The position numbers and the translations under genes were made by a program. From positions 64,001 through 128,000 of the IMG/VR virus record IMGVR_UViG_3300028591_000094: a DNA stretch of 64,000 nt; one strand, 5' to 3'. Under the pieces are notes generated by a model. It was not told the origin of the DNA. It did not search any database and was given only the letters and a program-made list of their open reading frames with translations. This DNA comes from a virus. Lineage: Duplodnaviria; Caudoviricetes. Below are positions 1 through 64,000 of this stretch, one piece after another (the stretch's first letter is position 1; every line of letters starts with the position of its first letter).

Positions 1-599
1 TTGGTGTATTGATATGGTATGACCCGTTTGAAATCCTTCCACAATCCCCAGTCTCCGCCGTTGTTCCAAAACAGACCGTCGATATCGTAGTGGTGAAATA
101 TGCTATCGTCAATCTGGCTCCAGTTGCGAACCAGTCCAGCACAACTGCCGTATCTTTTGAGTTTCTGGGCATCGCGCGGGTCTTTCACTAGTTTGTCCAC
201 CTGTTGCTCAAAGGACAGACTGCCGTGAGCCATTTTTGCCAAATCGTTTGTGAATGTGGCTCTGACGCCTTGGTCAATCAAACATCTGTCGAAACCAGGA
301 ACCACTATTTTCATGATAACGTCACCGTAACTTGAAGCCATACCAGGGTCTAATTCCCCTTCCAGGGTGGTTGTACAATACAAACCAAACCCATAGACAT
401 GCGCCCCGTTGCTTCCGATGAACTCCCTGGATACACCAGTTTTCTTTATTGCGTCAATGTTGCGGCTCCACGTCCTGGAATATATTACGAACGATTTATT
501 GTCTTTTGCGAATCCATGTAAATCGTCAAGGGTGTTGATTCCTTCAATATATTCTTCAACACCCTCGTTGATTATCCTATTGCAACTGTCTGGAAACAT
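1..599 (-). CDS. Partial ORF (runs off the window) with an ADP-ribosyltransferase-like fold; absent from the ORF track
   Basis: Hand translation from ATG at 599 is open to position 1: MFPDSCNRIINEGV...FVIYSRTWSRNIDAIKKTGVSREFIGSNGAHVYGFGLYCTTTL...SSYGDVIMK. This resembles the ART pattern Y[H/R]xT..I..G...G.G.Y.T. Confidence 0.6.
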   Translation of the reverse strand, partial: MFPDSCNRIINEGVEEYIEGINTLDDLHGFAKDNKSFVIYSRTWSRNIDAIKKTGVSREFIGSNGAHVYGFGLYCTTTLEGELDPGMASSYGDVIMKIVVPGFDRCLIDQGVRATFTNDLAKMAHGSLSFEQQVDKLVKDPRDAQKLKRYGSCAGLVRNWSQIDDSIFHHYDIDGLFWNNGGDWGLWKDFKRVIPYQYT

Positions 600-611
600 T
601 CGTTTGAAACT

Positions 612-2822
612 TTAGATGAGTTTGTTTATTCTTTCAAAAAGGTTGAAGAACCGTTCGTTAGTTGACTTGCGATACGACTCCTGCAGGCTGGTACGGTCGT
701 AATCCTCTGGGAAAATCACGTCAACTGGTTCCACAGCGTCACCTGAACGGGCGATAGCCATTTGACTTTCACCCCAAGGTTTGTAGTCAATCATGTCTGG
801 AATTCTAATTTCGGCAACTATGATTGTACCACCATATTTAGGAGCCAATTCCTTGGCGTGTTCCAGTGTGGTGCAGAAATATACACCAGGACCGTGGAGG
901 GCGTTGTTGTTGTCGGCTATGTGGAAACCGTTGGACATAACCTTTTCGGCTGTCTGTGGCGGGCAGCATGTGTACAGACGGTTGTCAAACTCGCCTTCCT
1001 GCGCCACGTTGTTCTCAAAGTCGTTGTTTTCGTGGGCTATGCCGTCATTATCATCGTCGTTGAACCAGTTGTCAGCCGATTCGTTTATAGCCGACGTGCC
1101 ATTACCCATACGTTCAGTATCCACGTCGCTCATTCCCAGCATGTCGAACACGCTGTCTATGTATGACTCGAACTGAGGCGAGCCGTTTTCCATTGTTCTG
1201 TTCATATTATTGTCTGATGTTGATTCATAAGTACCGTGAGGCAGATACGATTCGCTTATGGCGCGGTATCCGCTCGGAATGTTATTATACGGGCTAGCCG
1301 CTTTGCCCTGTTTGTCCTTTACAACGTTTCCCTGATAGGGGTGGGCGTCCAGTTTACGCTGAAACGCGCTGTCTGGCAATTGACCTTGATATTTGTCGTA
1401 GATGTACTTTTTCAGTTCACCAGACAAATGATTGTAAATTGTACGTGTAGCCATGGCGTTTGCAATGAGTTCGTCGAGGTTCAAGCCCTGGCACTGACTG
1501 ATAGCCCGCTCGTTGTCTATACGGTGTCTACCGACATACATTCCAGCCACCCATTTCTTGATATGGTTCGGAGTGTCACCTTCCTTCTTGGCATATTCCT
1601 TCATCTGGGGAAAGGTATCGATATAGTTCAGCAGCATGCCGAATATCTGCGACTTAATCACATTGATGTTGGGATTGCCATCCTCATCTGTTGGAATTGT
1701 GAAATCACTGAGACCTAGGAAAATGTGCAGTGTTTTATACACAGCCAAGATGTAGCTCAAATCCTCGTTGCCCATTGCGGCGAGCACTTTCTTGCGGTTC
1801 TCGGCGTTAGCCTCGTCGTCACCGTTTATTTCACCTTGAGAAAATGCTGTGGGTTTGATTTCAAATCCAGTGTTGTCAACCACACCGCGTCTCTCGGCGC
1901 TGTTCCATAAATCCTTGCGACCAGGGATTACAACCGTGTCGCTGATATCATAGTAAGCGTACCACTTGTACATGCTTGTATTGCCTTTCTTCTGGCGCAG
2001 CAAATCAATCTCAGCCTTGTTGTTCTGGTCTCTGTATCTGCCAGCATCGGCACCTGGGTCGGATGCTCTCTGTTTGGCGCGCATCTGTCTCATTGCGGCA
2101 ACCACCTCTGGGTCGTCGCGTCTTCCGCCGTCCATGGGTACTTTGTAGTAAATTGGATATTGGTGTTCCCAGTTCACTTCCCTGTTGTACTTGGACTCCC
2201 ATTCCTGCGGCGACAATATATAAGTTGCCTCGGGGAAACCAGCTTCCACACGGCGTTTGTTCTGTTGTCTAATGTAATCGATATTAGCATCGCTTAAAAC
2301 ATATGTCAAATTCTTGTTGGTTGACAGGGGAATGTGCATTTTCTGCAGACTTTCGAGAGCCTCGGGGCCCCAGTTCTGGATGTAGTTAATCCAGTCGGCG
2401 AGGTCGTCTTTCATAATCTGACTTTCCTTTTCGCCGCTAATACGGTTGTCGGCAAAAGGCTTGGCGACTCTTAGAATGTCACTGGCTGAAATTTTACCAA
2501 ACTTGGGGTCATTCATTGAATTTATAACACCCACAAGTTTCTGGATATCATGGGAAGCCACTGAGTTCGGGTCAGACAGTTCGTTTGCGGCAACCTTCAT
2601 GTAGAGGAGGTTGGAGTTGGTAACAGCCTTGGGTAAAACTTCCTTTATCTTGGCTAGCTGGTCTGGTGAGAAAAGGCTGTGTTTCTTTTTATCGGCGTCC
2701 TCCTCGTGGGCTGATATGGTCAGGTACCCCCTACTCTGGCTGGGGGATATTGTCAAAGGGGTGCCTGAAATTCTGGCACTATCCTCATTCAGAGTACTTT
2801 GGATTCTGTAATTATTGCTCAT
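612..2822 (-). CDS. 736-aa multidomain protein: ArdC-N-like central domain and C-terminal ART-like domain; probable head-internal protein
   Basis: ArdC-N-like: YVLSDANIDYIRQQN..PEATYILSPQEW..YNREV..YYDISDT. ART-like: LYTCCPPQTAEKVMSNGF..LHGPGVYFCTT..AK..YGGTII. TATTTAT lies upstream. Confidence 0.55.
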   Translation of the reverse strand: MSNNYRIQSTLNEDSARISGTPLTISPSQSRGYLTISAHEEDADKKKHSLFSPDQLAKIKEVLPKAVTNSNLLYMKVAANELSDPNSVASHDIQKLVGVINSMNDPKFGKISASDILRVAKPFADNRISGEKESQIMKDDLADWINYIQNWGPEALESLQKMHIPLSTNKNLTYVLSDANIDYIRQQNKRRVEAGFPEATYILSPQEWESKYNREVNWEHQYPIYYKVPMDGGRRDDPEVVAAMRQMRAKQRASDPGADAGRYRDQNNKAEIDLLRQKKGNTSMYKWYAYYDISDTVVIPGRKDLWNSAERRGVVDNTGFEIKPTAFSQGEINGDDEANAENRKKVLAAMGNEDLSYILAVYKTLHIFLGLSDFTIPTDEDGNPNINVIKSQIFGMLLNYIDTFPQMKEYAKKEGDTPNHIKKWVAGMYVGRHRIDNERAISQCQGLNLDELIANAMATRTIYNHLSGELKKYIYDKYQGQLPDSAFQRKLDAHPYQGNVVKDKQGKAASPYNNIPSGYRAISESYLPHGTYESTSDNNMNRTMENGSPQFESYIDSVFDMLGMSDVDTERMGNGTSAINESADNWFNDDDNDGIAHENNDFENNVAQEGEFDNRLYTCCPPQTAEKVMSNGFHIADNNNALHGPGVYFCTTLEHAKELAPKYGGTIIVAEIRIPDMIDYKPWGESQMAIARSGDAVEPVDVIFPEDYDRTSLQESYRKSTNERFFNLFERINKLI

Positions 2823-2852
2823 TTTACTAATTCTAATTGTAGTTTATATTAT

Positions 2853-2859
2853 ATAAATA
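2853..2859 (-). promoter_or_regulatory. TATTTAT putative late promoter
   Basis: Recurring motif upstream of structural and head-type genes. Confidence 0.6.
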
Positions 2860-2864
2860 TAATT

Positions 2865-2901
2865 AAAAAAGAAAAGCAACCGTTGGTTGGTCGCTTTTCT
2901 T
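2865..2901. terminator. Intrinsic terminator hairpin
   Basis: AAGAAAAGCAACC / GGTCGCTTTTCTT stem with adjacent A tract. Confidence 0.6.
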
Positions 2902-2923
2902 GTATTCAGCAGGAGGGATGGCG

Positions 2924-3268
2924 TCATTTTTTGTTTGAATTGTTGTCGCCTGTTCCAGGGCTGCTAGCCACATACCCTGCCGATGTGGTTGTTGTGTATA
3001 TATTCCATCGCTGAAACCATTGATTGATTGGACAGTTGAAACAATCGTGGTTTGGGTTGGTACAAGTTCCATCCAAACTCAAGAAGCACCTTTCATACCC
3101 CCACCACGGTACTGACGTCGGTGATGCTGGAGGTTGTTCCGTTGTATTCGCTTCTTCCTCCTTTAAAGCCAACAGCTCAGCCAGAGTCTGTTTCGATAGC
3201 TTCATGTACTTTTCAACTTTTTTGTGGAAGCCATCGGACGTTGTCTTTAAGTTCTCATTGTTGTTCAC
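2924..3268 (-). CDS. Hypothetical protein with a Cys cluster
   Basis: 114-aa ORF containing CFLSLDGTCTNPNHDCFNCP. Confidence 0.6.
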   Translation of the reverse strand: MNNNENLKTTSDGFHKKVEKYMKLSKQTLAELLALKEEEANTTEQPPASPTSVPWWGYERCFLSLDGTCTNPNHDCFNCPINQWFQRWNIYTTTTSAGYVASSPGTGDNNSNKK

Positions 3269-3288
3269 AATATTTAAGTTTAACTCAA

Positions 3289-4440
3289 TTATTTACAGTA
3301 GATTTTGCGGCTAAGCAACTGACCAATACGTGAATCATAAACTTCATAATACTGGCAAGGTTCCTCGCAAGAAAACCCATTGGATAGTGCAAAAGTATTG
3401 TACCCTATGATGGAGCCGTTTACAACAGCATTTGGGATTGAAACACATTGATGGAAATGTCCAATATAGATTTTATCCTGCCCAAACACTTTACCCCATT
3501 TAAGGGCTAAACGGTTGAGAGCGGGGTATATACCACACACTGTACCGTTACCGCCGCCACGAATCTGGAAACCGTGGGCGAAGATAAACTTCTGTCCATC
3601 GGGGGTGTTTACAACAGCGACTTCCGATTCTGGGATACAAAATTCAATCGGCAGACCGTCATTCTTGCACTGTTGCTCGATGTTCTTGTACATAAGCCAC
3701 TCGTAGCTCATCTTGAAACCGTTGGCGTGCTGAATCTTCTTGGTTGTACGACTGTGGTTGCCGACGATACCGATAAATTTGATTGAATTAAGGTCGGTGG
3801 TCTCGCAGATGTATTTTAGTCCATTGTAAATCAAACTCTGGGCTTTGAGTGTTGCTTCTAAGGGTGAAAGACCGTTGCACTGAGTCAATTCATCATGCAG
3901 GAACCCTGTTATACTATCGCCGAGTGACGCGAAAATGAGGTCATCAACCTCGTCAACCTTAATGCACTCACAGAGATTCTCAAAATATTTTTGAATGCGC
4001 TTTTCAGCAATTTCAATGTTATACTCATTCATATTGAGAACTGAGGCTGGATTAACAGTTTCCTCAATATGCGCATCCGAGAACAGGGCGACAGCATAGC
4101 GAGAGCCAGGTTTCTTTGGGGTGTACTTGAAGTTATAGGTCGTGAAGCCCAAGTTTTGGACATCCTTCATCTTTTTGAACTGTTTAAAATCTTGTTCATC
4201 CTCCTTGGACATAGTCTCTGTTACGGGAGCGTCGGCTTGTTTCACCACTGGACGGGTGTTGACGGCATAATAAGTCATACCGTTAAATTTGAAATAACCG
4301 TCCTGTTTCAGTTTCTTACCGATTGTCGCGTGGTCAACACCGATAACGGCTTCCAATTGTCTAAGACTGTCATACGTTTTTCCGTTTTCATCAACCAGCT
4401 TGTTTGAGCGGCTGGGGTAAAGTTCAAATTTGTTTTTCAT
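3289..4440 (-). CDS. Calcineurin-like metallophosphoesterase with N-terminal HTH-like region
   Basis: Motifs SDAH, LGDS, GNH, AHG, GHFH. Confidence 0.85.
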   Translation of the reverse strand: MKNKFELYPSRSNKLVDENGKTYDSLRQLEAVIGVDHATIGKKLKQDGYFKFNGMTYYAVNTRPVVKQADAPVTETMSKEDEQDFKQFKKMKDVQNLGFTTYNFKYTPKKPGSRYAVALFSDAHIEETVNPASVLNMNEYNIEIAEKRIQKYFENLCECIKVDEVDDLIFASLGDSITGFLHDELTQCNGLSPLEATLKAQSLIYNGLKYICETTDLNSIKFIGIVGNHSRTTKKIQHANGFKMSYEWLMYKNIEQQCKNDGLPIEFCIPESEVAVVNTPDGQKFIFAHGFQIRGGGNGTVCGIYPALNRLALKWGKVFGQDKIYIGHFHQCVSIPNAVVNGSIIGYNTFALSNGFSCEEPCQYYEVYDSRIGQLLSRKIYCK

Positions 4441-4480
4441 GTAACTTTGTTTTCGTTAAACTTTTATTGACTTTCTTTTC

Positions 4481-4492
4481 TACTAATATACG
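4481..4492 (-). promoter_or_regulatory. CGTATATTAGTA putative early/middle promoter
   Basis: Recurring 12-mer upstream of non-structural genes. Confidence 0.65.
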
Positions 4493-4513
4493 ACTTTTTT
4501 ATCAATAAGCCAG

Positions 4514-4553
4514 AAAATGAGCAACTTTTTTTGTTAAGTTGCTCATAAAAAAA
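4514..4553. terminator. Hairpin, likely terminator
   Basis: ATGAGCAACTT / AAGTTGCTCAT perfect 11-bp stem. Confidence 0.5.
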
Positions 4554-4570
4554 CCTGGTTATTTGTACGG

Positions 4571-6136
4571 TTAGTTGTTGCCATAGGCATCCTGCATCTC
4601 CATGTCAACCTCGCCTTTATCCATCTGCTTAGCCTCTCTGAATTTAAAAGCTTCAGTTTTTAATTTGAAGGCTTCAACCTTAGCGTCACCTTCGATACGA
4701 ACCACGATACCTTCGCGTGGAACCTTGTTTTTACACATAGGCTCATTGAGCTCCATTCCGAAGTGTTCCTGGTCGTTTCTCATGGCAATAAGCACATTCT
4801 CGTTCCAATGTTCGGAAACATCGATGCCTGGGTACAGATTGCTGAGAGTGCCGTGGTAGAGAATGTTAATCGGTTTGACCTTATCGGCAAGTTCGGGATG
4901 TTCGTCAATCAAAGCCTTTGTCCAACCCCAAACCTCGTCAACCTCCCATTCGGTATGATTACCCTCTGGGTCGGTGAATGTGATACGGTAGGGCATAAGG
5001 TAGCTCGTACCAGGCTGGCAACCGTAGTCATAACCTTTCTGAATCATTGACTGCGAACCGTCGACATACCCACAAATTTCACCGTACACGGTCATACCCT
5101 CGATAAGGTATGGATAGATGAGCTCACCATATTTCGACCATACATCGGTACCGTAAAAGTGACGCTGAATACCGCTGTTGATGTACTGGTTCTTGATAAC
5201 AGTACGACTTGACGTCACGTTACCGTATTCGAGTTTGAATTGGCTGTTAATATAGTCCTTGATTCGTGCTCTTTCATTATTGACGGCAACTCTCTGCCAT
5301 GGGTAGCGGCACTGGGTCTTTGCAAGAGCTTTCAAACGACGGTACATGCTTTTGTTCTTCACCCTACGGGGCAACGTAGCGGGCAACGGTTTCTTCACCA
5401 GAAGTTTTCCAACAATCAAGCTGGTACCGTGCTCCTTGACCGAAATGAATACTGGTGTTTCAGGTTTAAAACGCCATATATTATCTTGAATTTGGTTAGT
5501 TGAGTAATGGAATGAAAATTGTCCCTCCACCATTCGGTCGAACCTTTTCAGCTTGCGATTGCGTTTCGCAGCCTTGTCAGCTCGTGCCTGTTCTCTGTTA
5601 GATATTCGTGGCACGTAAGCTTTTACGAACAAATCGCCACCGATTGTGTCGAAACAGAAAGGCTCCACGATACCGTCCTCGTTAGGAATGAAACACTGAC
5701 TGAAATCGTAGTTGGCAATTTCAGGTTTCCATTTTGCAAGGGCGTCAATTGTGAACAAGCATCCCTCCGACGGACATTTGCGGAGTTTGACGATGCGTAC
5801 ACGACCGTACTTGTTGAAATAGCCGACGAGTTTCTTGGCTTCGTCTTCCTTGCCCTCGTCCATGAGAGCCTGAACCTCCTCGTAGTTCTTGTTGAGGTGG
5901 CGCTCGCCTATCTCGAACTGGTTGTTGACCGAAAGGAAGTCGGCGTTGACCTCGGTCTCCAGTTTGGCGTAAACCATGATTTCACCCTCTTTCACGTCGT
6001 TTTTGCCTACAACGACATTGAATCCGTTGACACTGGTGCGTGCGAGAAAGTCGGAGCCCTCAATGGGGATGAGCTCGCCGATTCTCACGACCTGTGCACA
6101 GTACTCTTGTTTGTAATTTTCACTTTTTGTAAACAT
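4571..6136 (-). CDS. ATP-dependent RNA ligase (Rnl2/DRB0094-like, with N-terminal OB-type domain)
   Basis: Nucleotidyltransferase motifs KEHGTS, YGEICG, EGIVVR, FKLK; N-terminus VVRIGELIPIEGSD...VVVGK. Confidence 0.85.
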   Translation of the reverse strand: MFTKSENYKQEYCAQVVRIGELIPIEGSDFLARTSVNGFNVVVGKNDVKEGEIMVYAKLETEVNADFLSVNNQFEIGERHLNKNYEEVQALMDEGKEDEAKKLVGYFNKYGRVRIVKLRKCPSEGCLFTIDALAKWKPEIANYDFSQCFIPNEDGIVEPFCFDTIGGDLFVKAYVPRISNREQARADKAAKRNRKLKRFDRMVEGQFSFHYSTNQIQDNIWRFKPETPVFISVKEHGTSLIVGKLLVKKPLPATLPRRVKNKSMYRRLKALAKTQCRYPWQRVAVNNERARIKDYINSQFKLEYGNVTSSRTVIKNQYINSGIQRHFYGTDVWSKYGELIYPYLIEGMTVYGEICGYVDGSQSMIQKGYDYGCQPGTSYLMPYRITFTDPEGNHTEWEVDEVWGWTKALIDEHPELADKVKPINILYHGTLSNLYPGIDVSEHWNENVLIAMRNDQEHFGMELNEPMCKNKVPREGIVVRIEGDAKVEAFKLKTEAFKFREAKQMDKGEVDMEMQDAYGNN

Positions 6137-6157
6137 AATTTATCTAATTTTTTAGCG

Positions 6158-6358
6158 TTAGAATTTGGTGTTTTTGAAAAAGATGACCGCCAGTCCGAGT
6201 AGAAACAGTATGCTGCAAGCCATCGGTATCCAGGCTGGTGCCAAAACCCACAGCCATGACCAGGTTATGACCTTGCATAGTTTAAGAACTATAAAAGCCA
6301 CCAGCAGCAGTGTCGGTAAACCTCCGACGGTGACTGAAATTTTCTTTTTGTCGCTCAT
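6158..6358 (-). CDS. Small two-TM membrane protein
   Basis: LLLVAFIVLKLCKVITWSWLWVLAPAWI, a common phage membrane peptide pattern. Confidence 0.75.
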   Translation of the reverse strand: MSDKKKISVTVGGLPTLLLVAFIVLKLCKVITWSWLWVLAPAWIPMACSILFLLGLAVIFFKNTKF

Positions 6359-6387
6359 TGTTTTTGCGTAATGTTTGTTTTTATTGA

Positions 6388-7044
6388 TTATTCAATGGTT
6401 TCAACTTCTTTCATGAACTTCTCGAAGAACTCCTTGTTGGATTGATTGCGCTTGACTGTTTCGTTGAGACTGTTCAGATAATATGCTACGTCATCCTCGA
6501 GACATTGACGTCTAACCGCCATATCCTTCTCGAATACCTTTCTCGAATTTTCATCCTTCAGTTCTTCGTCATAACGGTCGATTTCCTTTTGGTAGAACTC
6601 AATATCATCCTTGGATTTCTCACATTGCTCGATAGCGAATTGTTTGATTTCATTGAACTCGGGCGAACATTTCCATTCCGAGATACGGTTGATGAAATCA
6701 TCGTACTTGGCGTTCTTTGCCTTAATTTCCTCCAAACGTTTTGCATAGTATTCTCGTTCTTCCTTAATTCCTGTGATGTATTCATGGTAGGCTTTTTCAA
6801 CAGCTTCACCCTGCAGCTCGGTATACTCTTCGAGTTTTTTCTGCGCCTCTTCGTATTGTCCCTTGTTGTAGTTGTAGTTCCAGCTGTCCTCAAGGTTGAA
6901 CCTTGCGTTTATGACCGATTCAAGACTCAGCGATTCGTCCCTCTTGTCGATGAAGATGCCGAATGCACGGAGACAGAGTTTGAGAAAATCCTTGGGCTCT
7001 GTTATTTTGCCCTCTTCGATGAATGATGTGTAACCTGTTGGCAT
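6388..7044 (-). CDS. Hypothetical coiled-coil phage protein
   Basis: 218 aa, MPTGYT...FLKLCLRAFG start, E/K-rich. Confidence 0.75.
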   Translation of the reverse strand: MPTGYTSFIEEGKITEPKDFLKLCLRAFGIFIDKRDESLSLESVINARFNLEDSWNYNYNKGQYEEAQKKLEEYTELQGEAVEKAYHEYITGIKEEREYYAKRLEEIKAKNAKYDDFINRISEWKCSPEFNEIKQFAIEQCEKSKDDIEFYQKEIDRYDEELKDENSRKVFEKDMAVRRQCLEDDVAYYLNSLNETVKRNQSNKEFFEKFMKEVETIE

Positions 7045-7179
7045 AATTAATTATTTTTATTGTTGAACTTTTTTCATAATAAACTCAGTTCTTTGAAATG
7101 GTGTCTCGAGGTTGCCGCCCGAAACCCGTGGGTGGCGTAAAACCATAGGCGTTTTTTGTACAACAAACTCAAAAAAAAG

Positions 7180-8010
7180 TTATTCGTGGTCTCTGATTTC
7201 AATCCAGTCGGGGCGCATTCCATCTGTTATAACCGCCCCTAACATTGTGAATTTTACATCATCCCGCACATCGGTGCAGTGCTTATGGTAATGCCCGTAA
7301 GTCCACGACTCCAACGGCTGGTTTTGGACAACTTTGAGTTCATCCCATATCAAATCCATAACATGGCGTTCGTAGTCAATATCGGCAAAAAGCGTTTCGT
7401 CATTCTTACCCCAAGCTTCAATACCGTCTTTCGACTGAGGTTCACAAAAGCTTGGACTGGTATGAGTGCAAACGTGTTTGATAACAATCCCTTGTTTATT
7501 AATCTCATTGAAAGCATCTTGATTGAAAACTGGCGCTTCGTCTGCCCAATATATGTTGTTGGTGTGTGTTGCAGCATCCTCTTCGGTTGCACCTTTATGC
7601 CATTTAAGATAAGCATCCATCATTCGCTGTTTTTCGGACATACGCCACTTGCGGTCGATTGACGTTGCGCCGCCCACCATTAATATGGTGTCATTAAGTA
7701 TAGTGTAGTCTGGAACTGGGAGGATGTATTTGGTTGTAACAATCTTATTATTGAAGAACGCTGGGTCGTCGTGATTACCTCGGAACATAATGATGTACGT
7801 CTGACGGTCTCGACACAACCGATTGAGTTTTTCGAGAGCAACTTTGGTTGCCTCTTTACTGTAGAACCCTAATCCGCAATCTCCGCATACAATAATGCCA
7901 CTATGGTTGATATTATACGTCTTAATCATACTGACAAGCGATGAGAAACAGCCGTGTATATCACCCACGGCATATATTGCTTCAACAGGAATATTGACTT
8001 TATTAATCAT
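7180..8010 (-). CDS. Metallophosphoesterase
   Basis: GDIHG, CGDCG, RGNHD, THT, YGHYH. Confidence 0.9.
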   Translation of the reverse strand: MINKVNIPVEAIYAVGDIHGCFSSLVSMIKTYNINHSGIIVCGDCGLGFYSKEATKVALEKLNRLCRDRQTYIIMFRGNHDDPAFFNNKIVTTKYILPVPDYTILNDTILMVGGATSIDRKWRMSEKQRMMDAYLKWHKGATEEDAATHTNNIYWADEAPVFNQDAFNEINKQGIVIKHVCTHTSPSFCEPQSKDGIEAWGKNDETLFADIDYERHVMDLIWDELKVVQNQPLESWTYGHYHKHCTDVRDDVKFTMLGAVITDGMRPDWIEIRDHE

Positions 8011-8015
8011 GTTAT

Positions 8016-8027
8016 TATTAATATACG
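8016..8027 (-). promoter_or_regulatory. CGTATATTAATA putative early/middle promoter
   Basis: Motif ends 5 nt before the ATG at 8010. Confidence 0.65.
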
Positions 8028-8050
8028 AAAAATTTGTATCATATTAAACA

Positions 8051-8079
8051 AAAAAAGCGAAGCCTATTGTGGACTTCGC
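8051..8079 (-). terminator. Intrinsic terminator
   Basis: Minus strand GCGAAGTCCACAATAGGCTTCGC followed by a T tract. Confidence 0.75.
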
Positions 8080-8230
8080 ATCTTCACAGTTAATGTGTCT
8101 ACGGATTTAACGTCGCCCACGCGATGGCGGTCTGGTGTATCTGAACGGGTCGAGGTCGGTCGAGTAGACTACCACCACGTCGTCCTACTAGTCATACGGC
8201 ATACGGACGGCGAACTTCCTTTTCAATTTT
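8051..8230 (-). ncRNA. Candidate structured non-coding RNA, family unknown
   Basis: GC-rich intergenic island with nested stems, between TATTTAT (8239-8245) and a terminator; no credible ORF. Confidence 0.45.
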
Positions 8231-8238
8231 TCTTAATA

Positions 8239-8245
8239 ATAAATA
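8239..8245 (-). promoter_or_regulatory. TATTTAT putative late promoter with no protein gene downstream
   Basis: ACTATTTATTATTAAG on the minus strand. Confidence 0.5.
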
Positions 8246-8262
8246 GTGTAGGACTGTTTTTC

Positions 8263-8508
8263 TCAGTCGATAATCTCGACAGTCATTCTTACCTTATGTC
8301 CCAGCAAACTGTCCAAAAAAGTGTGTTTTCCTTCATCAGAAAATGACGTGAATGTGATGTCGTAGTCGCAGCTGTCGACTGAGTCATCATCTTCAGCCAG
8401 CTGAACCAAACTGATTGATTTGGCGTTGATTGATTCGTCATATTCAAACAAATCATCAGCCAGACCCTCAATAACAAGTTTCTGTGGAATGTCTTCAATT
8501 GGTTTCAT
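8263..8508 (-). CDS. Hypothetical protein
   Basis: 81-aa ORF in the minus-strand gene array. Confidence 0.65.
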   Translation of the reverse strand: MKPIEDIPQKLVIEGLADDLFEYDESINAKSISLVQLAEDDDSVDSCDYDITFTSFSDEGKHTFLDSLLGHKVRMTVEIID

Positions 8509-8612
8509 ATTCTAAACGGATTGATGCATTATATATACAATATATATTATCCGAAGTTAAATTGCCAAAAATTTAGGGAATTTTAACATTTAGAGCCGAC
8601 ACATGCAAAAAC

Positions 8613-8643
8613 AAAAAAAAAACACAGTCAAAACGACTGTGTT
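8613..8643 (-). terminator. Intrinsic terminator
   Basis: AACACAGTC / GACTGTGTT stem plus T tract on the minus strand. Confidence 0.7.
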
Positions 8644-8683
8644 AAAATTTGATATGATTAAAGCCAACTGATATATGGTTCTG

Positions 8684-9460
8684 TTAAAGTAACTTTATTT
8701 CATACAGCGTAAACCTGGTGTCTGGGGATGCTGGCTCGATAAAACGCTTATAGAAGTTGGTTGTCCAGTCTATGGCAGTCTCCTGTTCACCGCACATGTA
8801 TTTCTCGGCGGTTGCCACTCCGTAAGTCCAGAAGGCGCAACTGTGCTGCACATATTCCTCTGCATTCTTGAAGTTGGCGAAATACTCCTTGCGGTTACTG
8901 AAACTCGACTTGATAAGGTGCTCATCTTCCGTCTCTGGTTCCTTGTCGTCAACGCATACCGCCCATGCCGAGTAGTATATGTCAGTGTTTGCCATATGTA
9001 CCTTAGTCCAGTCGATTTCGCTTTTTGTTGCACTGTACACCTTCAGTCCGTCTTTCAATATGAACGGATTGCTGAATGGCGCCTCGTCTCTCTGGTCTTG
9101 CCTGATTCTTTTGTCATAGCATTTCTCATACTGGTAGTGTGCATCAGGATTCTCGGTCGACCACGCATCCCCATTCTCGTCGTAGGTACAGCCGTAAGTC
9201 AACTGCTGGTAGAATTCGAAATCATCCATAGCCAAATGTTCCTCGTACAAATCCTTGAAATGGTCAAGCATAGGGTGATTGGTATCCTGAGCCGCCTTGA
9301 TGTGGGCTTCAATGAACTTCAAATCCTGTTTGTGGAGTTTGGCTGCATCGTCGAAATGATATCTCAGATATTTCGGCACCTTGGTGTCAAGACTGTATTT
9401 CGCCGCTATTTCCTCGTGGTTATCACCGATAACCAAAAGTGTTCTAAATGAATTTGCCAT
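8684..9460 (-). CDS. Hypothetical protein
   Basis: 258-aa ORF, tightly packed with its neighbour. Confidence 0.75.
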   Translation of the reverse strand: MANSFRTLLVIGDNHEEIAAKYSLDTKVPKYLRYHFDDAAKLHKQDLKFIEAHIKAAQDTNHPMLDHFKDLYEEHLAMDDFEFYQQLTYGCTYDENGDAWSTENPDAHYQYEKCYDKRIRQDQRDEAPFSNPFILKDGLKVYSATKSEIDWTKVHMANTDIYYSAWAVCVDDKEPETEDEHLIKSSFSNRKEYFANFKNAEEYVQHSCAFWTYGVATAEKYMCGEQETAIDWTTNFYKRFIEPASPDTRFTLYEIKLL

Positions 9461-9463
9461 GTA

Positions 9464-10207
9464 TTATGATTTATTATATCTCTTAATTTTATATAAATTC
9501 TTTCGCATAAAGCTATGTTTTAGAAGAATTGCTATCTTTCCGAAGATATTTTTTCCACCGTACTGTCTTATTGTTTGAACATACTGGTTGAAATCCCTAG
9601 TGTAGGCTTTCTGGAAGAAATATACCAGAATGTCGTCTGGTGTCAGAAAACGGTAGTTGGCAAGGCGCCCGTCAAGTCCAACGTCCACCCTCAGGTCGGG
9701 GTTTCTTTCATTGAAACCGTCACAGGCACCATGTGAGTGACCGTGTAGTTGTATGGTTCCGTGTTCCTTGCGGTTCCATGACACCATTGGATAGTGGCAC
9801 ATCTCGAAACAGAACGTCTCGCCAGATTCGTCCTTGTATTTGAACTCCTTTATCTGGGTTATCTGCTGGAAATACCCATCCAGCTTGTCACTGTTTCCGT
9901 CATGGTTACCTAGAATCAGGAACTTTTTTCCGTGTAATTTGGATAGCAGTTTCTTGTTTTCCTCAGCCGTGTTGAAAGAGAAATCACCGAGGATGTACAC
10001 CGTGTCGTGTTTCGACACCTGGCTGTTCCACAGGTCAATCAACCACATGTCCATGAGGCTAATGATTTTACCCTCGCTAAACTCTATGTTATTTTTGCGG
10101 CAGTACTCCTTGATTTTCTCGATACGTCTCGGGCAGTATTTGAGAATGTTCTTATGATGGAAGTGGAGGTCTGAGGTAAAATATATTTGCGGTGTTTTTT
10201 TATCCAT
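9464..10207 (-). CDS. Metallophosphoesterase (phage type)
   Basis: YFTSDLHFHH, LGDFS, GNHD, CHYP, LHGHSH; start placed at MDKK, 10237 is the alternative. Confidence 0.9.
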   Translation of the reverse strand: MDKKTPQIYFTSDLHFHHKNILKYCPRRIEKIKEYCRKNNIEFSEGKIISLMDMWLIDLWNSQVSKHDTVYILGDFSFNTAEENKKLLSKLHGKKFLILGNHDGNSDKLDGYFQQITQIKEFKYKDESGETFCFEMCHYPMVSWNRKEHGTIQLHGHSHGACDGFNERNPDLRVDVGLDGRLANYRFLTPDDILVYFFQKAYTRDFNQYVQTIRQYGGKNIFGKIAILLKHSFMRKNLYKIKRYNKS

Positions 10208-10221
10208 ATTTTGTACTTTAA

Positions 10222-10539
10222 TTATTGTATGTACCAACTTGTGTCCAATTCTTTAAGCTTTTCAATGCATTTGACTAGCATGTACGATATTTTGTGGAAG
10301 CTATAACTGGCGTCGCATAATATATCGGGGTTTAGTTCGGTGTGTTTCAAGGAATCGTGTATATCCGAAAACCTCTCCAGCTGTTCCATAAGAGTTGAGC
10401 AAGTGTCTGTGATATCAGCGACCACTGGTTTTAAACCAGAGGCATTTGGCGTTTCCTTCTCCGTTTGATTGTGATAGGCTTCCGCCAGTCTTGCGAACTC
10501 GTCTTCAGGTGTTTCTGATTGTAATTTGTCTATCTCCAT
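10222..10539 (-). CDS. Hypothetical protein
   Basis: Start placed at MEIDK to avoid overlap. Confidence 0.6.
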   Translation of the reverse strand: MEIDKLQSETPEDEFARLAEAYHNQTEKETPNASGLKPVVADITDTCSTLMEQLERFSDIHDSLKHTELNPDILCDASYSFHKISYMLVKCIEKLKELDTSWYIQ

Positions 10540-10544
10540 GCGAA

Positions 10545-11090
10545 TTAGTCGAAAAAGAATGTTATGCGCACATCTTCGACGTGGAGGCCCCAACTCTCAC
10601 CAGTTATCTCCTCATACTTGTGTTCGGCGAGTGTCTGTGCGGTTATACACTCACTGAGAAGCCCGTCATAAGTTTGGAAGTATTCCTCGAAGACTTCGTG
10701 ATAGTAATTGTTACTCAAGATGACATCATGGTAGTCGTCGGCGTCCTTCACTTCAGCCTCCTTGCCGTTGAGCTTGTCGGCAATCTGCTGAAGCATGCAA
10801 CAAGTGAACTCGGACTTGATGTTGTCCATAGCCTCAAGTTTCTCCCTTTCCACCCAGGCGGCAAGCTCCTGTAGTGTCATGTAGGACATCCCATAACAGT
10901 AGTAACCATCGTGACCGTCGTCGCGTTTATAACCAGATATGTCGACACAGGTGTCGGCTGGAAGACCTCTGCCGTAATAATCTTCGTTGTTATATTGATT
11001 GAAACCGTGGTAGTTGTCGCAAACTTCACCACAGTTAACCCAACCGTCCTTTGTCTTCAATTCAGTGATTCTATGGCAATATACACTCAT
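10545..11090 (-). CDS. Hypothetical protein
   Basis: 181 aa; RGLPAD..SYMTLQEL..VRITFFFD. Confidence 0.75.
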   Translation of the reverse strand: MSVYCHRITELKTKDGWVNCGEVCDNYHGFNQYNNEDYYGRGLPADTCVDISGYKRDDGHDGYYCYGMSYMTLQELAAWVEREKLEAMDNIKSEFTCCMLQQIADKLNGKEAEVKDADDYHDVILSNNYYHEVFEEYFQTYDGLLSECITAQTLAEHKYEEITGESWGLHVEDVRITFFFD

Positions 11091-11104
11091 AATGTTATGC
11101 TTTT

Positions 11105-11329
11105 TTATGCTTTATTGTATGGTACAGGAACCTCGCGCAGGATGACGGGATTTTCCCTTGCATCCTCCTCGGCGATTAGCTGGTCGATACCAGCGTACAT
11201 GTCACCAGAAACAGGACCACCATATATACCGTTTTGCATAAAATAGCGTCCCTCAACCAAATCCAGCTGGGTGCCCTTGGCAATGCCTCTATAGTCTGTT
11301 TTGAAAATAAATCTACGATTGCGTTTCAT
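11105..11329 (-). CDS. Hypothetical protein
   Basis: 74 aa, ATGA overlap with the upstream gene. Confidence 0.65.
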   Translation of the reverse strand: MKRNRRFIFKTDYRGIAKGTQLDLVEGRYFMQNGIYGGPVSGDMYAGIDQLIAEEDARENPVILREVPVPYNKA

Positions 11330-11829
11330 TGTTCGTGTTCTTGTTTTTTCTTGTTTATTTGTGACACGAGAGTTTTCAGGAACGGGGTGTACATCATATC
11401 GATAGTCTCCCAGTCAACGTGGTCTTTCAAAACTCCTGTGGTATCGTACAATAGCGGTGTTCCGAACGCCTTGTCATCTATGTAGAACGTTGCATACATT
11501 TTCTTGCAGCCTGGGTCGCGTTCTTCATTCTCAGGATTAACGTTAACCCCGTCGAATGTAAACCCGCAGTTGGCGCACCAAACCACCGCAGCCTCCAGGT
11601 CTTTCCCGTGTCTCATGGTATGCAGGAGAATTTTACACCCTAAATCATGTTGCCACTTGTGAAGAACCTGAAATACGTTGCCGTTCGGTCTGACAATGTT
11701 GGGGTATCCGTCCGTAAGGGCTATTGTACTGTCGAAATCCACTGCTATCGATATTCCATGTTTAGCCAGTGCCACCACTTCGGTTGTAAGGTGGTTGTTA
11801 ACTCTCAATATGTCTGTTCTTTTTATCAT
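11326..11829 (-). CDS. HAD-superfamily hydrolase
   Basis: IAVDFDSTI, LHTMR, K..ATFYIDDK. Confidence 0.85.
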   Translation of the reverse strand: MIKRTDILRVNNHLTTEVVALAKHGISIAVDFDSTIALTDGYPNIVRPNGNVFQVLHKWQHDLGCKILLHTMRHGKDLEAAVVWCANCGFTFDGVNVNPENEERDPGCKKMYATFYIDDKAFGTPLLYDTTGVLKDHVDWETIDMMYTPFLKTLVSQINKKKQEHEQ

Positions 11830-11883
11830 TTCACTTAGATAACGGTAATTTCCGAATTTTCGTACGAAATGGTTGCTTTTTTT

Positions 11884-12078
11884 TTAATTCTGGATACTAA
11901 TCGACTGTTCTGCTGGCAAGAAATCGAAGTCGTCCTCGTTGAATGTTGCATTCTTGCCGAACTTGTACTTGGGGTCGTCCGAATCCGAGTGGATTATAAC
12001 CCCCACATTTTTATTAGTAAAGAAAATCACAACATCCTTCCCGTCAACTTGTTTGTAGCCTAAATAAGGGTAAATCAT
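11884..12078 (-). CDS. Hypothetical protein
   Basis: 64-aa ORF. Confidence 0.6.
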   Translation of the reverse strand: MIYPYLGYKQVDGKDVVIFFTNKNVGVIIHSDSDDPKYKFGKNATFNEDDFDFLPAEQSISIQN

Positions 12079-12143
12079 AGTGTTTCTATTGTTTTAAATC
12101 TTTATTAAGTATAATATAATAATATTTCTTTCCGAAAACAAAC

Positions 12144-12323
12144 TCAAAGCTCGTCTATCGCCACGAAATGTCGGCAGTTGTTGTTGTGTACCCTATGCCA
12201 GAAATCGGCGTACTTCTCAGCCTCCTCACTGGTCAGGAACAGCACCTTCATGCCGTGCGACTCAATCGGGTGCCAGGTTCCCTCGAGAACCATGATGAAA
12301 AACATCTGTTTGCTCTTACTCAC
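12144..12323 (-). CDS. 59-aa hypothetical protein (not in the ORF track)
   Basis: GTGA overlap with the upstream stop; MSKSKQMFFIMVLEGTWHPIESHGMKVLFLTSEEAEKYADFWHRVHNNNCRHFVAIDEL fills the gap. Confidence 0.6.
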   Translation of the reverse strand: MSKSKQMFFIMVLEGTWHPIESHGMKVLFLTSEEAEKYADFWHRVHNNNCRHFVAIDEL

Positions 12324-12721
12324 TTTTCAATGTCTTTAAGAAGATTTTCCAAATAATCGCGGGCTAACTCGACCTCCGCGCGTGCGGCTCTGATTTTATC
12401 CAGGTCTTGTTCTGTATAGGGTCGATTGCCATTGCAGAAATCCTTGTATGATATAGTTTTGGCACATCCCAAGGTTTCCAGTTCAACCACATAGTCACTC
12501 CACTTGAAAAGTGAGCCTTCATATGTCTCGTTATCCACGGCGTATTTAAGGTCTCTGAAGTCGATGAAATGGTCGCACAGTTCAAGGATACCGCCGACTT
12601 CACCCCCAACCCAGTAATAGTCGGGTTCAATGTTTTCTGAATGGCAGAATGCCCTGCAGTATGCATTGACAACTTCTTGATAGCGTTCAAACAGGTCGTA
12701 GACTTCTTGCGTTTTGCTCAT
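12320..12721 (-). CDS. Hypothetical protein
   Basis: 133 aa; YYWVGGEVGG..FIDFRDLKYAVD. Confidence 0.75.
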   Translation of the reverse strand: MSKTQEVYDLFERYQEVVNAYCRAFCHSENIEPDYYWVGGEVGGILELCDHFIDFRDLKYAVDNETYEGSLFKWSDYVVELETLGCAKTISYKDFCNGNRPYTEQDLDKIRAARAEVELARDYLENLLKDIEK

Positions 12722-13128
12722 TGTTTTTGTTTGTTTTTTTCGTTATACTCTCTTGCTTTTTTGACTATCATCTCCCTCACGGCATACCTTCTGACCTGGT
12801 CGATGATAAAATCAGCGTGACAGGATTCGTCCAGGCGGCAGTAGCACCCCACATACACCGTGTCGTATTTCTTGTAAGCCTCGACAATCTGGCGAAAAGC
12901 TTTCTGAAATGGTCTGGCTTGCAGGTCGGTGGACTCCATCATCTTCTTGAAATACTGTTTGTATAGTTCGATGGCGGTGTCCCTGTCCTTGACCTTTACA
13001 AGAGCCTTGGTATTCCTGTCCTTGATGTGGGTGTAGGGGTTGCCCAAGATACCAGCGCGCGAGACGTCGAACGCATTGTCACCCACGTGGTCTTCCGTCA
13101 GCTTGCAGTATCTTATAATCTTACTCAT
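12718..13128 (-). CDS. DUF4326-like protein
   Basis: SRAGILGNPY..R..AI..Y..GCYC....CHAD. Confidence 0.75.
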   Translation of the reverse strand: MSKIIRYCKLTEDHVGDNAFDVSRAGILGNPYTHIKDRNTKALVKVKDRDTAIELYKQYFKKMMESTDLQARPFQKAFRQIVEAYKKYDTVYVGCYCRLDESCHADFIIDQVRRYAVREMIVKKAREYNEKNKQKQ

Positions 13129-13172
13129 TAACGTAACAGTGGGTCATAATTAAAAATTGTTTTCACCTTTAC

Positions 13173-13184
13173 TATTAATATACG
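13173..13184 (-). promoter_or_regulatory. CGTATATTAATA putative early/middle promoter
   Basis: Recurring motif. Confidence 0.65.
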
Positions 13185-13226
13185 ATTTTTTCTCTAAACG
13201 TTTTGAAAATATTTGGAAAAAGAATA

Positions 13227-13233
13227 TATTTAT
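13227..13233 (+). promoter_or_regulatory. TATTTAT putative late promoter
   Basis: Precedes the plus-strand gene at 13254. Confidence 0.6.
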
Positions 13234-13253
13234 CTATATAAATCACGTTGAAA

Positions 13254-13754
13254 ATGAACATAAAGAGTTATATATCGAAATTGGTGAACGAATGTATTCA
13301 CGCAAATCAGGAGGAGAATCTCCGCGAAAGCATACGCCCGATGGTAGCCAAAGCCCTCATGGAATCAATGTATGAAAAAAAGGATGACAACAAGAAGGAT
13401 GAGGATGAAATTGAAGCGACTGTCGAAAAACTTATGCAAGACCCCGAATTCAAGGAGAAAGCTATTGAGTATCTTGATGACGAAGACGCTTTCAAGAGCT
13501 GGAGCGATTCGTTTGACAAGAAAACCTATGATAAACTCGACAATATGTCTGACGGTGCCAAGCGCAGAATCATATCCCAGTTGCTCCAAGACGAGAAAAT
13601 CAATCACGCTCCAATAGCATATGCCCTCTGGCCTAGTATGTCTGAGGATGCCGCCCGTTCATGGTTTGCCAAGAAAGTGAACGGTACTAACGGCGAGGAA
13701 TTTACTGACGAAGAATACGCTCAGATATACAACCTATTACACAACAGACTTTAA
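13254..13754 (+). CDS. Probable head-internal protein
   Basis: N-terminal VNE/LRES/LMES sites; own promoter and terminator. Confidence 0.65.
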   Translation: MNIKSYISKLVNECIHANQEENLRESIRPMVAKALMESMYEKKDDNKKDEDEIEATVEKLMQDPEFKEKAIEYLDDEDAFKSWSDSFDKKTYDKLDNMSDGAKRRIISQLLQDEKINHAPIAYALWPSMSEDAARSWFAKKVNGTNGEEFTDEEYAQIYNLLHNRL

Positions 13755-13773
13755 GAATCATCGATTCATAAAC

Positions 13774-13803
13774 AAAAGCCCCCAAGGAATTGAGGGCTTT
13801 TTT
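13774..13803. terminator. Bidirectional terminator
   Basis: AAAAGCCC..GGGCTTTT between convergent genes. Confidence 0.75.
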
Positions 13804-13821
13804 GTTTTGTTGTTATTTTTT

Positions 13822-14307
13822 CTATTCCTCTTTGTGCCAGATGTTTTGGTAGTCGTAGCACCAGTAGGTGACGCCTGGCTGAATGCCCTCGGTGCAGAAC
13901 TGCAGCAATATGTCCATAATGTGCTTCAGATGCGTTACCATGAAACTGTCGAGCTCAATCATGTGCTCCATATCCTCTGGCGGAAACTTTGCCCCTGTCG
14001 GGTCTTCCAGGGTGTCGGGATATGCGTGGTCGTGGATTCCAATAATCCAGGCAATCTGTTCCCAAATGAAGCTGCCGCCCCAAAGGTTGAAATTATCAAA
14101 CCCGTATACACTGTCAATCCCAATATGGTACTTCTCAAGGACATCGCCGACAGTACAGTCCTCCTCGCCACCGTTGGGTAGCCGCATTCGGGTTCGAATA
14201 TTATACTGGTCGTAACTTTTGAGAATTTCCTCAAAATTAATCTGGCTGAAATTCATAGCCTTTATCAGCGCTATGTGTTCCTCGGTAAAAGTTAGTTTAA
14301 TTTTCAT
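13822..14307 (-). CDS. Hypothetical protein
   Basis: 161-aa ORF. Confidence 0.7.
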   Translation of the reverse strand: MKIKLTFTEEHIALIKAMNFSQINFEEILKSYDQYNIRTRMRLPNGGEEDCTVGDVLEKYHIGIDSVYGFDNFNLWGGSFIWEQIAWIIGIHDHAYPDTLEDPTGAKFPPEDMEHMIELDSFMVTHLKHIMDILLQFCTEGIQPGVTYWCYDYQNIWHKEE

Positions 14308-14324
14308 AATTAAATATTTGATTA

Positions 14325-15215
14325 TTAAATGAATAATGACTTTTGAGCTTGTAATTTTGACATTGCTGAGCGGAGAAGCTTGTTAACCTTGACAACACTC
14401 ACCCCAAGTTCCCACGCTAAACCGCTCACCGTCATTTCACGTCCGTCCAGCCCGTACTTTTTGACAATTACGTAGCGTTCGGTGTCGGACAATTTTTGTA
14501 GTGCGCGCATGAGATTTTCATGTAGCAGCTTGGTGTCAATATCTTCCTCAATTCTGGCATCCAATCCGATTTCACGGGTCGGTTCGTCGTCATCCTCGTT
14601 GTTCGCGGGGAGTAGAATGTCTATCGGTTCAACGGTTACATTTACCAAATCCAGCTTGTTTTTGATAATGATTCCCGCCGCCAGGAACTCGTCGTGAAGT
14701 TCATCCAGACTCGGGTAATATCCGTTCTTGTTGAAAAACTGTTCGGTGATGCGGTCGATAACACCATGAACCTTTGTGTGATTAGGTTGGTAGATTAGGT
14801 TGTTGTCTTCAAGAAACTCGAAGATGTATTTTAGAATATATCGGCTGGCAAACGTAATGAACTTGGTATTTTTGCTGGCGTCGAAACGGTCAAGGGCTAT
14901 ATTCAACCCGACGTTAGCTTCGCTTATCAGGTCGCAGATGTCAACGTCCGACGGTCTGTAGCGTTTCGCCGCCATGAAAACGAATTTCTGGTGGCTGCTA
15001 ATTACGGTTGTCTTGGCTTGCATGTAGCCTGGACGCTTTTCCTGGTATGTAACAATTAATTCCAATTCTTTCTCCCACGGCAGCTGGTTGTATTTGTCCG
15101 CATCGTGCAAATATCTCTCCAGGTTGTCGTTTTTTACATTATAAAACCTTGTGTTGTTCAAGTTGGTCAGATTGAGATATGTCTGACTGATTGTCGGTCT
15201 CTTAAATTCTTTCAT
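14325..15215 (-). CDS. Phage sigma-70 family factor (divergent, regions 1.2-4)
   Basis: YLHD..L..EKE, KFVFMAAKRY, DLISEANVGL..A.DRFD....KFITFA, region 4 LSDTERYVI..KYGL. Confidence 0.85.
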   Translation of the reverse strand: MKEFKRPTISQTYLNLTNLNNTRFYNVKNDNLERYLHDADKYNQLPWEKELELIVTYQEKRPGYMQAKTTVISSHQKFVFMAAKRYRPSDVDICDLISEANVGLNIALDRFDASKNTKFITFASRYILKYIFEFLEDNNLIYQPNHTKVHGVIDRITEQFFNKNGYYPSLDELHDEFLAAGIIIKNKLDLVNVTVEPIDILLPANNEDDDEPTREIGLDARIEEDIDTKLLHENLMRALQKLSDTERYVIVKKYGLDGREMTVSGLAWELGVSVVKVNKLLRSAMSKLQAQKSLFI

Positions 15216-15238
15216 ATATTTTTTGCATTTAATTGAGT

Positions 15239-15697
15239 CTAAAGTTTTTTACATAGTTTAACCATCGAGCTTAAACCGTTGGCATCACTTGGCGTAAAAA
15301 CAGCCATCTGTGTATCAAGTGGTAGATAACCGTGCCGTCGGTACCACTCATAGGCTACCGTATCTGGCGTTGCATATAGATATACCCTGTCAAACCCCAT
15401 GCTCTTAGCCTCTTTCTCACACTCAACTAACAGTTTGTTACCATAGCCTCGCATTCGACGTTTGGGGTGTACCGACATGCTGGTAATAACAGCCTCGCGC
15501 ACCTCCACAAGTTTGTCTGTGGCTTCATCCAACTCGTATTCATTACTAACACCAACGGTGGCTGTACCGTACCCATTTGATGTGATGCAAATTACACTGT
15601 CACCCCAACTCCAATTATTGCGATGTTTAATTATCTTCATATTATTAAAACACAAAACTTTACCAAAACTTTTCTTATATTTTGGACTTTTATTCAC
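15239..15697 (-). CDS. GNAT acetyltransferase
   Basis: SMSVHPKRRMRGYGNKLL, A..WYRRHGY. Confidence 0.9.
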   Translation of the reverse strand: MNKSPKYKKSFGKVLCFNNMKIIKHRNNWSWGDSVICITSNGYGTATVGVSNEYELDEATDKLVEVREAVITSMSVHPKRRMRGYGNKLLVECEKEAKSMGFDRVYLYATPDTVAYEWYRRHGYLPLDTQMAVFTPSDANGLSSMVKLCKKL

Positions 15698-15761
15698 ATA
15701 TATAACGCAATGAACAGGCTTTTTTGTACGGGATGTTCAGCTTTTTTCTTCGATTGTCCAT

Positions 15762-16295
15762 CTATTTTTTCTTTTTAAGTATAACAATTGTTCTGGTTCC
15801 TTCAGCTTTGGGCATCGATTCTGGCACTGCGACCTCGTTCACCATCATTATGAACTCAAACAATGCCTTTTCAGACTCTTCGCGTCGGCTGAGTTCGCGC
15901 TGGCGCATTGTCAACACAACCTTAACCTTGTCACCGTCGTTGATGAATTCCATCGCTTTCTTTGCCTTGGTGTTCATGTCGTTCTGTGCGATGTTTGTCG
16001 ACAGCTGTATTTCTTTTAATTCGGTTTTCTTCTGTTTGTTCGCCTTGGCTTTTTTCTTTTCCTCGTACATATACTTGGAATAACTGGCTATCTTCAGGAT
16101 TGGCGGATTCGCTGCAGGGTTGATTTCAATTAAATCCAGTTCTAATTTATTTGAAAGTTTTTTTGCCTCTTTCAGACTCATCACGTTTGACGCGTATTCA
16201 TCTCCGTCGGGGTATATCACTCTCACATTGTAGTCACCGTACAGTTCGTCATTGATTCTCGGCTCGTTGTTCTTTTTGTTGAAGTTTTTTCCCAT
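15762..16295 (-). CDS. infC: Translation initiation factor IF-3
   Basis: RINDEL..VRVI, LDLIEINPAANPPILKI..YSKYMYE, KEIQL, GDKVKV. Confidence 0.95.
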   Translation of the reverse strand: MGKNFNKKNNEPRINDELYGDYNVRVIYPDGDEYASNVMSLKEAKKLSNKLELDLIEINPAANPPILKIASYSKYMYEEKKKAKANKQKKTELKEIQLSTNIAQNDMNTKAKKAMEFINDGDKVKVVLTMRQRELSRREESEKALFEFIMMVNEVAVPESMPKAEGTRTIVILKKKK

Positions 16296-16298
16296 TGA

Positions 16299-16874
16299 CT
16301 AATGTCTTAGATATAATTTAGCTATAATTTCGTCTTTGTGCTTTACAAGTTCGTTGTATTTATCCCATTCCTTGTTCCTTTTGTATATGTTAAACTTGCG
16401 CAAATGTTGAGCAATCTCCTGTCTACGGTTAAACTGTGGGAAATCATAGACGGTTAGGTCGAGGTTTTTCGTGTTTTCTTCAATGATTTTCAAACATCTT
16501 TCCTTGTCACCGTTTCCATCGAACGGGGATGAGCCCACAATAGTCGTCGCGACTTTCTTCCCCTTGAACTCTTGGTTGGCTGTTGCAAGACAGTTTTCCA
16601 AAGCGTCATAGTTGAGGTAGTCGCGCTTCGAGTGCGGGTATCCGCAAATATACATAAGGGATATTATAGGTGTTGTGTCAACGGTCAACCGCTTGCCGTA
16701 CTTGCGTCTGTCAGCATACGGTGTCTGTTTGTTAGCTTCTTCCAAACCTGGGTATTTAACAACCATCTTGGACTGAAAACCCTGGGTCAGCAGATTATAA
16801 ATACTGGTTCCCACAAGGATTACTTCATAATTATCAGTATCCCAAATAAGGTCTTTGTTTTCAATAATTTCCAT
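16299..16874 (-). CDS. Macrodomain (Poa1p/TARG1-like) protein, divergent
   Basis: DL..VILVG....L.QGF....KYP..LNYDALENCL..F.GKKVA...G....G.G. Confidence 0.6.
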   Translation of the reverse strand: MEIIENKDLIWDTDNYEVILVGTSIYNLLTQGFQSKMVVKYPGLEEANKQTPYADRRKYGKRLTVDTTPIISLMYICGYPHSKRDYLNYDALENCLATANQEFKGKKVATTIVGSSPFDGNGDKERCLKIIEENTKNLDLTVYDFPQFNRRQEIAQHLRKFNIYKRNKEWDKYNELVKHKDEIIAKLYLRH

Positions 16875-17286
16875 TTAATATCTTCTCGTAGAAAATTATA
16901 TGCTGTTTATGTGTCAACGGTTTAAGTTCCTCCCATGACATCCATCTATACTGGTCGATTTCGGGTGTTACCCCGTTTGGGCATAAATTAGAGTGGCATT
17001 CGGCTGGATTTATGTCCTCGACTTTCACGCCGAACGCACCAACGTTTTTCTTAGGGTTCTGTTTCACCTGTCCTAAATAGACCATTGCATTTTTATATGC
17101 TGTTAGGTCGACACCGCTCTCCTCCCTGAACTCACGCAACGCTGTCTCGAGGTCATTCTCATCACCCTCAGTACCGCCTTTCAGCAAAGCCCAATAGTTG
17201 TCACGGCACCCGCCTGGATGCCCGACAAAAAACAGGAGTTGCCTATTTACTTCTTTATACGGTATAATACCAACTGATTTTTTCAT
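16861..17286 (-). CDS. Nudix hydrolase
   Basis: Nudix box GGTEGDENDLETALREFREESGV; HPGG..W; PEID..W. Confidence 0.9.
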   Translation of the reverse strand: MKKSVGIIPYKEVNRQLLFFVGHPGGCRDNYWALLKGGTEGDENDLETALREFREESGVDLTAYKNAMVYLGQVKQNPKKNVGAFGVKVEDINPAECHSNLCPNGVTPEIDQYRWMSWEELKPLTHKQHIIFYEKILNGNY

Positions 17287-18365
17287 TATTTGAAATTTTT
17301 GCTGTTTTTTAACTCTTTCAACGTTTTCTTTTCATCCTCTGACAGTGTTTTCGGCATAATCTGGTTAACGTACACCAGCATATCCCCATTACGATAACCG
17401 TTCGACAAGCCTTTACCCTTAACAACCACTCGTGAATTCTCCTTGGAACCCTGCGGAATTGTTATTTTCACCTTGGTGCCATCGAGACACGAAACCTCTT
17501 TTTCACACCCCAGGATGCAGTCTATGATATTTACGTTTGTCTTGCAGTAAATGTCAAAGTTGTTGTTGCTGATACCGAAAACGCTGTGTTGCTTGACACG
17601 GAACACAACAATCAGGTCGCCGCATTCGCCCATTCCGTTAGGGGCTTCATTTCCTTTACCCTCCAACACCGTGTAACTGTTATCTCTGGCTGTTGGTGGA
17701 ATTTGTATTGTTACCGTCTCGGATATCTGCACTAGACCGCTACCATGACAATCAGGGCATGGGTCTGTATTTACGGTACCCGTTCCATGGCATGTTGTGC
17801 AGGGCATTCTCTCTATCTGTGTGAAGGCTCCATTTGTGTAGCTTCTTGTACGGACACCTGTTCCGTGACAGTCGGGACATGTCTGGACATTGCCAGACCT
17901 GCTGCCACTGCCGTTGCACTCGGAACACTTGCCCATTCGCTTGTATCTGATGGTTTTCGTTGCGCCGTTGTAGATGTCCTCCAGCGTACACTCCAACGCT
18001 ATCCTGCAGTTGGTACCCTTTGCCACTCTTTGGAAATTCTCTTCTCCGAAACCAGCGAACATATTCTCGTGCATCCGACGGAACATTTCCATCAGGTCGT
18101 TATTGCTGGCGCCCTCGAAACCACCCATGCCTTCTATCGTACCGTATGTGTCGTAGTGCTTGCGCTTTTCAGCATCACTCAGCACCTGGTAGGCTTCGTT
18201 GATGTCCTTAAACTTTTCCTCAGCCTGTTTCTTCTCCTCGTCAGACTTGTCGGTCTGTTTGTCTGGATGGTACTGGGCCGCTAGTTTGCGAAATGCTTTC
18301 TTGATTTCTGCATCCGACGCGCCCTGCGCCACACCTAAGATTGAATAATAGTCTTTGTTTGCCAT
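17286..18365 (-). CDS. dnaJ: Chaperone DnaJ (class A)
   Basis: J domain with HPD, four CxxCxGxG repeats, C-terminal domain. Confidence 0.97.
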
Positions 18366-18378
18366 GTTGTTTAAGAAA

Positions 18379-18400
18379 GGGGGAGAGTGTGCCCTCCCCC
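18379..18400. other. GC-rich hairpin between dnaK and dnaJ (attenuator or stabiliser)
   Basis: GGGGGAG / CTCCCCC stem. Confidence 0.55.
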
Positions 18401-18410
18401 GTCGCTTGCA

Positions 18411-20303
18411 TTAATTGTTTGATTTCTTCCCATTAAACATATTCCCGAACTGGTTCATGAAGTCCGCCCCGTTCGCCGACTGAGCACCTCCCTGTCCGTA
18501 TGCCTTGGCGCTGATGCTGTACATACGTTCCTGGACTTCCTTCTCAACCGATTCGAAATTGTCGAAAGATTTTTCCTCTTTCATTTTCTTTATTTCCTCT
18601 TTCTTGTTTTCAAAGAATGTCTTATCATCCTCCGTCACCACATCGGACTTGTCTTTCAACCCGTCAACCAATTGGTCTATTCCGTAAATCAACCCCTCGC
18701 ATTTGTTTGCAATTTCCAGGTCTTTCTGAGTCTTGGCGTCCTCATCGGCATGCGCCTGGGCATCGGCTTTCATGCGCTCGATTTCATCTTCACTCAAGCC
18801 AGACTTGGCTTCAATACGGATGTTATGGGACTTACCTGTTGCTTTGTCAAGTGCACTTACACTCAAAATACCATTGGCATCAATGTCGAATGATACTTCA
18901 ATTTGGGGCACCCCGCGTTTGGCTGGCATTATACCCTCAAGGTTGAACATACCGATTGTCTTGTTGTCGTTTGCCATCGGGCGGCATCCCTGCAAGACGC
19001 GGATTGTTACTTCGGGCTGATTGTCCACCGCCGTGGTAAAAATCTGACTCTTCTTGGTTGGAATGGTTGTGTTGGCTTCAATGAGCGTCGTCATTACACC
19101 GCCCTCGGTCTCGATACCCAAGTTCAAGGGGGTTACATCGAGCAGTAACACGTCGTTGACTTCACCGCTCAACACACCGCCCTGGATAGCGGCACCGATT
19201 GCAACTACCTCGTCTGGATTTACACCCTTGGATGGTGTTTTTCCGAAGAACTGTTCAACAACATTCTGAACCGCAGGGATACGAGTCGAGCCGCCTACAA
19301 GTATCACTTCGTCAATGTCACCATTACTCAACCCCGCATCTGACATAGCTTTCTTGCAGGGCTCCAGTGTTGCCTTGATAAGTTTGTCGCAAATCTGTTC
19401 GAACTTGGCTCGTGTCAGTTTCTTTACAAGGTGTTGTGGAACACCATCTAGAACTGTAATATAAGGTAGATTGATTTCCGTTTCAATTGTTGACGAAAGC
19501 TCAATTTTAGCCTTTTCAGCAGCCTCTTTCAAACGCTGCATTGCCATTGGGTCTTTCTTCAAGTCGATTGACGTGTCATTCTTGAATTCGTCAGCGAGCC
19601 AGTTAATGATTTCCTGGTCAAAATCGTCGCCCCCAAGATGTGTGTCACCGTTAGTTGACAGAACCTCGAACACACCGTCACCGAGGGATAATATAGAAAT
19701 GTCAAACGTACCACCACCGAGGTCAAATACGGCGACATTCATGTCCTTATCAGTCTTGTCAAGACCATAGGCAAGTGCCGCAGCGGTCGGTTCGTTTACA
19801 ATACGCAAGACGTTCAATCCAGCAATCTCGCCAGCCTCCTTGGTTGCTTGGCGCTGAGAGTCACTGAAATAAGCAGGTACTGTGATGACGGCGTCCTTTA
19901 CTTCCTCACCAAGATAATCCTCTGCAGTTTTCTTCATTTTCTGTAAGATTATTGCAGAAATTTCCTGGGGGGTGTAGACTTTTCCATCGATGTCGACGCG
20001 CGCCGAATTATTGTCACCCTTGACAACTTTGTACGACATGTTCTCAATCTCCTTGGTTACCGCATCGAACGGTTCGCCCATGAAGCGCTTGATTGATGAA
20101 ACGGTGTTCTTGGGGTTTGTCACAGCCTGACGCTTGGCTGGGTCACCCACCTTGCGCTCTCCGCTGCTGATAAAGCCCACTACCGAAGGGGTCGTCCTAC
20201 GACCCTCGTTGTTTGCAATGACCACAGGGTCTTTTCCTTCCATGACCGCAACGCACGAATTTGTCGTTCCTAGGTCAATTCCAATTACTTTACTCATTTT
20301 CAT
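18411..20303 (-). CDS. dnaK: Chaperone DnaK (Hsp70)
   Basis: [37 protein letters not shown]. Confidence 0.99.
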
Positions 20304-20347
20304 TTAATTTTTTAATTACATTATTATTTTTTTGCATATATAATGTC

Positions 20348-20401
20348 ACAATTTCCATGCCAATGTCTTTGTTATGCCAATTTGTCATGACATGTCTGCC
20401 A
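20348..20401 (-). promoter_or_regulatory. Sigma-54-like -24/-12 promoter with upstream TG[GT]CA/TGACA inverted half-sites
   Basis: Minus strand TTGGCATGGAAATTGT (20363-20348); TGACAAATTGGCA and TGGCAGACATGTCA upstream. Confidence 0.55.
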
Positions 20402-20421
20402 CTGTTGCAACATTTTCACAA

Positions 20422-20434
20422 TATCTAACATACG
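20422..20434 (-). promoter_or_regulatory. Variant early/middle motif CGTATGTTAGATA
   Basis: Near-match to the recurring motif, upstream of dnaK. Confidence 0.45.
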
Positions 20435-20456
20435 AAAATTTTTTCAATGTGTGTTA

Positions 20457-20463
20457 TATTTAT
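20457..20463 (+). promoter_or_regulatory. TATTTAT putative late promoter
   Basis: Precedes two plus-strand CxC peptides. Confidence 0.6.
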
Positions 20464-20494
20464 ATAATAAATAAGACTATACTATACTGTCGTC

Positions 20495-20686
20495 ATGTGT
20501 GGATGTAAAGCAAATAGCAATTACACTGGCAAACACAAAAAAGTTCAGCCATTGAAAAATGTTCGCAAGGTTACAAGCGAGCCTGTCATGACTGTCATAG
20601 ACGACGGCGACTCGGGATTGAAAATCGTTGTAGGCGAAATAATTGAATCAAACATTTCCAACAATGTGCAACTGCACCAAAAATAA
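20495..20686 (+). CDS. Small protein with N-terminal CxC
   Basis: MCGCKANS... Confidence 0.65.
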   Translation: MCGCKANSNYTGKHKKVQPLKNVRKVTSEPVMTVIDDGDSGLKIVVGEIIESNISNNVQLHQK

Positions 20687-20795
20687 GATTTTGCCGAAAA
20701 GTAGAACTGTTGTTAAGAAACATGTAACATCGTCTAAACGCACGGTTAAACCTTCTCGTAGAATTGTAAGAGGAAAAAGAAGAACCGTCCGTTAA
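20664..20795 (+). CDS. 43-aa highly basic peptide with N-terminal CxC (not in the ORF track)
   Basis: MCNCTKNKILPKSRTVVKKHVTSSKRTVKPSRRIVRGKRRTVR. Confidence 0.6.
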   Translation: MCNCTKNKILPKSRTVVKKHVTSSKRTVKPSRRIVRGKRRTVR

Positions 20796-20980
20796 GACTG
20801 TTCTTCCTTTTTCTGAGCTTCCTGTTGCTTGAGCCATTCAGCCTTCTCTCGAAACATCTTCTTATATTCGTCAATTATTTTCTGGCGGATATCGGAAGGA
20901 AAAGTTTCCTTATTGTCCAGTTCATAGTCCAGGCTGTCCTGCAGAATCTCGGTGAACTTCTGGGTTGCGTTCTTATCCAT
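20792..20980 (-). CDS. Hypothetical protein
   Basis: Start placed at MDKNAT, which overlaps the upstream stop. Confidence 0.6.
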   Translation of the reverse strand: MDKNATQKFTEILQDSLDYELDNKETFPSDIRQKIIDEYKKMFREKAEWLKQQEAQKKEEQS

Positions 20981-21500
20981 TCTTCTGTTGTTTAGCTGCA
21001 TTCTTGGCTGCACGCTCGGCTGCTTTGCGCTCTTTCTCTTCCTCCTTGGCACGCTTTCTCTCCTCTTGTATCTGGGTGAATGCCATGGAAGCAATCTCAG
21101 CCGCATGAGCCAGGTTCTCGCCGTATTTGGCGTAACCGTCACCCGTAATGCAGATGTTCGGCTTACCAATCTTGATGCTCATGGTGCCAGTATTCTCGTT
21201 TTCCACAATGTTGACGTTGACAAAGGCATCCTCGATTACGAGCTTACGATAGTCGACGTCGTTGACATTTGTTGGCGCCATGCGGTCGAAGATTTCTTCG
21301 TTTACATAAATAATGATAGAGTCGCGCATTTTGGCGAAATACTCTGTTACCGCACTTGATTTGGCAATCTTGATGAGCTCTTTCTGTTTGTCGTCCGAGA
21401 GGATGCGCCAGGTAATCATTCTGTCGAGGTCTGTGGTCTCGCTGATAATGGTTTCGATGAAATCGACAATCGATTCCGAAGTTTCAGTTAATTTTCCCAT
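20973..21500 (-). CDS. Hypothetical protein
   Basis: 175-aa ORF. Confidence 0.75.
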   Translation of the reverse strand: MGKLTETSESIVDFIETIISETTDLDRMITWRILSDDKQKELIKIAKSSAVTEYFAKMRDSIIIYVNEEIFDRMAPTNVNDVDYRKLVIEDAFVNVNIVENENTGTMSIKIGKPNICITGDGYAKYGENLAHAAEIASMAFTQIQEERKRAKEEEKERKAAERAAKNAAKQQKNG

Positions 21501-21541
21501 GTTTAATCTTACTTGTTTTTTAATTTGTATTTATATTTGGA

Positions 21542-21805
21542 TTAATCGTCCAGTCTGACCTTTGGGGCGTGGTTGTACTTGGTATTGAATACATCTTCAC
21601 CTTTGAACAACCACACAGCAGCCTGGATTGCGGCTACGATGGTCGGTATTCCCGTCCAGCAGAAAAGAGCGGCGAAAACACCAGCTACGGTCTGTTTCAG
21701 ATAAAAGTGCTGCAGTCCGATACCACCGAACGCGAAGGCCAGCACGATAAAGCACCAATAATTAAGTTTTTTCTTCATGGAGTTAAAAATTTTATGTTGT
21801 TTCAT
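21542..21805 (-). CDS. TM2/NINE-domain membrane protein
   Basis: LAFAFGGIGLQHFYL....G....FCWTGIP. Confidence 0.85.
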   Translation of the reverse strand: MKQHKIFNSMKKKLNYWCFIVLAFAFGGIGLQHFYLKQTVAGVFAALFCWTGIPTIVAAIQAAVWLFKGEDVFNTKYNHAPKVRLDD

Positions 21806-21809
21806 TCGT

Positions 21810-21821
21810 TATTAATATACG
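21810..21821 (-). promoter_or_regulatory. CGTATATTAATA putative early/middle promoter
   Basis: Ends 4 nt before the ATG at 21805. Confidence 0.65.
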
Positions 21822-21900
21822 GAAATTTTCACACAATGTTCATTTTTTTTTGCTTTTTTTGTTGTAATCCGTTATATTAGATAATATTAGATGTTAAAAA

Positions 21901-22842
21901 ATGGCTACACGGGCGACTGAAAAATACAAGGCTTTGGTCGAACTGCGCAAAGCTAAAGCCAAAGCACGGAAAGCAGCTAAACATAAAGCTGAGGTGTTGA
22001 AAGCCTTGGAGAAGAGAAAAGAGGAAACGCGCAAACGACGTCTCAAAAAAAGAAGGGACGCTTACAAGCCTATACACATCAAGAACCTCAGGAAGAAACA
22101 GAACGCTCGAGCTTACAGGAAAAGGCGCCGTATTGAACTAGCCCAGCATAAAGCCAAGGGAGATGTCTACGGGTATTTCAGAATAGTCCTTATGAAAGAC
22201 TACACACAGATTGAGGAACTAGCATCTTCGTGGTGGCTTTTGAGTGCATACTCCAAGTTCGAGAACTACGTTAAAGAGAACCATGACGGGGTTATCTGTG
22301 AAAAACAGGTAATACAATCCGACGACAAGAACGGTGTTCCAATTAAATATGAAATTCTACTATTGAAGAAAATTGACCCTGAAACGGAGGACGGCACCAG
22401 TGAATTGCGGGATAAGAGCGGTAAGTTTGTTGTAAACAGGATTGTAAACAATGAAAAATACACGATTGTAGCCAAGGAGGATTGGTGGATACCTGAGACC
22501 TACAACGTTTACGGATACGACCCGCTGACCGACCGTAAGACTGGGCAGTGGATATTTGACAACATCGTGAACAAAAACTGTTGCAGGGAGAATTTTAAGA
22601 ACATTTTCATGTGCGGTAACAAACTTATTATCCAATACAATACGGACTTTGATTTCGTCGTCTGTAAAAACCCAGACGAATGTATCCGCCTATACAATGG
22701 TCTGATGGCTGCCACTGACCCCAAAAACAAGTTCATTATGTACTCGAACTTTATATCTAAGGGGCGTAAATCGTGGCTATACGACCAAATTGAGGAAAAA
22801 ACTGGCTGGAGAAGGGATGCCATTATGAAAAACAAAGGCTAG
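21901..22842 (+). CDS. Hypothetical protein with very basic N-terminus
   Basis: 313 aa; first ~85 aa are K/R-rich. Confidence 0.75.
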   Translation: MATRATEKYKALVELRKAKAKARKAAKHKAEVLKALEKRKEETRKRRLKKRRDAYKPIHIKNLRKKQNARAYRKRRRIELAQHKAKGDVYGYFRIVLMKDYTQIEELASSWWLLSAYSKFENYVKENHDGVICEKQVIQSDDKNGVPIKYEILLLKKIDPETEDGTSELRDKSGKFVVNRIVNNEKYTIVAKEDWWIPETYNVYGYDPLTDRKTGQWIFDNIVNKNCCRENFKNIFMCGNKLIIQYNTDFDFVVCKNPDECIRLYNGLMAATDPKNKFIMYSNFISKGRKSWLYDQIEEKTGWRRDAIMKNKG

Positions 22843-22844
22843 AC

Positions 22845-22857
22845 TATTTATATTTAT
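22845..22857 (+). promoter_or_regulatory. Tandem TATTTAT putative late promoter
   Basis: TATTTATATTTAT before 22872. Confidence 0.6.
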
Positions 22858-22871
22858 ATAAATGTCAACAT

Positions 22872-23138
22872 ATGAAAAAAAGTTTCCTTTACAAAGTATT
22901 CAGTGAAAAGGGTCAATACCCATCATCGAAAAGGGTTGTTGGCGCTTTCATGATATTCGTTATTATGGTGTGCACAACAATTGCCATTTGCAAGGAAGGT
23001 ATGACTCATTATAACAAGGATGTTATCGAAGTTGAAGTCATCACCGCTGGCGCACTATTAGGTGTATCCACAGTTACTCGAATTTGGAATAAAAACAGTA
23101 ACAATGACGACGGCAGAAAATCTGACGAAGAAGAATAG
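22872..23138 (+). CDS. Two-TM protein, holin-like
   Basis: SSKRVVG followed by two hydrophobic segments and a charged tail; late motif upstream. Confidence 0.55.
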   Translation: MKKSFLYKVFSEKGQYPSSKRVVGAFMIFVIMVCTTIAICKEGMTHYNKDVIEVEVITAGALLGVSTVTRIWNKNSNNDDGRKSDEEE

Positions 23139-23167
23139 AAAAAGGAGGTTAGTTAACCTCCTTTTTT
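23139..23167. terminator. Bidirectional terminator
   Basis: AAAAAGGAGGTT / AACCTCCTTTTT between convergent genes. Confidence 0.75.
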
Positions 23168-23406
23168 GTTAAATGGAACTCAATCCCAAGTACTTTCACG
23201 TTCACCTCATCCCCTGGTTCATAACCAACCATTGTACCTTTCTCTTTCTGATAAAGCTGCTCATCTATCCCGCGCAGGTCGAGTTCGGGAATTGCTAAAC
23301 TGATGGTCAAGCCATCGCGAAAATCCTGCTTATGTTTGGTGTTGAGTAACAACATCTGGCTATCCATAGCCGTTGCTATATTGTATAAATCGTCCAATGA
23401 AACCAT
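23149..23406 (-). CDS. Hypothetical protein
   Basis: 85-aa ORF. Confidence 0.65.
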   Translation of the reverse strand: MVSLDDLYNIATAMDSQMLLLNTKHKQDFRDGLTISLAIPELDLRGIDEQLYQKEKGTMVGYEPGDEVNVKVLGIEFHLTKKEVN

Positions 23407-23410
23407 GACT

Positions 23411-23632
23411 CTATGATATTGTGTTAGTTATTCTGTCCATAAACTCTTTGAAACGTACCTTGAACGGCTTCTTGAGTTTTTTCGGCTGGCTGACTGCCTG
23501 TACGAGATTTTCCCTTTTCATCTTCTGGATACTCTTGATTGTCTCGGTGATATAGTCGTTGGCTATCAGATTGGTTTTATCATCCAGTTCGTCTTCTTCG
23601 CGAATTGCATCATATTCTTCGTTGCCTTTCAC
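23411..23632 (-). CDS. Hypothetical protein
   Basis: 73-aa ORF. Confidence 0.65.
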   Translation of the reverse strand: MKGNEEYDAIREEDELDDKTNLIANDYITETIKSIQKMKRENLVQAVSQPKKLKKPFKVRFKEFMDRITNTIS

Positions 23633-23634
23633 AC

Positions 23635-24018
23635 CTATTCCTCCTCATTTTCATTGTCATAGTCCACCACCCCGTGACGTTCACACGCCTCTTCAAAATT
23701 GTGCATAATCCACACCATACCACTTGTAAATCCAGCATCCAAAATTGGTATCAGCCACCAGAGACCACTACCGAACAAGATTATATTAAACGGTGTAAAG
23801 ACTATTGTCGGCAGTAAAATGTCAACAACACTTAAGACCAGTCCAACCCAGGTTGAAAAGCACATCATGCAACCGAAAAGGTCTCCGAGTCCTGAACTGA
23901 TTCGTTTGGCAAGTTTGCGGATTTTCGCGAATATTCCCCAAGGTCCTTCAGCATATACAAACATGTTGGTTATGCCGTAAGCCAGGAAGATGTAACAGAA
24001 TGTTGTTAATGCTATCAT
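23635..24018 (-). CDS. Membrane protein, DUF1360-like (paralog 1)
   Basis: F..IR....LGDLFGCMMCFSTWVG. Confidence 0.7.
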   Translation of the reverse strand: MIALTTFCYIFLAYGITNMFVYAEGPWGIFAKIRKLAKRISSGLGDLFGCMMCFSTWVGLVLSVVDILLPTIVFTPFNIILFGSGLWWLIPILDAGFTSGMVWIMHNFEEACERHGVVDYDNENEEE

Positions 24019-24039
24019 TGATATTGTCTTAAAATTGTA

Positions 24040-24420
24040 TTATTCTAATTCTTCGTCTTCGTATTCCACCGTGCCGTGCCGTTCACACGCTTCTTCAAAA
24101 TTATGGATGAGCCATACAATACCACTTGTAAACCCAGCATCCAGAATAAGTATCAACCACCATGGCGCCACCGCACCCAATAGAATATTGAAGGGTGTAA
24201 AAGCAAAACTCTTGAATAGGAGGTCAATTCCACTGAAAAACAACCCAATCCAGGTTGAAAAGCACATCATGCAAGTGAAAAGTTTGCCAAAGTTCTCTCC
24301 TATATTGTGTGCAACAGCACGCCACCACTCGAAGATACCCCAAGGTCCTTCGGCGTAAGCGAACATGTTCGCTATGCCATAGGCACATATAATATAGCAA
24401 AAAATAAATAGGAACTTCAT
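24040..24420 (-). CDS. Membrane protein, DUF1360-like (paralog 2)
   Basis: GKLFTCMMCFSTWIG; visibly homologous to 23635-24018. Confidence 0.7.
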   Translation of the reverse strand: MKFLFIFCYIICAYGIANMFAYAEGPWGIFEWWRAVAHNIGENFGKLFTCMMCFSTWIGLFFSGIDLLFKSFAFTPFNILLGAVAPWWLILILDAGFTSGIVWLIHNFEEACERHGTVEYEDEELE

Positions 24421-24421
24421 G

Positions 24422-24970
24422 TTATTTCTTGTTTAACGCTTTGGCAATTTTCTGGTCAATGTCGCTGACCGTGGCAACTGGCGCCTCGGCTTTGGCCCCC
24501 GTCGCCTCTTTTGGTTTCTCAATATTGTTCGGTTCCTCGGTGATGGGCTGGTCTGCTGGTATGGGTTCAGCAGCTTTTGCTTGCTTGACTGTCTTCTTTT
24601 TGGTTTTCCCTGGTATTACGAATTGTAATGTCGAAAGACGCTCATATGTCTCGTTAGACAGAAACAGGTCTTTAAGTTCCTGGACTTTGACTTTGTAGAG
24701 TTCTATTTTTTTCTCAAACTCCTTGTTTACATTTATTGTTTCCTCGATTACATCGAACACCATGTCGGTATCCTCGATGTTCGCAACATACCAATAGAAA
24801 TTTTTAATGCTTTTATCCTCAGCAAACGCCACACGCTCGGGGTCTTGGGGTTTGATAATAGTCCAGCCACTCTTATATTTTATTTTCAATATAAAAGTCC
24901 CATCCTTGAATGTTATGTCAGGGCGGAAAGCCTCTATCGCTTTGATTCTATCTTGCAGGCTTCTTCCCAT
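24422..24970 (-). CDS. Hypothetical protein
   Basis: 182-aa ORF. Confidence 0.75.
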   Translation of the reverse strand: MGRSLQDRIKAIEAFRPDITFKDGTFILKIKYKSGWTIIKPQDPERVAFAEDKSIKNFYWYVANIEDTDMVFDVIEETINVNKEFEKKIELYKVKVQELKDLFLSNETYERLSTLQFVIPGKTKKKTVKQAKAAEPIPADQPITEEPNNIEKPKEATGAKAEAPVATVSDIDQKIAKALNKK

Positions 24971-25152
24971 TACAGTCCGAAAAATATTATAGTCATTATA
25001 TAAGCAATGGAAGACATTGTCAACAATGTACGCACAGTTTTAGACTCGTATTTGGAGCCACTCTTGAATGCCACATAGAATCTCCAAATCTCTTTGATAA
25101 GATTAAGACTGGCGAGAATCAATATGAAACACAATATCATACTTTTTATCAT
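24970..25152 (-). CDS. Small two-TM membrane protein
   Basis: 60 aa with two hydrophobic stretches. Confidence 0.65.
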   Translation of the reverse strand: MIKSMILCFILILASLNLIKEIWRFYVAFKSGSKYESKTVRTLLTMSSIAYIMTIIFFGL

Positions 25153-25181
25153 AATGTTACAATTTTACTTTCTATGACTAT

Positions 25182-25193
25182 TACTAATATACA
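25182..25193 (-). promoter_or_regulatory. TGTATATTAGTA early/middle motif beside the IS right end
   Basis: One-mismatch copy of the recurring motif. Confidence 0.55.
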
Positions 25194-25400
25194 AAAATTT
25201 CTCCAGTGAACTACACCGAAACTAAAGATTTCGGTGCTTCTGACTTCCTTGACAGTTGCGTTCCGAAGAATGTCTTACACCGTCTCCATCAGTGTAATCG
25301 ACCGTCCCAGCCGATATATTTCTTAATCCTTCTTTAAGAATGTTTTTTGCGGCATTGATGTCTCTGTTATGTATTGTTCCGCATTGAGGGCATATCCATT
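25186..25400 (-). ncRNA. Predicted omegaRNA (reRNA) over the tnpB 3' end and right end; 5' boundary approximate
   Basis: Established IS605 architecture; the guide would be the flank TGGAGAAATTTTTGTATATT. Confidence 0.55.
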
Positions 25401-26409
25401 CCCTAACCGACAAATCTTTCACTTTGCCGTTAACATAACCGCATTCATTACAAGTCTGACTTGAAGGATAGAACCTATCTATCTTCACTATCTGTTTATT
25501 GTTCAAGTCAGCCTTGTATTGAAGATATGTTACAAAAGTACCCCAACTTGCGTCTTGAATATGCTTAGCCAACTTATGATTCTTAACCATACCCTTAATG
25601 TTTAGGTCTTCAAGACAAATTATGTCATATTTCCTAATCAAATCGGTTGATACTTTATGTAGATTATCATTACGGGAATTAGCAATCATTTCTTGAAGCT
25701 TGGCAACCTTGAGTCTTTGTTTTTCGTACTCATTACTACCATATTGCTTTCTTGAAAGGTGTTTTTGAGCAATTGCTAACTTTCGTTGATATTTCTTTGT
25801 ATATCTATTATTTTTATATGTTTTTCCATCAGATGTTATTACGAAATCCTTTAAACCAAGGTCAATACCAACTTGTTTGTTTGATTTTGGTAAAGGCTCA
25901 TACATTTGTTCAGTCAACAAACTGACATAATACTTACCAGTAGTTGTAAGTGATATTGTTGCTGAGTTAATCTTACCTTCAACTTGGCGATGCTGTCTGA
26001 CCTTGATACCTTCCTTGAATTTCGGAAAGTACACCTTGCCGTCTTTCAATTCAACAAACTGAGGAACTGAAAAACTGTTTCTGCTCTTTTTGCTTTTGAA
26101 ATTAGGGAATTTGGCATTGCCTCTGAAAAAATTAACATAAGCTGTTTCAAGATGCCTTAATGTATGTTGAAGTGTCTGACTGTTGATTTCTTTCAACCAA
26201 AGATGCTCACCATCTTTTTTCAGTTCAGTTAATTTCTTTGCTTGTTCATAATAATTATCTGATTTATACGTTTCATCATACTGACGTTTCCGTTCAGATA
26301 AGAAATAGTTGTATACAAACCTAACAGACCCAAAATGTTTTGCCAACAAAACTTTTTGTTCCGCATTTGGCTCAAGTCTGAATTTATATGTTTTATACAC
26401 AACCTTCAT
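25222..26409 (-). CDS. tnpB: RNA-guided endonuclease TnpB
   Basis: RuvC triad GIDLG / LEDL / NRDINAA; Zn finger CNECG..CPQCG; N-terminal YKFRLEP..Q. Confidence 0.97.
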
Positions 26410-26475
26410 ATATAATAAGTATCACTAATTTACAAAAAATTGCAAGTTTTTGTAAATATTTTTTACTAACTATTA

Positions 26476-26483
26476 CAAATATA
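26476..26483 (-). promoter_or_regulatory. Bacteroidota-type -7 element TATATTTG facing tnpB
   Basis: Matches TAnnTTTG. Confidence 0.5.
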
Positions 26484-26499
26484 CAACTTTTTTTTGATT

Positions 26500-26904
26500 A
26501 TGCAAAACAATTATGCCAGTAATTCGCACTGTAAGTACTATTTGAAAGTTCACTTAATCTTTGTTACAAAATATAGAAAAAATCTGTTGGTCAATGGATT
26601 GGATACTTGGCTTAAGAGTAAATTTGAATACATTTCAAATGGTTGTGATTTTTCAATTGACATTATGGAAACCGACAAAAATCATATCCACTTACTTGTT
26701 AGTTATCCCCCATCAATTTCAGTATCTTCCATTGTCAGGAAATTGAAACAAAAAAGTACTGTTGACATATGGAAACATTTTCACACCATTATGAGATTGG
26801 AATTTTGGAAAGAGAATACCTTTTGGAGTGATGGCTATTTTGCTTGTTCAATAGGTGAAGCATCACCAGAAACAATCAGAAAGTATATTGAGAACCAAGG
26901 TTAG
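26500..26904 (+). CDS. tnpA: Y1 HUH transposase TnpA
   Basis: HLIFVTKYRK, HIH, FWSDGYF, YIENQ. Confidence 0.97.
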   Translation: MQNNYASNSHCKYYLKVHLIFVTKYRKNLLVNGLDTWLKSKFEYISNGCDFSIDIMETDKNHIHLLVSYPPSISVSSIVRKLKQKSTVDIWKHFHTIMRLEFWKENTFWSDGYFACSIGEASPETIRKYIENQG

Positions 26905-26963
26905 TTTCAATTCATCCCCGAAACTAAAGATTTCGGGGTTTTCTTGAAAAAAATAGATAAAGC

Positions 26964-26998
26964 AAAAAAAAGCGAAGGCTTTTTTCAGCGCTTCGCTT
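26964..26998 (-). terminator. Intrinsic terminator
   Basis: AAGCGAAG / CTTCGCTT stem plus T tract on the minus strand. Confidence 0.7.
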
Positions 26999-27027
26999 CC
27001 ACTCTATCTTTTCTCTACGCAATTCTC

Positions 27028-27705
27028 TTATTTTTCATCCAAAAGTATCGACAGTTTCTGCGAATAGACCGCAAGGTCTTGCATCAGCTGTGCTGTCTCG
27101 GTAGGTTCCCCACCGCACCATATCACGCCGAAATAGCCTATTACATTGTCCTTTCCGTGCAATGTGTATCCGCATATATATGTTGAGTTGTTCACCAAGA
27201 GGCGGTCGGCGAATTTTTCGTCAATCTTGCTGAGGTCGGTCACCTTTCCGCAGAACGCATTGTGTTCATACATGAAATTCGGAAATGAAAGCCTCGAAAG
27301 GTTGAACTGTGTATAGTCGGCGTCCACTGGCAGAATACCATCGCGACAGACCTCGTAGGTCATCTCGCCGTATATGAACGGGAGTCCAGCCACGTTCTTG
27401 GTACCATTGTGCATTTCCACTATGCAGACGCGGTCGGCGCCATATTTGTAGAGCACCTCGCTCAGGTAGTTGTCGATTTTGGGACTGTTGGCATAACGCT
27501 TCTCAACCGCCTTGTCGTGTTCCTCAACCTGGGCGCGCTGGTTGTCACTTATCGCACGCTGCACGACCTTGTCGATATTGAACAGCTGCACAGTTGTGAA
27601 CACAACACATGCAAAAATTATTATATACCCAATGGTTCTTGCAAATCCGAAGTTTTTAATCAACTTGATAAGCGGGTCGATGAATTTCACTAAAGTTGTC
27701 CACAT
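27028..27705 (-). CDS. Single-TM protein with GAF-like C-terminal domain (T4 holin T-like architecture)
   Basis: One TM helix, then ADRVCIVEMHNG..GLPF.Y..YEV..IGYFGV. Confidence 0.5.
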   Translation of the reverse strand: MWTTLVKFIDPLIKLIKNFGFARTIGYIIIFACVVFTTVQLFNIDKVVQRAISDNQRAQVEEHDKAVEKRYANSPKIDNYLSEVLYKYGADRVCIVEMHNGTKNVAGLPFIYGEMTYEVCRDGILPVDADYTQFNLSRLSFPNFMYEHNAFCGKVTDLSKIDEKFADRLLVNNSTYICGYTLHGKDNVIGYFGVIWCGGEPTETAQLMQDLAVYSQKLSILLDEK

Positions 27706-27729
27706 TTTTCATATACGAAATTTAATTGT

Positions 27730-28581
27730 TTATTGCAGATGGCTTCTGAAATCGCGTATGCTTTCCGACATGTCGCCACACCCGTTACGGTCAACTTTCT
27801 TATTGTCGTCGCTGTAGCTGTAGTCGGCGAGCTTGCGCATTTTCTCCAACTCTTCGTTGATGGCTGTTTTGTTGAATTTGTTAACAACTTCCATGTGGAT
27901 GTACCCGAACGGGTCTGTTGTGCATTCAACCAGGTAGTCCGTACCTGTCTTGTCTCGCATATAAAATTTGTTTTCGTCAATCTTGTAATCCTCTGGAACC
28001 TTTGCAAGCACCTGCGACTCGTTAAGGAATGTAGTGTTTTTGAACACAAGTCTCTTAGTGGGTTTGCTTTCGTTCACTTTCTTGAAAGCTGTGTTCGGCT
28101 CATAGTCCTTGCCCTTACGCTCCATTTCCCTGGCTTTCAGACCTGTCGAGGCTTCCATTTCTCTGTTGTCAGCCATCACTTTGTTGGTCTTTGCCCTCTG
28201 GTCGAAGAATTTCTTGTTTCCCTCGGTGTCGTGGTATTCTGCAAGGTCGTTGTGCTCCATGTTGTATTTTGACGGATACCCGCAGGCTTGTGCATACCAC
28301 CTCTCCTTAGTCTCCTTTGGAACCTCTGTTTCGAAATACGCGTCCATCGGCGTCTTGTTGTAGTCGATATAATGCGTGTCTTTCGGTTTGCGTGGCTGTT
28401 CATTGCGACCTTCCTTGTCATACTCTTCAGCGTTCTTACGAATGTCTTCAACAGCCTTTTCGTTCTCGTTACTACCACGTTTCGCACCGTTGCCGAATTT
28501 AGGTTTAAATTCGTTCTTGGGTGTGCTTGCCTCGCTTAATTGTAGCAACTCTCCTACTGTATAGTGCTCTTCGAGTTTCAT
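27730..28581 (-). CDS. Probable head-internal/core protein
   Basis: LSEA, VNES, LNES, INEE, MSES sites; highly charged. Confidence 0.6.
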   Translation of the reverse strand: MKLEEHYTVGELLQLSEASTPKNEFKPKFGNGAKRGSNENEKAVEDIRKNAEEYDKEGRNEQPRKPKDTHYIDYNKTPMDAYFETEVPKETKERWYAQACGYPSKYNMEHNDLAEYHDTEGNKKFFDQRAKTNKVMADNREMEASTGLKAREMERKGKDYEPNTAFKKVNESKPTKRLVFKNTTFLNESQVLAKVPEDYKIDENKFYMRDKTGTDYLVECTTDPFGYIHMEVVNKFNKTAINEELEKMRKLADYSYSDDNKKVDRNGCGDMSESIRDFRSHLQ

Positions 28582-28613
28582 TATTGTGTTGTTATATGTT
28601 GCTTTATTTGCTT

Positions 28614-28808
28614 TTAAAACAATCTGGCGCCTGTATTCAGTTTCAATCCAGCAATCATCCTGGCATACATCAGTTCGAACTCTCGGTCTGGATTCCTGTC
28701 CTCTGGCGACTTGCTCTGTTCCTCTAAAAGTTTGGTTTCCAAGTCATCCATTTTCTCCACAACTTTTGCTCTCTCAAAATCACCGCTATAACCGTATAAA
28801 TCCGCCAT
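28614..28808 (-). CDS. Hypothetical protein (late class)
   Basis: TATTTAT at 28822-28828. Confidence 0.65.
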   Translation of the reverse strand: MADLYGYSGDFERAKVVEKMDDLETKLLEEQSKSPEDRNPDREFELMYARMIAGLKLNTGARLF

Positions 28809-28838
28809 TTTGCTTTTTATTATAAATAGTCTCGATTA

Positions 28839-30557
28839 TTATTTTTTACTAGTTTTGTGTCCTGGAAACTTGACAGTTCCGAAATATTTACCACATTTGC
28901 TACATTTGTATATCGGTTCTCCGCAGATGTAGGTTCCAACCTTGGCGCCGCATTCCGTACAGTTTTCAGGTACTACTTCACCTTCGTCATTCCTCACAAC
29001 TTTTCTCTTTTTCTTGCCTTCACTCACATTGCTGTGACCCACTCTATCGTGCATACCACAGGTATCACCAGGAGTTCTGTCGGCTGTCTCGGCATCAATG
29101 AAGGCTGGGGCGTCGAACTCACCAGGTAAACCACCTGTCCCAGAAGCGGTTGCTTCGTTCACCGACTTACCTTTCGGTCGGAAACTTTTCACAAAATTGC
29201 GACAAGACCAAGCCCATTCATAATCGTCCACTTTGGACAATGGAATCCATCTGAATTTGCTGTTTTCGCCGTCGCCCTCGGATGGTTTATAATCACTGGT
29301 TTTACCTGGAAGATAAATCTTGAAGTTGATACCCCAATCCTCTTTGCTGGCTAACACCAAATCTTTCTTGTTTAATTTAATTCCCGATTCCTCCTCACAC
29401 TCTCTGACAGCACCATCCTCTGGCGATTCATATTTATGCCTATGACCCATCGGGGGGTTCATCTTACCACCCTCATCGTCCCAGTCCTTGTTTCTTTTCG
29501 CTGCCAAAACACACCATTCGCCATCATTATTCTTGGCATACAGATACACCGCCGATGATTTTCTGCCATCTTCACCAGTTACAGCTTCATTCAGACCACC
29601 GCCAAACGCCGTCCTAATTGTTTCCTTGACTGTTTTCGTAGAAAGTAGGTAGTCCATCTCAACCGTACTGTACACCCGAGTCATTGTGCCATTATTAAGC
29701 TGCACTTGTTTTGGCATATATCCTAACAAAGCTTTGAACTTCGGGTCGAAAATATCGTGGAGATAAGACAAATCACTTTTTTTAATGTCTGTACCACACT
29801 TCTTGTTTATCTGACCGAGGTATCTGCCGAGAGGGGCATGCGACTGACCATTGAGATAAATGTGACCATAAGCCTCTCTCAACGTATAAGGGTCACCGCC
29901 AACTTTACGTTTTGTACTATGAGAACTCCCCCCTAAAGGCTGGATAAACTCACCACTTCCGAAACCGTTTCCATCAACACCAGAACAACTGGTAGCGCCC
30001 CCTCCATCCTCATCTAGCTGTTTTTCTTTTACCTTTGCATTAAGTGCTTCCGCAGCGTCGTCAAAAAACTTGCCCATGCCATATTTGGGATTAGCTTTGG
30101 TATGAACGCCGCCGCTTATCACACCCATTGTCAGGGGTGACGATTTGATTGCACGTAACTGGTCTTGGTAAGGGTCGTGTTCAAACAACCCCTCGTTTAT
30201 TTTACCCTCCGTCTCAGGAAAAAGCGCATCGTACAATGAATCCAGTTTCTCGTTAAACCCATCCTTCGGCACACTGTATTTGACAATCATTTTTGCTGTA
30301 TGGGGGTTGCCGTCCTGGTCATGGTCGCTTATTGTCATTTTCTTGGTGATAACCTTGCCATCCTCCAGTGACTTGATGAGTTTGTTTTTGTCCAAACCGT
30401 GATGTGTGAATATAATGTCAGGCTCCGTACCAACGGGGTCTTCCAGTAAAGACGCCAGGAACTTTTTGATATTCGCCTTGAATTTGAACTGGGTCATAGC
30501 CAGCATATCCTGTATGGCGTCGGCTTGCGATTCGTTGATTATGATAGTTCTAGCCAT
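28839..30557 (-). CDS. Modular protein with an internal Nudix hydrolase and C-terminal Zn ribbon; probable processed head protein
   Basis: Nudix box GHRHKYESPEDGAVRECEEESGI; CTEC..CSKC; start placed at MARTIIINESQ. Confidence 0.75.
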   Translation of the reverse strand: MARTIIINESQADAIQDMLAMTQFKFKANIKKFLASLLEDPVGTEPDIIFTHHGLDKNKLIKSLEDGKVITKKMTISDHDQDGNPHTAKMIVKYSVPKDGFNEKLDSLYDALFPETEGKINEGLFEHDPYQDQLRAIKSSPLTMGVISGGVHTKANPKYGMGKFFDDAAEALNAKVKEKQLDEDGGGATSCSGVDGNGFGSGEFIQPLGGSSHSTKRKVGGDPYTLREAYGHIYLNGQSHAPLGRYLGQINKKCGTDIKKSDLSYLHDIFDPKFKALLGYMPKQVQLNNGTMTRVYSTVEMDYLLSTKTVKETIRTAFGGGLNEAVTGEDGRKSSAVYLYAKNNDGEWCVLAAKRNKDWDDEGGKMNPPMGHRHKYESPEDGAVRECEEESGIKLNKKDLVLASKEDWGINFKIYLPGKTSDYKPSEGDGENSKFRWIPLSKVDDYEWAWSCRNFVKSFRPKGKSVNEATASGTGGLPGEFDAPAFIDAETADRTPGDTCGMHDRVGHSNVSEGKKKRKVVRNDEGEVVPENCTECGAKVGTYICGEPIYKCSKCGKYFGTVKFPGHKTSKK

Positions 30558-30562
30558 GTTTG

Positions 30563-30817
30563 TTACTTCTTTTTTAACATTGTCGTCCAGAATGACTTCT
30601 TCGCCCACATGTTTTCAATAAACTCCTTGAAAGCGTCAACCACTATATTATGAACCCTTTTCTGAAACTCCCTGCTTTTCGTGTAAGCCTCAATTTCATC
30701 TTCAACCTGTCCCCTGGTCATATCCTCGTTGATATAACTGCTACGCAAACACTCTTTGAAAGCCTCCATTACAAGGTTCTCAATCTCTTTATCTGTTAGT
30801 TTAACGAATTTCTTCAT
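30563..30817 (-). CDS. Small protein with MKKFVKLTDKE leader
   Basis: Start reassigned to follow TATTTAT (30839-30845). Confidence 0.7.
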   Translation of the reverse strand: MKKFVKLTDKEIENLVMEAFKECLRSSYINEDMTRGQVEDEIEAYTKSREFQKRVHNIVVDAFKEFIENMWAKKSFWTTMLKKK

Positions 30818-30857
30818 GCTTAGATATAATATATATTTATAAATAGTTAAACACAAG

Positions 30858-30887
30858 AAAAAAGGAGGCTGAAATTCAGTCTCCTTT
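30858..30887 (-). terminator. Intrinsic terminator
   Basis: AAAGGAGGCTGAA / TTCAGTCTCCTTT. Confidence 0.75.
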
Positions 30888-30914
30888 AAAAAGTTGGTTT
30901 GCCTGATTGACTGT

Positions 30915-31568
30915 CTAGTCCAGGTCGTCACCTGCTATCACACGGCGGGTTGTTTCAACAATGTCGTCGCCGCGTCTGAGTTTGCGTTCCATCATCGGCT
31001 GCTGACCCCCCATGTCTCCACCAGCTGGAGGTGCTGCCTGTGAAGCATCCGCCTGTTGCTGAGTATCGACGTTCTTGGCTGCCTGATTTACATCACCCTG
31101 ATTGTTTTTTACCATGTCGTTAGGGTCTTGATAATTCGACGGCTTGCAGTCTTCCGATTTGGAGATTTCGTCGCGCCAGTTCTTGCATACACCGTTTACT
31201 TTCTGTAATATTTGTATGGTTTTGTCAGATATTGGAAGATATGGGTTTGACCACACATAACATCCAGCACCGTCGCCAACCTTGTATCTGAACTGAAACT
31301 TGGCGTCGTTCATCTCGGGGATGATGCCACTCAATGTTATATCTCCGTCGGTTGGGTAATAGAGCATTGGGTTTTTGATGTTGTTGAAATCAGCTCCGAA
31401 CTCCTGTTTGGCTGATGCCAGTACGTTGGTCATAAGAGTATCCTGCTGAGTGTATGGTATAGCATCTGGCTGTTCGGTGTTCTTACTATCCAGCTTGGTT
31501 TCTGGTTGGATTTGTTCCGACTCCCTTAACAATTTGAAAGATTCGTAAATATCACTGTTACGGTTCAT
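30915..31568 (-). CDS. Probable head-internal protein
   Basis: IYES/LRES/MMER/IVET sites; Q/G/P-rich linker. Confidence 0.6.
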   Translation of the reverse strand: MNRNSDIYESFKLLRESEQIQPETKLDSKNTEQPDAIPYTQQDTLMTNVLASAKQEFGADFNNIKNPMLYYPTDGDITLSGIIPEMNDAKFQFRYKVGDGAGCYVWSNPYLPISDKTIQILQKVNGVCKNWRDEISKSEDCKPSNYQDPNDMVKNNQGDVNQAAKNVDTQQQADASQAAPPAGGDMGGQQPMMERKLRRGDDIVETTRRVIAGDDLD

Positions 31569-31592
31569 GATTTATTTATGTATTTGTGTTGA

Positions 31593-32153
31593 TTAATCAA
31601 AGCTTCTGCCCATGTGGGTGGTTACATATTGTATCGGCATTAGTTGCCGTGGCTGCGGTGTCTCGACAGGTGGTTCTGACTCTGGTGTTGATTCTACTTC
31701 TGGTTCAGGTTCTTTCAGTTCTGGCTCCTCCACTTCAGGCGTCAAGTCTGTCTCGTTATTCACCTCTGGTTCCTTTGCCTCTGGCTCAAGCATTTCGGGC
31801 GTTAAATCGTTGTTTTCTTCCTTATTTTTTTTATCTGTTGATTCTTCGCTATTTAGTTCAACATTATCACATTTTTCAACCTCATTTAACTCGTTGTTTT
31901 CACATTTTTCAACATGAGCGTTCTCGACTTCGTTTTTTACAGAAGCGGCTTCTTTCCCTTTACTTGTCTGTTTTTTTGTTCTGGGTTTCCATGCAGTTAT
32001 TTCAGTTAGTGTTGTTCCGACGTTTTCGTTAATGAATTCATCCGCCACGCTCGACGTTGTCTCGGTTTTCTTTGTTGTTTTCTTGGCTGGTGTTTTTGGT
32101 GTAACCTTCTTGCTTGCAGGTTTCGCTTCCTTTTTTGATTTTGTTGTTGCCAT
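31593..32153 (-). CDS. Low-complexity protein: histone H1-like basic N-terminus and acidic E/P repeats
   Basis: KPASKKVTPKTPAKKTTKK; DLTPE..EPE x2, VEKC.N.ELN x2; TATTTAT at 32162-32168. Confidence 0.65.
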   Translation of the reverse strand: MATTKSKKEAKPASKKVTPKTPAKKTTKKTETTSSVADEFINENVGTTLTEITAWKPRTKKQTSKGKEAASVKNEVENAHVEKCENNELNEVEKCDNVELNSEESTDKKNKEENNDLTPEMLEPEAKEPEVNNETDLTPEVEEPELKEPEPEVESTPESEPPVETPQPRQLMPIQYVTTHMGRSFD

Positions 32154-32187
32154 GTTCTTTAATAAATATTAAATAATTATTTTTTTC

Positions 32188-32892
32188 TTAGTATAAGTCC
32201 TTGAATTCAGCATACGATTTATTTGTCATAGCCTTGAACTGAAGTTTCTCAATTCCAGTGTCTTTGATTTGACGTACACGCTCGGGGGTTAGGTTGATTT
32301 CCTTACTGATTTCCTCCAATGTTTGTTCGGGGGCGCCGTTCAATCCGAAATATGCCTGCAGAACTCTGTATTCACGTTTGTTCAAACAGGACAGAAGTTC
32401 GTTGATTGCGTTGTTTCTCCCCTGTGCCTTGCTGACCTCTTCCTCGAAGTCGTAGTTGATGGTGTCAACATTGTTCGTCTCATCATCAAAGATGTAATCT
32501 TCCATGTTGGTGAATTCCTTGTCATACCCACTGCTGTCAATATACGATTTGATTGCCTGGGTAATCCACCAACGAGCATAAGTGATAAACTTGGTTCCCT
32601 TGCTCGGGTCGAATTTTTTCGCGGCGGTCATCAAACCGATATTCCCTTCTGACACCAAGTCATATACAGGAAGACCGCACCAAGCGAATTGCTTGGCAAC
32701 GGTCACTACGTATTTGAGGTTGGCAGTCACGAGTTCATTCAGGGCATCTTCATCACCCTCCTTTATTTTCATGGCAAGTTCGCGTTCCTTTTCACGCGAC
32801 AACCCTTTACTGTGTTTTATCACATCACAATAATTCGCTAAATCAGTCAAATTGCTTTCATCATACATCATTTTTATGAAACATATATTCAC
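32188..32892 (-). CDS. Second phage sigma-70 family factor (short, region 3 largely absent)
   Basis: ANLKYVVTVAKQF, DLVSEGNIGL..A..KFDP.KG.KFITYARWWI, TLEEI....LTPERVRQI. Confidence 0.92.
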   Translation of the reverse strand: MNICFIKMMYDESNLTDLANYCDVIKHSKGLSREKERELAMKIKEGDEDALNELVTANLKYVVTVAKQFAWCGLPVYDLVSEGNIGLMTAAKKFDPSKGTKFITYARWWITQAIKSYIDSSGYDKEFTNMEDYIFDDETNNVDTINYDFEEEVSKAQGRNNAINELLSCLNKREYRVLQAYFGLNGAPEQTLEEISKEINLTPERVRQIKDTGIEKLQFKAMTNKSYAEFKDLY

Positions 32893-32925
32893 TTATTCTA
32901 AATATATAGTTGATTTTCAAAAATA

Positions 32926-35346
32926 TCACTTGATTTTTGAAACATTGTTGACTTTTGTAACAGTGATTCTACCCCCATCATGCCAGTCAGCAATATCCTC
33001 GTTGTGAGTTATGTTCAAGATGAAGTCATAGTTAGCCACAATGCGCTTGAATATCTCATGCACGTTCTCGAGATTGCTGGCGGCTGTCTGACCAAGAACC
33101 TCGTCGGTGCAGAGGAAGTTGGGTTTAGACATGGTGCTGATACTCGCCAGAGCTGAACGCAACGCCAGGGATGCCATAGTTTCTTCAAAACCTGAGCCAG
33201 CAATAGCCAAGTCCATCTTGACACCGTCTCGGCTCATATTAATGTTGACGTTGTTCTTGTCATCAATCTCCAACTTTACCTCGAAGTCACAGAGACCGTT
33301 CAATATGCGGGCAATCTCGTTGTTGAGTATTGGAAGGGCTTTCTTCAAGACCAACTTGACAATACCATTCTTGCCCACAAGTTCCTGATAGACCGCCCAA
33401 TTGCGCTTTGTCTTTTCCTCCTCAACCAGTTTGTCTATTTTTTGCTGGCACTCCTTGATTTGCGCGTTGTAACGCTCAATATCTTTCTTATATCCAGCAA
33501 TCTCACCAATCTTGGCGTTTACTATGCTGCGTTCGTTGGCTATGGTTTGGTTGATATTGGTAATGTCACGGTTGACCTGGTTATTGTGTGCTATGTTTTC
33601 CTTGTTCTGTTCAATACTAGCGAGAGTCTCCTTGTTTTTGGTGATTTCAAGGCTCAGTTTGTCAATATTAATCTGCAAAGCATCGCGCTTGTTTTCTATC
33701 TGAGCTTTTCGCGTAACAGTTCTCTGGTTTTCAGCCAGTTCCTTTAATTTAGATTCGCATTCATCCAGAGCTTTCTTGTTAGCGGTATCCCTCTCGACCA
33801 CCTTGCAATCCTCAATCTCTTTTTTGATAGCGTCCATGCTCTTCTGAAGTTCCTGAATATGATGGTCATGAAACTCACCGTCAAGCTTTTGACCGCAAGT
33901 GGGGCATATGCCTTGTTCAAACAGTTTCATAGCCTTGGTTTTCTGCTCTTTCACGGCATTGAAACGTCCTCTAAAATCCGCCTGTTCACTTACTATACAT
34001 TCCTTTTCTTTCTGTAGTCTCTTCTTTTCCGCTTCGACAGTGTTTTTATCGTTCTCATCGTAAGTGACATTCTTTATTTTGTTATATTCAAAGTTGAGCT
34101 GAGCAATTTCACCTTGTTTTACCTGTATTGTTCTTTCGGACTGTTCAATATTGTTCTTAACTGTTGTAACATCAATGGTGTCGAGATTGTCTGCTATCGG
34201 TTTGAGGTCTTTCCGTCTAGCCTCCATTTTTTGTGTCAATTCCTCAATGTTTTTGCTAGCTGTTGCCTGTAACTCCTCTGCCTGGGTTATTTTTGTGTTG
34301 GTATCCTCGATAACTATATTATAGTCGTTGATATTATCTTTCAACTCAGCCTGGTTGTATGTGTTCGACAGCAACTTTGATTGGTAGTTGTTTTTCCACA
34401 GTTTTTTGGCTATCTCTTCCTTTTCCTCGAGAGTTTGCAAACCCAGCCAGCGTGAATACAAACGACCACGGTCTGTCACGCCCATTCTGAGCAGACTGCC
34501 GAGACTATACTGTGTCGCCGAGATAACCAAGTTAAAGTCGTTAACATCGCCGACGGCTTCTTTGATAATATTGTTTGTCTGGGTTGTACTTTCGCCCTCA
34601 CAGTTTTCAATGAGTTCGAGATTGTCGCCAGTCTTCCTGTAATATTCCAGGGTCTGCTTGCATTTGCTCTTCTCGGTACGTTTCTTAAGAGCAGGTCTGG
34701 ATATCGTGCGGCGGATGACATAGTCGATTCCATCAATCTCAATCCCAGCCTCAACAACAACCTCCGTTGCCTCTGGCAGATACTTGTTGAATACACTGTC
34801 AAGCGTTGGGGATTTTTCAGCTTTACCAAACAAGGCAAATCTTAAGAGGTCGATGGCAAATGTGGTTTTACCACCCTGGTTAGCTGGTTCACTGTTCAAA
34901 AGCACAAGACCGTGCAGTTTGGAAAAATCGAAATAGTTATCTGGACCGTAGCTCAGATAGTTCGACCACTTGACATACTTGAACTTATAGTTCTTGTACT
35001 TAGAGTATTGGTCAAAGTTAATATATGAATTAACCTGATTATCGATTACATCCAAATCCTTCCAATCAACATCAGTGATTTTCTGAAGACTTAAATAATC
35101 CTGCATCAGGCTTTTCTGGAACCCAGCATCCTGGATATTATTAATGATGTCTGCAGCCAGTGATATCTTGTTTCCATCCTCGTCAACTGTAACTGGCTTG
35201 AATTCCACGTCCACATGGGTTATCGGCAGTCCGTACTTGGCTGCGATTTCATGTTTTAGTGTCTTGAGTTTCTCTTTGTCGTTGTAAACCTGAGGCATTG
35301 AAACCTCGACGACTATCCTGTCTGTCTTTAAGATGTTGTTTACCAT
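32926..35346 (-). CDS. SbcC/Rad50 (gp46-like) ATPase with N-terminal extension
   Basis: NYLSY, Walker A NQGGKTT, Zn hook CPTCG, SGFE, DEV, ITH. Confidence 0.9.
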   Translation of the reverse strand: MVNNILKTDRIVVEVSMPQVYNDKEKLKTLKHEIAAKYGLPITHVDVEFKPVTVDEDGNKISLAADIINNIQDAGFQKSLMQDYLSLQKITDVDWKDLDVIDNQVNSYINFDQYSKYKNYKFKYVKWSNYLSYGPDNYFDFSKLHGLVLLNSEPANQGGKTTFAIDLLRFALFGKAEKSPTLDSVFNKYLPEATEVVVEAGIEIDGIDYVIRRTISRPALKKRTEKSKCKQTLEYYRKTGDNLELIENCEGESTTQTNNIIKEAVGDVNDFNLVISATQYSLGSLLRMGVTDRGRLYSRWLGLQTLEEKEEIAKKLWKNNYQSKLLSNTYNQAELKDNINDYNIVIEDTNTKITQAEELQATASKNIEELTQKMEARRKDLKPIADNLDTIDVTTVKNNIEQSERTIQVKQGEIAQLNFEYNKIKNVTYDENDKNTVEAEKKRLQKEKECIVSEQADFRGRFNAVKEQKTKAMKLFEQGICPTCGQKLDGEFHDHHIQELQKSMDAIKKEIEDCKVVERDTANKKALDECESKLKELAENQRTVTRKAQIENKRDALQINIDKLSLEITKNKETLASIEQNKENIAHNNQVNRDITNINQTIANERSIVNAKIGEIAGYKKDIERYNAQIKECQQKIDKLVEEEKTKRNWAVYQELVGKNGIVKLVLKKALPILNNEIARILNGLCDFEVKLEIDDKNNVNINMSRDGVKMDLAIAGSGFEETMASLALRSALASISTMSKPNFLCTDEVLGQTAASNLENVHEIFKRIVANYDFILNITHNEDIADWHDGGRITVTKVNNVSKIK

Positions 35347-35350
35347 ATAT

Positions 35351-35362
35351 TATTAATATACG
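35351..35362 (-). promoter_or_regulatory. CGTATATTAATA putative early/middle promoter
   Basis: Ends 4 nt before the ATG at 35346. Confidence 0.65.
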
Positions 35363-35363
35363 A

Positions 35364-35432
35364 AAAAATTGCGAACATTTTCCGAAATAGTACAAATTTT
35401 TGCAAATATTTCGGAGTTGTGCGCAAATTTTT
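35364..35432. repeat. Long imperfect inverted repeat
   Basis: AAAAATTGCG..TCCGAAATA / TATTTCGGA..CGCAAATTTTT. Confidence 0.6.
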
Positions 35433-35453
35433 GCTATCAACTAACCATTTCGG

Positions 35454-35789
35454 CTATTTCGAGGCTAAAACCTTAGTTTTACGTTTCGGTTTTTCCTCTG
35501 TCGGCGTCTCTGATGGCTGTTGGTCTGTGTTTTCTTTCAATTCAACAACTGGGGGCTCTGGCTTTGGTGTGCTCTCGGTCTTCTTTTTTGTGGTGGTCTT
35601 GCGCTTCGGCTTCTCTTCCTCGGTTGGCTTTGGAACAAGTTTGTCGTTCAGGTCACCGTATTTATCCAGGTTAAATTTGTCCCGAAACGCCTTTACTATG
35701 TATTTCTGCATGTCGGTCTCGGTCATGTTGTTGGCTTGCGCCCACATCCGAAAATCGTTATAAAGTCTGTCTTCTATCTCTATGGTCAT
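35454..35789 (-). CDS. Hypothetical protein (possible ribbon-helix-helix N-terminus)
   Basis: MTIEIEDRLYNDFRMWA; PTEE.KPKRKT repeated. Confidence 0.6.
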   Translation of the reverse strand: MTIEIEDRLYNDFRMWAQANNMTETDMQKYIVKAFRDKFNLDKYGDLNDKLVPKPTEEEKPKRKTTTKKKTESTPKPEPPVVELKENTDQQPSETPTEEKPKRKTKVLASK

Positions 35790-35791
35790 TG

Positions 35792-36787
35792 TTATAACAT
35801 GTTTAATTCAAAATCAGTTAGTTTTCTTGCGCGACGCATCAATGATACGATACCTTTGGCTCCGTAATCCTTGTAATAGTCCGAAGCGTCATACCCATCA
35901 GGGCATTCTATGACTCTTACCATCCCAGGAAATGTATTATTAAGGAATTTATACATTTTATATGCGTCGGATATTGCATCATCGTCCAGGAAGATGTTGA
36001 TTGTAGAATGCACCCTTGCAACCAGCTGTTTGTACACCTCGCACTGTTCATCCAGGGTTTTGCCCAACAGTGGTATTGAGTTTGGTACCACAATATGGTC
36101 GAACGGTCCTTCCACCAGAGTTATGGGCTCATACCAGTTTATAAGGTATTCATTGAACACTATACTCTTTTTGTCAACCAATGGATTGTATATCTTTGTC
36201 CAGCCCTCACCAGTGTAATCTCTAGCTATCCAGTAGTTCAAATCGCCGTATGCGTTATATGACGGAATGACAATTCTATTCGAATATTTTCCATGATAGC
36301 TTCCAATGTAACCTATATTGAACTTGGATATAATATCATCCGTTACACCTCTTTTATACAAATATTCCAATGCTCTCAGACACTTCACATCATCATCCGC
36401 GATTAACCTGAAACCTTTCGGCAGTTCCAATGTTTCGTCGCTAAGCAGATTGTCGATAGCCTCCTTTGTTGACCCCGACAAGGTAAACATTTGTGTCTCT
36501 TTGATAGCATTCAGTTCCTCCTTGTATTCAGCCACATCAAGCGGAGTTCCGTATGTCTTGATAACCCTGGCGAGTTTGCCGTGGTATCCACACCGCCAAC
36601 AGTGACCCCACAAACCATCCTCGCTAATCTGAACCGCAAAGTTGTATTTGTTGTCCACCTGACCCTTTTCATCAGCACAGCACGGGCAGTTGTATTCATA
36701 CCATCCCCCACTGCCACTATAGTCACGCTTGGGCGTACCGAGGACGTTGTCAAGAATATGTTTTATATTGTCGAAACTATCGTTCAC
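35792..36787 (-). CDS. DNA primase (DnaG-type)
   Basis: Zn site CPCC..HCWRC; YL.KRG; RIVIP; TOPRIM VEGPFD, LDDD. Confidence 0.9.
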   Translation of the reverse strand: MNDSFDNIKHILDNVLGTPKRDYSGSGGWYEYNCPCCADEKGQVDNKYNFAVQISEDGLWGHCWRCGYHGKLARVIKTYGTPLDVAEYKEELNAIKETQMFTLSGSTKEAIDNLLSDETLELPKGFRLIADDDVKCLRALEYLYKRGVTDDIISKFNIGYIGSYHGKYSNRIVIPSYNAYGDLNYWIARDYTGEGWTKIYNPLVDKKSIVFNEYLINWYEPITLVEGPFDHIVVPNSIPLLGKTLDEQCEVYKQLVARVHSTINIFLDDDAISDAYKMYKFLNNTFPGMVRVIECPDGYDASDYYKDYGAKGIVSLMRRARKLTDFELNML

Positions 36788-36789
36788 AG

Positions 36790-36801
36790 TATTAATATAC
36801 G
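36790..36801 (-). promoter_or_regulatory. CGTATATTAATA putative early/middle promoter
   Basis: Ends 2 nt before the GTG at 36787. Confidence 0.65.
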
Positions 36802-36816
36802 GAAAAAATTAAAAAG

Positions 36817-36852
36817 AAAAAGCGGGCTAACTAAAAAAACTGCCCGCTTTTT
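36817..36852. terminator. Intrinsic terminator
   Basis: AAAAAGCGGGC / GCCCGCTTTTT. Confidence 0.75.
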
Positions 36853-36885
36853 CACAAAACTGCACAATAACTCAGCAAAACAGTT

Positions 36886-37668
36886 CTAAACTGTAATGGT
36901 CTTGGTGAAAGTCTGTCCGCAGAACTTGTATGAATATGTCACCGTCGAGCCCTCCGAACTGACGTTTGTCACCTCGGGTTCGGTGCCGTCGTACTTGAGT
37001 TTGCCAATATAGCCGAGTACGCATATCAAGCTGTCCGACGCATCGAAATTCTCCGTGCTGAGCTCATTTTTCGAGTTGTAAACCCATTGGATGCCAGGGA
37101 ACAATTCCGAAATATAATTCCACAGAATCATTTTCTTGGCACAGTCGAACGGATAGGCACCGAAAAGAACGAGTTCGTTGTTGTTGACCGCTTTCATGAT
37201 TTTCTTCATTGGATACACATCACCCTTCTTGTTGTATTTTCTGACAGCCATCAAGCTTGGAACACCGTACATTCTAGCGTCATATGACGATATAAACTCG
37301 GGAACGATACCCAAGAGGTTGTATAGTCGATAGGCAACCATGCCGTTGTATTTCAACAGGACGGCAACTGTGTTCTGGTTGTTTGAGCCGAGAAGCGGTT
37401 CCTCAATCACAATATTGGTGATTTTCGTTGTAACCGCATCGTCAACCACCTCCAGTAGATGGTTGTCTTTCAATATCTGTTCAAGTTTCTCCATGAATAA
37501 GTTACTCTTCAAGAAGAGAGCCTCGATACCTTTTATTTTGGCTGATATTTTGGGGCGCAAGTGTGTAACAAGCAACGGCTTAACTACATCGTTCTCATCC
37601 ACATATGCAATACTCACACCTGTGCAGGTGGTTGATATGTCTAATCCAAGAATTATTCTGTTATCCAT
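36886..37668 (-). CDS. RuvC-like Holliday junction resolvase
   Basis: ILGLDISTTCTG, IVIEEP, DASDS. Confidence 0.8.
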   Translation of the reverse strand: MDNRIILGLDISTTCTGVSIAYVDENDVVKPLLVTHLRPKISAKIKGIEALFLKSNLFMEKLEQILKDNHLLEVVDDAVTTKITNIVIEEPLLGSNNQNTVAVLLKYNGMVAYRLYNLLGIVPEFISSYDARMYGVPSLMAVRKYNKKGDVYPMKKIMKAVNNNELVLFGAYPFDCAKKMILWNYISELFPGIQWVYNSKNELSTENFDASDSLICVLGYIGKLKYDGTEPEVTNVSSEGSTVTYSYKFCGQTFTKTITV

Positions 37669-37722
37669 GTTTTTTTTTATAATAATTTAATCAAAATCGA
37701 TAACATTTTCAAAAAAAAAATG

Positions 37723-37734
37723 CGTATATTAATA
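37723..37734 (+). promoter_or_regulatory. CGTATATTAATA putative early/middle promoter
   Basis: The motif flips strand with the gene; ends 4 nt before ATG 37739. Confidence 0.7.
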
Positions 37735-37738
37735 ATGT

Positions 37739-38566
37739 ATGATAAAGAAAGTTTTACATCTGGCGGATTTGCATATCCCCAACAATTGCGACAATCGTCC
37801 TTATGAAGAAATGCTAAAGTCATTTCTCACAGAATTACATCACAATGAAATTGAAGGGTTTGACCCCGAAACCGTACGCATCGTCATTGTCGGCGATATC
37901 TTTGAAAACAAGATACGCACATCAAACGAGGCTCGCGGAATGTTCCACAAGTTTTTGAACATCTGCAACCTTTTATGTCCAACCTATCTAGTAGCGGGTA
38001 ACCATGACATGTTGGACAACAACCACGACAGAGTTGATTCTATCGCCCCGACATTTGACATTGAGGGGGTTGGATACGACAATGTGCATTATCTCGACAA
38101 GGAATGCGACTACAAGTCAGGCTACCTGGTTGATGATAACGTTGTATGGAACCTTCTTTCAAGATACAGCGACTTTTCACCCACTAATATTGCTCGAGAC
38201 CAATTCCCCGACAAACGTATCATCGGGCTTTATCACGGGGATATTGTCGGCAGTGTTACTGATACTGGAAGAATGAGTGAAAGCGGTATCGACCCGCAAT
38301 TATTTACCGAATGTGACTGCGTCATGGCTGGTCACATCCACAAATTCCAGGAAATTAAAAGAAACGGCGTACCTTTTGTTTATTCAGGTTCGGTTTTCCA
38401 ACAAAATGCTGGAGAGAACGTAACTGGTCACGGGTATGTTGTCTGGAACCTTGAGGATATGACGTATCGCCATGTCGATGTTGAGAATAAATATCGAACA
38501 TTCAAATTCAAAGTTACATCATACGATGACTTCAATAATGATGTTGAGGAATTAATCAACCTTTGA
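37739..38566 (+). CDS. SbcD/Mre11 (gp47-like) nuclease, nuclease domain only
   Basis: HLADLH, GDIF, GNHD, YHG, GHIH..Q, YSGS..Q...GE. Confidence 0.9.
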   Translation: MIKKVLHLADLHIPNNCDNRPYEEMLKSFLTELHHNEIEGFDPETVRIVIVGDIFENKIRTSNEARGMFHKFLNICNLLCPTYLVAGNHDMLDNNHDRVDSIAPTFDIEGVGYDNVHYLDKECDYKSGYLVDDNVVWNLLSRYSDFSPTNIARDQFPDKRIIGLYHGDIVGSVTDTGRMSESGIDPQLFTECDCVMAGHIHKFQEIKRNGVPFVYSGSVFQQNAGENVTGHGYVVWNLEDMTYRHVDVENKYRTFKFKVTSYDDFNNDVEELINL

Positions 38567-39490
38567 AGCAGTACCGCGCTGCAATATTGTGATATCCATA
38601 AACTGCAGCGAATTGGTCTTATTAGTAAGCCTTAAAGTGCAATATCTGTCCGTAAACGGGTTGGTGGACTTAGCCTTAAGTTTTATCAACCCTGTTTTAT
38701 TGTCAACGGTTAACCATTGAGCCATCAATGAAGGCACCAATTCCCTGTTATCAATCAGTGTATATTTGGTTACAGAATCAATCCTGACATATGTAGTTGA
38801 CAGTATTTTAATAAACGCCCATTCGTTTTTGTCAACCTCAACCACCATCTTGTCGCCAATGGTGTAAGATTTGCCGTCGTATTTAAGCCATAGATGACCT
38901 ATTTTATCATTTTTGGTGACCTGGATTACCGTGATTGTCTTTTCCAGTTTGGATTCATCGTATGGTATGCTGCGGGCTTTACAATAACTAATAAAAGCGT
39001 CAGCATCCGAATGACGGATAGTGAACGTACCACTGACGTTTTGTGGGATGTGAAACAAAAAGTCATTGTATGAGTCGCTGTTGTCCCACACCATTTCGAA
39101 ATATTGCGCAATGTCTTTACACAATGGTTGTTGGGTAGGTCCACCGTAAACCGTAATATATGTGTCAAATGACGGTTTGTTCTTATATTCGTCTTCGTAT
39201 ATAACAACGTTGGCACCACACTCGACACTCAGGTCTCTATAACCTGTCTGTTTAATCTCCAATTCTATTGTATTTCCGAATTTATCAAATATTTTGACAA
39301 CACAGTCCCTGTCGCGGAAATCATATGTCTTGTCAACTGTAACATCAAGTGTGGTCATCCCCCTTTCCGTTTTCACCCAGTCGGCATCACATTTATACCC
39401 CCACGGAAGATTAGTGCCACTTATCTTAATCTTCTGTGTGTACTTGCCACCAGCCCAGTTGAATGATATTGTCTTACTCATCGTCATCAA
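38552..39490 (-). CDS. Virion protein with BACON-like Ig domains
   Basis: W....ADWV......L.VTV......R...V......I.IKQ.G pattern at both termini. Confidence 0.6.
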   Translation of the reverse strand: MMTMSKTISFNWAGGKYTQKIKISGTNLPWGYKCDADWVKTERGMTTLDVTVDKTYDFRDRDCVVKIFDKFGNTIELEIKQTGYRDLSVECGANVVIYEDEYKNKPSFDTYITVYGGPTQQPLCKDIAQYFEMVWDNSDSYNDFLFHIPQNVSGTFTIRHSDADAFISYCKARSIPYDESKLEKTITVIQVTKNDKIGHLWLKYDGKSYTIGDKMVVEVDKNEWAFIKILSTTYVRIDSVTKYTLIDNRELVPSLMAQWLTVDNKTGLIKLKAKSTNPFTDRYCTLRLTNKTNSLQFMDITILQRGTASKVD

Positions 39491-40169
39491 AACTTATGCC
39501 GTTGTTATGAAAATCATCATATTGCACCTTGATGTCCCAGGTGCTTGTTCTATCGTTTTTGTGAAAAAGCGTTATCACGTAATACATTTGCGGATACATT
39601 GCAATCTGACCGAAATTTCTTACAAGCAAACGGTTCTTGTTAATCTTTTTCAGATATAACCCATTGTCATACGGCACCTCGCGATATTCCGTGTCGGTCG
39701 CTCGCTTAACAAACTCTTTCACTATCTTGATGCCGAAATCCTCCAAACCGCCCTCTGTTGTAACTGTTACCGTCACTGCAGTGGAATCTGCGTCGTCCTG
39801 GTCTAAAAGATTGTCGAATGTAATTTCTGTTCGGTCGGCTGATATTGGATAAACTCGCGCTTCCTGTTCGATATCCAATGTAAATTGAGCTGTATTATCT
39901 ACATTGTGAGTGAAAACCAGGCGGGCGTTCCTTGAATCGTGTCCGCAGTTTTCCTTCATTGTCAGTTTTATGTGGTTTCGGTTACGCTGGAGGTCAATCC
40001 ACTTGCTCTGGTATACATTTGAGACTGTGAAATGGTTTAACAGTTCGCTGTTGTCACACAGAACAACAATATCATATACACCCTTTTCATAGCCGCATTG
40101 GAAAAAGTGCTCTGGTGTGAAGGTGTCTATGTATGTTTCGTTCTGGAATCGTATACCTATTGTAGCCAT
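39474..40169 (-). CDS. Virion protein with BACON-like domain
   Basis: KWIDL....IKLTMKEN....R.ARL.F....L.IEQ. Confidence 0.55.
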   Translation of the reverse strand: MATIGIRFQNETYIDTFTPEHFFQCGYEKGVYDIVVLCDNSELLNHFTVSNVYQSKWIDLQRNRNHIKLTMKENCGHDSRNARLVFTHNVDNTAQFTLDIEQEARVYPISADRTEITFDNLLDQDDADSTAVTVTVTTEGGLEDFGIKIVKEFVKRATDTEYREVPYDNGLYLKKINKNRLLVRNFGQIAMYPQMYYVITLFHKNDRTSTWDIKVQYDDFHNNGISFDDDE

Positions 40170-40182
40170 GGCTTAAAATGTG

Positions 40183-40851
40183 TTAGGGCTGGATTAGGTC
40201 GTTGTCATGGTCAAGGTCAGCAGCCGCTGGGGTGTCACCACTAATCGGGTCGACTGTCGGGGTGTTATCATCACCGTGATATGTTGGTGTTGGGGTGTCC
40301 TGATTAGAATACTGCCACACTGGGCGTAAAGTTACTGTTATTTCATTTTCACCGTCAGCCCAAAATGTGTCATTCACGTTTACAGTTGGATACACCGTAT
40401 CATCTGAACGATACCAGCCCAAGAAGGTGATACCTTCAGATGGAACAATTTGTGGATAGTGAGCCTCAGTAATGTTTGCTCCTTGTTGCAAGTAAAGGGT
40501 TGCTTCAACTGACGATGGTGTTTGTCCGTTGAGAAATACAACCTTAGCCAGTGGAGTTATTTCAGGACTAGCTTGATAGTAAATCCGATACGCAGCCGCT
40601 TCAGGTATACGTTCTGGGGTTACACCAGTTAATGTGCGTCTTTTGTATCCATCTATTATATTCCCTTCATTATCATGTGTGTGGTATAACGCATCATTAT
40701 CAGAAAATTCCAACGGGACTTCTAATTGATACGCCTCTTGCCAGTCATACCTCTGTTGAATGCAACTATCTCCAAGCAACATGGTGCTTGTACTTTTTAA
40801 TATTATTCGAAATTCGGTGCTACCCGTTAAATTATCCAACGCTCGTCTCAT
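40183..40851 (-). CDS. Virion protein with InlB-B/Listeria-Bacteroides-like repeat
   Basis: P.EG.TFLGWY...TL.PVW. Confidence 0.55.
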   Translation of the reverse strand: MRRALDNLTGSTEFRIILKSTSTMLLGDSCIQQRYDWQEAYQLEVPLEFSDNDALYHTHDNEGNIIDGYKRRTLTGVTPERIPEAAAYRIYYQASPEITPLAKVVFLNGQTPSSVEATLYLQQGANITEAHYPQIVPSEGITFLGWYRSDDTVYPTVNVNDTFWADGENEITVTLRPVWQYSNQDTPTPTYHGDDNTPTVDPISGDTPAAADLDHDNDLIQP

Positions 40852-40872
40852 ATTTATTCTATTTTTTTTTAG

Positions 40873-41628
40873 TTATTCAACAATTTCAAGTATAATATTT
40901 TCAACCTCAGGACTGTAGTCAACATCCAGTGTCCATAATGGTGTGTTTTCTTCCACTGTTAATTCTGTAATATTTTCGTCCCCGTCCACAATCACGGAGT
41001 ATGTCGGGTCGGGTACTATCGGTGTGAAGAAAGCTGTCAAACTCATGTTACCCGTCACAATAATTTCATGTTCCTGAGCCCCAAAATCACTCCAATAGGC
41101 AAACTTATATCCTTCATTCGGAATGGCGTTCACTATGACGGTTGTGCCATATTCGACGGTTGCTGTTGCTTCATCACCATCTATTTGGGTTACACCGCTC
41201 TCAACGGGACTGACAACGGTAGCGACGGTGTATTCCTTGGGTTCCCATACAGCTGTCAGTGTAATATTCTCAGTTGGTGTGTAAGGAAACTCCACCAACT
41301 CATACTCTTCACTCTCTTCCTCCAACGGCAACGCCCAGCCAATGAAATCATATCCGTCCTGAATGGTTATCGGCGCGGACTCTACATATGTACCCCTTGC
41401 CACTAATCTGTCGCCTACGTCAGTACCGCCGTTACTATCAAAACTCACGACTATATAAGTGCTGGCACCACCGTCACAGGCGCATAAATTGTCCCTGATA
41501 TATTCAGCATAATTTTCAAAACACTCACCATCACATATCAAAGTAGCCCCGTACGCCTCATTGATTGCTGTCGCTATATCTTTTTTTATATCACTAATTT
41601 GATTTATTAAATCAATTACTGTTGCCAT
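40873..41628 (-). CDS. Virion protein with InlB-B/Listeria-Bacteroides repeats
   Basis: VSFDSNGG..P...GYDFIGW..NITLTAVW; A.PNEGYKF..WSD..LTA.F. Confidence 0.75.
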   Translation of the reverse strand: MATVIDLINQISDIKKDIATAINEAYGATLICDGECFENYAEYIRDNLCACDGGASTYIVVSFDSNGGTDVGDRLVARGTYVESAPITIQDGYDFIGWALPLEEESEEYELVEFPYTPTENITLTAVWEPKEYTVATVVSPVESGVTQIDGDEATATVEYGTTVIVNAIPNEGYKFAYWSDFGAQEHEIIVTGNMSLTAFFTPIVPDPTYSVIVDGDENITELTVEENTPLWTLDVDYSPEVENIILEIVE

Positions 41629-41631
41629 AGT

Positions 41632-42414
41632 TTATGTATTTACGTTTTCGCTATTATTATTGCAATCTAATATCCCATGTAGTCCTGATTCAACCTCCTC
41701 ACAGTTAAAATCAGAAACGAATTGGAAGGGTTGCGGTTGACACTCAAGAACACTCTCTAATGCAAGGTATATCAAATATTCATCGCACACTTCACAGCCA
41801 CCATACGTCCTACATTTGGTCTTCACAGCACTAGTTAAAGTGCGGTCATATTGAAAAAAATCTCCCCTTATTACATCGGCGTTTGAACTACATGTATTTG
41901 CTTGGTATTTATTCTTACAATAATACACTTCATTATAATATATAACAATTTCACCTTGTTTATAGCTGGTTCTATAATCCAACGGTGTTATAATATCACA
42001 TATGTCACAACACGTTGTCATTTTACGAAAATGCTCTCTATCGTCCTGTGGTCTTTGTGATTGAGCCATATAATTTTCAAGGCATTCCCAAAAAGTCACA
42101 ATATACTCTATATCAACTCTTTCGGCGTAAACAACAGTATCCCCCCTGAAGTAGTCTAAACCCTGATGATAAAATTTGATTTTATGACAATCGTCTTGGC
42201 ACTTACAAGTAATAACAGGATAAACGGATAGTCCACATTCCTCAATCACCATCGTTCTCGGATTGTCGGTATTACCATCAAGCCATTTGTCAAAAACATA
42301 TTGGTCTTGAAATTCTCTACTAAGTGTAAAGTGCACAACGACAGTATCCCCAACACCAAAAGTGCCTGTCAAAGACTCTATTGTAACAATACCGTATGTT
42401 GTTCTAAATTCCAT
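41632..42414 (-). CDS. Cys-rich virion protein with CBM5/12-like motifs
   Basis: FDKWLDGNTDNPR; YFRGDTVVY; YKQGEIVIYYNEVYYC. Confidence 0.55.
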   Translation of the reverse strand: MEFRTTYGIVTIESLTGTFGVGDTVVVHFTLSREFQDQYVFDKWLDGNTDNPRTMVIEECGLSVYPVITCKCQDDCHKIKFYHQGLDYFRGDTVVYAERVDIEYIVTFWECLENYMAQSQRPQDDREHFRKMTTCCDICDIITPLDYRTSYKQGEIVIYYNEVYYCKNKYQANTCSSNADVIRGDFFQYDRTLTSAVKTKCRTYGGCEVCDEYLIYLALESVLECQPQPFQFVSDFNCEEVESGLHGILDCNNNSENVNT

Positions 42415-42422
42415 GATTCTAA

Positions 42423-45299
42423 TTATTTCTGTTCAAAATCCTTTAATATAAATATTGTCGTGCTCGGTATCACCTGGGTAAGGTACTGCAGGATTATGCC
42501 ATAGAAATATGTGTTGAACATCGCCTGTGTCGATACACACATTTTCATCTTATTGCGAAGAATCAACACCTTGCTCGGAAGGTAATATTTCTCACTCTCT
42601 GGTTCCTCATCTTCACTAATTCTATTTACAATTTTTTCATCGTAGGTTTCCGTTACATCGAATCTGAATCCGCTCACGGTATAACAATCGTCAAGGTTGG
42701 AATAACCGTAGTGCTCGGCGGCATATTTGAACGGCTCGTTGATATATTCGTAATACTGGTTGCCTAAATCATACGCCATATATCCAACGTGTGGGTTGTT
42801 TCCAAGATTGTTTAATACAATACTATCCATGTATTGGCACAGAAGGTAGTCATCATAAGTGCATCCGATTGTCAACTCACTGCTGTTGCATAAATCATTG
42901 TAGTCTGAAACACTTACACCCCCCAGTTTCAACGGAACGTTCTTCCAGCTGGCGAATAGTTGGGGGTTGTTGGTGTTTATGAGCTTGAAGAAGTGCGATG
43001 TTGTAGTCGGTACAGTCTCAATAAACTCGGTCAGGTCTGACAAATCCATGACATAATATATTGTCTTTTCCCCAACGGTGTAGGCGTTGATTGCTGTGAG
43101 TGCTGTCACGTTCTGGACAACCTCCATGTACGGAATAGTCTCCCTATAATTGTATTTCTCGCCAATAGCGTCACTTACATCGTACTGGCGTATGGAAACC
43201 GATTTACCCCAACCGCCCTTTGTTTCAAACTGGACGTCACCGTCATATATTTTATCCTGTGTGAAAAACGGTACAATGTAATAGTCGTTGTCTATATAAA
43301 GCGTCTTGAGGGGCAGACCAGAAAATTCATCGTCATCATAGTTTATCACTATGTTCTTAGAAGCGTTGTAGTTCTGGCAAAATTCACCATAAGTGAGATA
43401 GGTAATCAAGTCATATGTGTTCACACCTATCTTAATGAACGGCGTACTGTTTTCATCAAAAGTATAGTTTTCGTGCGCCAGATATTCCTCGATGGTGTCA
43501 TATTCATCCGACAAATCAACATAGCCATCGTCTGGGCTTGGGTTATAGTTCGGTGCATAATGGTAATAAATGTCGTCGCGGCGTTTCGGAACAACTGAAT
43601 AATATCTTTCTTCAATCTCAAACTCATCAACACCAAAACCAAACAGCGCAAGCACTTGTTCAACCGCCTGTTTGGTACCCTTTGTTCTAAAAATATCACC
43701 TGAATTTAAGACAAGCTTTCTCATGAAGTTGTTGTCCACACTATTCTGAGTCACCTGCTCGGGGTTAGTCGTATCAAACCACGTCTGATGTTCGGGAAGT
43801 GGTGTTTCTTCGGTGACACCGTCTATAATCCACCTGTTATCCAGTTTAGATAGGTTGTCCACAAACGCAGTTGATAGCGCTATGTTGTCATCGTTGTTCA
43901 GTTTAGTTGAGCAAACCTCCCAGCCGCGCAGTTCCGCTTTGTCGGATAATTCAGCACTCCCAATATTGTTAATACCACCATATGTAATGACATTCTTCAA
44001 GGAAATTGCGTCTATGTAGCGCTTTACATCGTCGAAACTTCTACCCCATATACGCAAAACGTGTTGCATTCTGGTGCCGCCAAGAATATTTTCCTGTTCG
44101 TCCCCCTCCACATATTCTCTTGTGTATGTCCAGTCAAACGTTTTAACGGCCTCGTGAGTCATGTTTCGCCAGATATTGTCACACCATAGTGAATCCTGCA
44201 GACTACCAAGATTGTATAAATCGTTAACATAGTTTTCAAATCCAACAGTGTCGATTAATACACAATAACCGTCACTCGGCCATACATAAGCTCGTTCGGC
44301 ATAGTAGTAGCCTGGACTGTTGTTTGGCATTTGGATGGGGGTTACTAGTCTGGCATTGTATTGAGGCATGGTTCTTCTGTTTAACAAAACTACCTCAAAA
44401 CCATCCAAACTGTTGAAGTAGTTTTCTATCAGTTCATTGTTGGGTTGTAACGTTAGCCCTTCAATGTCGGTACACCACAGCACACCTTCTTCCATCTTGA
44501 GTCCGTAGATGTGCCCAGTAACCGTTGTTGGTTCTAGTGGAGGCGTATCACCCACAGTGATACAGGTATCAGCCTCATAAGTAAACGTAATGTCATAAAT
44601 TACAGTATATGATGGGTCGCATTCGTCGTAAGGTTTAATCCACACATCCCAGCTGGTTATTGGATTGCCTTTGATGAGATAACTACCCCATGACATTGGC
44701 AGGTTTCGCAACTGGTTGTCGTATTCGCCAAAAGTAACATTCTGTCTGTAAAAATCCAGGCTGAATGGATTTCGCATTGCAAATATACTGACGTTGTCAG
44801 GCACCTGGGTATATGTTGCAGCGTAACTGTGGTGACCGTCGGTGATAATTCTGTCGAGGTACATGTATGCACCCTCGTTTTCGATATAACGTGAAACTCC
44901 AGACGTTGTCGCCCACGCTCTCCCTGGAAACCATTTGATTATATTTTCAATGGAGGCTCTGATTAATTCCAGCGCCGACCCGTAGTAAGCGTAGTCCCTC
45001 ACATCATTGCTTGGGCTCAGATTTGAAATATTGTTAACTTCATCGTTCACCGTCGGGGATAAATCCTCGATAGTATAAGCGTCGCTCCACGGCGGAGTGT
45101 TATTACGTTTTTTGGTTCCTGGTAGGTTGTTGTCCGTAAACAGGAAATTCGAGTCGGCGTATATCTTGCGCTTACCCGACTCGATTACATGTCGCTCACC
45201 CAGCGTACCCCAATCCCTCTCGAAAATAACTCCTTCGTTAGTGTCCTGGTGTAGCTTACGGTGAAGATAGTTGCTATATGTTTTACTGTATTTTCCCAT
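42423..45299 (-). CDS. Large structural protein (baseplate-associated)
   Basis: 958 aa; AYYGSA; IFRTKGTKQAVE.VL.LFG is a baseplate-wedge-type motif. Confidence 0.6.
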   Translation of the reverse strand: MGKYSKTYSNYLHRKLHQDTNEGVIFERDWGTLGERHVIESGKRKIYADSNFLFTDNNLPGTKKRNNTPPWSDAYTIEDLSPTVNDEVNNISNLSPSNDVRDYAYYGSALELIRASIENIIKWFPGRAWATTSGVSRYIENEGAYMYLDRIITDGHHSYAATYTQVPDNVSIFAMRNPFSLDFYRQNVTFGEYDNQLRNLPMSWGSYLIKGNPITSWDVWIKPYDECDPSYTVIYDITFTYEADTCITVGDTPPLEPTTVTGHIYGLKMEEGVLWCTDIEGLTLQPNNELIENYFNSLDGFEVVLLNRRTMPQYNARLVTPIQMPNNSPGYYYAERAYVWPSDGYCVLIDTVGFENYVNDLYNLGSLQDSLWCDNIWRNMTHEAVKTFDWTYTREYVEGDEQENILGGTRMQHVLRIWGRSFDDVKRYIDAISLKNVITYGGINNIGSAELSDKAELRGWEVCSTKLNNDDNIALSTAFVDNLSKLDNRWIIDGVTEETPLPEHQTWFDTTNPEQVTQNSVDNNFMRKLVLNSGDIFRTKGTKQAVEQVLALFGFGVDEFEIEERYYSVVPKRRDDIYYHYAPNYNPSPDDGYVDLSDEYDTIEEYLAHENYTFDENSTPFIKIGVNTYDLITYLTYGEFCQNYNASKNIVINYDDDEFSGLPLKTLYIDNDYYIVPFFTQDKIYDGDVQFETKGGWGKSVSIRQYDVSDAIGEKYNYRETIPYMEVVQNVTALTAINAYTVGEKTIYYVMDLSDLTEFIETVPTTTSHFFKLINTNNPQLFASWKNVPLKLGGVSVSDYNDLCNSSELTIGCTYDDYLLCQYMDSIVLNNLGNNPHVGYMAYDLGNQYYEYINEPFKYAAEHYGYSNLDDCYTVSGFRFDVTETYDEKIVNRISEDEEPESEKYYLPSKVLILRNKMKMCVSTQAMFNTYFYGIILQYLTQVIPSTTIFILKDFEQK

Positions 45300-46222
45300 T
45301 ACGAATTTTTAATTTCATCCAAATCAAGACTTCTGTCAATGTTATTCGACTTATCAAGTTTAGCTTCCGCAATATTCTTTCTATGATAGTTGTCCTTCAC
45401 GGTCGAGTATTCCATCTGTTTGTAGATTTCTCCGTCGAAGTTGTATGTGGTAACCCTACCGTTCTCAAGGTTACGTATTTGTTCACCCTCAAGCATGTAA
45501 CTGACTGTTTCAATGTCATGTGCTGTTATCTCCACCTCAACACAAACTGGGTCGAACTTCGTGTTCTTGATTATAATCGTCTGGTTTGGTGTACCTATGT
45601 ACGGTCTTGCGTTACTCTTGAATGACGGGGCGGTTGACGGTGTCAGTGTTATAAACGACAACGAACCGCTTGAATTGTACCTATAACCGTTGGAGTTGGT
45701 GTTGCCAGATGTTAAGTTCTGGGAAACGGGCTCACAGAAGCCGTTGCTGGTTACAATTCTGAAATATTCCTGTCTCATATTTCCGCCAGCGTCAGCATTA
45801 TAATCCATGTACTCAATACGATAACCAGTTAAATTATCATCACCGAAGAGTGTGCGGTATTCAGGTATGTCGTTCATGTCAACCACAATGCCTCTTATGT
45901 CGGGATATGCAGCCAACGCACCCACATCTTTGATGGTGCAGGTAATTTCTTTCGGCACAATGTAGATTGTATAGATACCCACGTTTCCGAAAATTGTTGC
46001 AGGAAGTTTGAGGGTGTACATACCAGGCAATCTCATATCCCCATCCTCGTGCGGGTCAAGGGTTGCGGGACTAAGAATTGATGACGGGTCGCTTATTGGG
46101 CGAAATCCAGGATAAGCTGAGCTGTAGCTGCTTCTTGTCGGCCTGTAGTAGTAATATATGTCAACATCCGTAGCTGGATTGAAGATTGCTTGTTTGACTG
46201 TTCCGTATGTATTGTTTGCCAT
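45299..46222 (-). CDS. Structural protein
   Basis: 307 aa; TATTTAT at 46243-46249. Confidence 0.6.
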   Translation of the reverse strand: MANNTYGTVKQAIFNPATDVDIYYYYRPTRSSYSSAYPGFRPISDPSSILSPATLDPHEDGDMRLPGMYTLKLPATIFGNVGIYTIYIVPKEITCTIKDVGALAAYPDIRGIVVDMNDIPEYRTLFGDDNLTGYRIEYMDYNADAGGNMRQEYFRIVTSNGFCEPVSQNLTSGNTNSNGYRYNSSGSLSFITLTPSTAPSFKSNARPYIGTPNQTIIIKNTKFDPVCVEVEITAHDIETVSYMLEGEQIRNLENGRVTTYNFDGEIYKQMEYSTVKDNYHRKNIAEAKLDKSNNIDRSLDLDEIKNS

Positions 46223-46283
46223 GTAATTATAATTCTTTTATAATAAATATAACAAACCGAAAAATCAAAAGCAATTTTCACTA

Positions 46284-48035
46284 TTATGATTGGGATTGAA
46301 TGTTAAAATATCCGTTATTTGAATAATTCTCCAAATCCGAAAATGTTTTCACTTCACCGAGTTTCATATGTCTTTCCCAGGCAGCGGCATTACCCCTGCC
46401 AACAAAAATATCAGCCTTGACGAAAGGAGGATAACTGATGCCTGTCAAATAATCCACCTTTGTTATTGGCGCCACCAACGCATCACTGGTATTTATTCCT
46501 GTTGTGTTGTATGCACTAATATTTGCTTGATAATTGGCAGGTAAGCCGTTAACTAGCGCTGTTGTTGTCACCATTGTTGAAGATGTGTCAAAAGCACCTT
46601 TCATAAACAAGTGGTCTGCATCAGGAGTGTGGCGATTGATGAAATCCTCGAAATAACCGTCGGAAATCAACTGTGCAATATCACCGTCCTCTGGATAATA
46701 GAAAGTTTCGGTGTATTCGATACCATGAAAATCCTCATCATTGTATCGGTACTCATCGTAGCAATATCTGGTGTTGTTGTCGTCGTCGGTTGTTATCTGT
46801 ACGAGTTTTGCCTTCAAATTGGCACCGATTATATAATGAAAAGTAACAGTGTGTTCGTTTTCATCATATTCTATATTGTTTATGATATCACCATAAGCCA
46901 TTAAATGGGTCTCATACTCACCTAAAGCCTGACTGCGCTGATAACCCTCCTGCATGACAATATTCCCTAGTGCATCGGTTGTTGTCTCATAATGACCCAG
47001 GTTTCCTATTTTGTAATACCATAACCAATCCTCACCAGTTGGAGGAATTTCGATATCGCCAGCCGTATTGAGATATGTCGCTTGCTTTCTGAATCCAGTC
47101 AACTTGCTGTCTGATGTTCCTTCAATCTCAAATGTTTCATCAACATCTTCAAAAGTTTCTGTTAATAATTCAAAATGGTCGTCATCAAACTCGTATTCCT
47201 CATATACTACGTTCCATTTACCAATGGTACCAACATCAACCAACTCCCCGTCCTGATATTCATATACACCCGTACAAACGTAGGTTCTGTTATTGTATGT
47301 AACCATGTCGCCATGGAAATATCTGTATTCAGGCTCCCAGAAATTAACGTAAGTTGACAGATATCCTAAGTCGTTTTCAGTTGAAACTACGCAGAAGTTC
47401 ATGCCAATCGATAAAGCGTCAGGTTCGGCGAGTGTCAGCAAATAAGCCGACCGTTCCGCGGCCTCGGCGCACTTGCTCTGGTAATAGTCGCGCATGGTGT
47501 CGCCACCCATTCTCTCGTACTTGGTTACCAGACATTCCAACTCACAGTTGATGTCACCCGTAGCCTCCTTAAACTCCAAGTATTGGGCTACCATAATACT
47601 AATTTGCTGGTATTCATTATATAATCGAGCCACTTCCGCTAGATAATTGTATTGAGGCACCAAATCACAGGTTTCCCAATCAATATCCGCATCAATATAA
47701 AACTTTCCAATACAATATTCCATAAACGGAATGAAGGTGTCGTCATTGGCAGTGTGCCCGTCATACCTCTTGTAATACTCCATCATGGTTCTGTATGTAC
47801 AAACATCGCTACCTTCCAACGGAGTTGACAATAATCCTGTATCATCATACACAACCAGATTGACATCCTCAGGCAAACGTATTGCCGACACAATGTGACC
47901 ATAACATCCAACGCTCGAATCCGCCGCGCTGTGTACGTGGCAAATATCATTATCGTCAAACTCCAGGTAAGGAAACAGTCCTGGTGTCCTAGATTTCAGT
48001 TCTTCTTGTCCTATGTTAACCTTGATTGTATTCAT
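46284..48035 (-). CDS. Structural protein with CBM5/12-like motif
   Basis: WEPEYRYFHGDMVTYNNRTYVC. Confidence 0.6.
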   Translation of the reverse strand: MNTIKVNIGQEELKSRTPGLFPYLEFDDNDICHVHSAADSSVGCYGHIVSAIRLPEDVNLVVYDDTGLLSTPLEGSDVCTYRTMMEYYKRYDGHTANDDTFIPFMEYCIGKFYIDADIDWETCDLVPQYNYLAEVARLYNEYQQISIMVAQYLEFKEATGDINCELECLVTKYERMGGDTMRDYYQSKCAEAAERSAYLLTLAEPDALSIGMNFCVVSTENDLGYLSTYVNFWEPEYRYFHGDMVTYNNRTYVCTGVYEYQDGELVDVGTIGKWNVVYEEYEFDDDHFELLTETFEDVDETFEIEGTSDSKLTGFRKQATYLNTAGDIEIPPTGEDWLWYYKIGNLGHYETTTDALGNIVMQEGYQRSQALGEYETHLMAYGDIINNIEYDENEHTVTFHYIIGANLKAKLVQITTDDDNNTRYCYDEYRYNDEDFHGIEYTETFYYPEDGDIAQLISDGYFEDFINRHTPDADHLFMKGAFDTSSTMVTTTALVNGLPANYQANISAYNTTGINTSDALVAPITKVDYLTGISYPPFVKADIFVGRGNAAAWERHMKLGEVKTFSDLENYSNNGYFNIQSQS

Positions 48036-48036
48036 C

Positions 48037-58800: not shown

Positions 58801-59642
58801 ATCTTTCCTTGACCTTTGGCAGCAACACAGCGTTTGCTCAACGAGTTCTCACCAGTGTCGGTGATTACACTACCCATAAAGATACAGGTAGGTTCGAACT
58901 TATAGTCAAGATTAAAATCACAGCGGGTGATTGCTGCGTTGGTTGATGTATTAGTTGTATCGCCCCAGAAAGGATAGACATACACACTGTTGTCCTTGGA
59001 CATAATCTGTACAAGGGATGTCAGGTTAGTGTCTTTCTTGAACTTGGTCGGGCTGTCGAACAGGTTTGCGCTGTAGCCCTTATACATCATATCCCTAGGG
59101 GTTTGTGACAAGATACCGATATCGGATAGGTCGACATCCATGTGGATTTGCTGCATACCAACTGGAACACCATATATCATATAGTCGCCAGCATTGTTGG
59201 TTTTGGTTGTATATTTATAGTATTTGTCAAATATCTCAACCCAATCCTGGTTGTCCAGGACAATTCTCTTTGTAGGAAACGTACCTACGTTCTGATGACA
59301 CGCATCGTCGGATTCACTGGGAAGCAGATTGTATTTGATTGTAGCCCCGTATGTATCCTGTGGGGTTGTAAACTGATACAGAAGCCGATGTCTCATATCC
59401 TCGGTACCGTCGTATGGAACGAATACTGAAACCTTGGCGTTAGGTACACCGAAGCCGCCATTGGCTAAAACACGTCCAGCGACAACACCAGTGTTGGATG
59501 CCATAAGACGATAGGCGTTTGTCTGGTCTAAGGTCAGAGACAATATCTCGAATTTTTCAAATGTCTGGTCGAAATTTACATGGACAACCGCGTCCTGGTT
59601 GACTGTGGTTCTAATTCTGTATGATTTATTGTTTTTTCCCAT
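52827..59642 (-). CDS. 2271-aa tail/baseplate-associated protein with an internal hydrophobic segment
   Basis: N-terminal GVVAGRV..NAKVSVF..TNNAGDYMIYGVPVG (prealbumin-like fold); uninterrupted frame; structural context. Confidence 0.6.
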   Translation of the reverse strand: MGKNNKSYRIRTTVNQDAVVHVNFDQTFEKFEILSLTLDQTNAYRLMASNTGVVAGRVLANGGFGVPNAKVSVFVPYDGTEDMRHRLLYQFTTPQDTYGATIKYNLLPSESDDACHQNVGTFPTKRIVLDNQDWVEIFDKYYKYTTKTNNAGDYMIYGVPVGMQQIHMDVDLSDIGILSQTPRDMMYKGYSANLFDSPTKFKKDTNLTSLVQIMSKDNSVYVYPFWGDTTNTSTNAAITRCDFNLDYKFEPTCIFMGSVITDTGENSLSKRCVAAKGQGKMSELVTGEGRIEMIRKTYDGKVEQYSVQGDKVINENGVWCYQIPMNLDYIITDEFGNMVLSDNPDKGIPTRTRVRFRVNMADSPGDMIARKRARYLIPNNPHLCSGTDDSYPDFTSTKLIDYEFGSRTKNENFRDLMWNNVYTVKNYIPRLQKSRLPNNLRHLGIKMVNHSGDNNPMPFNNLRIKFNFTYMFLCTLMKIIVMLTSFVNRIIGGISLGFYKAGVKCVELSLTSNLEVVRKIFAKRRKYINGDWKWKSEKRMESEVDGATPEDEPSELAAEISIEYYLGSLCKNEVKAWDFNTAKGDYKYQIGGLGAIFFVIVYSIHCGIKLSNICENDEGDVYSIAPGLPEELITVWHDVAMATEYKCGECSNATIAQVYNCIENQLAQENEVTSFNFYNDWVNGVLYFPLWYRRIKPERKILGVKWKAKDQYCANDNTLMPKGKYKKKLKLYNTMVPRRTFISNSGDNMGSIEALEDDSGTILGSSQDPNTGIETLTFKEQTEKNCYGYRCHKYSRTYQHVRTGIIYEKETMLGDRVQYYKPVYYDMNGNKDTITLYATDIVLLGSLNSCDIYGIPQFFKALSSTTYNMPPDLLVEDYDNNESDEGGVNDGSSENEKDTEKKINQVSEFTGADWGDLGCDQGAQGDNYNTTQYDAGGLFYGLTCFKHYTKPKSCINLSRICELGVSLDESQDIIDMDAINSATEPLTEDKIDDNYTKRLTPDGFVSYDEIYDMDYRSMFATLNGNFLKTKYNPNTGRIEYDFNHLYVDNFDGSLFKIMSSSAVRDGKMGHPETGVCNEHNGGHPNYRDNYNLEKSSDAYLNFRYGNYEKQVNFADTHNKKIYFYEHDHKVGGWSGVTAGLRQPRYENSFYFYFGLKEGSTALDKFNTEYFSDCVTESNIVPAYDITFNGNSWCQELIEIRDGYIAFNVYMDTPISITLINRDHPDIVYYINNVTKEKFYIGSTENAPNGYSHYPWYDVQNISHLNECIPNSTYDIVITDGNGNEYTDDITFEAPRVNFIADPHAFTCKNGELENRFAVLDSSNQIDWTQTFAAIANQGGIDTQIQEVVRDIGGYIIVRNIDADVSNFKIELRPVNSTFFGDTYNGCDVIVTNSIPISSGSGYLGYNETRREYYFGVPYGTQQYEITITQRCETETDIYEDSGNSTKIVVLVSEMLFNMYINGIDYDNIRNFRSGWNENGVSYISLENMTYGGNLYGWDDVDNIGHYYYNNSAHPIDTLEISTDLEIIKNTAIALGDDYDGNGASYIWSGVDCSTPYTWTADYCINSDWWGEITNAWGDGAYPQISCIHTVDQTQDTVYLMRRIIIELDSYVRTDYETIDTHEVIVTEDINGSLNYLDNAYSDFQGLTTKEILDVIAELNRVVEMRKEFSKQLQGALRIGKENTQLRVTYRSNEPPVKYLVIGRVDVPNSNPTQDPTLGVKFILDAGLEENETVFYLPTLMKTLVNDVWVYTPYMDNNNNYKYPYYVAIKDNNNIALPSASISEGINNFDNEQSGYPDQVRIDKLFGVHFLNKPLYLSFVRVWHPLNDIPLYMDGGNTTLTDPQYINMNGFAAGYCCNSLSHHPNIVKNNFSVAVTEQSTIEDSEIRQLIYCGNGTNDAIYGEYVYNSNYTPTYQYTQIENGSNSFTSNDGYGNSYTQYLDSNAITFEGTKFLHSHKYYIDDPDELHLSLTNPDNIRGNIAVYSYVKAGDESVDEYTLLYPLDELQSIAGQYRYTTLPQIYEPNTRLDVCDLYSTETSWSNRVDYKTEQQFPCNLDIRNYPPTGKFFAVVEYENENGNNRLISPIFETVGLRSIANIDYNNFGTSFTPYKQDIYITPRIKTYKSPDATDQDHFKMVGDNDIADIHELKNLVNYPFTFEIRDGESVLYSQNINILEPDTNVVSIENKWYTDWNGSSGTDRTGYTVSWNIVSIKVTVPPTTPIDLVAGQRVWITDITGIQYCCAFTQDGTISTEDELINNSHWSFTEETVNYVN

Positions 59643-59874
59643 TAATCCTCTTTAAAATTTTGCTTATATTGATACCGTGTCCAGTTACGAGACAATACAC
59701 GGCGTAGCACACCAGAAAAGGTATACATATAATAAGTAGAGCTGTCAATAAAATTACAATGAAAAACTTTGAGATAAAGTTAGCCGCCAACTGCACTCCG
59801 CGCCGCTCCTCGGTAGCCTCTCCGTCGGCGTATTTCTCGGCTTTCTTAGCCTGTTCTTTACATTTGCATCCCAT
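59626..59874 (-). CDS. Small membrane protein with N-terminal CxC
   Basis: MGCKCKEQ plus a long TM segment. Confidence 0.7.
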   Translation of the reverse strand: MGCKCKEQAKKAEKYADGEATEERRGVQLAANFISKFFIVILLTALLIICIPFLVCYAVYCLVTGHGINISKILKRINGKKQ

Positions 59875-59923
59875 TTTTGTATAGTATTTTTATTATAATA
59901 TATACATATTTAGGAAAATAAAC

Positions 59924-59951
59924 AAAGGGAGACGACTTTAACCATCTCCCT
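59924..59951 (-). terminator. Probable terminator
   Basis: AGGGAGA / TCTCCCT stem. Confidence 0.5.
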
Positions 59952-59979
59952 CGATATTTGTAAGACTATGTTCGGAACA

Positions 59980-60777
59980 TTATTCCTGTGTCTGGTTCCA
60001 GTTTACTTGACCGCCTGTGCTTGTACTGGCGTTCTGCGACCAGCCTTGGTTGGGCTGAGCCTGTTTATTCTGAGGGGTCTGCTGGTGTGCCTGCTGTTGC
60101 TGAGTTTGTTGCTGGGGCTGTTGGTTTTGCTGACCCTGTTGACCACCCTGTTGGTTCTGTCCACCCATGAGACCTCCAATAATATTTTTACCTGTCTGGA
60201 GAATGTTTCCAAAGGGGTTACCGCCTTGCTGACCGTTACCGCCTTGCTGACCGTTACCGCCAAGCAATCCACCGAGGACGTTGCCAATTCCACCACCGTT
60301 GGAACCGCCGCCCAAGCTACCGATGCCAAGCAGTTGACCAATCATTGACGGGTTAAGGTTTCCGAGTATGCCACCGAGCATGCCTTCATCGATACTTTCG
60401 TTCATAGCACCGTTCATACCGCCGCCCTGTGCAGCCTGTTTCTTTAGTTTAATACTGTTCTGAATTTCGTTACCAAGTGCCATTGCAAACAGTTTCGACG
60501 TAAGAACTCTGTACAAAACACCGTTCTTGTCGAGTTTGAGCAGATTAGCAATCAAATCGACAGCCTTTTTAATCAGTCCGCTGCCAAGTAAACCACCAAT
60601 CATACCGAGACCGCCTTCGTCAACCTCTTCGTTGAGACCGTTGCAGGCAGCGCCGCATTCATTGGTTCCACACTCGTTGGTGCCGCATTCAGCCATTGAT
60701 TCGTTCATAATACGTATGACCGATTCGCTGATTAAGCTATGTAATTCCTTTTCAGTTAGTTTAACAACTTTTTTCAT
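59980..60777 (-). CDS. Gly/Gln-rich protein with MKKVVKLTEKEL leader
   Basis: Multiple xxE sites, glycine-zipper segments, Q-rich tail; TATTTAT at 60802-60808. Confidence 0.75.
   Translation of the reverse strand: MKKVVKLTEKELHSLISESVIRIMNESMAECGTNECGTNECGAACNGLNEEVDEGGLGMIGGLLGSGLIKKAVDLIANLLKLDKNGVLYRVLTSKLFAMALGNEIQNSIKLKKQAAQGGGMNGAMNESIDEGMLGGILGNLNPSMIGQLLGIGSLGGGSNGGGIGNVLGGLLGGNGQQGGNGQQGGNPFGNILQTGKNIIGGLMGGQNQQGGQQGQQNQQPQQQTQQQQAHQQTPQNKQAQPNQGWSQNASTSTGGQVNWNQTQE
60217..60261. repeat. 18-bp tandem repeat x2.5 (GGNGQQ)
   Basis: GTTACCGCCTTGCTGACC repeated. Confidence 0.85.
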
Positions 60778-60832
60778 TCTTTATGCAATTGTTTTATTAT
60801 TATAAATATAAATATCATTTTGTTTGAAATTG

Positions 60833-62872
60833 TTATCTCTGTTTTACTCTTACACGAATGTCCTTCTCGGGATACTTGATTTCAAACATGGTGTCGATTG
60901 TTCCATACAGGGTCTTGTCACTGTCAAACAAGTCAATCTCGTTTTCATCAGTCTGTCCGCCAAGTGCATTGTAGTGCATCATGTCAGCACATGATTCATA
61001 ATCCACAAGCGACTGGTTAATTTCATCATCGGAATATCCGTCATCGGCACCGACTTTATTATAACAACGCAAGGCAATCATATTTACAACTCCGTCGAGT
61101 TTGGAAATCTCTTTCTCCAAGTCACCAAGGAAAATATCCTCACCCATCAAATGTTTTCTGATGTCCATATAGTCCTGGATAAGCTGTATGATGCGCTGAA
61201 TCACCTCGCTTTTGTCATAAGCTTTGTCGATATAGACGTTGCAGTCGAATGCCAGGTTGATTATCTTTCCAGAACGTATCTCAACAAAGTCGTTAACACA
61301 CTTGTATTCTTTCAGGTATTCCTTCATGTTATCAGCTACCGTTTCGGACAGCGGTGATGAAAGTTTACCCTGATAATCCAGACCTAGAGTGTAGATTACA
61401 ACCTTGTTGTTCTCTTCCACAACACTATATCTAAACGGAGTTCCATATTTCGGATGGATTTGGGACAGCTTACTGTAGTAATCCTTTAAAGTAACGCATC
61501 TGTTTTGCGCAGCTGAATTGTATTTAATTAAATACTTGATTTCCTCATCGGTCGGAGCATCTTTACCTCCATATGACGCTGTTGGGTTGGTGACTGTCAA
61601 GGTGTTCTTCACACTGGCTTTTTTCTTGGCGTCGTTAGGGTCGTTGCAATTACCCTCTATACTCATATTAAGATATGATATGGTTGACAGTGTGTCGGCA
61701 CCGATATTGGAGATTTCACCACCGCCAACGTGATAAAGAACAAACACTGTAGTTCCAGCCTCGGGCAAAACACCCATATAGTCGTTGGCTTCCATACGGC
61801 TCATCATGTATCTGGTAAACTCAGTAGCATCACCAGGTATTTCACCATAATAATTACGAAGTCCAGCGCCGAATATAATCTTAAGTTTTCCTGTGTCGGT
61901 AAATTCTGTTATAAATTTGTTTTTCAAACGTTTCCATTCACCTTGCATTGCGAACCTGATATCTTCGGTCTGTGGGTCACCGTTGTCGTCGATATATTCA
62001 AACGAGTCAATTGCCGTCCATACTGGGTTGTAATAACCGTTGTCTGTATTTTCGTCAACAACATATCCGAAACGATACTGGTCAACGAGGTTGACAACCT
62101 CAAAGTATCTCTGAACGGGCTTACCAGCCTGGTCTTTATACGACTCCAAATCAACATAGAACTCAGCGATTGTCGGGTCGTTGGAGAGACTGGTACCCTG
62201 TTTAACCAATATACTTTCAACGTTACAGATGTCCGAGTCGGTTAAAGTTATCGACATGAACGGTTCAATATCGGCGTTGCTGATAGTTTTACGATATATC
62301 TTGTTATGACCCGCCCGTGCAATACCAAGCTTTTTGTATGTGTAGTTGATAATATTGCCGTTACTGTCCCTGTTGGGAATAATCTGTCGATTTGATATTC
62401 CGTTTTCATCAAACTGGGTGGCAAAATCCATGTCAGCTGTAAGTTCGAAAGTATTTGCTCCATCAGAAAACAAAGTACCGCGTTTCACTTTAGGGCAATA
62501 ACTTTCATCAGGTATTGAAATGGTATTTCCCATGTTGTTTACAGCACTGGTATTCATAGGGATATTGCACGATAATTCAACCTCTACTATAGCACACTTC
62601 GCACCGTCGATTTTTAACCCGTTGGTTCTTGCTATATTCAACAGCGCACCACGGGAAGTACAACTGTCGATGTCGGTTTCCTGATAGTTTCTGTCAATCG
62701 CATTGCTCAGAACATCCGCAACGTCAGCCTGTATGTCAATCAGCCATTGACCGATGCCAGCGTCGTTGTAATTCTGGAATATGTCAGGATAATATTTCTG
62801 ACTTATATCAATCAAGTCGCTTCGAAAATCATCGTAAGTCCTGTCGAGGTATATTAACTTGTTGTCTGCCAT
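60833..62872 (-). CDS. Baseplate wedge subunit (T4 gp6/baseplate J-like)
   Basis: Y..RTYDD.R.DL; IIFG.G; GG.D....EEIK...AQNRCVTLKDY. Confidence 0.85.
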   Translation of the reverse strand: MADNKLIYLDRTYDDFRSDLIDISQKYYPDIFQNYNDAGIGQWLIDIQADVADVLSNAIDRNYQETDIDSCTSRGALLNIARTNGLKIDGAKCAIVEVELSCNIPMNTSAVNNMGNTISIPDESYCPKVKRGTLFSDGANTFELTADMDFATQFDENGISNRQIIPNRDSNGNIINYTYKKLGIARAGHNKIYRKTISNADIEPFMSITLTDSDICNVESILVKQGTSLSNDPTIAEFYVDLESYKDQAGKPVQRYFEVVNLVDQYRFGYVVDENTDNGYYNPVWTAIDSFEYIDDNGDPQTEDIRFAMQGEWKRLKNKFITEFTDTGKLKIIFGAGLRNYYGEIPGDATEFTRYMMSRMEANDYMGVLPEAGTTVFVLYHVGGGEISNIGADTLSTISYLNMSIEGNCNDPNDAKKKASVKNTLTVTNPTASYGGKDAPTDEEIKYLIKYNSAAQNRCVTLKDYYSKLSQIHPKYGTPFRYSVVEENNKVVIYTLGLDYQGKLSSPLSETVADNMKEYLKEYKCVNDFVEIRSGKIINLAFDCNVYIDKAYDKSEVIQRIIQLIQDYMDIRKHLMGEDIFLGDLEKEISKLDGVVNMIALRCYNKVGADDGYSDDEINQSLVDYESCADMMHYNALGGQTDENEIDLFDSDKTLYGTIDTMFEIKYPEKDIRVRVKQR

Positions 62873-62878
62873 TTAAGT

Positions 62879-63265
62879 TTATATTGTTTGTGATAATTCA
62901 TAATTATGTCTCTCACCATCCTTCTCCAATAATGAATATTGTAGCTTTACATTCAATCCCCTGTTGTCGTCAAACTCCTCAACCTCAACATTGTCAACCT
63001 CACAGTTGGAAACGTATTTCCTCACCTTCTCCTTTACCTCCAACACAACATCATCCCAAGTCTGCTGGTCGTTCGGTTCAAAAAGATATTGGATTAGCTT
63101 GGTTCCAAACAACGGGTCTCTCAACTTCTGCCCCTCTGGAGTGAAAATGAGATGAACCAGCTGGGATTTAACCTCGTCAGCTCGGGTCATATTCATATCC
63201 AGGAGATATTTACCGCTTTTTATCTGACACGGGAACGCTATGCCGAATTTCTGTGTTCTAGCCAT
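62879..63265 (-). CDS. Baseplate/sheath-initiator gp25-like protein
   Basis: GIAFP..VKSQL.HLIFTPEGQKLRDPLFGTKL..YLFEP. Confidence 0.9.
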   Translation of the reverse strand: MARTQKFGIAFPCQIKSGKYLLDMNMTRADEVKSQLVHLIFTPEGQKLRDPLFGTKLIQYLFEPNDQQTWDDVVLEVKEKVRKYVSNCEVDNVEVEEFDDNRGLNVKLQYSLLEKDGERHNYELSQTI

Positions 63266-63284
63266 TGTTTAATTGTTTATGTGT

Positions 63285-63671
63285 TTAATCTGCAACACAG
63301 TTATCAACCAGGTTGTTCCAACTCTGCATAACACCCTTTACATAATGGTTGAAATTAGCGTTGTTACATTGGTTTGCCGCCTGTAACAGAGCTGTCTTAA
63401 ATTGTTGTGCCGCTTGTTCCATATTACAGTTCGCCATTGCCTCGGATACGTTTACACGTTCCTCTTGTGATAGTCCGTTACCAGTGTTAGGTGTGTTGGC
63501 AGTATTTTCGCTATTGCTGTTATTACTATTGCTGGTTGGCTGTACATTGCTCGGAGCGACCGCTGTCGAATGAAGCAGTTTCAGGAATCCCTCGTTGAGT
63601 TTCTGTTCCTCTAAAGCCTTCGTAATAATGCGGCGTATATCCTGTTCGGTTAAATGTATAACTTTTTTCAT
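63285..63671 (-). CDS. Small protein with MKKVIHLTEQDI leader
   Basis: Leader followed by LNEG; TATTTAT at 63691-63697. Confidence 0.75.
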   Translation of the reverse strand: MKKVIHLTEQDIRRIITKALEEQKLNEGFLKLLHSTAVAPSNVQPTSNSNNSNSENTANTPNTGNGLSQEERVNVSEAMANCNMEQAAQQFKTALLQAANQCNNANFNHYVKGVMQSWNNLVDNCVAD

Positions 63672-63712
63672 CTCTTTTATTATATAATTTATAAATAAAT
63701 AGAGATAAAAAC

Positions 63713-63747
63713 AAAAAAGACTCTGTATGATAACAGAGCCTTTTTTT
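63713..63747. terminator. Intrinsic terminator
   Basis: AAAAAAGACTCTGT / ACAGAGCCTTTTTT. Confidence 0.75.
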
Positions 63748-63767
63748 CTTTGTATGTGGTTTTACCG

Positions 63768-63998
63768 TTAACTGCAACGCGACCAGCCACAACTAGGGCA
63801 GTGGACACAACCTCCTTCGTTAACCAGTTTACTGCCACATTCTGGACACGCCTCATCGGTTTCGGTTGGCGCGATATATTTGGATAACACTCTGGAAATA
63901 GCTCTATTGAAGGAATTGATTCCGTCGTTGCACTTATCTTCCAGCTTGATGATATCTTCCAAACGCATACCAGTACGCAGGTTGCCGCTGACATGGAG
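63768..63998 (-). CDS. nrdJ: 3' end of a class II (B12-dependent) ribonucleotide reductase or TSCPD-domain protein; partial
   Basis: Frame is open from the window edge: LHVSGNLRTGM...AISRVLSKY..CPECG..L..EGGC..C..CGWSRC. Confidence 0.7.
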   Translation of the reverse strand, partial: LHVSGNLRTGMRLEDIIKLEDKCNDGINSFNRAISRVLSKYIAPTETDEACPECGSKLVNEGGCVHCPSCGWSRCS

Positions 63999-64000
63999 GG

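Follow-up and report, generated by a model that had tools for sequence, protein, structure and literature searches.

A 26-residue leader (consensus MKKxIRLTESDLHRI[IV]KESVxR[IV]LxE) stands at the start of otherwise unrelated proteins of a giant, uncultured phage from gut or rumen, and most likely loads them into the capsid, by analogy with the internal proteins of T4. The window analysed here is a stretch of 64,000 nucleotides (positions 64,001 to 128,000 of the IMG/VR record IMGVR_UViG_3300028591_000094) and forms part of a 168-kb, ~45% complete fragment from a jumbo myovirus whose head is of the T4 type. In public data the leader was found at the start of, or inside, at least 2,263 protein clusters (clusters at 50% identity, E ≤ 1e-3), and the large relatives of this phage carry 9–15 leader ORFs each. 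The sequence after the tag is unrelated between tagged proteins, the known cargoes including Gly-rich, acidic, methylase and lysozyme sequences. No family in Pfam or PHROG models the leader, and a word-based search with the leader region returned nothing; exhaustive profile search was needed. Cultured and deposited phages, searched by Megablast and tblastn, likewise yielded no relative of the region or of the tagged proteins, and no cultured member of the leader-bearing lineage was found among them.

Three leader ORFs lie in the window (30563–30817, 59980–60777 and 63285–63671), one outside it, and a weak fifth was also detected (Table 1). A profile built solely from sequences outside this genome (the foreign-only profile) recovered four of them among 2,937 six-frame ORFs, with E-values of 3.7e-12, 7e-10, 2.5e-6 and 4.5e-3. 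A preliminary description of the window had listed nine ORFs and quoted peptides from them, all of which are present in the sequence, and had called the three MKK leaders near-identical. They are related, but an identity of 29–44% over 36 aa makes them similar only. Since only about half of the identical leader residues use the same codon, the leader is, on codon evidence, conserved as a peptide; a shared DNA- or RNA-level element or recent recombination was discarded as the source of the common start because the synonymous codons differ. The start MARTIIINESQ, formerly counted as a fourth leader, was also rejected as a second portable leader: it opens a separate, conserved 120-aa N-domain. 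Members of this N-domain family differ in their C-terminal modules, occur as a single copy in relatives and are always found in leader-rich neighbourhoods.

Table 1. Leaders, tagged proteins, promoter-like motifs and other listed proteins (window positions unless marked as genome positions)
Feature	Positions	Strand	Remarks
Leader MKKVVKLTEKELHSLISESVIRIMNE, 26–27 residues, of 265-aa Gly/Gln-rich protein	60697..60777	-	leader profile E 1e-15; foreign-only E 7e-10
Cargo of 265-aa protein (ORF 59980–60777)	59980..60696	-	Cys-rich TNECG repeats, GxxxG-rich segments, Q/N-rich tail
Leader MKKVIHLTEQDIRRIITKALEEQKLNE of 128-aa protein (ORF 63285–63671)	63588..63671	-	foreign-only E 2.5e-6
Leader MKKFVKLTDKEIENLVMEAFKECLRSSYINE of 84-aa protein (ORF 30563–30817)	30737..30817	-	foreign-only E 4.5e-3
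Fourth leader ORF	genome 32529–33200	+	leader profile; outside window
Weak fifth leader ORF	genome 162748–163005		leader profile; foreign-only E 0.079
TATTTAT promoter-like motif	30839..30845	-	28 nt upstream of 84-aa leader gene
TATTTAT motif(s)	60802..60808	-	31–37 nt upstream of 265-aa leader gene
TATTTAT motif(s)	63691..63697	-	26–30 nt upstream of 128-aa leader gene; hairpin and T-run precede
572-aa multi-module protein	28839..30557	-	120-aa N-domain (MARTIIINES...), Nudix residues 335–454, C-terminal zinc ribbon; no leader
283-aa protein	27730..28581	-	four tight sites LSEA, VNES, LNES, MSES; no leader
736-aa protein	612..2822	-	possible ART-like C-terminal domain, residues ~600–720; no leader; TATTTAT at -37
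N-terminal 199 aa of 717-aa protein	3..599 (listed as 1–599)	-	full gene genome 62446–64599, runs off window; no leader
166-aa acidic helical protein	13254..13754	+	no leader; motif count not above chance; TATTTAT at -27
217-aa protein	30915..31568	-	no leader; motif count not above chance

Across 209 leader units, Glu26 is kept in 85% and position 24 (P3) is L, I, M or V in 90%, and conservation collapses at P1' (position 27), directly after Glu26, with a small residue (G/S/A) at P1' in just 41%. T4 gp21 cleaves after Glu in L/I-x-E (PMC9026906), and the leader ends on this rule, with Glu in [ILMV]-x-E context, as had been proposed. Three nested h-x-E-S/x matches are present: L7-T8-E9↓S10, [IV]16-K17-E18↓S19 and L24-x-E26. 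The unit begins with basic residues, followed by a short strand (KKxIRL) and a single amphipathic helix that opens with the capping box LTESDL and closes with [IV]-L-x-E. Hydrophobic residues at positions 12/15/16/20/23/24 give it an ordinary amphipathic stripe, as would be expected if the unit were an uncut, portable interaction or oligomerisation helix that addresses proteins to another phage or host complex, the Glu pattern being a feature of the helix. A chaperone, the transcription or translation machinery or another tagged protein would be possible partners, and no candidate partner is known. We regard such a helix as unlikely, in view of the conservation that ends exactly at the Glu. 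The segment KKxIRLTESDLxxI resembles the strand and the start of helix A of CopG/Arc-type proteins, and the tagged proteins would then be small regulators with a ribbon-helix-helix DNA-binding domain. Weak matches to Omega_Repress (E 0.02), DUF6290 (0.03) and a PHROG 'DNA binding protein' (0.055) point in this direction. However, nothing is conserved after Glu26, which leaves no common helix B, and no ribbon-helix-helix protein turned up when the profile was run against all PDB sequences at E ≤ 10. Neither cargoes as varied as those above nor internal tandem copies fit this identity, which was discarded as very improbable.

Internal copies make up 103 of the 234 leader units. They lie at module joints, and one and the same cargo module is found after different leaders. 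If one tag per protein were enough for loading, internal copies would be superfluous, which counts against the loading function; their number is in favour of an interaction helix. The latter, however, does not account for the enrichment of xNES/xDES just upstream of internal copies, where ES occurs within 11 residues in 44% of units versus 19% of random windows. The joints, together with the nested matches, would also suit a mere protease-labile linker or propeptide that marks cuts by the head protease, with entry into the prohead governed otherwise, or with proteins that are cut but not retained or injected. Leader ORFs moreover occupy the position of genes 67/68, where T4 encodes core proteins that are broken down rather than delivered (PMC9026906). 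Yet the gp21 protease works inside the T4 prohead (PMC9026906), and therefore any substrate must first enter; the 26 conserved residues also far exceed the need of a three-residue cut site. A linker of this kind is thus rather improbable, less so than the regulator but more so than the interaction helix.

The ~45% complete record holds no protease, portal or capsid gene, and consequently the link between tag and head protease rests on relatives. A PF03420 protease (gp21 family, Peptidase_S77) was found in four of five close relatives and in three of four complete leader-bearing genomes; their portal matches PF07230 at 1e-69 and their capsid protein T4 gp23 at 1e-25. The capsid protein keeps L-x-E↓A (LLRE↓A, LIYE↓A) just before the block that aligns with mature gp23, and conserved hNE[SGA] sites are found in the scaffold, the core protein and the protease C-terminus. 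A leader ORF directly adjoins the protease gene in five genomes (G001, G002, G011, G028 and G035), which argues against an interaction helix. The stretch between portal and protease in G001, which corresponds to T4 genes 67 and 68, contains two leader ORFs, one of which has its promoter in common with the protease. The association is not uniform: G003 and G004 have the protease, yet only 1–2 leaders each, and G029 (95% complete) has 9 leaders and no PF03420 match. Two bacterial chromosomes (Segatella bryantii DSM 11371 and Prevotella sp. MA2016) and three Prevotellaceae MAGs contain single leader ORFs, and none of these five gave a PF03420 match. Both the G029 result and the bacterial copies without a gp21-type protease are in keeping with an uncut interaction helix. 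The chromosomal copies could be captured cassettes, or even host decoys riding into assembling proheads. Co-folding of the G001 protease, scaffold residues 1–75 and 395–562 and a 45-aa leader gave a score of 0.01 against a mark of 0.32, which counts neither way.

TATTTAT lies 15–53 nt upstream of 30 of ~180 genes in this genome, including sheath, tube and baseplate genes. The motif also heads capsid, scaffold, sheath and tube genes. All five leader genes of this genome are preceded by it (Fisher p 8e-5), with further counts of 10/14 (p 1e-4) and 9/13 (p 5e-6) for leader genes. That the listed ORFs lie in TATTTAT-headed units was borne out, those without a leader being either headed or downstream in such units, and so was the notion of a portable N-terminal tag expressed with late genes. 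This promoter type, shared between leader and head genes, again speaks against an interaction helix. The tag could also be the recognition sequence of a dedicated modifying enzyme, and a radical-SAM-like gene (genome 34186–35028, CxxxCxxC) lies ~1 kb from one leader gene. However, no neighbour is common to the five leader genes of this genome, and among the few neighbourhoods examined on short foreign contigs with leader genes no enzyme recurred, the prohead protease being the sole recurrent neighbour found; recognition by such an enzyme is accordingly as remote as the regulator. The 265-aa gene has no orthologue at the same place in 19 relatives and consequently behaves as an inserted cassette. 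Its cargo belongs to no Pfam or PHROG family and has an internal MNES site at residue 125. The 128-aa leader gene is missing beside gp25 in relatives. In 19 relatives, neither of the two tagged genes that adjoin gp25 and gp6 is present at this location, and in one relative other tagged genes take the spot. The 84-aa leader gene is the first gene of a unit that runs from 30817 to 27730, and the G001 orthologue of its product keeps [IL]NE, followed by DMTR.

In T4, the capsid-targeting sequence (CTS) has 10–19 residues, sits on IPI, IPII, IPIII and Alt and is removed by the prohead protease gp21, and the internal-protein genes are poorly conserved among T4 relatives (PMC9026906). Both systems have a portable N-terminal tag on unrelated proteins that ends in hydrophobic-x-Glu, and in both the cargo genes are late and vary between relatives; gp20-, gp21- and gp23-type head genes are seen in the leader lineage, in relatives of this phage, and the 736-aa protein, a candidate cargo, may resemble Alt in being ART-like. 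In contrast, the leader has 26 residues unrelated in sequence to the CTS and is set apart from it by description, contains three nested Glu-Ser motifs and recurs inside proteins at module joints; the number of tagged genes per large relative, the thousands of metagenome clusters and the single copies in host-type chromosomes also distinguish it. On this comparison the leader is an analogue of the T4 CTS and not a member by descent, and we infer that the leader system is a new variant of the T4 capsid-targeting system. The phiKZ-type phages, whose reported cut motif is S/A/G-x-E and not hydrophobic-N-E, are likewise jumbo myoviruses, with a T4-related protease that trims many of their head-internal proteins after Glu and with N-terminal propeptides thought to have a role in targeting. 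Head and ejection propeptides of phiKZ, 201phi2-1 and SPN3US are cut by a gp21-related protease (PMC5694885, PMC7411985, PMC10052503). These propeptides, however, are not one conserved portable sequence, and those phages have been studied by virion mass spectrometry. The polyvalent proteins of phages and conjugative elements are multi-module late-gene effectors for which packaging and injection have been predicted (Iyer et al. 2017, PMC5512222). They share Nudix, lysozyme and methylase modules and, putatively, ART modules with the leader lineage, and a 709-aa protein of one relative, which has an internal leader, gave a sub-threshold ART-PolyVal match (E 7e-5). However, a shared tag, either N-terminal or between modules, is not described in PMC5512222, which proposes fused metallopeptidases as the processing enzymes, whereas the modules of the leader lineage are joined by a repeated 26-residue unit fitting the head protease rule.

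We give an even chance to the full proposal that the tag is this lineage's counterpart of the T4 CTS, with head loading and gp21-type cutting. Late in infection, the tag would bring proteins that are otherwise unrelated into the prohead's scaffolding core, where it would bind; the gp21-type prohead protease would cut after the last Glu, and possibly also after the two inner Glu that fit h-x-E-S, freeing the cargo within the capsid, from which it could exit with the DNA and be injected. Internal copies, usually after xNES or xDES, would be polyprotein joints cut likewise, and the tagged genes would be exchangeable late-promoter cassettes. A wider proposal, held more tentatively and at less than even chance, is that in a 280–410-kb gut/rumen jumbo phage clade one 26-residue cassette acts as address and triple protease site, loading and cutting apart in the capsid a large, fast-changing set of proteins and polyproteins (thousands of clusters, with methylase, lysozyme, ART-like and Gly-zipper cargoes). 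If the tag loads heads, a profile search would pick candidate injected proteins of a large group of uncultured gut/rumen jumbo phages, a sequence handle that lists their injected arsenal; the tagged proteins, almost all without known function, would then likely include anti-defence and host-takeover factors. The T4 address and Glu-specific cut would have been reinvented as a longer, repeatable module that also joins polyproteins, and would offer a ready-made packaging tag for engineering such phages. One G001 tagged cargo, with a membrane segment and a lysozyme domain, could equally be read as a lysis protein.

Diverse effectors had further been placed under one leader code, and this was not supported: the ART-like and Nudix proteins and three other listed proteins lack the leader. 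Shuffles contain the tight motif [ILVM][NS]E[SGA] 16.5 times and the loose motif [ILVM]xE[SGA] 130 times, whereas the observed counts are 40 (z 5.6) and 167 (z 3.6). Clustered cut sites, claimed for all nine ORFs, exceed chance in three to four of them (27730–28581, 28839–30557 and 59980–60777, with 63285–63671 marginal), whereas the counts in the other five (612–2822, 1–599, 13254, 30563 and 30915) are at or near background. Nor is the loose motif enriched in the TATTTAT-class genes of this genome (3.0 per 1,000 aa versus 3.3 in the rest), as had been suggested; the tight motif is 3-fold denser in the late genes of the complete relative G002. An N-terminal loose motif is found in 13% of proteins, DnaK and MetK among them, versus 8% of internal windows; a short hxE[SGA] at the N-terminus was discarded as a cargo mark, being unspecific.

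The 717-aa protein has two copies of one GxGxY domain. An alignment of the 736-aa protein with three homologues shows conservation of a short segment at the N-terminus, which ends in LNE, and of two hxES sites that precede the ART-like domain. Matches in the ESM Atlas to PARP/Tpt1-like folds (TM ~0.5) suggest that this protein may have an ART fold, which is only a lead; two AlphaFold2 models of the domain, one from a single sequence and one from a 4-row alignment, had pLDDT values of 36 and 40, too poor for searching. The tagged 265-aa protein has 3 tight sites versus 0.16 expected. The 572-aa protein (Pfam NUDIX 1.6e-10), which found no related loci when used as the search query, has 5 tight sites at module borders versus 0.18 expected; [LI]xEAVTG ahead of its Nudix domain was rejected as a cut site because conservation runs past the Glu. 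The 283-aa protein has 4 sites versus 0.08 expected; its orthologue in G001, with 58% identity, retains these sites, with N/S swaps at P2.

The nine ORFs that had been proposed to form a capsid-cargo system (starting at 1, 612, 13254, 27730, 28839, 30563, 30915, 59980 and 63285), and the peptides quoted from them, are all present in the sequence. Three of them begin with MKK leaders whose kinship was borne out; the description "near-identical" was too strong, as the leaders share 29-44% identity over 36 residues. A profile built from these three retrieved a fourth copy and a weak fifth elsewhere in the record, and a profile made solely from foreign sequences recovered four leaders among 2,937 six-frame ORFs (E 3.7e-12 to 4.5e-3). 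Identical leader residues are encoded by the same codon in only about half of cases, which argues for selection on the peptide rather than on the DNA. The supposed fourth leader, MARTIIINES, is instead the start of a conserved 120-residue N-domain; the proteins that share it form a single-copy family whose added modules vary. Likewise, the picture of nine scattered ORFs goes further than the data: clustering of cut-site motifs exceeded chance only at 27730-28581, 28839-30557 and 59980-60777, and marginally at 63285-63671, while the other five ORFs lie at background. Genome-wide, the tight motif [ILVM][NS]E[SGA] occurs at 2.4-fold its level in shuffles. The enrichment test suggested in the preliminary description gave a mixed result: in G002, a complete relative, late genes carry this tight motif at 3-fold higher density, and in the present genome the loose motif [ILVM]xE[SGA] shows no enrichment in genes headed by the promoter-like motif TATTTAT (3.0 per 1,000 aa versus 3.3 elsewhere). 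A short N-terminal hxE[SGA] (h, hydrophobic) was rejected as a mark of cargo because it is unspecific, DnaK and MetK each carrying one.

Positions of leader ORFs and other features (window or whole-record coordinates; L-numbers are loci from relatives or bacterial chromosomes)
Feature	Position	Strand	Remarks
Tagged protein	window 30563-30817		84 aa, helical
Tagged protein	window 63285-63671		128 aa
Tagged protein	window 59980-60777		265 aa, GxxxG-rich segments and Q/N-rich tail
Fourth leader copy	record 32529-33200	+	
Fifth leader copy, weak	record 162748-163005		
MxKTIIINE N-domain protein	window 28839-30557		
736-aa protein, C-terminus	window 612-680		
DnaK and adjoining 359-aa gene	window 17286-20303		DnaK 630 aa
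TnpB/IS200-605-type transposase-like gene	window 25222-26409		395 aa; phrog_506, E 2e-138
Second, divergent copy of this gene	record 46596-48242		
gp25-like, gp6-like and 82-aa protein block	window 60833-63265		in relatives, loci L069-L087
Methyltransferase, relative G001	L116:2654-3649	-	leader-like N-terminus
Lysozyme-domain protein, relative G001	L093:3110-3916	+	leader-like N-terminus
Prohead protease C-terminus, relative G001	L093:14952-15000		
Protease gene, relative G001	L093:14952-15698	-	
Protease gene, relative G002	L099:2353-4155	+	interrupted in frame
Leader ORF, Segatella bryantii DSM 11371	L138:6932-7195	+	87 aa
Leader ORF, Prevotella sp. MA2016	L140:5795-6823	-	342 aa, unit internal

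The leader proved to be a genuine module of 26 residues, widespread and not previously described. An exhaustive profile search over 1.84 billion cluster representatives returned 2,263 matching proteins (E<=1e-3), and the best 150 of these contain 234 units, 131 N-terminal and 103 internal. The consensus of 209 units, M-K-K-x-I-R-L-T-E-S-D-L-H-R-I-[IV]-K-E-S-V-[KN]-R-[IV]-L-[NKR]-E, has L, I, M or V at position 24 in 90% and Glu at position 26 in 85%, and conservation is nil from position 27 onward. The T4 prohead protease gp21 cleaves after Glu in L/I-x-E (PMC9026906). Judged by sequence, the end of the leader matches this rule, and two more matches, L-T-E/S and [IV]-K-E/S (slash, putative cut point), are nested within the unit. 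Ahead of an internal unit there is often an xNES or xDES along with basic residues, and ES occurs in the upstream flank of 44% of such units versus 19% of random windows. One cargo module recurs after leaders at differing places in different proteins. Pfam and PHROG contain no family for the unit, and the string LTESDL was not found in the literature searched; the pattern comes mostly from rumen Prevotellaceae assemblies.

The source is a single record of 168,082 bp, classed as linear, with most genes on the minus strand; the window covers its bases 64001-128000. Among the products of the record are a tail sheath, a baseplate wedge resembling gp6, terminase, DnaK (nearest to the DnaK of huge phages associated with Prevotella), a DnaJ-like protein and many replication proteins; a gp21-type protease and a gp23-type capsid gene are both absent from this record, which is about 45% complete (IMG/VR). 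Relatives identified through the baseplate gene include records of 245-339 kb, one complete with terminal repeats, and four of five carry Peptidase_S77, the family of T4 gp21. Searching IMG/VR with a degenerate DNA pattern of the leader gave 59 matching stretches, from which 31 contigs of 11-100% completeness (CheckV) were examined further, the complete or nearly complete ones being 317-413 kb long. Large relatives hold 9-15 leader ORFs each, and Peptidase_S77 is found in three of the four genomes with leaders whose completeness is 90% or more. In G001 the portal matches PF07230 (1e-69), the protease PF03420 (3e-23) and the capsid protein T4 gp23 structures (1e-25). LLRE/A and LIYE/A stand in the capsid proteins of G001 and G002, just before the block aligned to residue 28 of mature gp23, and in relatives conserved hNE[SGA] or hNE/K sites occur in the scaffold, in a helical protein of 311 aa and at the C-terminus of the protease. 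The protease gene is directly adjoined by a leader ORF in five genomes (G001, G002, G011, G028 and G035). The order in G001 is portal, 311-aa helical protein, leader protein (132 aa), 143-aa protein, leader protein (117 aa) and protease; the corresponding interval in T4 holds genes 67 and 68. The last two of these G001 genes share a single TATTTAT-headed unit. Apart from the protease, no enzyme recurred beside leader genes in the few neighbourhoods examined.

Expression signals were also compared. About 30 genes of the present genome, including those for sheath, tube and baseplate, have TATTTAT 15-53 nt ahead of them, and in G001 it stands upstream of the genes for capsid, scaffold and core. 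It precedes 5/5, 10/14 and 9/13 leader genes in three genomes (p 8e-5, 1e-4 and 5e-6). Here each leader gene has its own copy, preceded in three of five cases by a hairpin and T-run (the genes for the 84-aa and 128-aa proteins and the weak fifth). The two leader genes flanking gp25 and gp6 in the window are missing from the corresponding site in 19 relatives, and one relative has different leader genes there. Such poor conservation resembles that of T4 internal-protein genes among T4 relatives (PMC9026906).

The best explanation, to which we give even chances, is that the leader would be a T4-style capsid-targeting and cleavage tag in a clade of jumbo phages with T4-type heads, its use reaching to the joints of polyproteins as well. 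Its likeness to the T4 capsid-targeting sequence would be one of function; the two are not sequence relatives. Several facts count against this reading: this about 45%-complete record has no head genes; G003 and G004 possess the protease and few leaders; G029 has nine leaders and no PF03420 match; and single leader ORFs occur in ordinary chromosomal surroundings in Segatella bryantii DSM 11371 and Prevotella sp. MA2016, whose genomes contain no gp21-type protease. On these facts the unit may, less probably, be an uncut helix that interacts with another partner. Tests of a ribbon-helix-helix reading gave it no support. The two chromosomal ORFs, both from cultured Prevotellaceae, adjoin an IS1595 transposase or genes without known function.

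As regards cargo, the tagged proteins of G001 include an EcoRI-type adenine methyltransferase (E 1e-90) and a protein in which a membrane segment is joined to a lysozyme domain of phage type (E 1e-6). In a relative, a protein of 709 aa combines an internal leader with a sub-threshold ART-PolyVal match. The Nudix and ART-like cargoes of the preliminary description overreach, since neither window protein bears the tag. The ART-like reading itself is a lead, suggested by ESM Atlas models (TM about 0.5 to PARP and Tpt1 models) and weak paralogy of two neighbouring proteins. Homologues of the 736-aa protein, the ART-like candidate, retain a short N-terminal segment with L-[NS]-E at its end, as well as two h-x-E-S sites before the last domain.

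The 736-aa protein ends ...STNE-RFFNLFERINKLI, and the prohead proteases of relatives end ...LVNE-KINRINQILL, ...IINE-KINKINQILGI and ...IVTE-KIQRIKQILV, a similar short helical tail past an xNE or xTE site that no other protein in three genomes has. C-terminal trimming among T4 head proteins is known for two, gp21 and Alt (PMC9026906). The conserved 120-aa N-domain, MxKTIIINE...MTQFKFKANIKKFL..LLEDP, occurs once per genome, followed by C-terminal additions that differ greatly (Nudix, WG repeats; 197-1424 aa), and in every genome checked several leader ORFs lie within a few kb of it. The gp25-like, gp6-like and 82-aa block is conserved in 19 relatives, with variable genes inserted at its edges only. 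DnaK shares about 60% identity with its counterparts in bacteria and in huge Prevotella-associated phages; the adjoining product has an N-terminus that appears DnaJ-like by eye and no named family match. Two transposase-like genes reside within the phage genome. The G002 protease gene is broken by an insertion of about 350 residues, which gives an intein-splicing match below threshold (E 7e-6); G011 and G036 have 609-aa protease frames likewise interrupted in frame, and in these genes the Peptidase_S77 match is divided on both sides of the insertion.

What the first reader, a model, noticed from the sequence alone, without database searches (positions are those of the whole stretch)
28839..30557. 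Apparent polyprotein with a complete Nudix enzyme bracketed by NE-A sites
Seen: modules are separated by Gly-rich linkers with INES, INEG, LDED, LREA, LNEA, VNEA and VSEG. The Nudix domain (about 29165-29585) begins right after GGGLNEA and ends right before SVNEA, and a CxxC-CxxC Zn ribbon follows VSEG. Inference: one gene is cut during head maturation into several small proteins, including a free Nudix hydrolase that could destroy defence signals or alarmones on injection. This is the clearest single example of the cargo system.
Basis: partly seen in the sequence, partly recalled or inferred. Interest (0 to 1): 0.72.

Follow-up and report, generated by a model that had tools for sequence, protein, structure and literature searches.

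The report
Protease-jointed phage cargo polyprotein with Nudix
A giant uncultured gut or rumen phage with a T4-type head encodes a 572-residue chain of small swappable modules, one a complete Nudix enzyme, joined by floppy linkers that end in the T4-type head protease's cutting motif, so the chain is probably loaded into the capsid and cut apart, though nobody has measured this.

Summary
ORF 28839-30557 (minus strand, 572 aa) carries all seven listed sites. Its Nudix domain has an intact Nudix box and sits exactly between GGGLNE|A and SVNE|A. A CxxC...CxxC ribbon follows VSE|G.

AlphaFold puts the internal sites in disordered linkers, not in folded domains. About 580 homologues reuse the modules in other combinations, and their breakpoints pile up on the Glu-ending sites (residues 122, 228, 324, 468, 513). 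Stand-alone Nudix and Zn-ribbon homologues carry a roughly 25-residue leader ending in LNE just before the module.

A syntenic relative encodes a T4 gp21-type head protease with its catalytic motifs and a gp23-type capsid protein with a conserved [LI]xE|A at about residue 60.

The best reading (about 0.6) is a head-targeted cargo polyprotein cut by the prohead protease. This is a new variant of T4 internal-protein/Alt processing and of "polyvalent proteins". Packaging, cleavage, injection and the Nudix substrate are all unmeasured, and this 45%-complete contig lacks the head genes. The anti-defence role proposed for the Nudix is speculation.

The scan has already reported the same kind of polyprotein in at least eight other genomes.

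The parts
28839..30557 (-). Whole CDS, 572 aa: the modular 'polyprotein'
   Evidence: The ATG start is supported by homologue N-termini.
30531..30557 (-). Residues 1-9, MARTIIINE: a leader resembling a capsid-targeting sequence. It has a basic start and a hydrophobic run, with I at P3 and E at P1.
   Evidence: Among 53 homologues with this spacing, position 7 is I in 51 and position 9 is E in all 53. The same leader heads other modules (L004 1417-aa protein, P0023, P0053, P0055). It is coil in the AF2 model.
30192..30530 (-). Residues 10-122, conserved N-domain (winged-helix-like), ending in KINE|G
   Evidence: pLDDT 87-98. Weak winged-helix matches: VIA Z 5.0 to IscR, Foldseek E about 0.1 to TFIIE, MarR and PadR. 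It occurs alone or internally in well over 100 representative proteins. 27 BLAST HSPs end at residue 122.
30009..30191 (-). Residues 123-183, optional helical module 2, ending in QLDE|D
   Evidence: Present or absent as a clean indel between KINE and GGGATSC in the alignment. Low-confidence helices.
29874..30008 (-). Residues 184-228, Gly-rich linker peptide A. It holds the conserved motif GGGATSCSGVDGNGFGSGEF-QPL, then a basic stretch, then GGDPYTLRE|A.
   Evidence: Disordered (pLDDT 31-40). The motif is found in 32 distinct variants. GG[ND]PYTLxE is followed by at least 6 different module types.
29586..29873 (-). Residues 229-324, module 3 (alpha/beta, possibly Bro-N / P22 antirepressor-N-like), ending in GGGLNE|A
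   Evidence: pLDDT 58-78. A stand-alone homologue exists (P0107, 122 aa). Atlas structural neighbours are Bro-N and P22_AR_N at TM 0.52-0.60, a lead only.
29154..29585 (-). Residues 325-468, Nudix hydrolase module with a complete Nudix box (residues 371-393, window 29379-29447), ending in SVNE|A
   Evidence: Pfam PF00293 E 1.6e-10. pLDDT 92-98. Foldseek probability 1.0 to Nudix structures. The box was read directly from the sequence.
29019..29153 (-). Residues 469-513, conserved disordered linker peptide B (ATASGTGGLPGEF...DRTPGDTCGMHDRVGHSNVSE|G)
   Evidence: pLDDT 32-40. MHDRVG-SN[LVI]xE is conserved in 18 homologues, with E in 17 of 18. It travels with or without the Zn ribbon.
28842..29018 (-). 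Residues 514-572, basic stretch plus CxxC...CxxC zinc-ribbon module
   Evidence: Cys 533/536/552/555 read directly. Beta hairpins at 539-552. Stand-alone forms carry their own leader (P0128, P0184). 51-58% identical to stretches in Lak megaphages.
30563..30817 (-). Upstream 84-aa ORF, starting MKKFVKLTDKEIENLVMEAF...YINE|D. Its stop lies 5 nt before the polyprotein's ATG, so the two are probably co-transcribed. It bears a leader.
30838..30845 (-). TATTTATA motif 21 nt upstream of the small ORF: a candidate phage promoter element
   Evidence: TATTTAT occurs 40 times in the window against 15.9 expected, with 0 of 100 shuffles reaching 40. It lies upstream of several leader-bearing and structural genes.
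30856..30887 (-). Hairpin plus U-run after the preceding gene, terminator-like. It marks the start of a new transcription unit.
   Evidence: RNA fold -12.8 kcal/mol, z -2.75. The consensus terminator scan did not call it.

Best explanation
The gene encodes a head-targeted cargo polyprotein of a giant phage with a T4-type head.

Shown:
- It is a chain of independently folding, independently shuffled modules: a winged-helix-like N-domain, a helical module, a Bro-N-like module, a catalytically complete Nudix hydrolase and a basic zinc ribbon.
- The modules are joined by disordered Gly-rich linkers, each ending in [L/I/V]-x-Glu.
- The clade has a T4 gp21-type serine prohead protease.

Inferred:
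- The short N-terminal leader (MARTIIINE), perhaps together with the N-domain, directs the chain into the prohead core during assembly, as T4's capsid-targeting sequence does.
- When the prohead protease is activated it cuts after the linker Glu residues. [L/I/V]-x-E sites inside folded domains are protected.
- The head then holds separate small proteins of about 6-16 kDa and about 4.5-kDa linker peptides, including a free Nudix enzyme of about 16 kDa.
- These leave with the DNA at infection.
- The same joints let evolution add, drop and swap modules without disturbing targeting or processing.

The Nudix substrate is unknown. An NAD/ADP-ribose-related or RNA 5'-end substrate is a guess. It rests only on other family members that combine this Nudix with ADP-ribosyltransferase or nucleotidyltransferase modules.
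For: 1. Domain boundaries match the sites. AF2 folds 1-118, 242-319, 329-464 and 519-560. The disordered segments 121-129, 179-241, 320-328 and 465-518 contain INE122, LDE183, LRE228, LNE324, VNE468 and VSE513.

2. Homologues swap modules at these Glu residues. GG[ND]PYTLxE is followed by at least 6 different modules.

3. Stand-alone Nudix homologues (P0083, P0117, P0162) and Zn-ribbon homologues (P0128, P0184) carry a roughly 25-residue leader (MKKIxIxE...LNE|) directly before the module.

4. The 9-residue leader is independent of what follows. It heads unrelated modules, and it is kept before the N-domain in the middle of the G001 protein, just after a VSE| site.

5. The relative G001 is syntenic at this locus: sigma factor 67%, 217-aa protein 75% and 283-aa protein 58% identical.
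- It encodes Peptidase_S77 at E 3e-24, above the curated cut-off.
- That protease is 31% identical to a T4-type gp21, with the H, S and D motifs conserved.
- It encodes a gp23 capsid protein at E 2e-59 and an acidic scaffold carrying LNE|A and LSE|A.
- Five small leader-bearing ORFs lie in or beside its head gene block.

6. Capsid proteins of the clade conserve HL[LI][RKY]E|AT at about residue 60, with P2 variable. This position is comparable to T4 gp23's 65-residue propeptide (PMC9026906).

7. T4 precedent:
- A roughly 10-residue targeting sequence loads IPI-III and Alt into the head. Targeting depends mainly on its residues 4 and 7, and processing on residues 8 and 10, which are P3 and P1.
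- Foreign proteins fused to it are packaged, processed and injected (PMC9026906).
- T4, phiKZ, 201phi2-1 and SPN3US proteases all cut after Glu (PMC5694885).

8. A PHROG of portal proteins matches the Nudix region (phrog_15528, E 2.4e-4), which hints that virion-associated Nudix domains exist.
Against: - No experiment or proteome exists. Packaging, cleavage and injection are all inferred.
- The window's own contig (168 kb, about 45% complete) has no protease or capsid gene. The link runs through a relative.
- The gene lies next to a sigma factor and TnpB genes, not in a head gene block.
- The leader and first helix may simply be part of the N-domain fold (pLDDT about 87), and the leader also occurs internally in G001.
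- The linkers are conserved along their whole length, not only at P3 and P1, so they may have another role.
- 7 of the 15 [LIVMF]xE sites lie in folded or helical parts and would have to be protected by folding.
- Known T4 cargo is trimmed at its ends, not diced into several functional proteins.
- V at P3 is not the classical T4 preference (L/I, from my own knowledge of Black, Showe and Steven 1994).
Confidence: 0.6

Rival explanations
1. It is an unprocessed multidomain 'polyvalent' effector. The chain works, and may be packaged, as one polypeptide. The linkers are flexible tethers. The conserved Glu-ending motifs mark module ends or recombination joints rather than cleavage sites.
For: - Polyvalent proteins of 2-15 domains are common in phages. 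Some, such as the N4 virion RNA polymerase, are packaged unprocessed (PMC5512222).
- Family members share modules with ART-PolyVal proteins.
- Both linker peptides are conserved over about 45 residues, more than a P3-P1 site needs.
Against: - Stand-alone modules carry a leader ending in LNE exactly where the linker Glu lies in the fused forms.
- The clade has a Glu-specific protease family.
- The capsid protein shows the same [LI]xE|A at the expected maturation position.
- No peptidase domain of its own was found by Pfam.
Confidence: 0.25
2. It is a cytoplasmic, non-virion enzyme or regulator: a Nudix hydrolase tethered to nucleic-acid-binding modules (winged helix, Bro-N-like, zinc ribbon), for example for RNA decapping, for nucleotide clean-up at phage DNA, or as an NrtR-like regulator. 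The N-terminal 'leader' is then only the first strand of the N-domain.
For: - The N-domain shows weak winged-helix similarity.
- Module 3 resembles Bro-N / P22 antirepressor-N.
- An NrtR Nudix domain is among the Foldseek hits.
- The gene sits beside a sigma factor rather than head genes.
Against: - NrtR has the opposite domain order with adjacent domains. Here the Nudix box is fully catalytic and lies about 200 residues from the winged helix, across disordered linkers.
- Free shuffling of modules, including between neighbouring genes (Zn ribbon on the next gene in G001), does not suit a co-adapted regulator.
- The leader is shared with small ORFs in and beside the head gene block of G001.
Confidence: 0.15

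Closest known systems
Phage T4 internal head proteins IPI, IPII, IPIII and Alt: capsid-targeting sequence plus gp21 processing (PMC9026906, PMC9958956)
   Same: - Short N-terminal peptide with hydrophobic-x-Glu at its end.
- T4-type (S77) prohead protease and gp23-type capsid in the clade.
- The cargo includes an enzyme (Alt is an ADP-ribosyltransferase).
- The cargo is variable and non-essential in character.
   Different: - No sequence homology to the T4 proteins.
- T4 cargo is one protein per gene, trimmed at its ends. Here 5-7 modules are strung in one gene with an internal site at every joint, and the modules are reshuffled among relatives.
- The leader differs in sequence, and a longer form of about 25 residues exists.
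- Nothing has been measured.
Inner-body and ejection proteins of giant phages phiKZ, 201phi2-1 and SPN3US, processed by gp21-related proteases (PMC5694885, PMC7411985)
   Same: - Giant myoviruses with many head-internal proteins.
- Cutting after Glu at a three-residue motif.
- Propeptides thought to target proteins into the prohead.
- Extra sites that break propeptides into small pieces.
   Different: - Their motif is S/A/G-x-E or A-x-E; here it is L/I/V-x-E, as in T4.
- Their long propeptides (about 110-130 residues) are discarded. Here every piece is a conserved module.
- The protein families are different.
Polyvalent proteins of phages and conjugative elements (Iyer, Burroughs, Anand, de Souza and Aravind 2017, PMC5512222)
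   Same: - Multi-domain, rapidly reshuffled chains of effector-like domains.
- Predicted to travel with the DNA.
- Relatives of this protein carry ART-PolyVal and nucleotidyltransferase domains.
- Processing into pieces was proposed for some.
   Different: - That paper attributes processing mainly to peptidase domains inside the protein (MPTase). Here no peptidase module is present, and the joints fit the head protease.
- NUDIX is named only once in that paper.
- The conserved joint peptides and leader are not described there, as far as my term search of the paper showed.
Nudix hydrolase superfamily (PF00293; MutT, RppH, ADP-ribose pyrophosphatases, Ap4A hydrolases, Dcp2)
   Same: Same fold and a complete GX5EX7REUXEEXGU box.
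   Different: - No subfamily assignment. The best solved relative by sequence has E 0.003 (3grn), and all NCBIfam hits are far below their cut-offs.
- It is embedded in a polyprotein between two Glu-ending joints.

Membership tests
Nudix hydrolase superfamily (PF00293) | Nudix fold (alpha/beta/alpha sandwich) | tested here: met
   Pfam E 1.6e-10, 41.5 bits against a cut-off of 21.1. AF2 pLDDT 92-98. Foldseek probability 1.0, TM by target 0.6-0.7, to several Nudix structures.
Nudix hydrolase superfamily (PF00293) | Nudix box GX5EX7REUXEEXGU with the catalytic Glu residues | tested here: met
   G371-HRHKY-E377-SPEDGAV-R385-E386-C-E-E389-E390-S-G392-I393, read from the translation.
Nudix hydrolase superfamily (PF00293) | Hydrolysis of a nucleoside-diphosphate-X substrate; which substrate | not testable with these tools
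   No equivalog-level match.
T4-type capsid-targeted, gp21-processed head cargo | The phage encodes a gp21-type (Peptidase S77) prohead protease with a His/Ser/Asp triad | tested here: inconclusive
   Not found on the window's own 45%-complete contig. Found in the syntenic relative G001 at E 3e-24, above the cut-off, 31% identical to a T4-type gp21, with DHP, GVSSRG and D motifs aligned.
T4-type capsid-targeted, gp21-processed head cargo | N-terminal targeting peptide of about 10 residues ending hydrophobic-x-Glu | tested here: met
   MARTIIINE. I7 and E9 are conserved in 51 and 53 of 53 homologues. This is a match of pattern only, not of sequence, to the T4 targeting peptide.
T4-type capsid-targeted, gp21-processed head cargo | Candidate cleavage sites accessible, outside folded domains | tested here: met
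   All six internal joint sites lie in pLDDT<50 segments.
T4-type capsid-targeted, gp21-processed head cargo | Protein present in virions and cut at these sites | not testable with these tools
   The phage is uncultured and no proteome is at hand.
T4-type capsid-targeted, gp21-processed head cargo | Sequence homology to IPI, IPII, IPIII or Alt | tested here: inconclusive
   Pfam and PHROGs gave no such family for this protein. No direct comparison with the T4 proteins was run.
Polyvalent proteins (Iyer et al. 2017) | Two to fifteen unrelated domains in one chain, encoded by a phage or conjugative element, with mosaic evolution | tested here: met
   Five folded modules. Extensive reshuffling among about 580 homologues.
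Polyvalent proteins (Iyer et al. 2017) | Carries signature domains of that collection (ART-PolyVal, MPTase, DdrB-ParB and others) | tested here: not met
   None in this protein. ART-PolyVal occurs in relatives that share its Nudix or Zn-ribbon module (P0067, P0146).
NrtR-like Nudix/winged-helix regulators | N-terminal Nudix domain directly followed by a C-terminal winged helix | tested here: not met
   The order is reversed, and the two are separated by about 200 residues of other modules and disordered linkers.

The most novel reading that the evidence does not exclude
The Glu-ending joints are a general 'plug-and-cut' grammar of a very large clade of gut and rumen T4-type giant phages. Any module given a leader or a joint is loaded into the head, cut free by the head protease and injected. 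Under this reading the Nudix would be the first enzyme known to be delivered ready-made by a virion in order to hydrolyse a host nucleotide immune signal or NAD-derived messenger in the first seconds of infection. The two conserved linker peptides of about 45 residues would be released as functional peptides in their own right.
Probability: 0.15. Interest if true: 0.8.

Novelty: new variant of a known kind. Interest (0 to 1): 0.55.

Why it matters
If the cutting is real, giant T4-type phages of the gut and rumen build their injected arsenal combinatorially. One targeting peptide and one protease rule would let unrelated enzymes be strung together, packed, separated and delivered before any phage gene is expressed.

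That would extend the T4 capsid-targeting principle from single proteins to polyproteins. It would explain the mosaic cargo genes seen in metagenomic giant phages. It would also give a sequence rule for predicting virion-delivered effectors, and natural joints for engineering protein delivery by phages.

The clade is large: at least 7,962 capsid-protein relatives were found. The Nudix module is a concrete, easily assayed candidate for an early-acting enzyme.

Tried and rejected
- Linkers as mimics of the capsid maturation site. By eye, VNE|ATASGTGGLPGEF resembles the capsid's LRE|ATASDNSGSFETVVFPL and the scaffold's VDE|AASSTSGRHGGFG. An HMM built from 32 linker variants did not hit the capsid protein at all, and hit the scaffold only at E 6.2. 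I dropped the idea.
- Placing the capsid cleavage site against T4 gp23. The full-length MAFFT alignment was unusable because of a large insertion. The N-terminal alignment put T4's GSFLTE|A over GSFET, not over LLRE|A. E60 and E71 therefore both remain candidates.
- Head genes on the window's own contig. There is no Peptidase_S77 or gp23 there, and PHROG scans of the remaining large ORFs found replication, lysis and sheath genes only.
- Close relatives in the phage GenBank collection. Only the Zn ribbon matched, in Lak megaphages.
- IMG/VR scans. The whole protein found nothing, and the first alignment was too diverse to use. A narrower alignment found one relative.
- Fold of the N-domain. Foldseek found nothing at E <= 0.001, and VIA gave Z <= 5.0, all winged-helix-like. 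This is a suggestion only.
- Nudix subfamily. No usable assignment.
- Consensus terminator and promoter scan around the gene. It gave no more than chance. The hairpin was supported only by folding.
- Literature. I found no paper describing prohead-protease-jointed cargo polyproteins or a virion-delivered Nudix.
- Complex prediction. Not used, because protease-substrate pairs are a poor use of that test.
Full report
**What is there**

The finding lies on the minus strand. The ATG at 30557 opens a 572-residue frame that ends at 28839. A GTG at 30608 would lengthen it, but homologues all begin M-x-K-T-I-I-I-N-E. An 84-residue ORF (30563-30817) stops 5 nt before the ATG, so 30557 is the start.

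Pfam finds one domain, NUDIX, at residues 335-454 (E 1.6e-10). The Nudix box is complete: G371-x5-E377-x7-R385-E386-C-x-E389-E390-x-G392-I393. Foldseek matches many solved Nudix enzymes at probability 1.0. The C-terminus has C533-x2-C536 and C552-x2-C555.

**Where it comes from**

The window is the middle of a 168,082-base IMG/VR virus record that CheckV rates at 45% complete. The whole genome would then be roughly 370 kb.

The fragment carries:
- T4-type baseplate wedge and sheath genes
- DnaK, RNA ligase, SbcCD-like genes and ribonucleotide reductase
- a sigma factor and TnpB genes

It has no capsid or protease gene.

**Domain boundaries against the sites**

AlphaFold2, run with a 56-sequence alignment, gives these confident domains (a second model of residues 1-324 agrees):

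| Residues | Module | pLDDT |
|---|---|---|
| 1-118 | N-domain | 87-98 |
| 242-319 | module 3 | 58-78 |
| 329-464 | Nudix | 92-98 |
| 519-560 | Zn ribbon | 52-77 |

The segments below pLDDT 50 include 121-129, 179-241, 320-328 and 465-518. All six internal joint sites fall in these segments.

It is not met. Of the 8 [LIVMF]xE[AGSD] sites, 6 are in disordered segments that make up 30% of the chain. One is in the N-terminal coil and one in a helix. My binomial estimate is about 0.01.

**Do homologues swap modules at these sites? Yes.**

A word-indexed search found 57 relatives of 315-972 residues, on contigs up to 402 kb. An exhaustive HMMER search found 582. Each module occurs on its own and in many other combinations:
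- the N-domain, alone in proteins of 110-200 residues or at about 200-320 in proteins of about 400 residues
- module 3, alone (P0107)
- Nudix, alone or with WG repeats, a nucleotidyltransferase or ART-PolyVal
- the Zn ribbon, at either end or in the middle of other proteins

BLAST breakpoints in query coordinates pile up as follows:

| Query residue | HSP boundaries |
|---|---|
| 122 | 27 ends |
| 228/229 | 20 ends |
| 322-324 | 37 starts |
| 466-470 | 24 ends, 14 starts |
| 509-512 | 8 starts |

The upstream joint peptide GG[ND]PYTLxE is followed by at least six different downstream modules (AVTG..., KVVR..., SQES/NQES..., GKRV..., AYGH...). The junction therefore lies exactly after the Glu.

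Stand-alone modules are the most telling case. Nudix-only proteins begin, for example, MSRNLLIERVVSEVLNE|VLLSSTCTYLFC. Zn-ribbon-only proteins begin MKKIRISENKLRNIISRAINDVLNE|QKKKKRDKVIKNDEGE. A leader ending in LNE stands where the fused form has a linker ending in xxE.

**The link to a head protease**

One IMG/VR relative (G001, 244,784 bases, 69% complete) was reached through the N-domain. Its locus is syntenic with the window:
- sigma factor, 67% identical
- the 217-residue protein, 75%
- the 283-residue protein, 58%

At the position of our gene it has a 1,417-residue chain:
- leader
- an unknown module
- KKVSE|TTNKNRIIIINE| followed by the N-domain
- module 2
- linker A, ending in GGNPYTLNE|
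- a second copy of the unknown module
- WG repeats
- SILSE|AVTG followed by the Nudix module

The next gene (658 residues) ends with linker B and the Zn ribbon. Modules therefore move even between neighbouring genes.

G001 encodes a Peptidase_S77 protein (E 3e-24, above Pfam's cut-off). It is 31% identical to a T4-type gp21, with the DHP, GVSSRG and Asp motifs aligned. G001 also encodes:
- a gp23-type capsid protein (E 2e-59; more than 2,500 T4-like phage records match it)
- an acidic scaffold containing QLNE|A and QLSE|A
- five small ORFs in or beside the head gene block that begin MKKIIKLNE, MAKVIKINE, MKKTIFLTE, MKKVIRLTE and MKKVVRLKE

Across 65 distinct capsid N-termini of the clade, HL[LI][RKY]E|AT[AS][SA]DNSGSFETVVFPL is conserved at about residue 60, with P2 variable. 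The clade has at least 7,962 capsid relatives.

What is published for T4 and other giant phages:
- The gp23 propeptide is 65 residues long.
- The cargo proteins IPI-III and Alt carry a targeting peptide of about 10 residues. Processing depends on its residues 8 and 10, that is P3 and P1.
- Foreign proteins fused to that peptide are packaged, processed and injected (PMC9026906).
- T4, phiKZ, 201phi2-1 and SPN3US proteases all cut after Glu (PMC5694885).

The classical T4 rule L/I-x-E is from my own knowledge (Black, Showe and Steven 1994).

**Best explanation**

The most likely reading, at about 0.6, is a head-targeted cargo polyprotein that the prohead protease cuts at the linker Glu residues. 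The products would be:
- a 12.7-kDa winged-helix-like protein
- a 6.7-kDa helical piece
- a 10.8-kDa basic module (pI 9.2)
- a 16.4-kDa Nudix enzyme
- a 6.5-kDa basic zinc ribbon (pI 9.5)
- two peptides of about 4.5 kDa

Shown here: the modular architecture, disordered joints, swapping at the joints, leaders on stand-alone modules, and a T4-type protease and capsid in a syntenic relative. Inferred: targeting, cleavage, retention in the head, injection and any function.

**Module identities beyond the Nudix are weak**

- N-domain: VIA Z 5.0 (IscR; rmsd 3.4 over 71 residues). Foldseek E about 0.1-1 to TFIIE, MarR, PadR and DnaD-N. All are winged helices, and there is a sub-threshold DVNP hit.
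- Module 3: Atlas neighbours Bro-N and P22 antirepressor-N at TM 0.52-0.60. This is a lead only.
- Nudix subfamily: none assignable.

**Rivals**

An unprocessed polyvalent-type chain (0.25) is favoured by the long conserved linker peptides and by the N4 RNA polymerase precedent (PMC5512222). It does not explain the leaders on stand-alone modules.

A cytoplasmic Nudix tethered to nucleic-acid-binding domains (0.15) fits the gene's neighbours. It does not fit the free shuffling, or the leader shared with ORFs in and beside the head gene block. The NrtR architecture was tested and is not met.

**Comparison and novelty**

The closest known systems are:
- T4 IPI-III and Alt
- the processed ejection proteins of phiKZ-like phages
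- Aravind's polyvalent proteins

The differences are the stringing of several conserved modules in one gene, a protease-type joint at every boundary, and the use of those joints as swap points. My two literature searches found no description of this. I rate it a new variant of a known kind.

The scan's own notes show the same pattern reported in at least eight other genomes, and on this window as a whole. I did not check those notes and they are not independent evidence. They do mean this gene is one instance of a recurring theme rather than a singular discovery.

The suggestion that the Nudix destroys defence signals or alarmones remains speculation.

Noticed in passing
window 29874-30008 and 29019-29153 (-): Both 'linkers' are conserved peptides of about 45 residues, not random spacers. 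They share an opening motif, A-T-[AS]-x-[ST]-G...G-E-F-x-x-P-x-[FG]. Linker A's GATSC...SG[QE]F-QP[LM]F follows the N-domain in 32 distinct variants. Linker B contains an invariant DRTPGDT[CM]GMHDRVG. Their function is unknown.
   Followed up: partly
window 30563-30817 (-); also 59980-60777 (-), 63285-63671 (-), and genome 32529-33200 (+), which lies outside the window: Small ORFs begin with a shared leader of about 25 residues, MKK[VFT]V[KH]LT[ED]...[LIVM]NE|. The same leader heads small ORFs in and beside the head gene block of relative G001 (L008). 5 ORFs on the contig start with the core motif, against 0.8 expected.
   Followed up: partly
window, 40 sites, e.g. 30839-30845, 28822-28828, 60802-60814, 63691-63701, 52811-52817, 2853-2859 (-): TATTTAT(A) is over-represented (40 against 15.9 expected). 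It often lies just upstream of minus-strand gene starts, so it is a candidate phage promoter element. Its timing class is unknown.
   Followed up: partly
L004 6258-10511 (+) and 10515-12491 (+) (relative G001): The syntenic slot holds a 1,417-residue polyprotein. It has two copies of an unknown module of about 300-560 residues, WG repeats and the Nudix. A neighbouring 658-residue protein carries linker B and the Zn ribbon. An internal copy of the leader (NRIIIINE) is kept in front of the N-domain.
   Followed up: partly
window 28842-29018 (-): The Zn-ribbon module is 51-58% identical to stretches in all 15 Lak megaphage records (Prevotella hosts). These were the only hits in the phage GenBank collection.
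   Followed up: no
window 25222-26409 (-) and 26494-26904 (+): By eye, a TnpB-like 395-residue ORF and an IS200-type Y1 transposase-like 136-residue ORF lie about 2 kb downstream of the polyprotein cluster.
   Followed up: no
window 18411-20303 (-), 32188-32892 (-), 32926-35346 (-): The phage encodes a DnaK (57-63% identical to annotated DnaK genes). By eye it also encodes a sigma-70-family factor and an SbcC/Rad50-like 806-residue protein.
   Followed up: no
window 42423-59642 (-): A run of very large ORFs (958, 307, 583, 571, 1019 and 2271 residues) lies next to the baseplate genes. The five that were scanned (all but the 307-residue one) have no PHROG match.
   Followed up: no
L008 6301-8364 (-) (relative G001): The gp23-type capsid protein is 687 residues, against 521 in a T4-type phage. 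It carries a large insertion after the N-arm.
   Followed up: no
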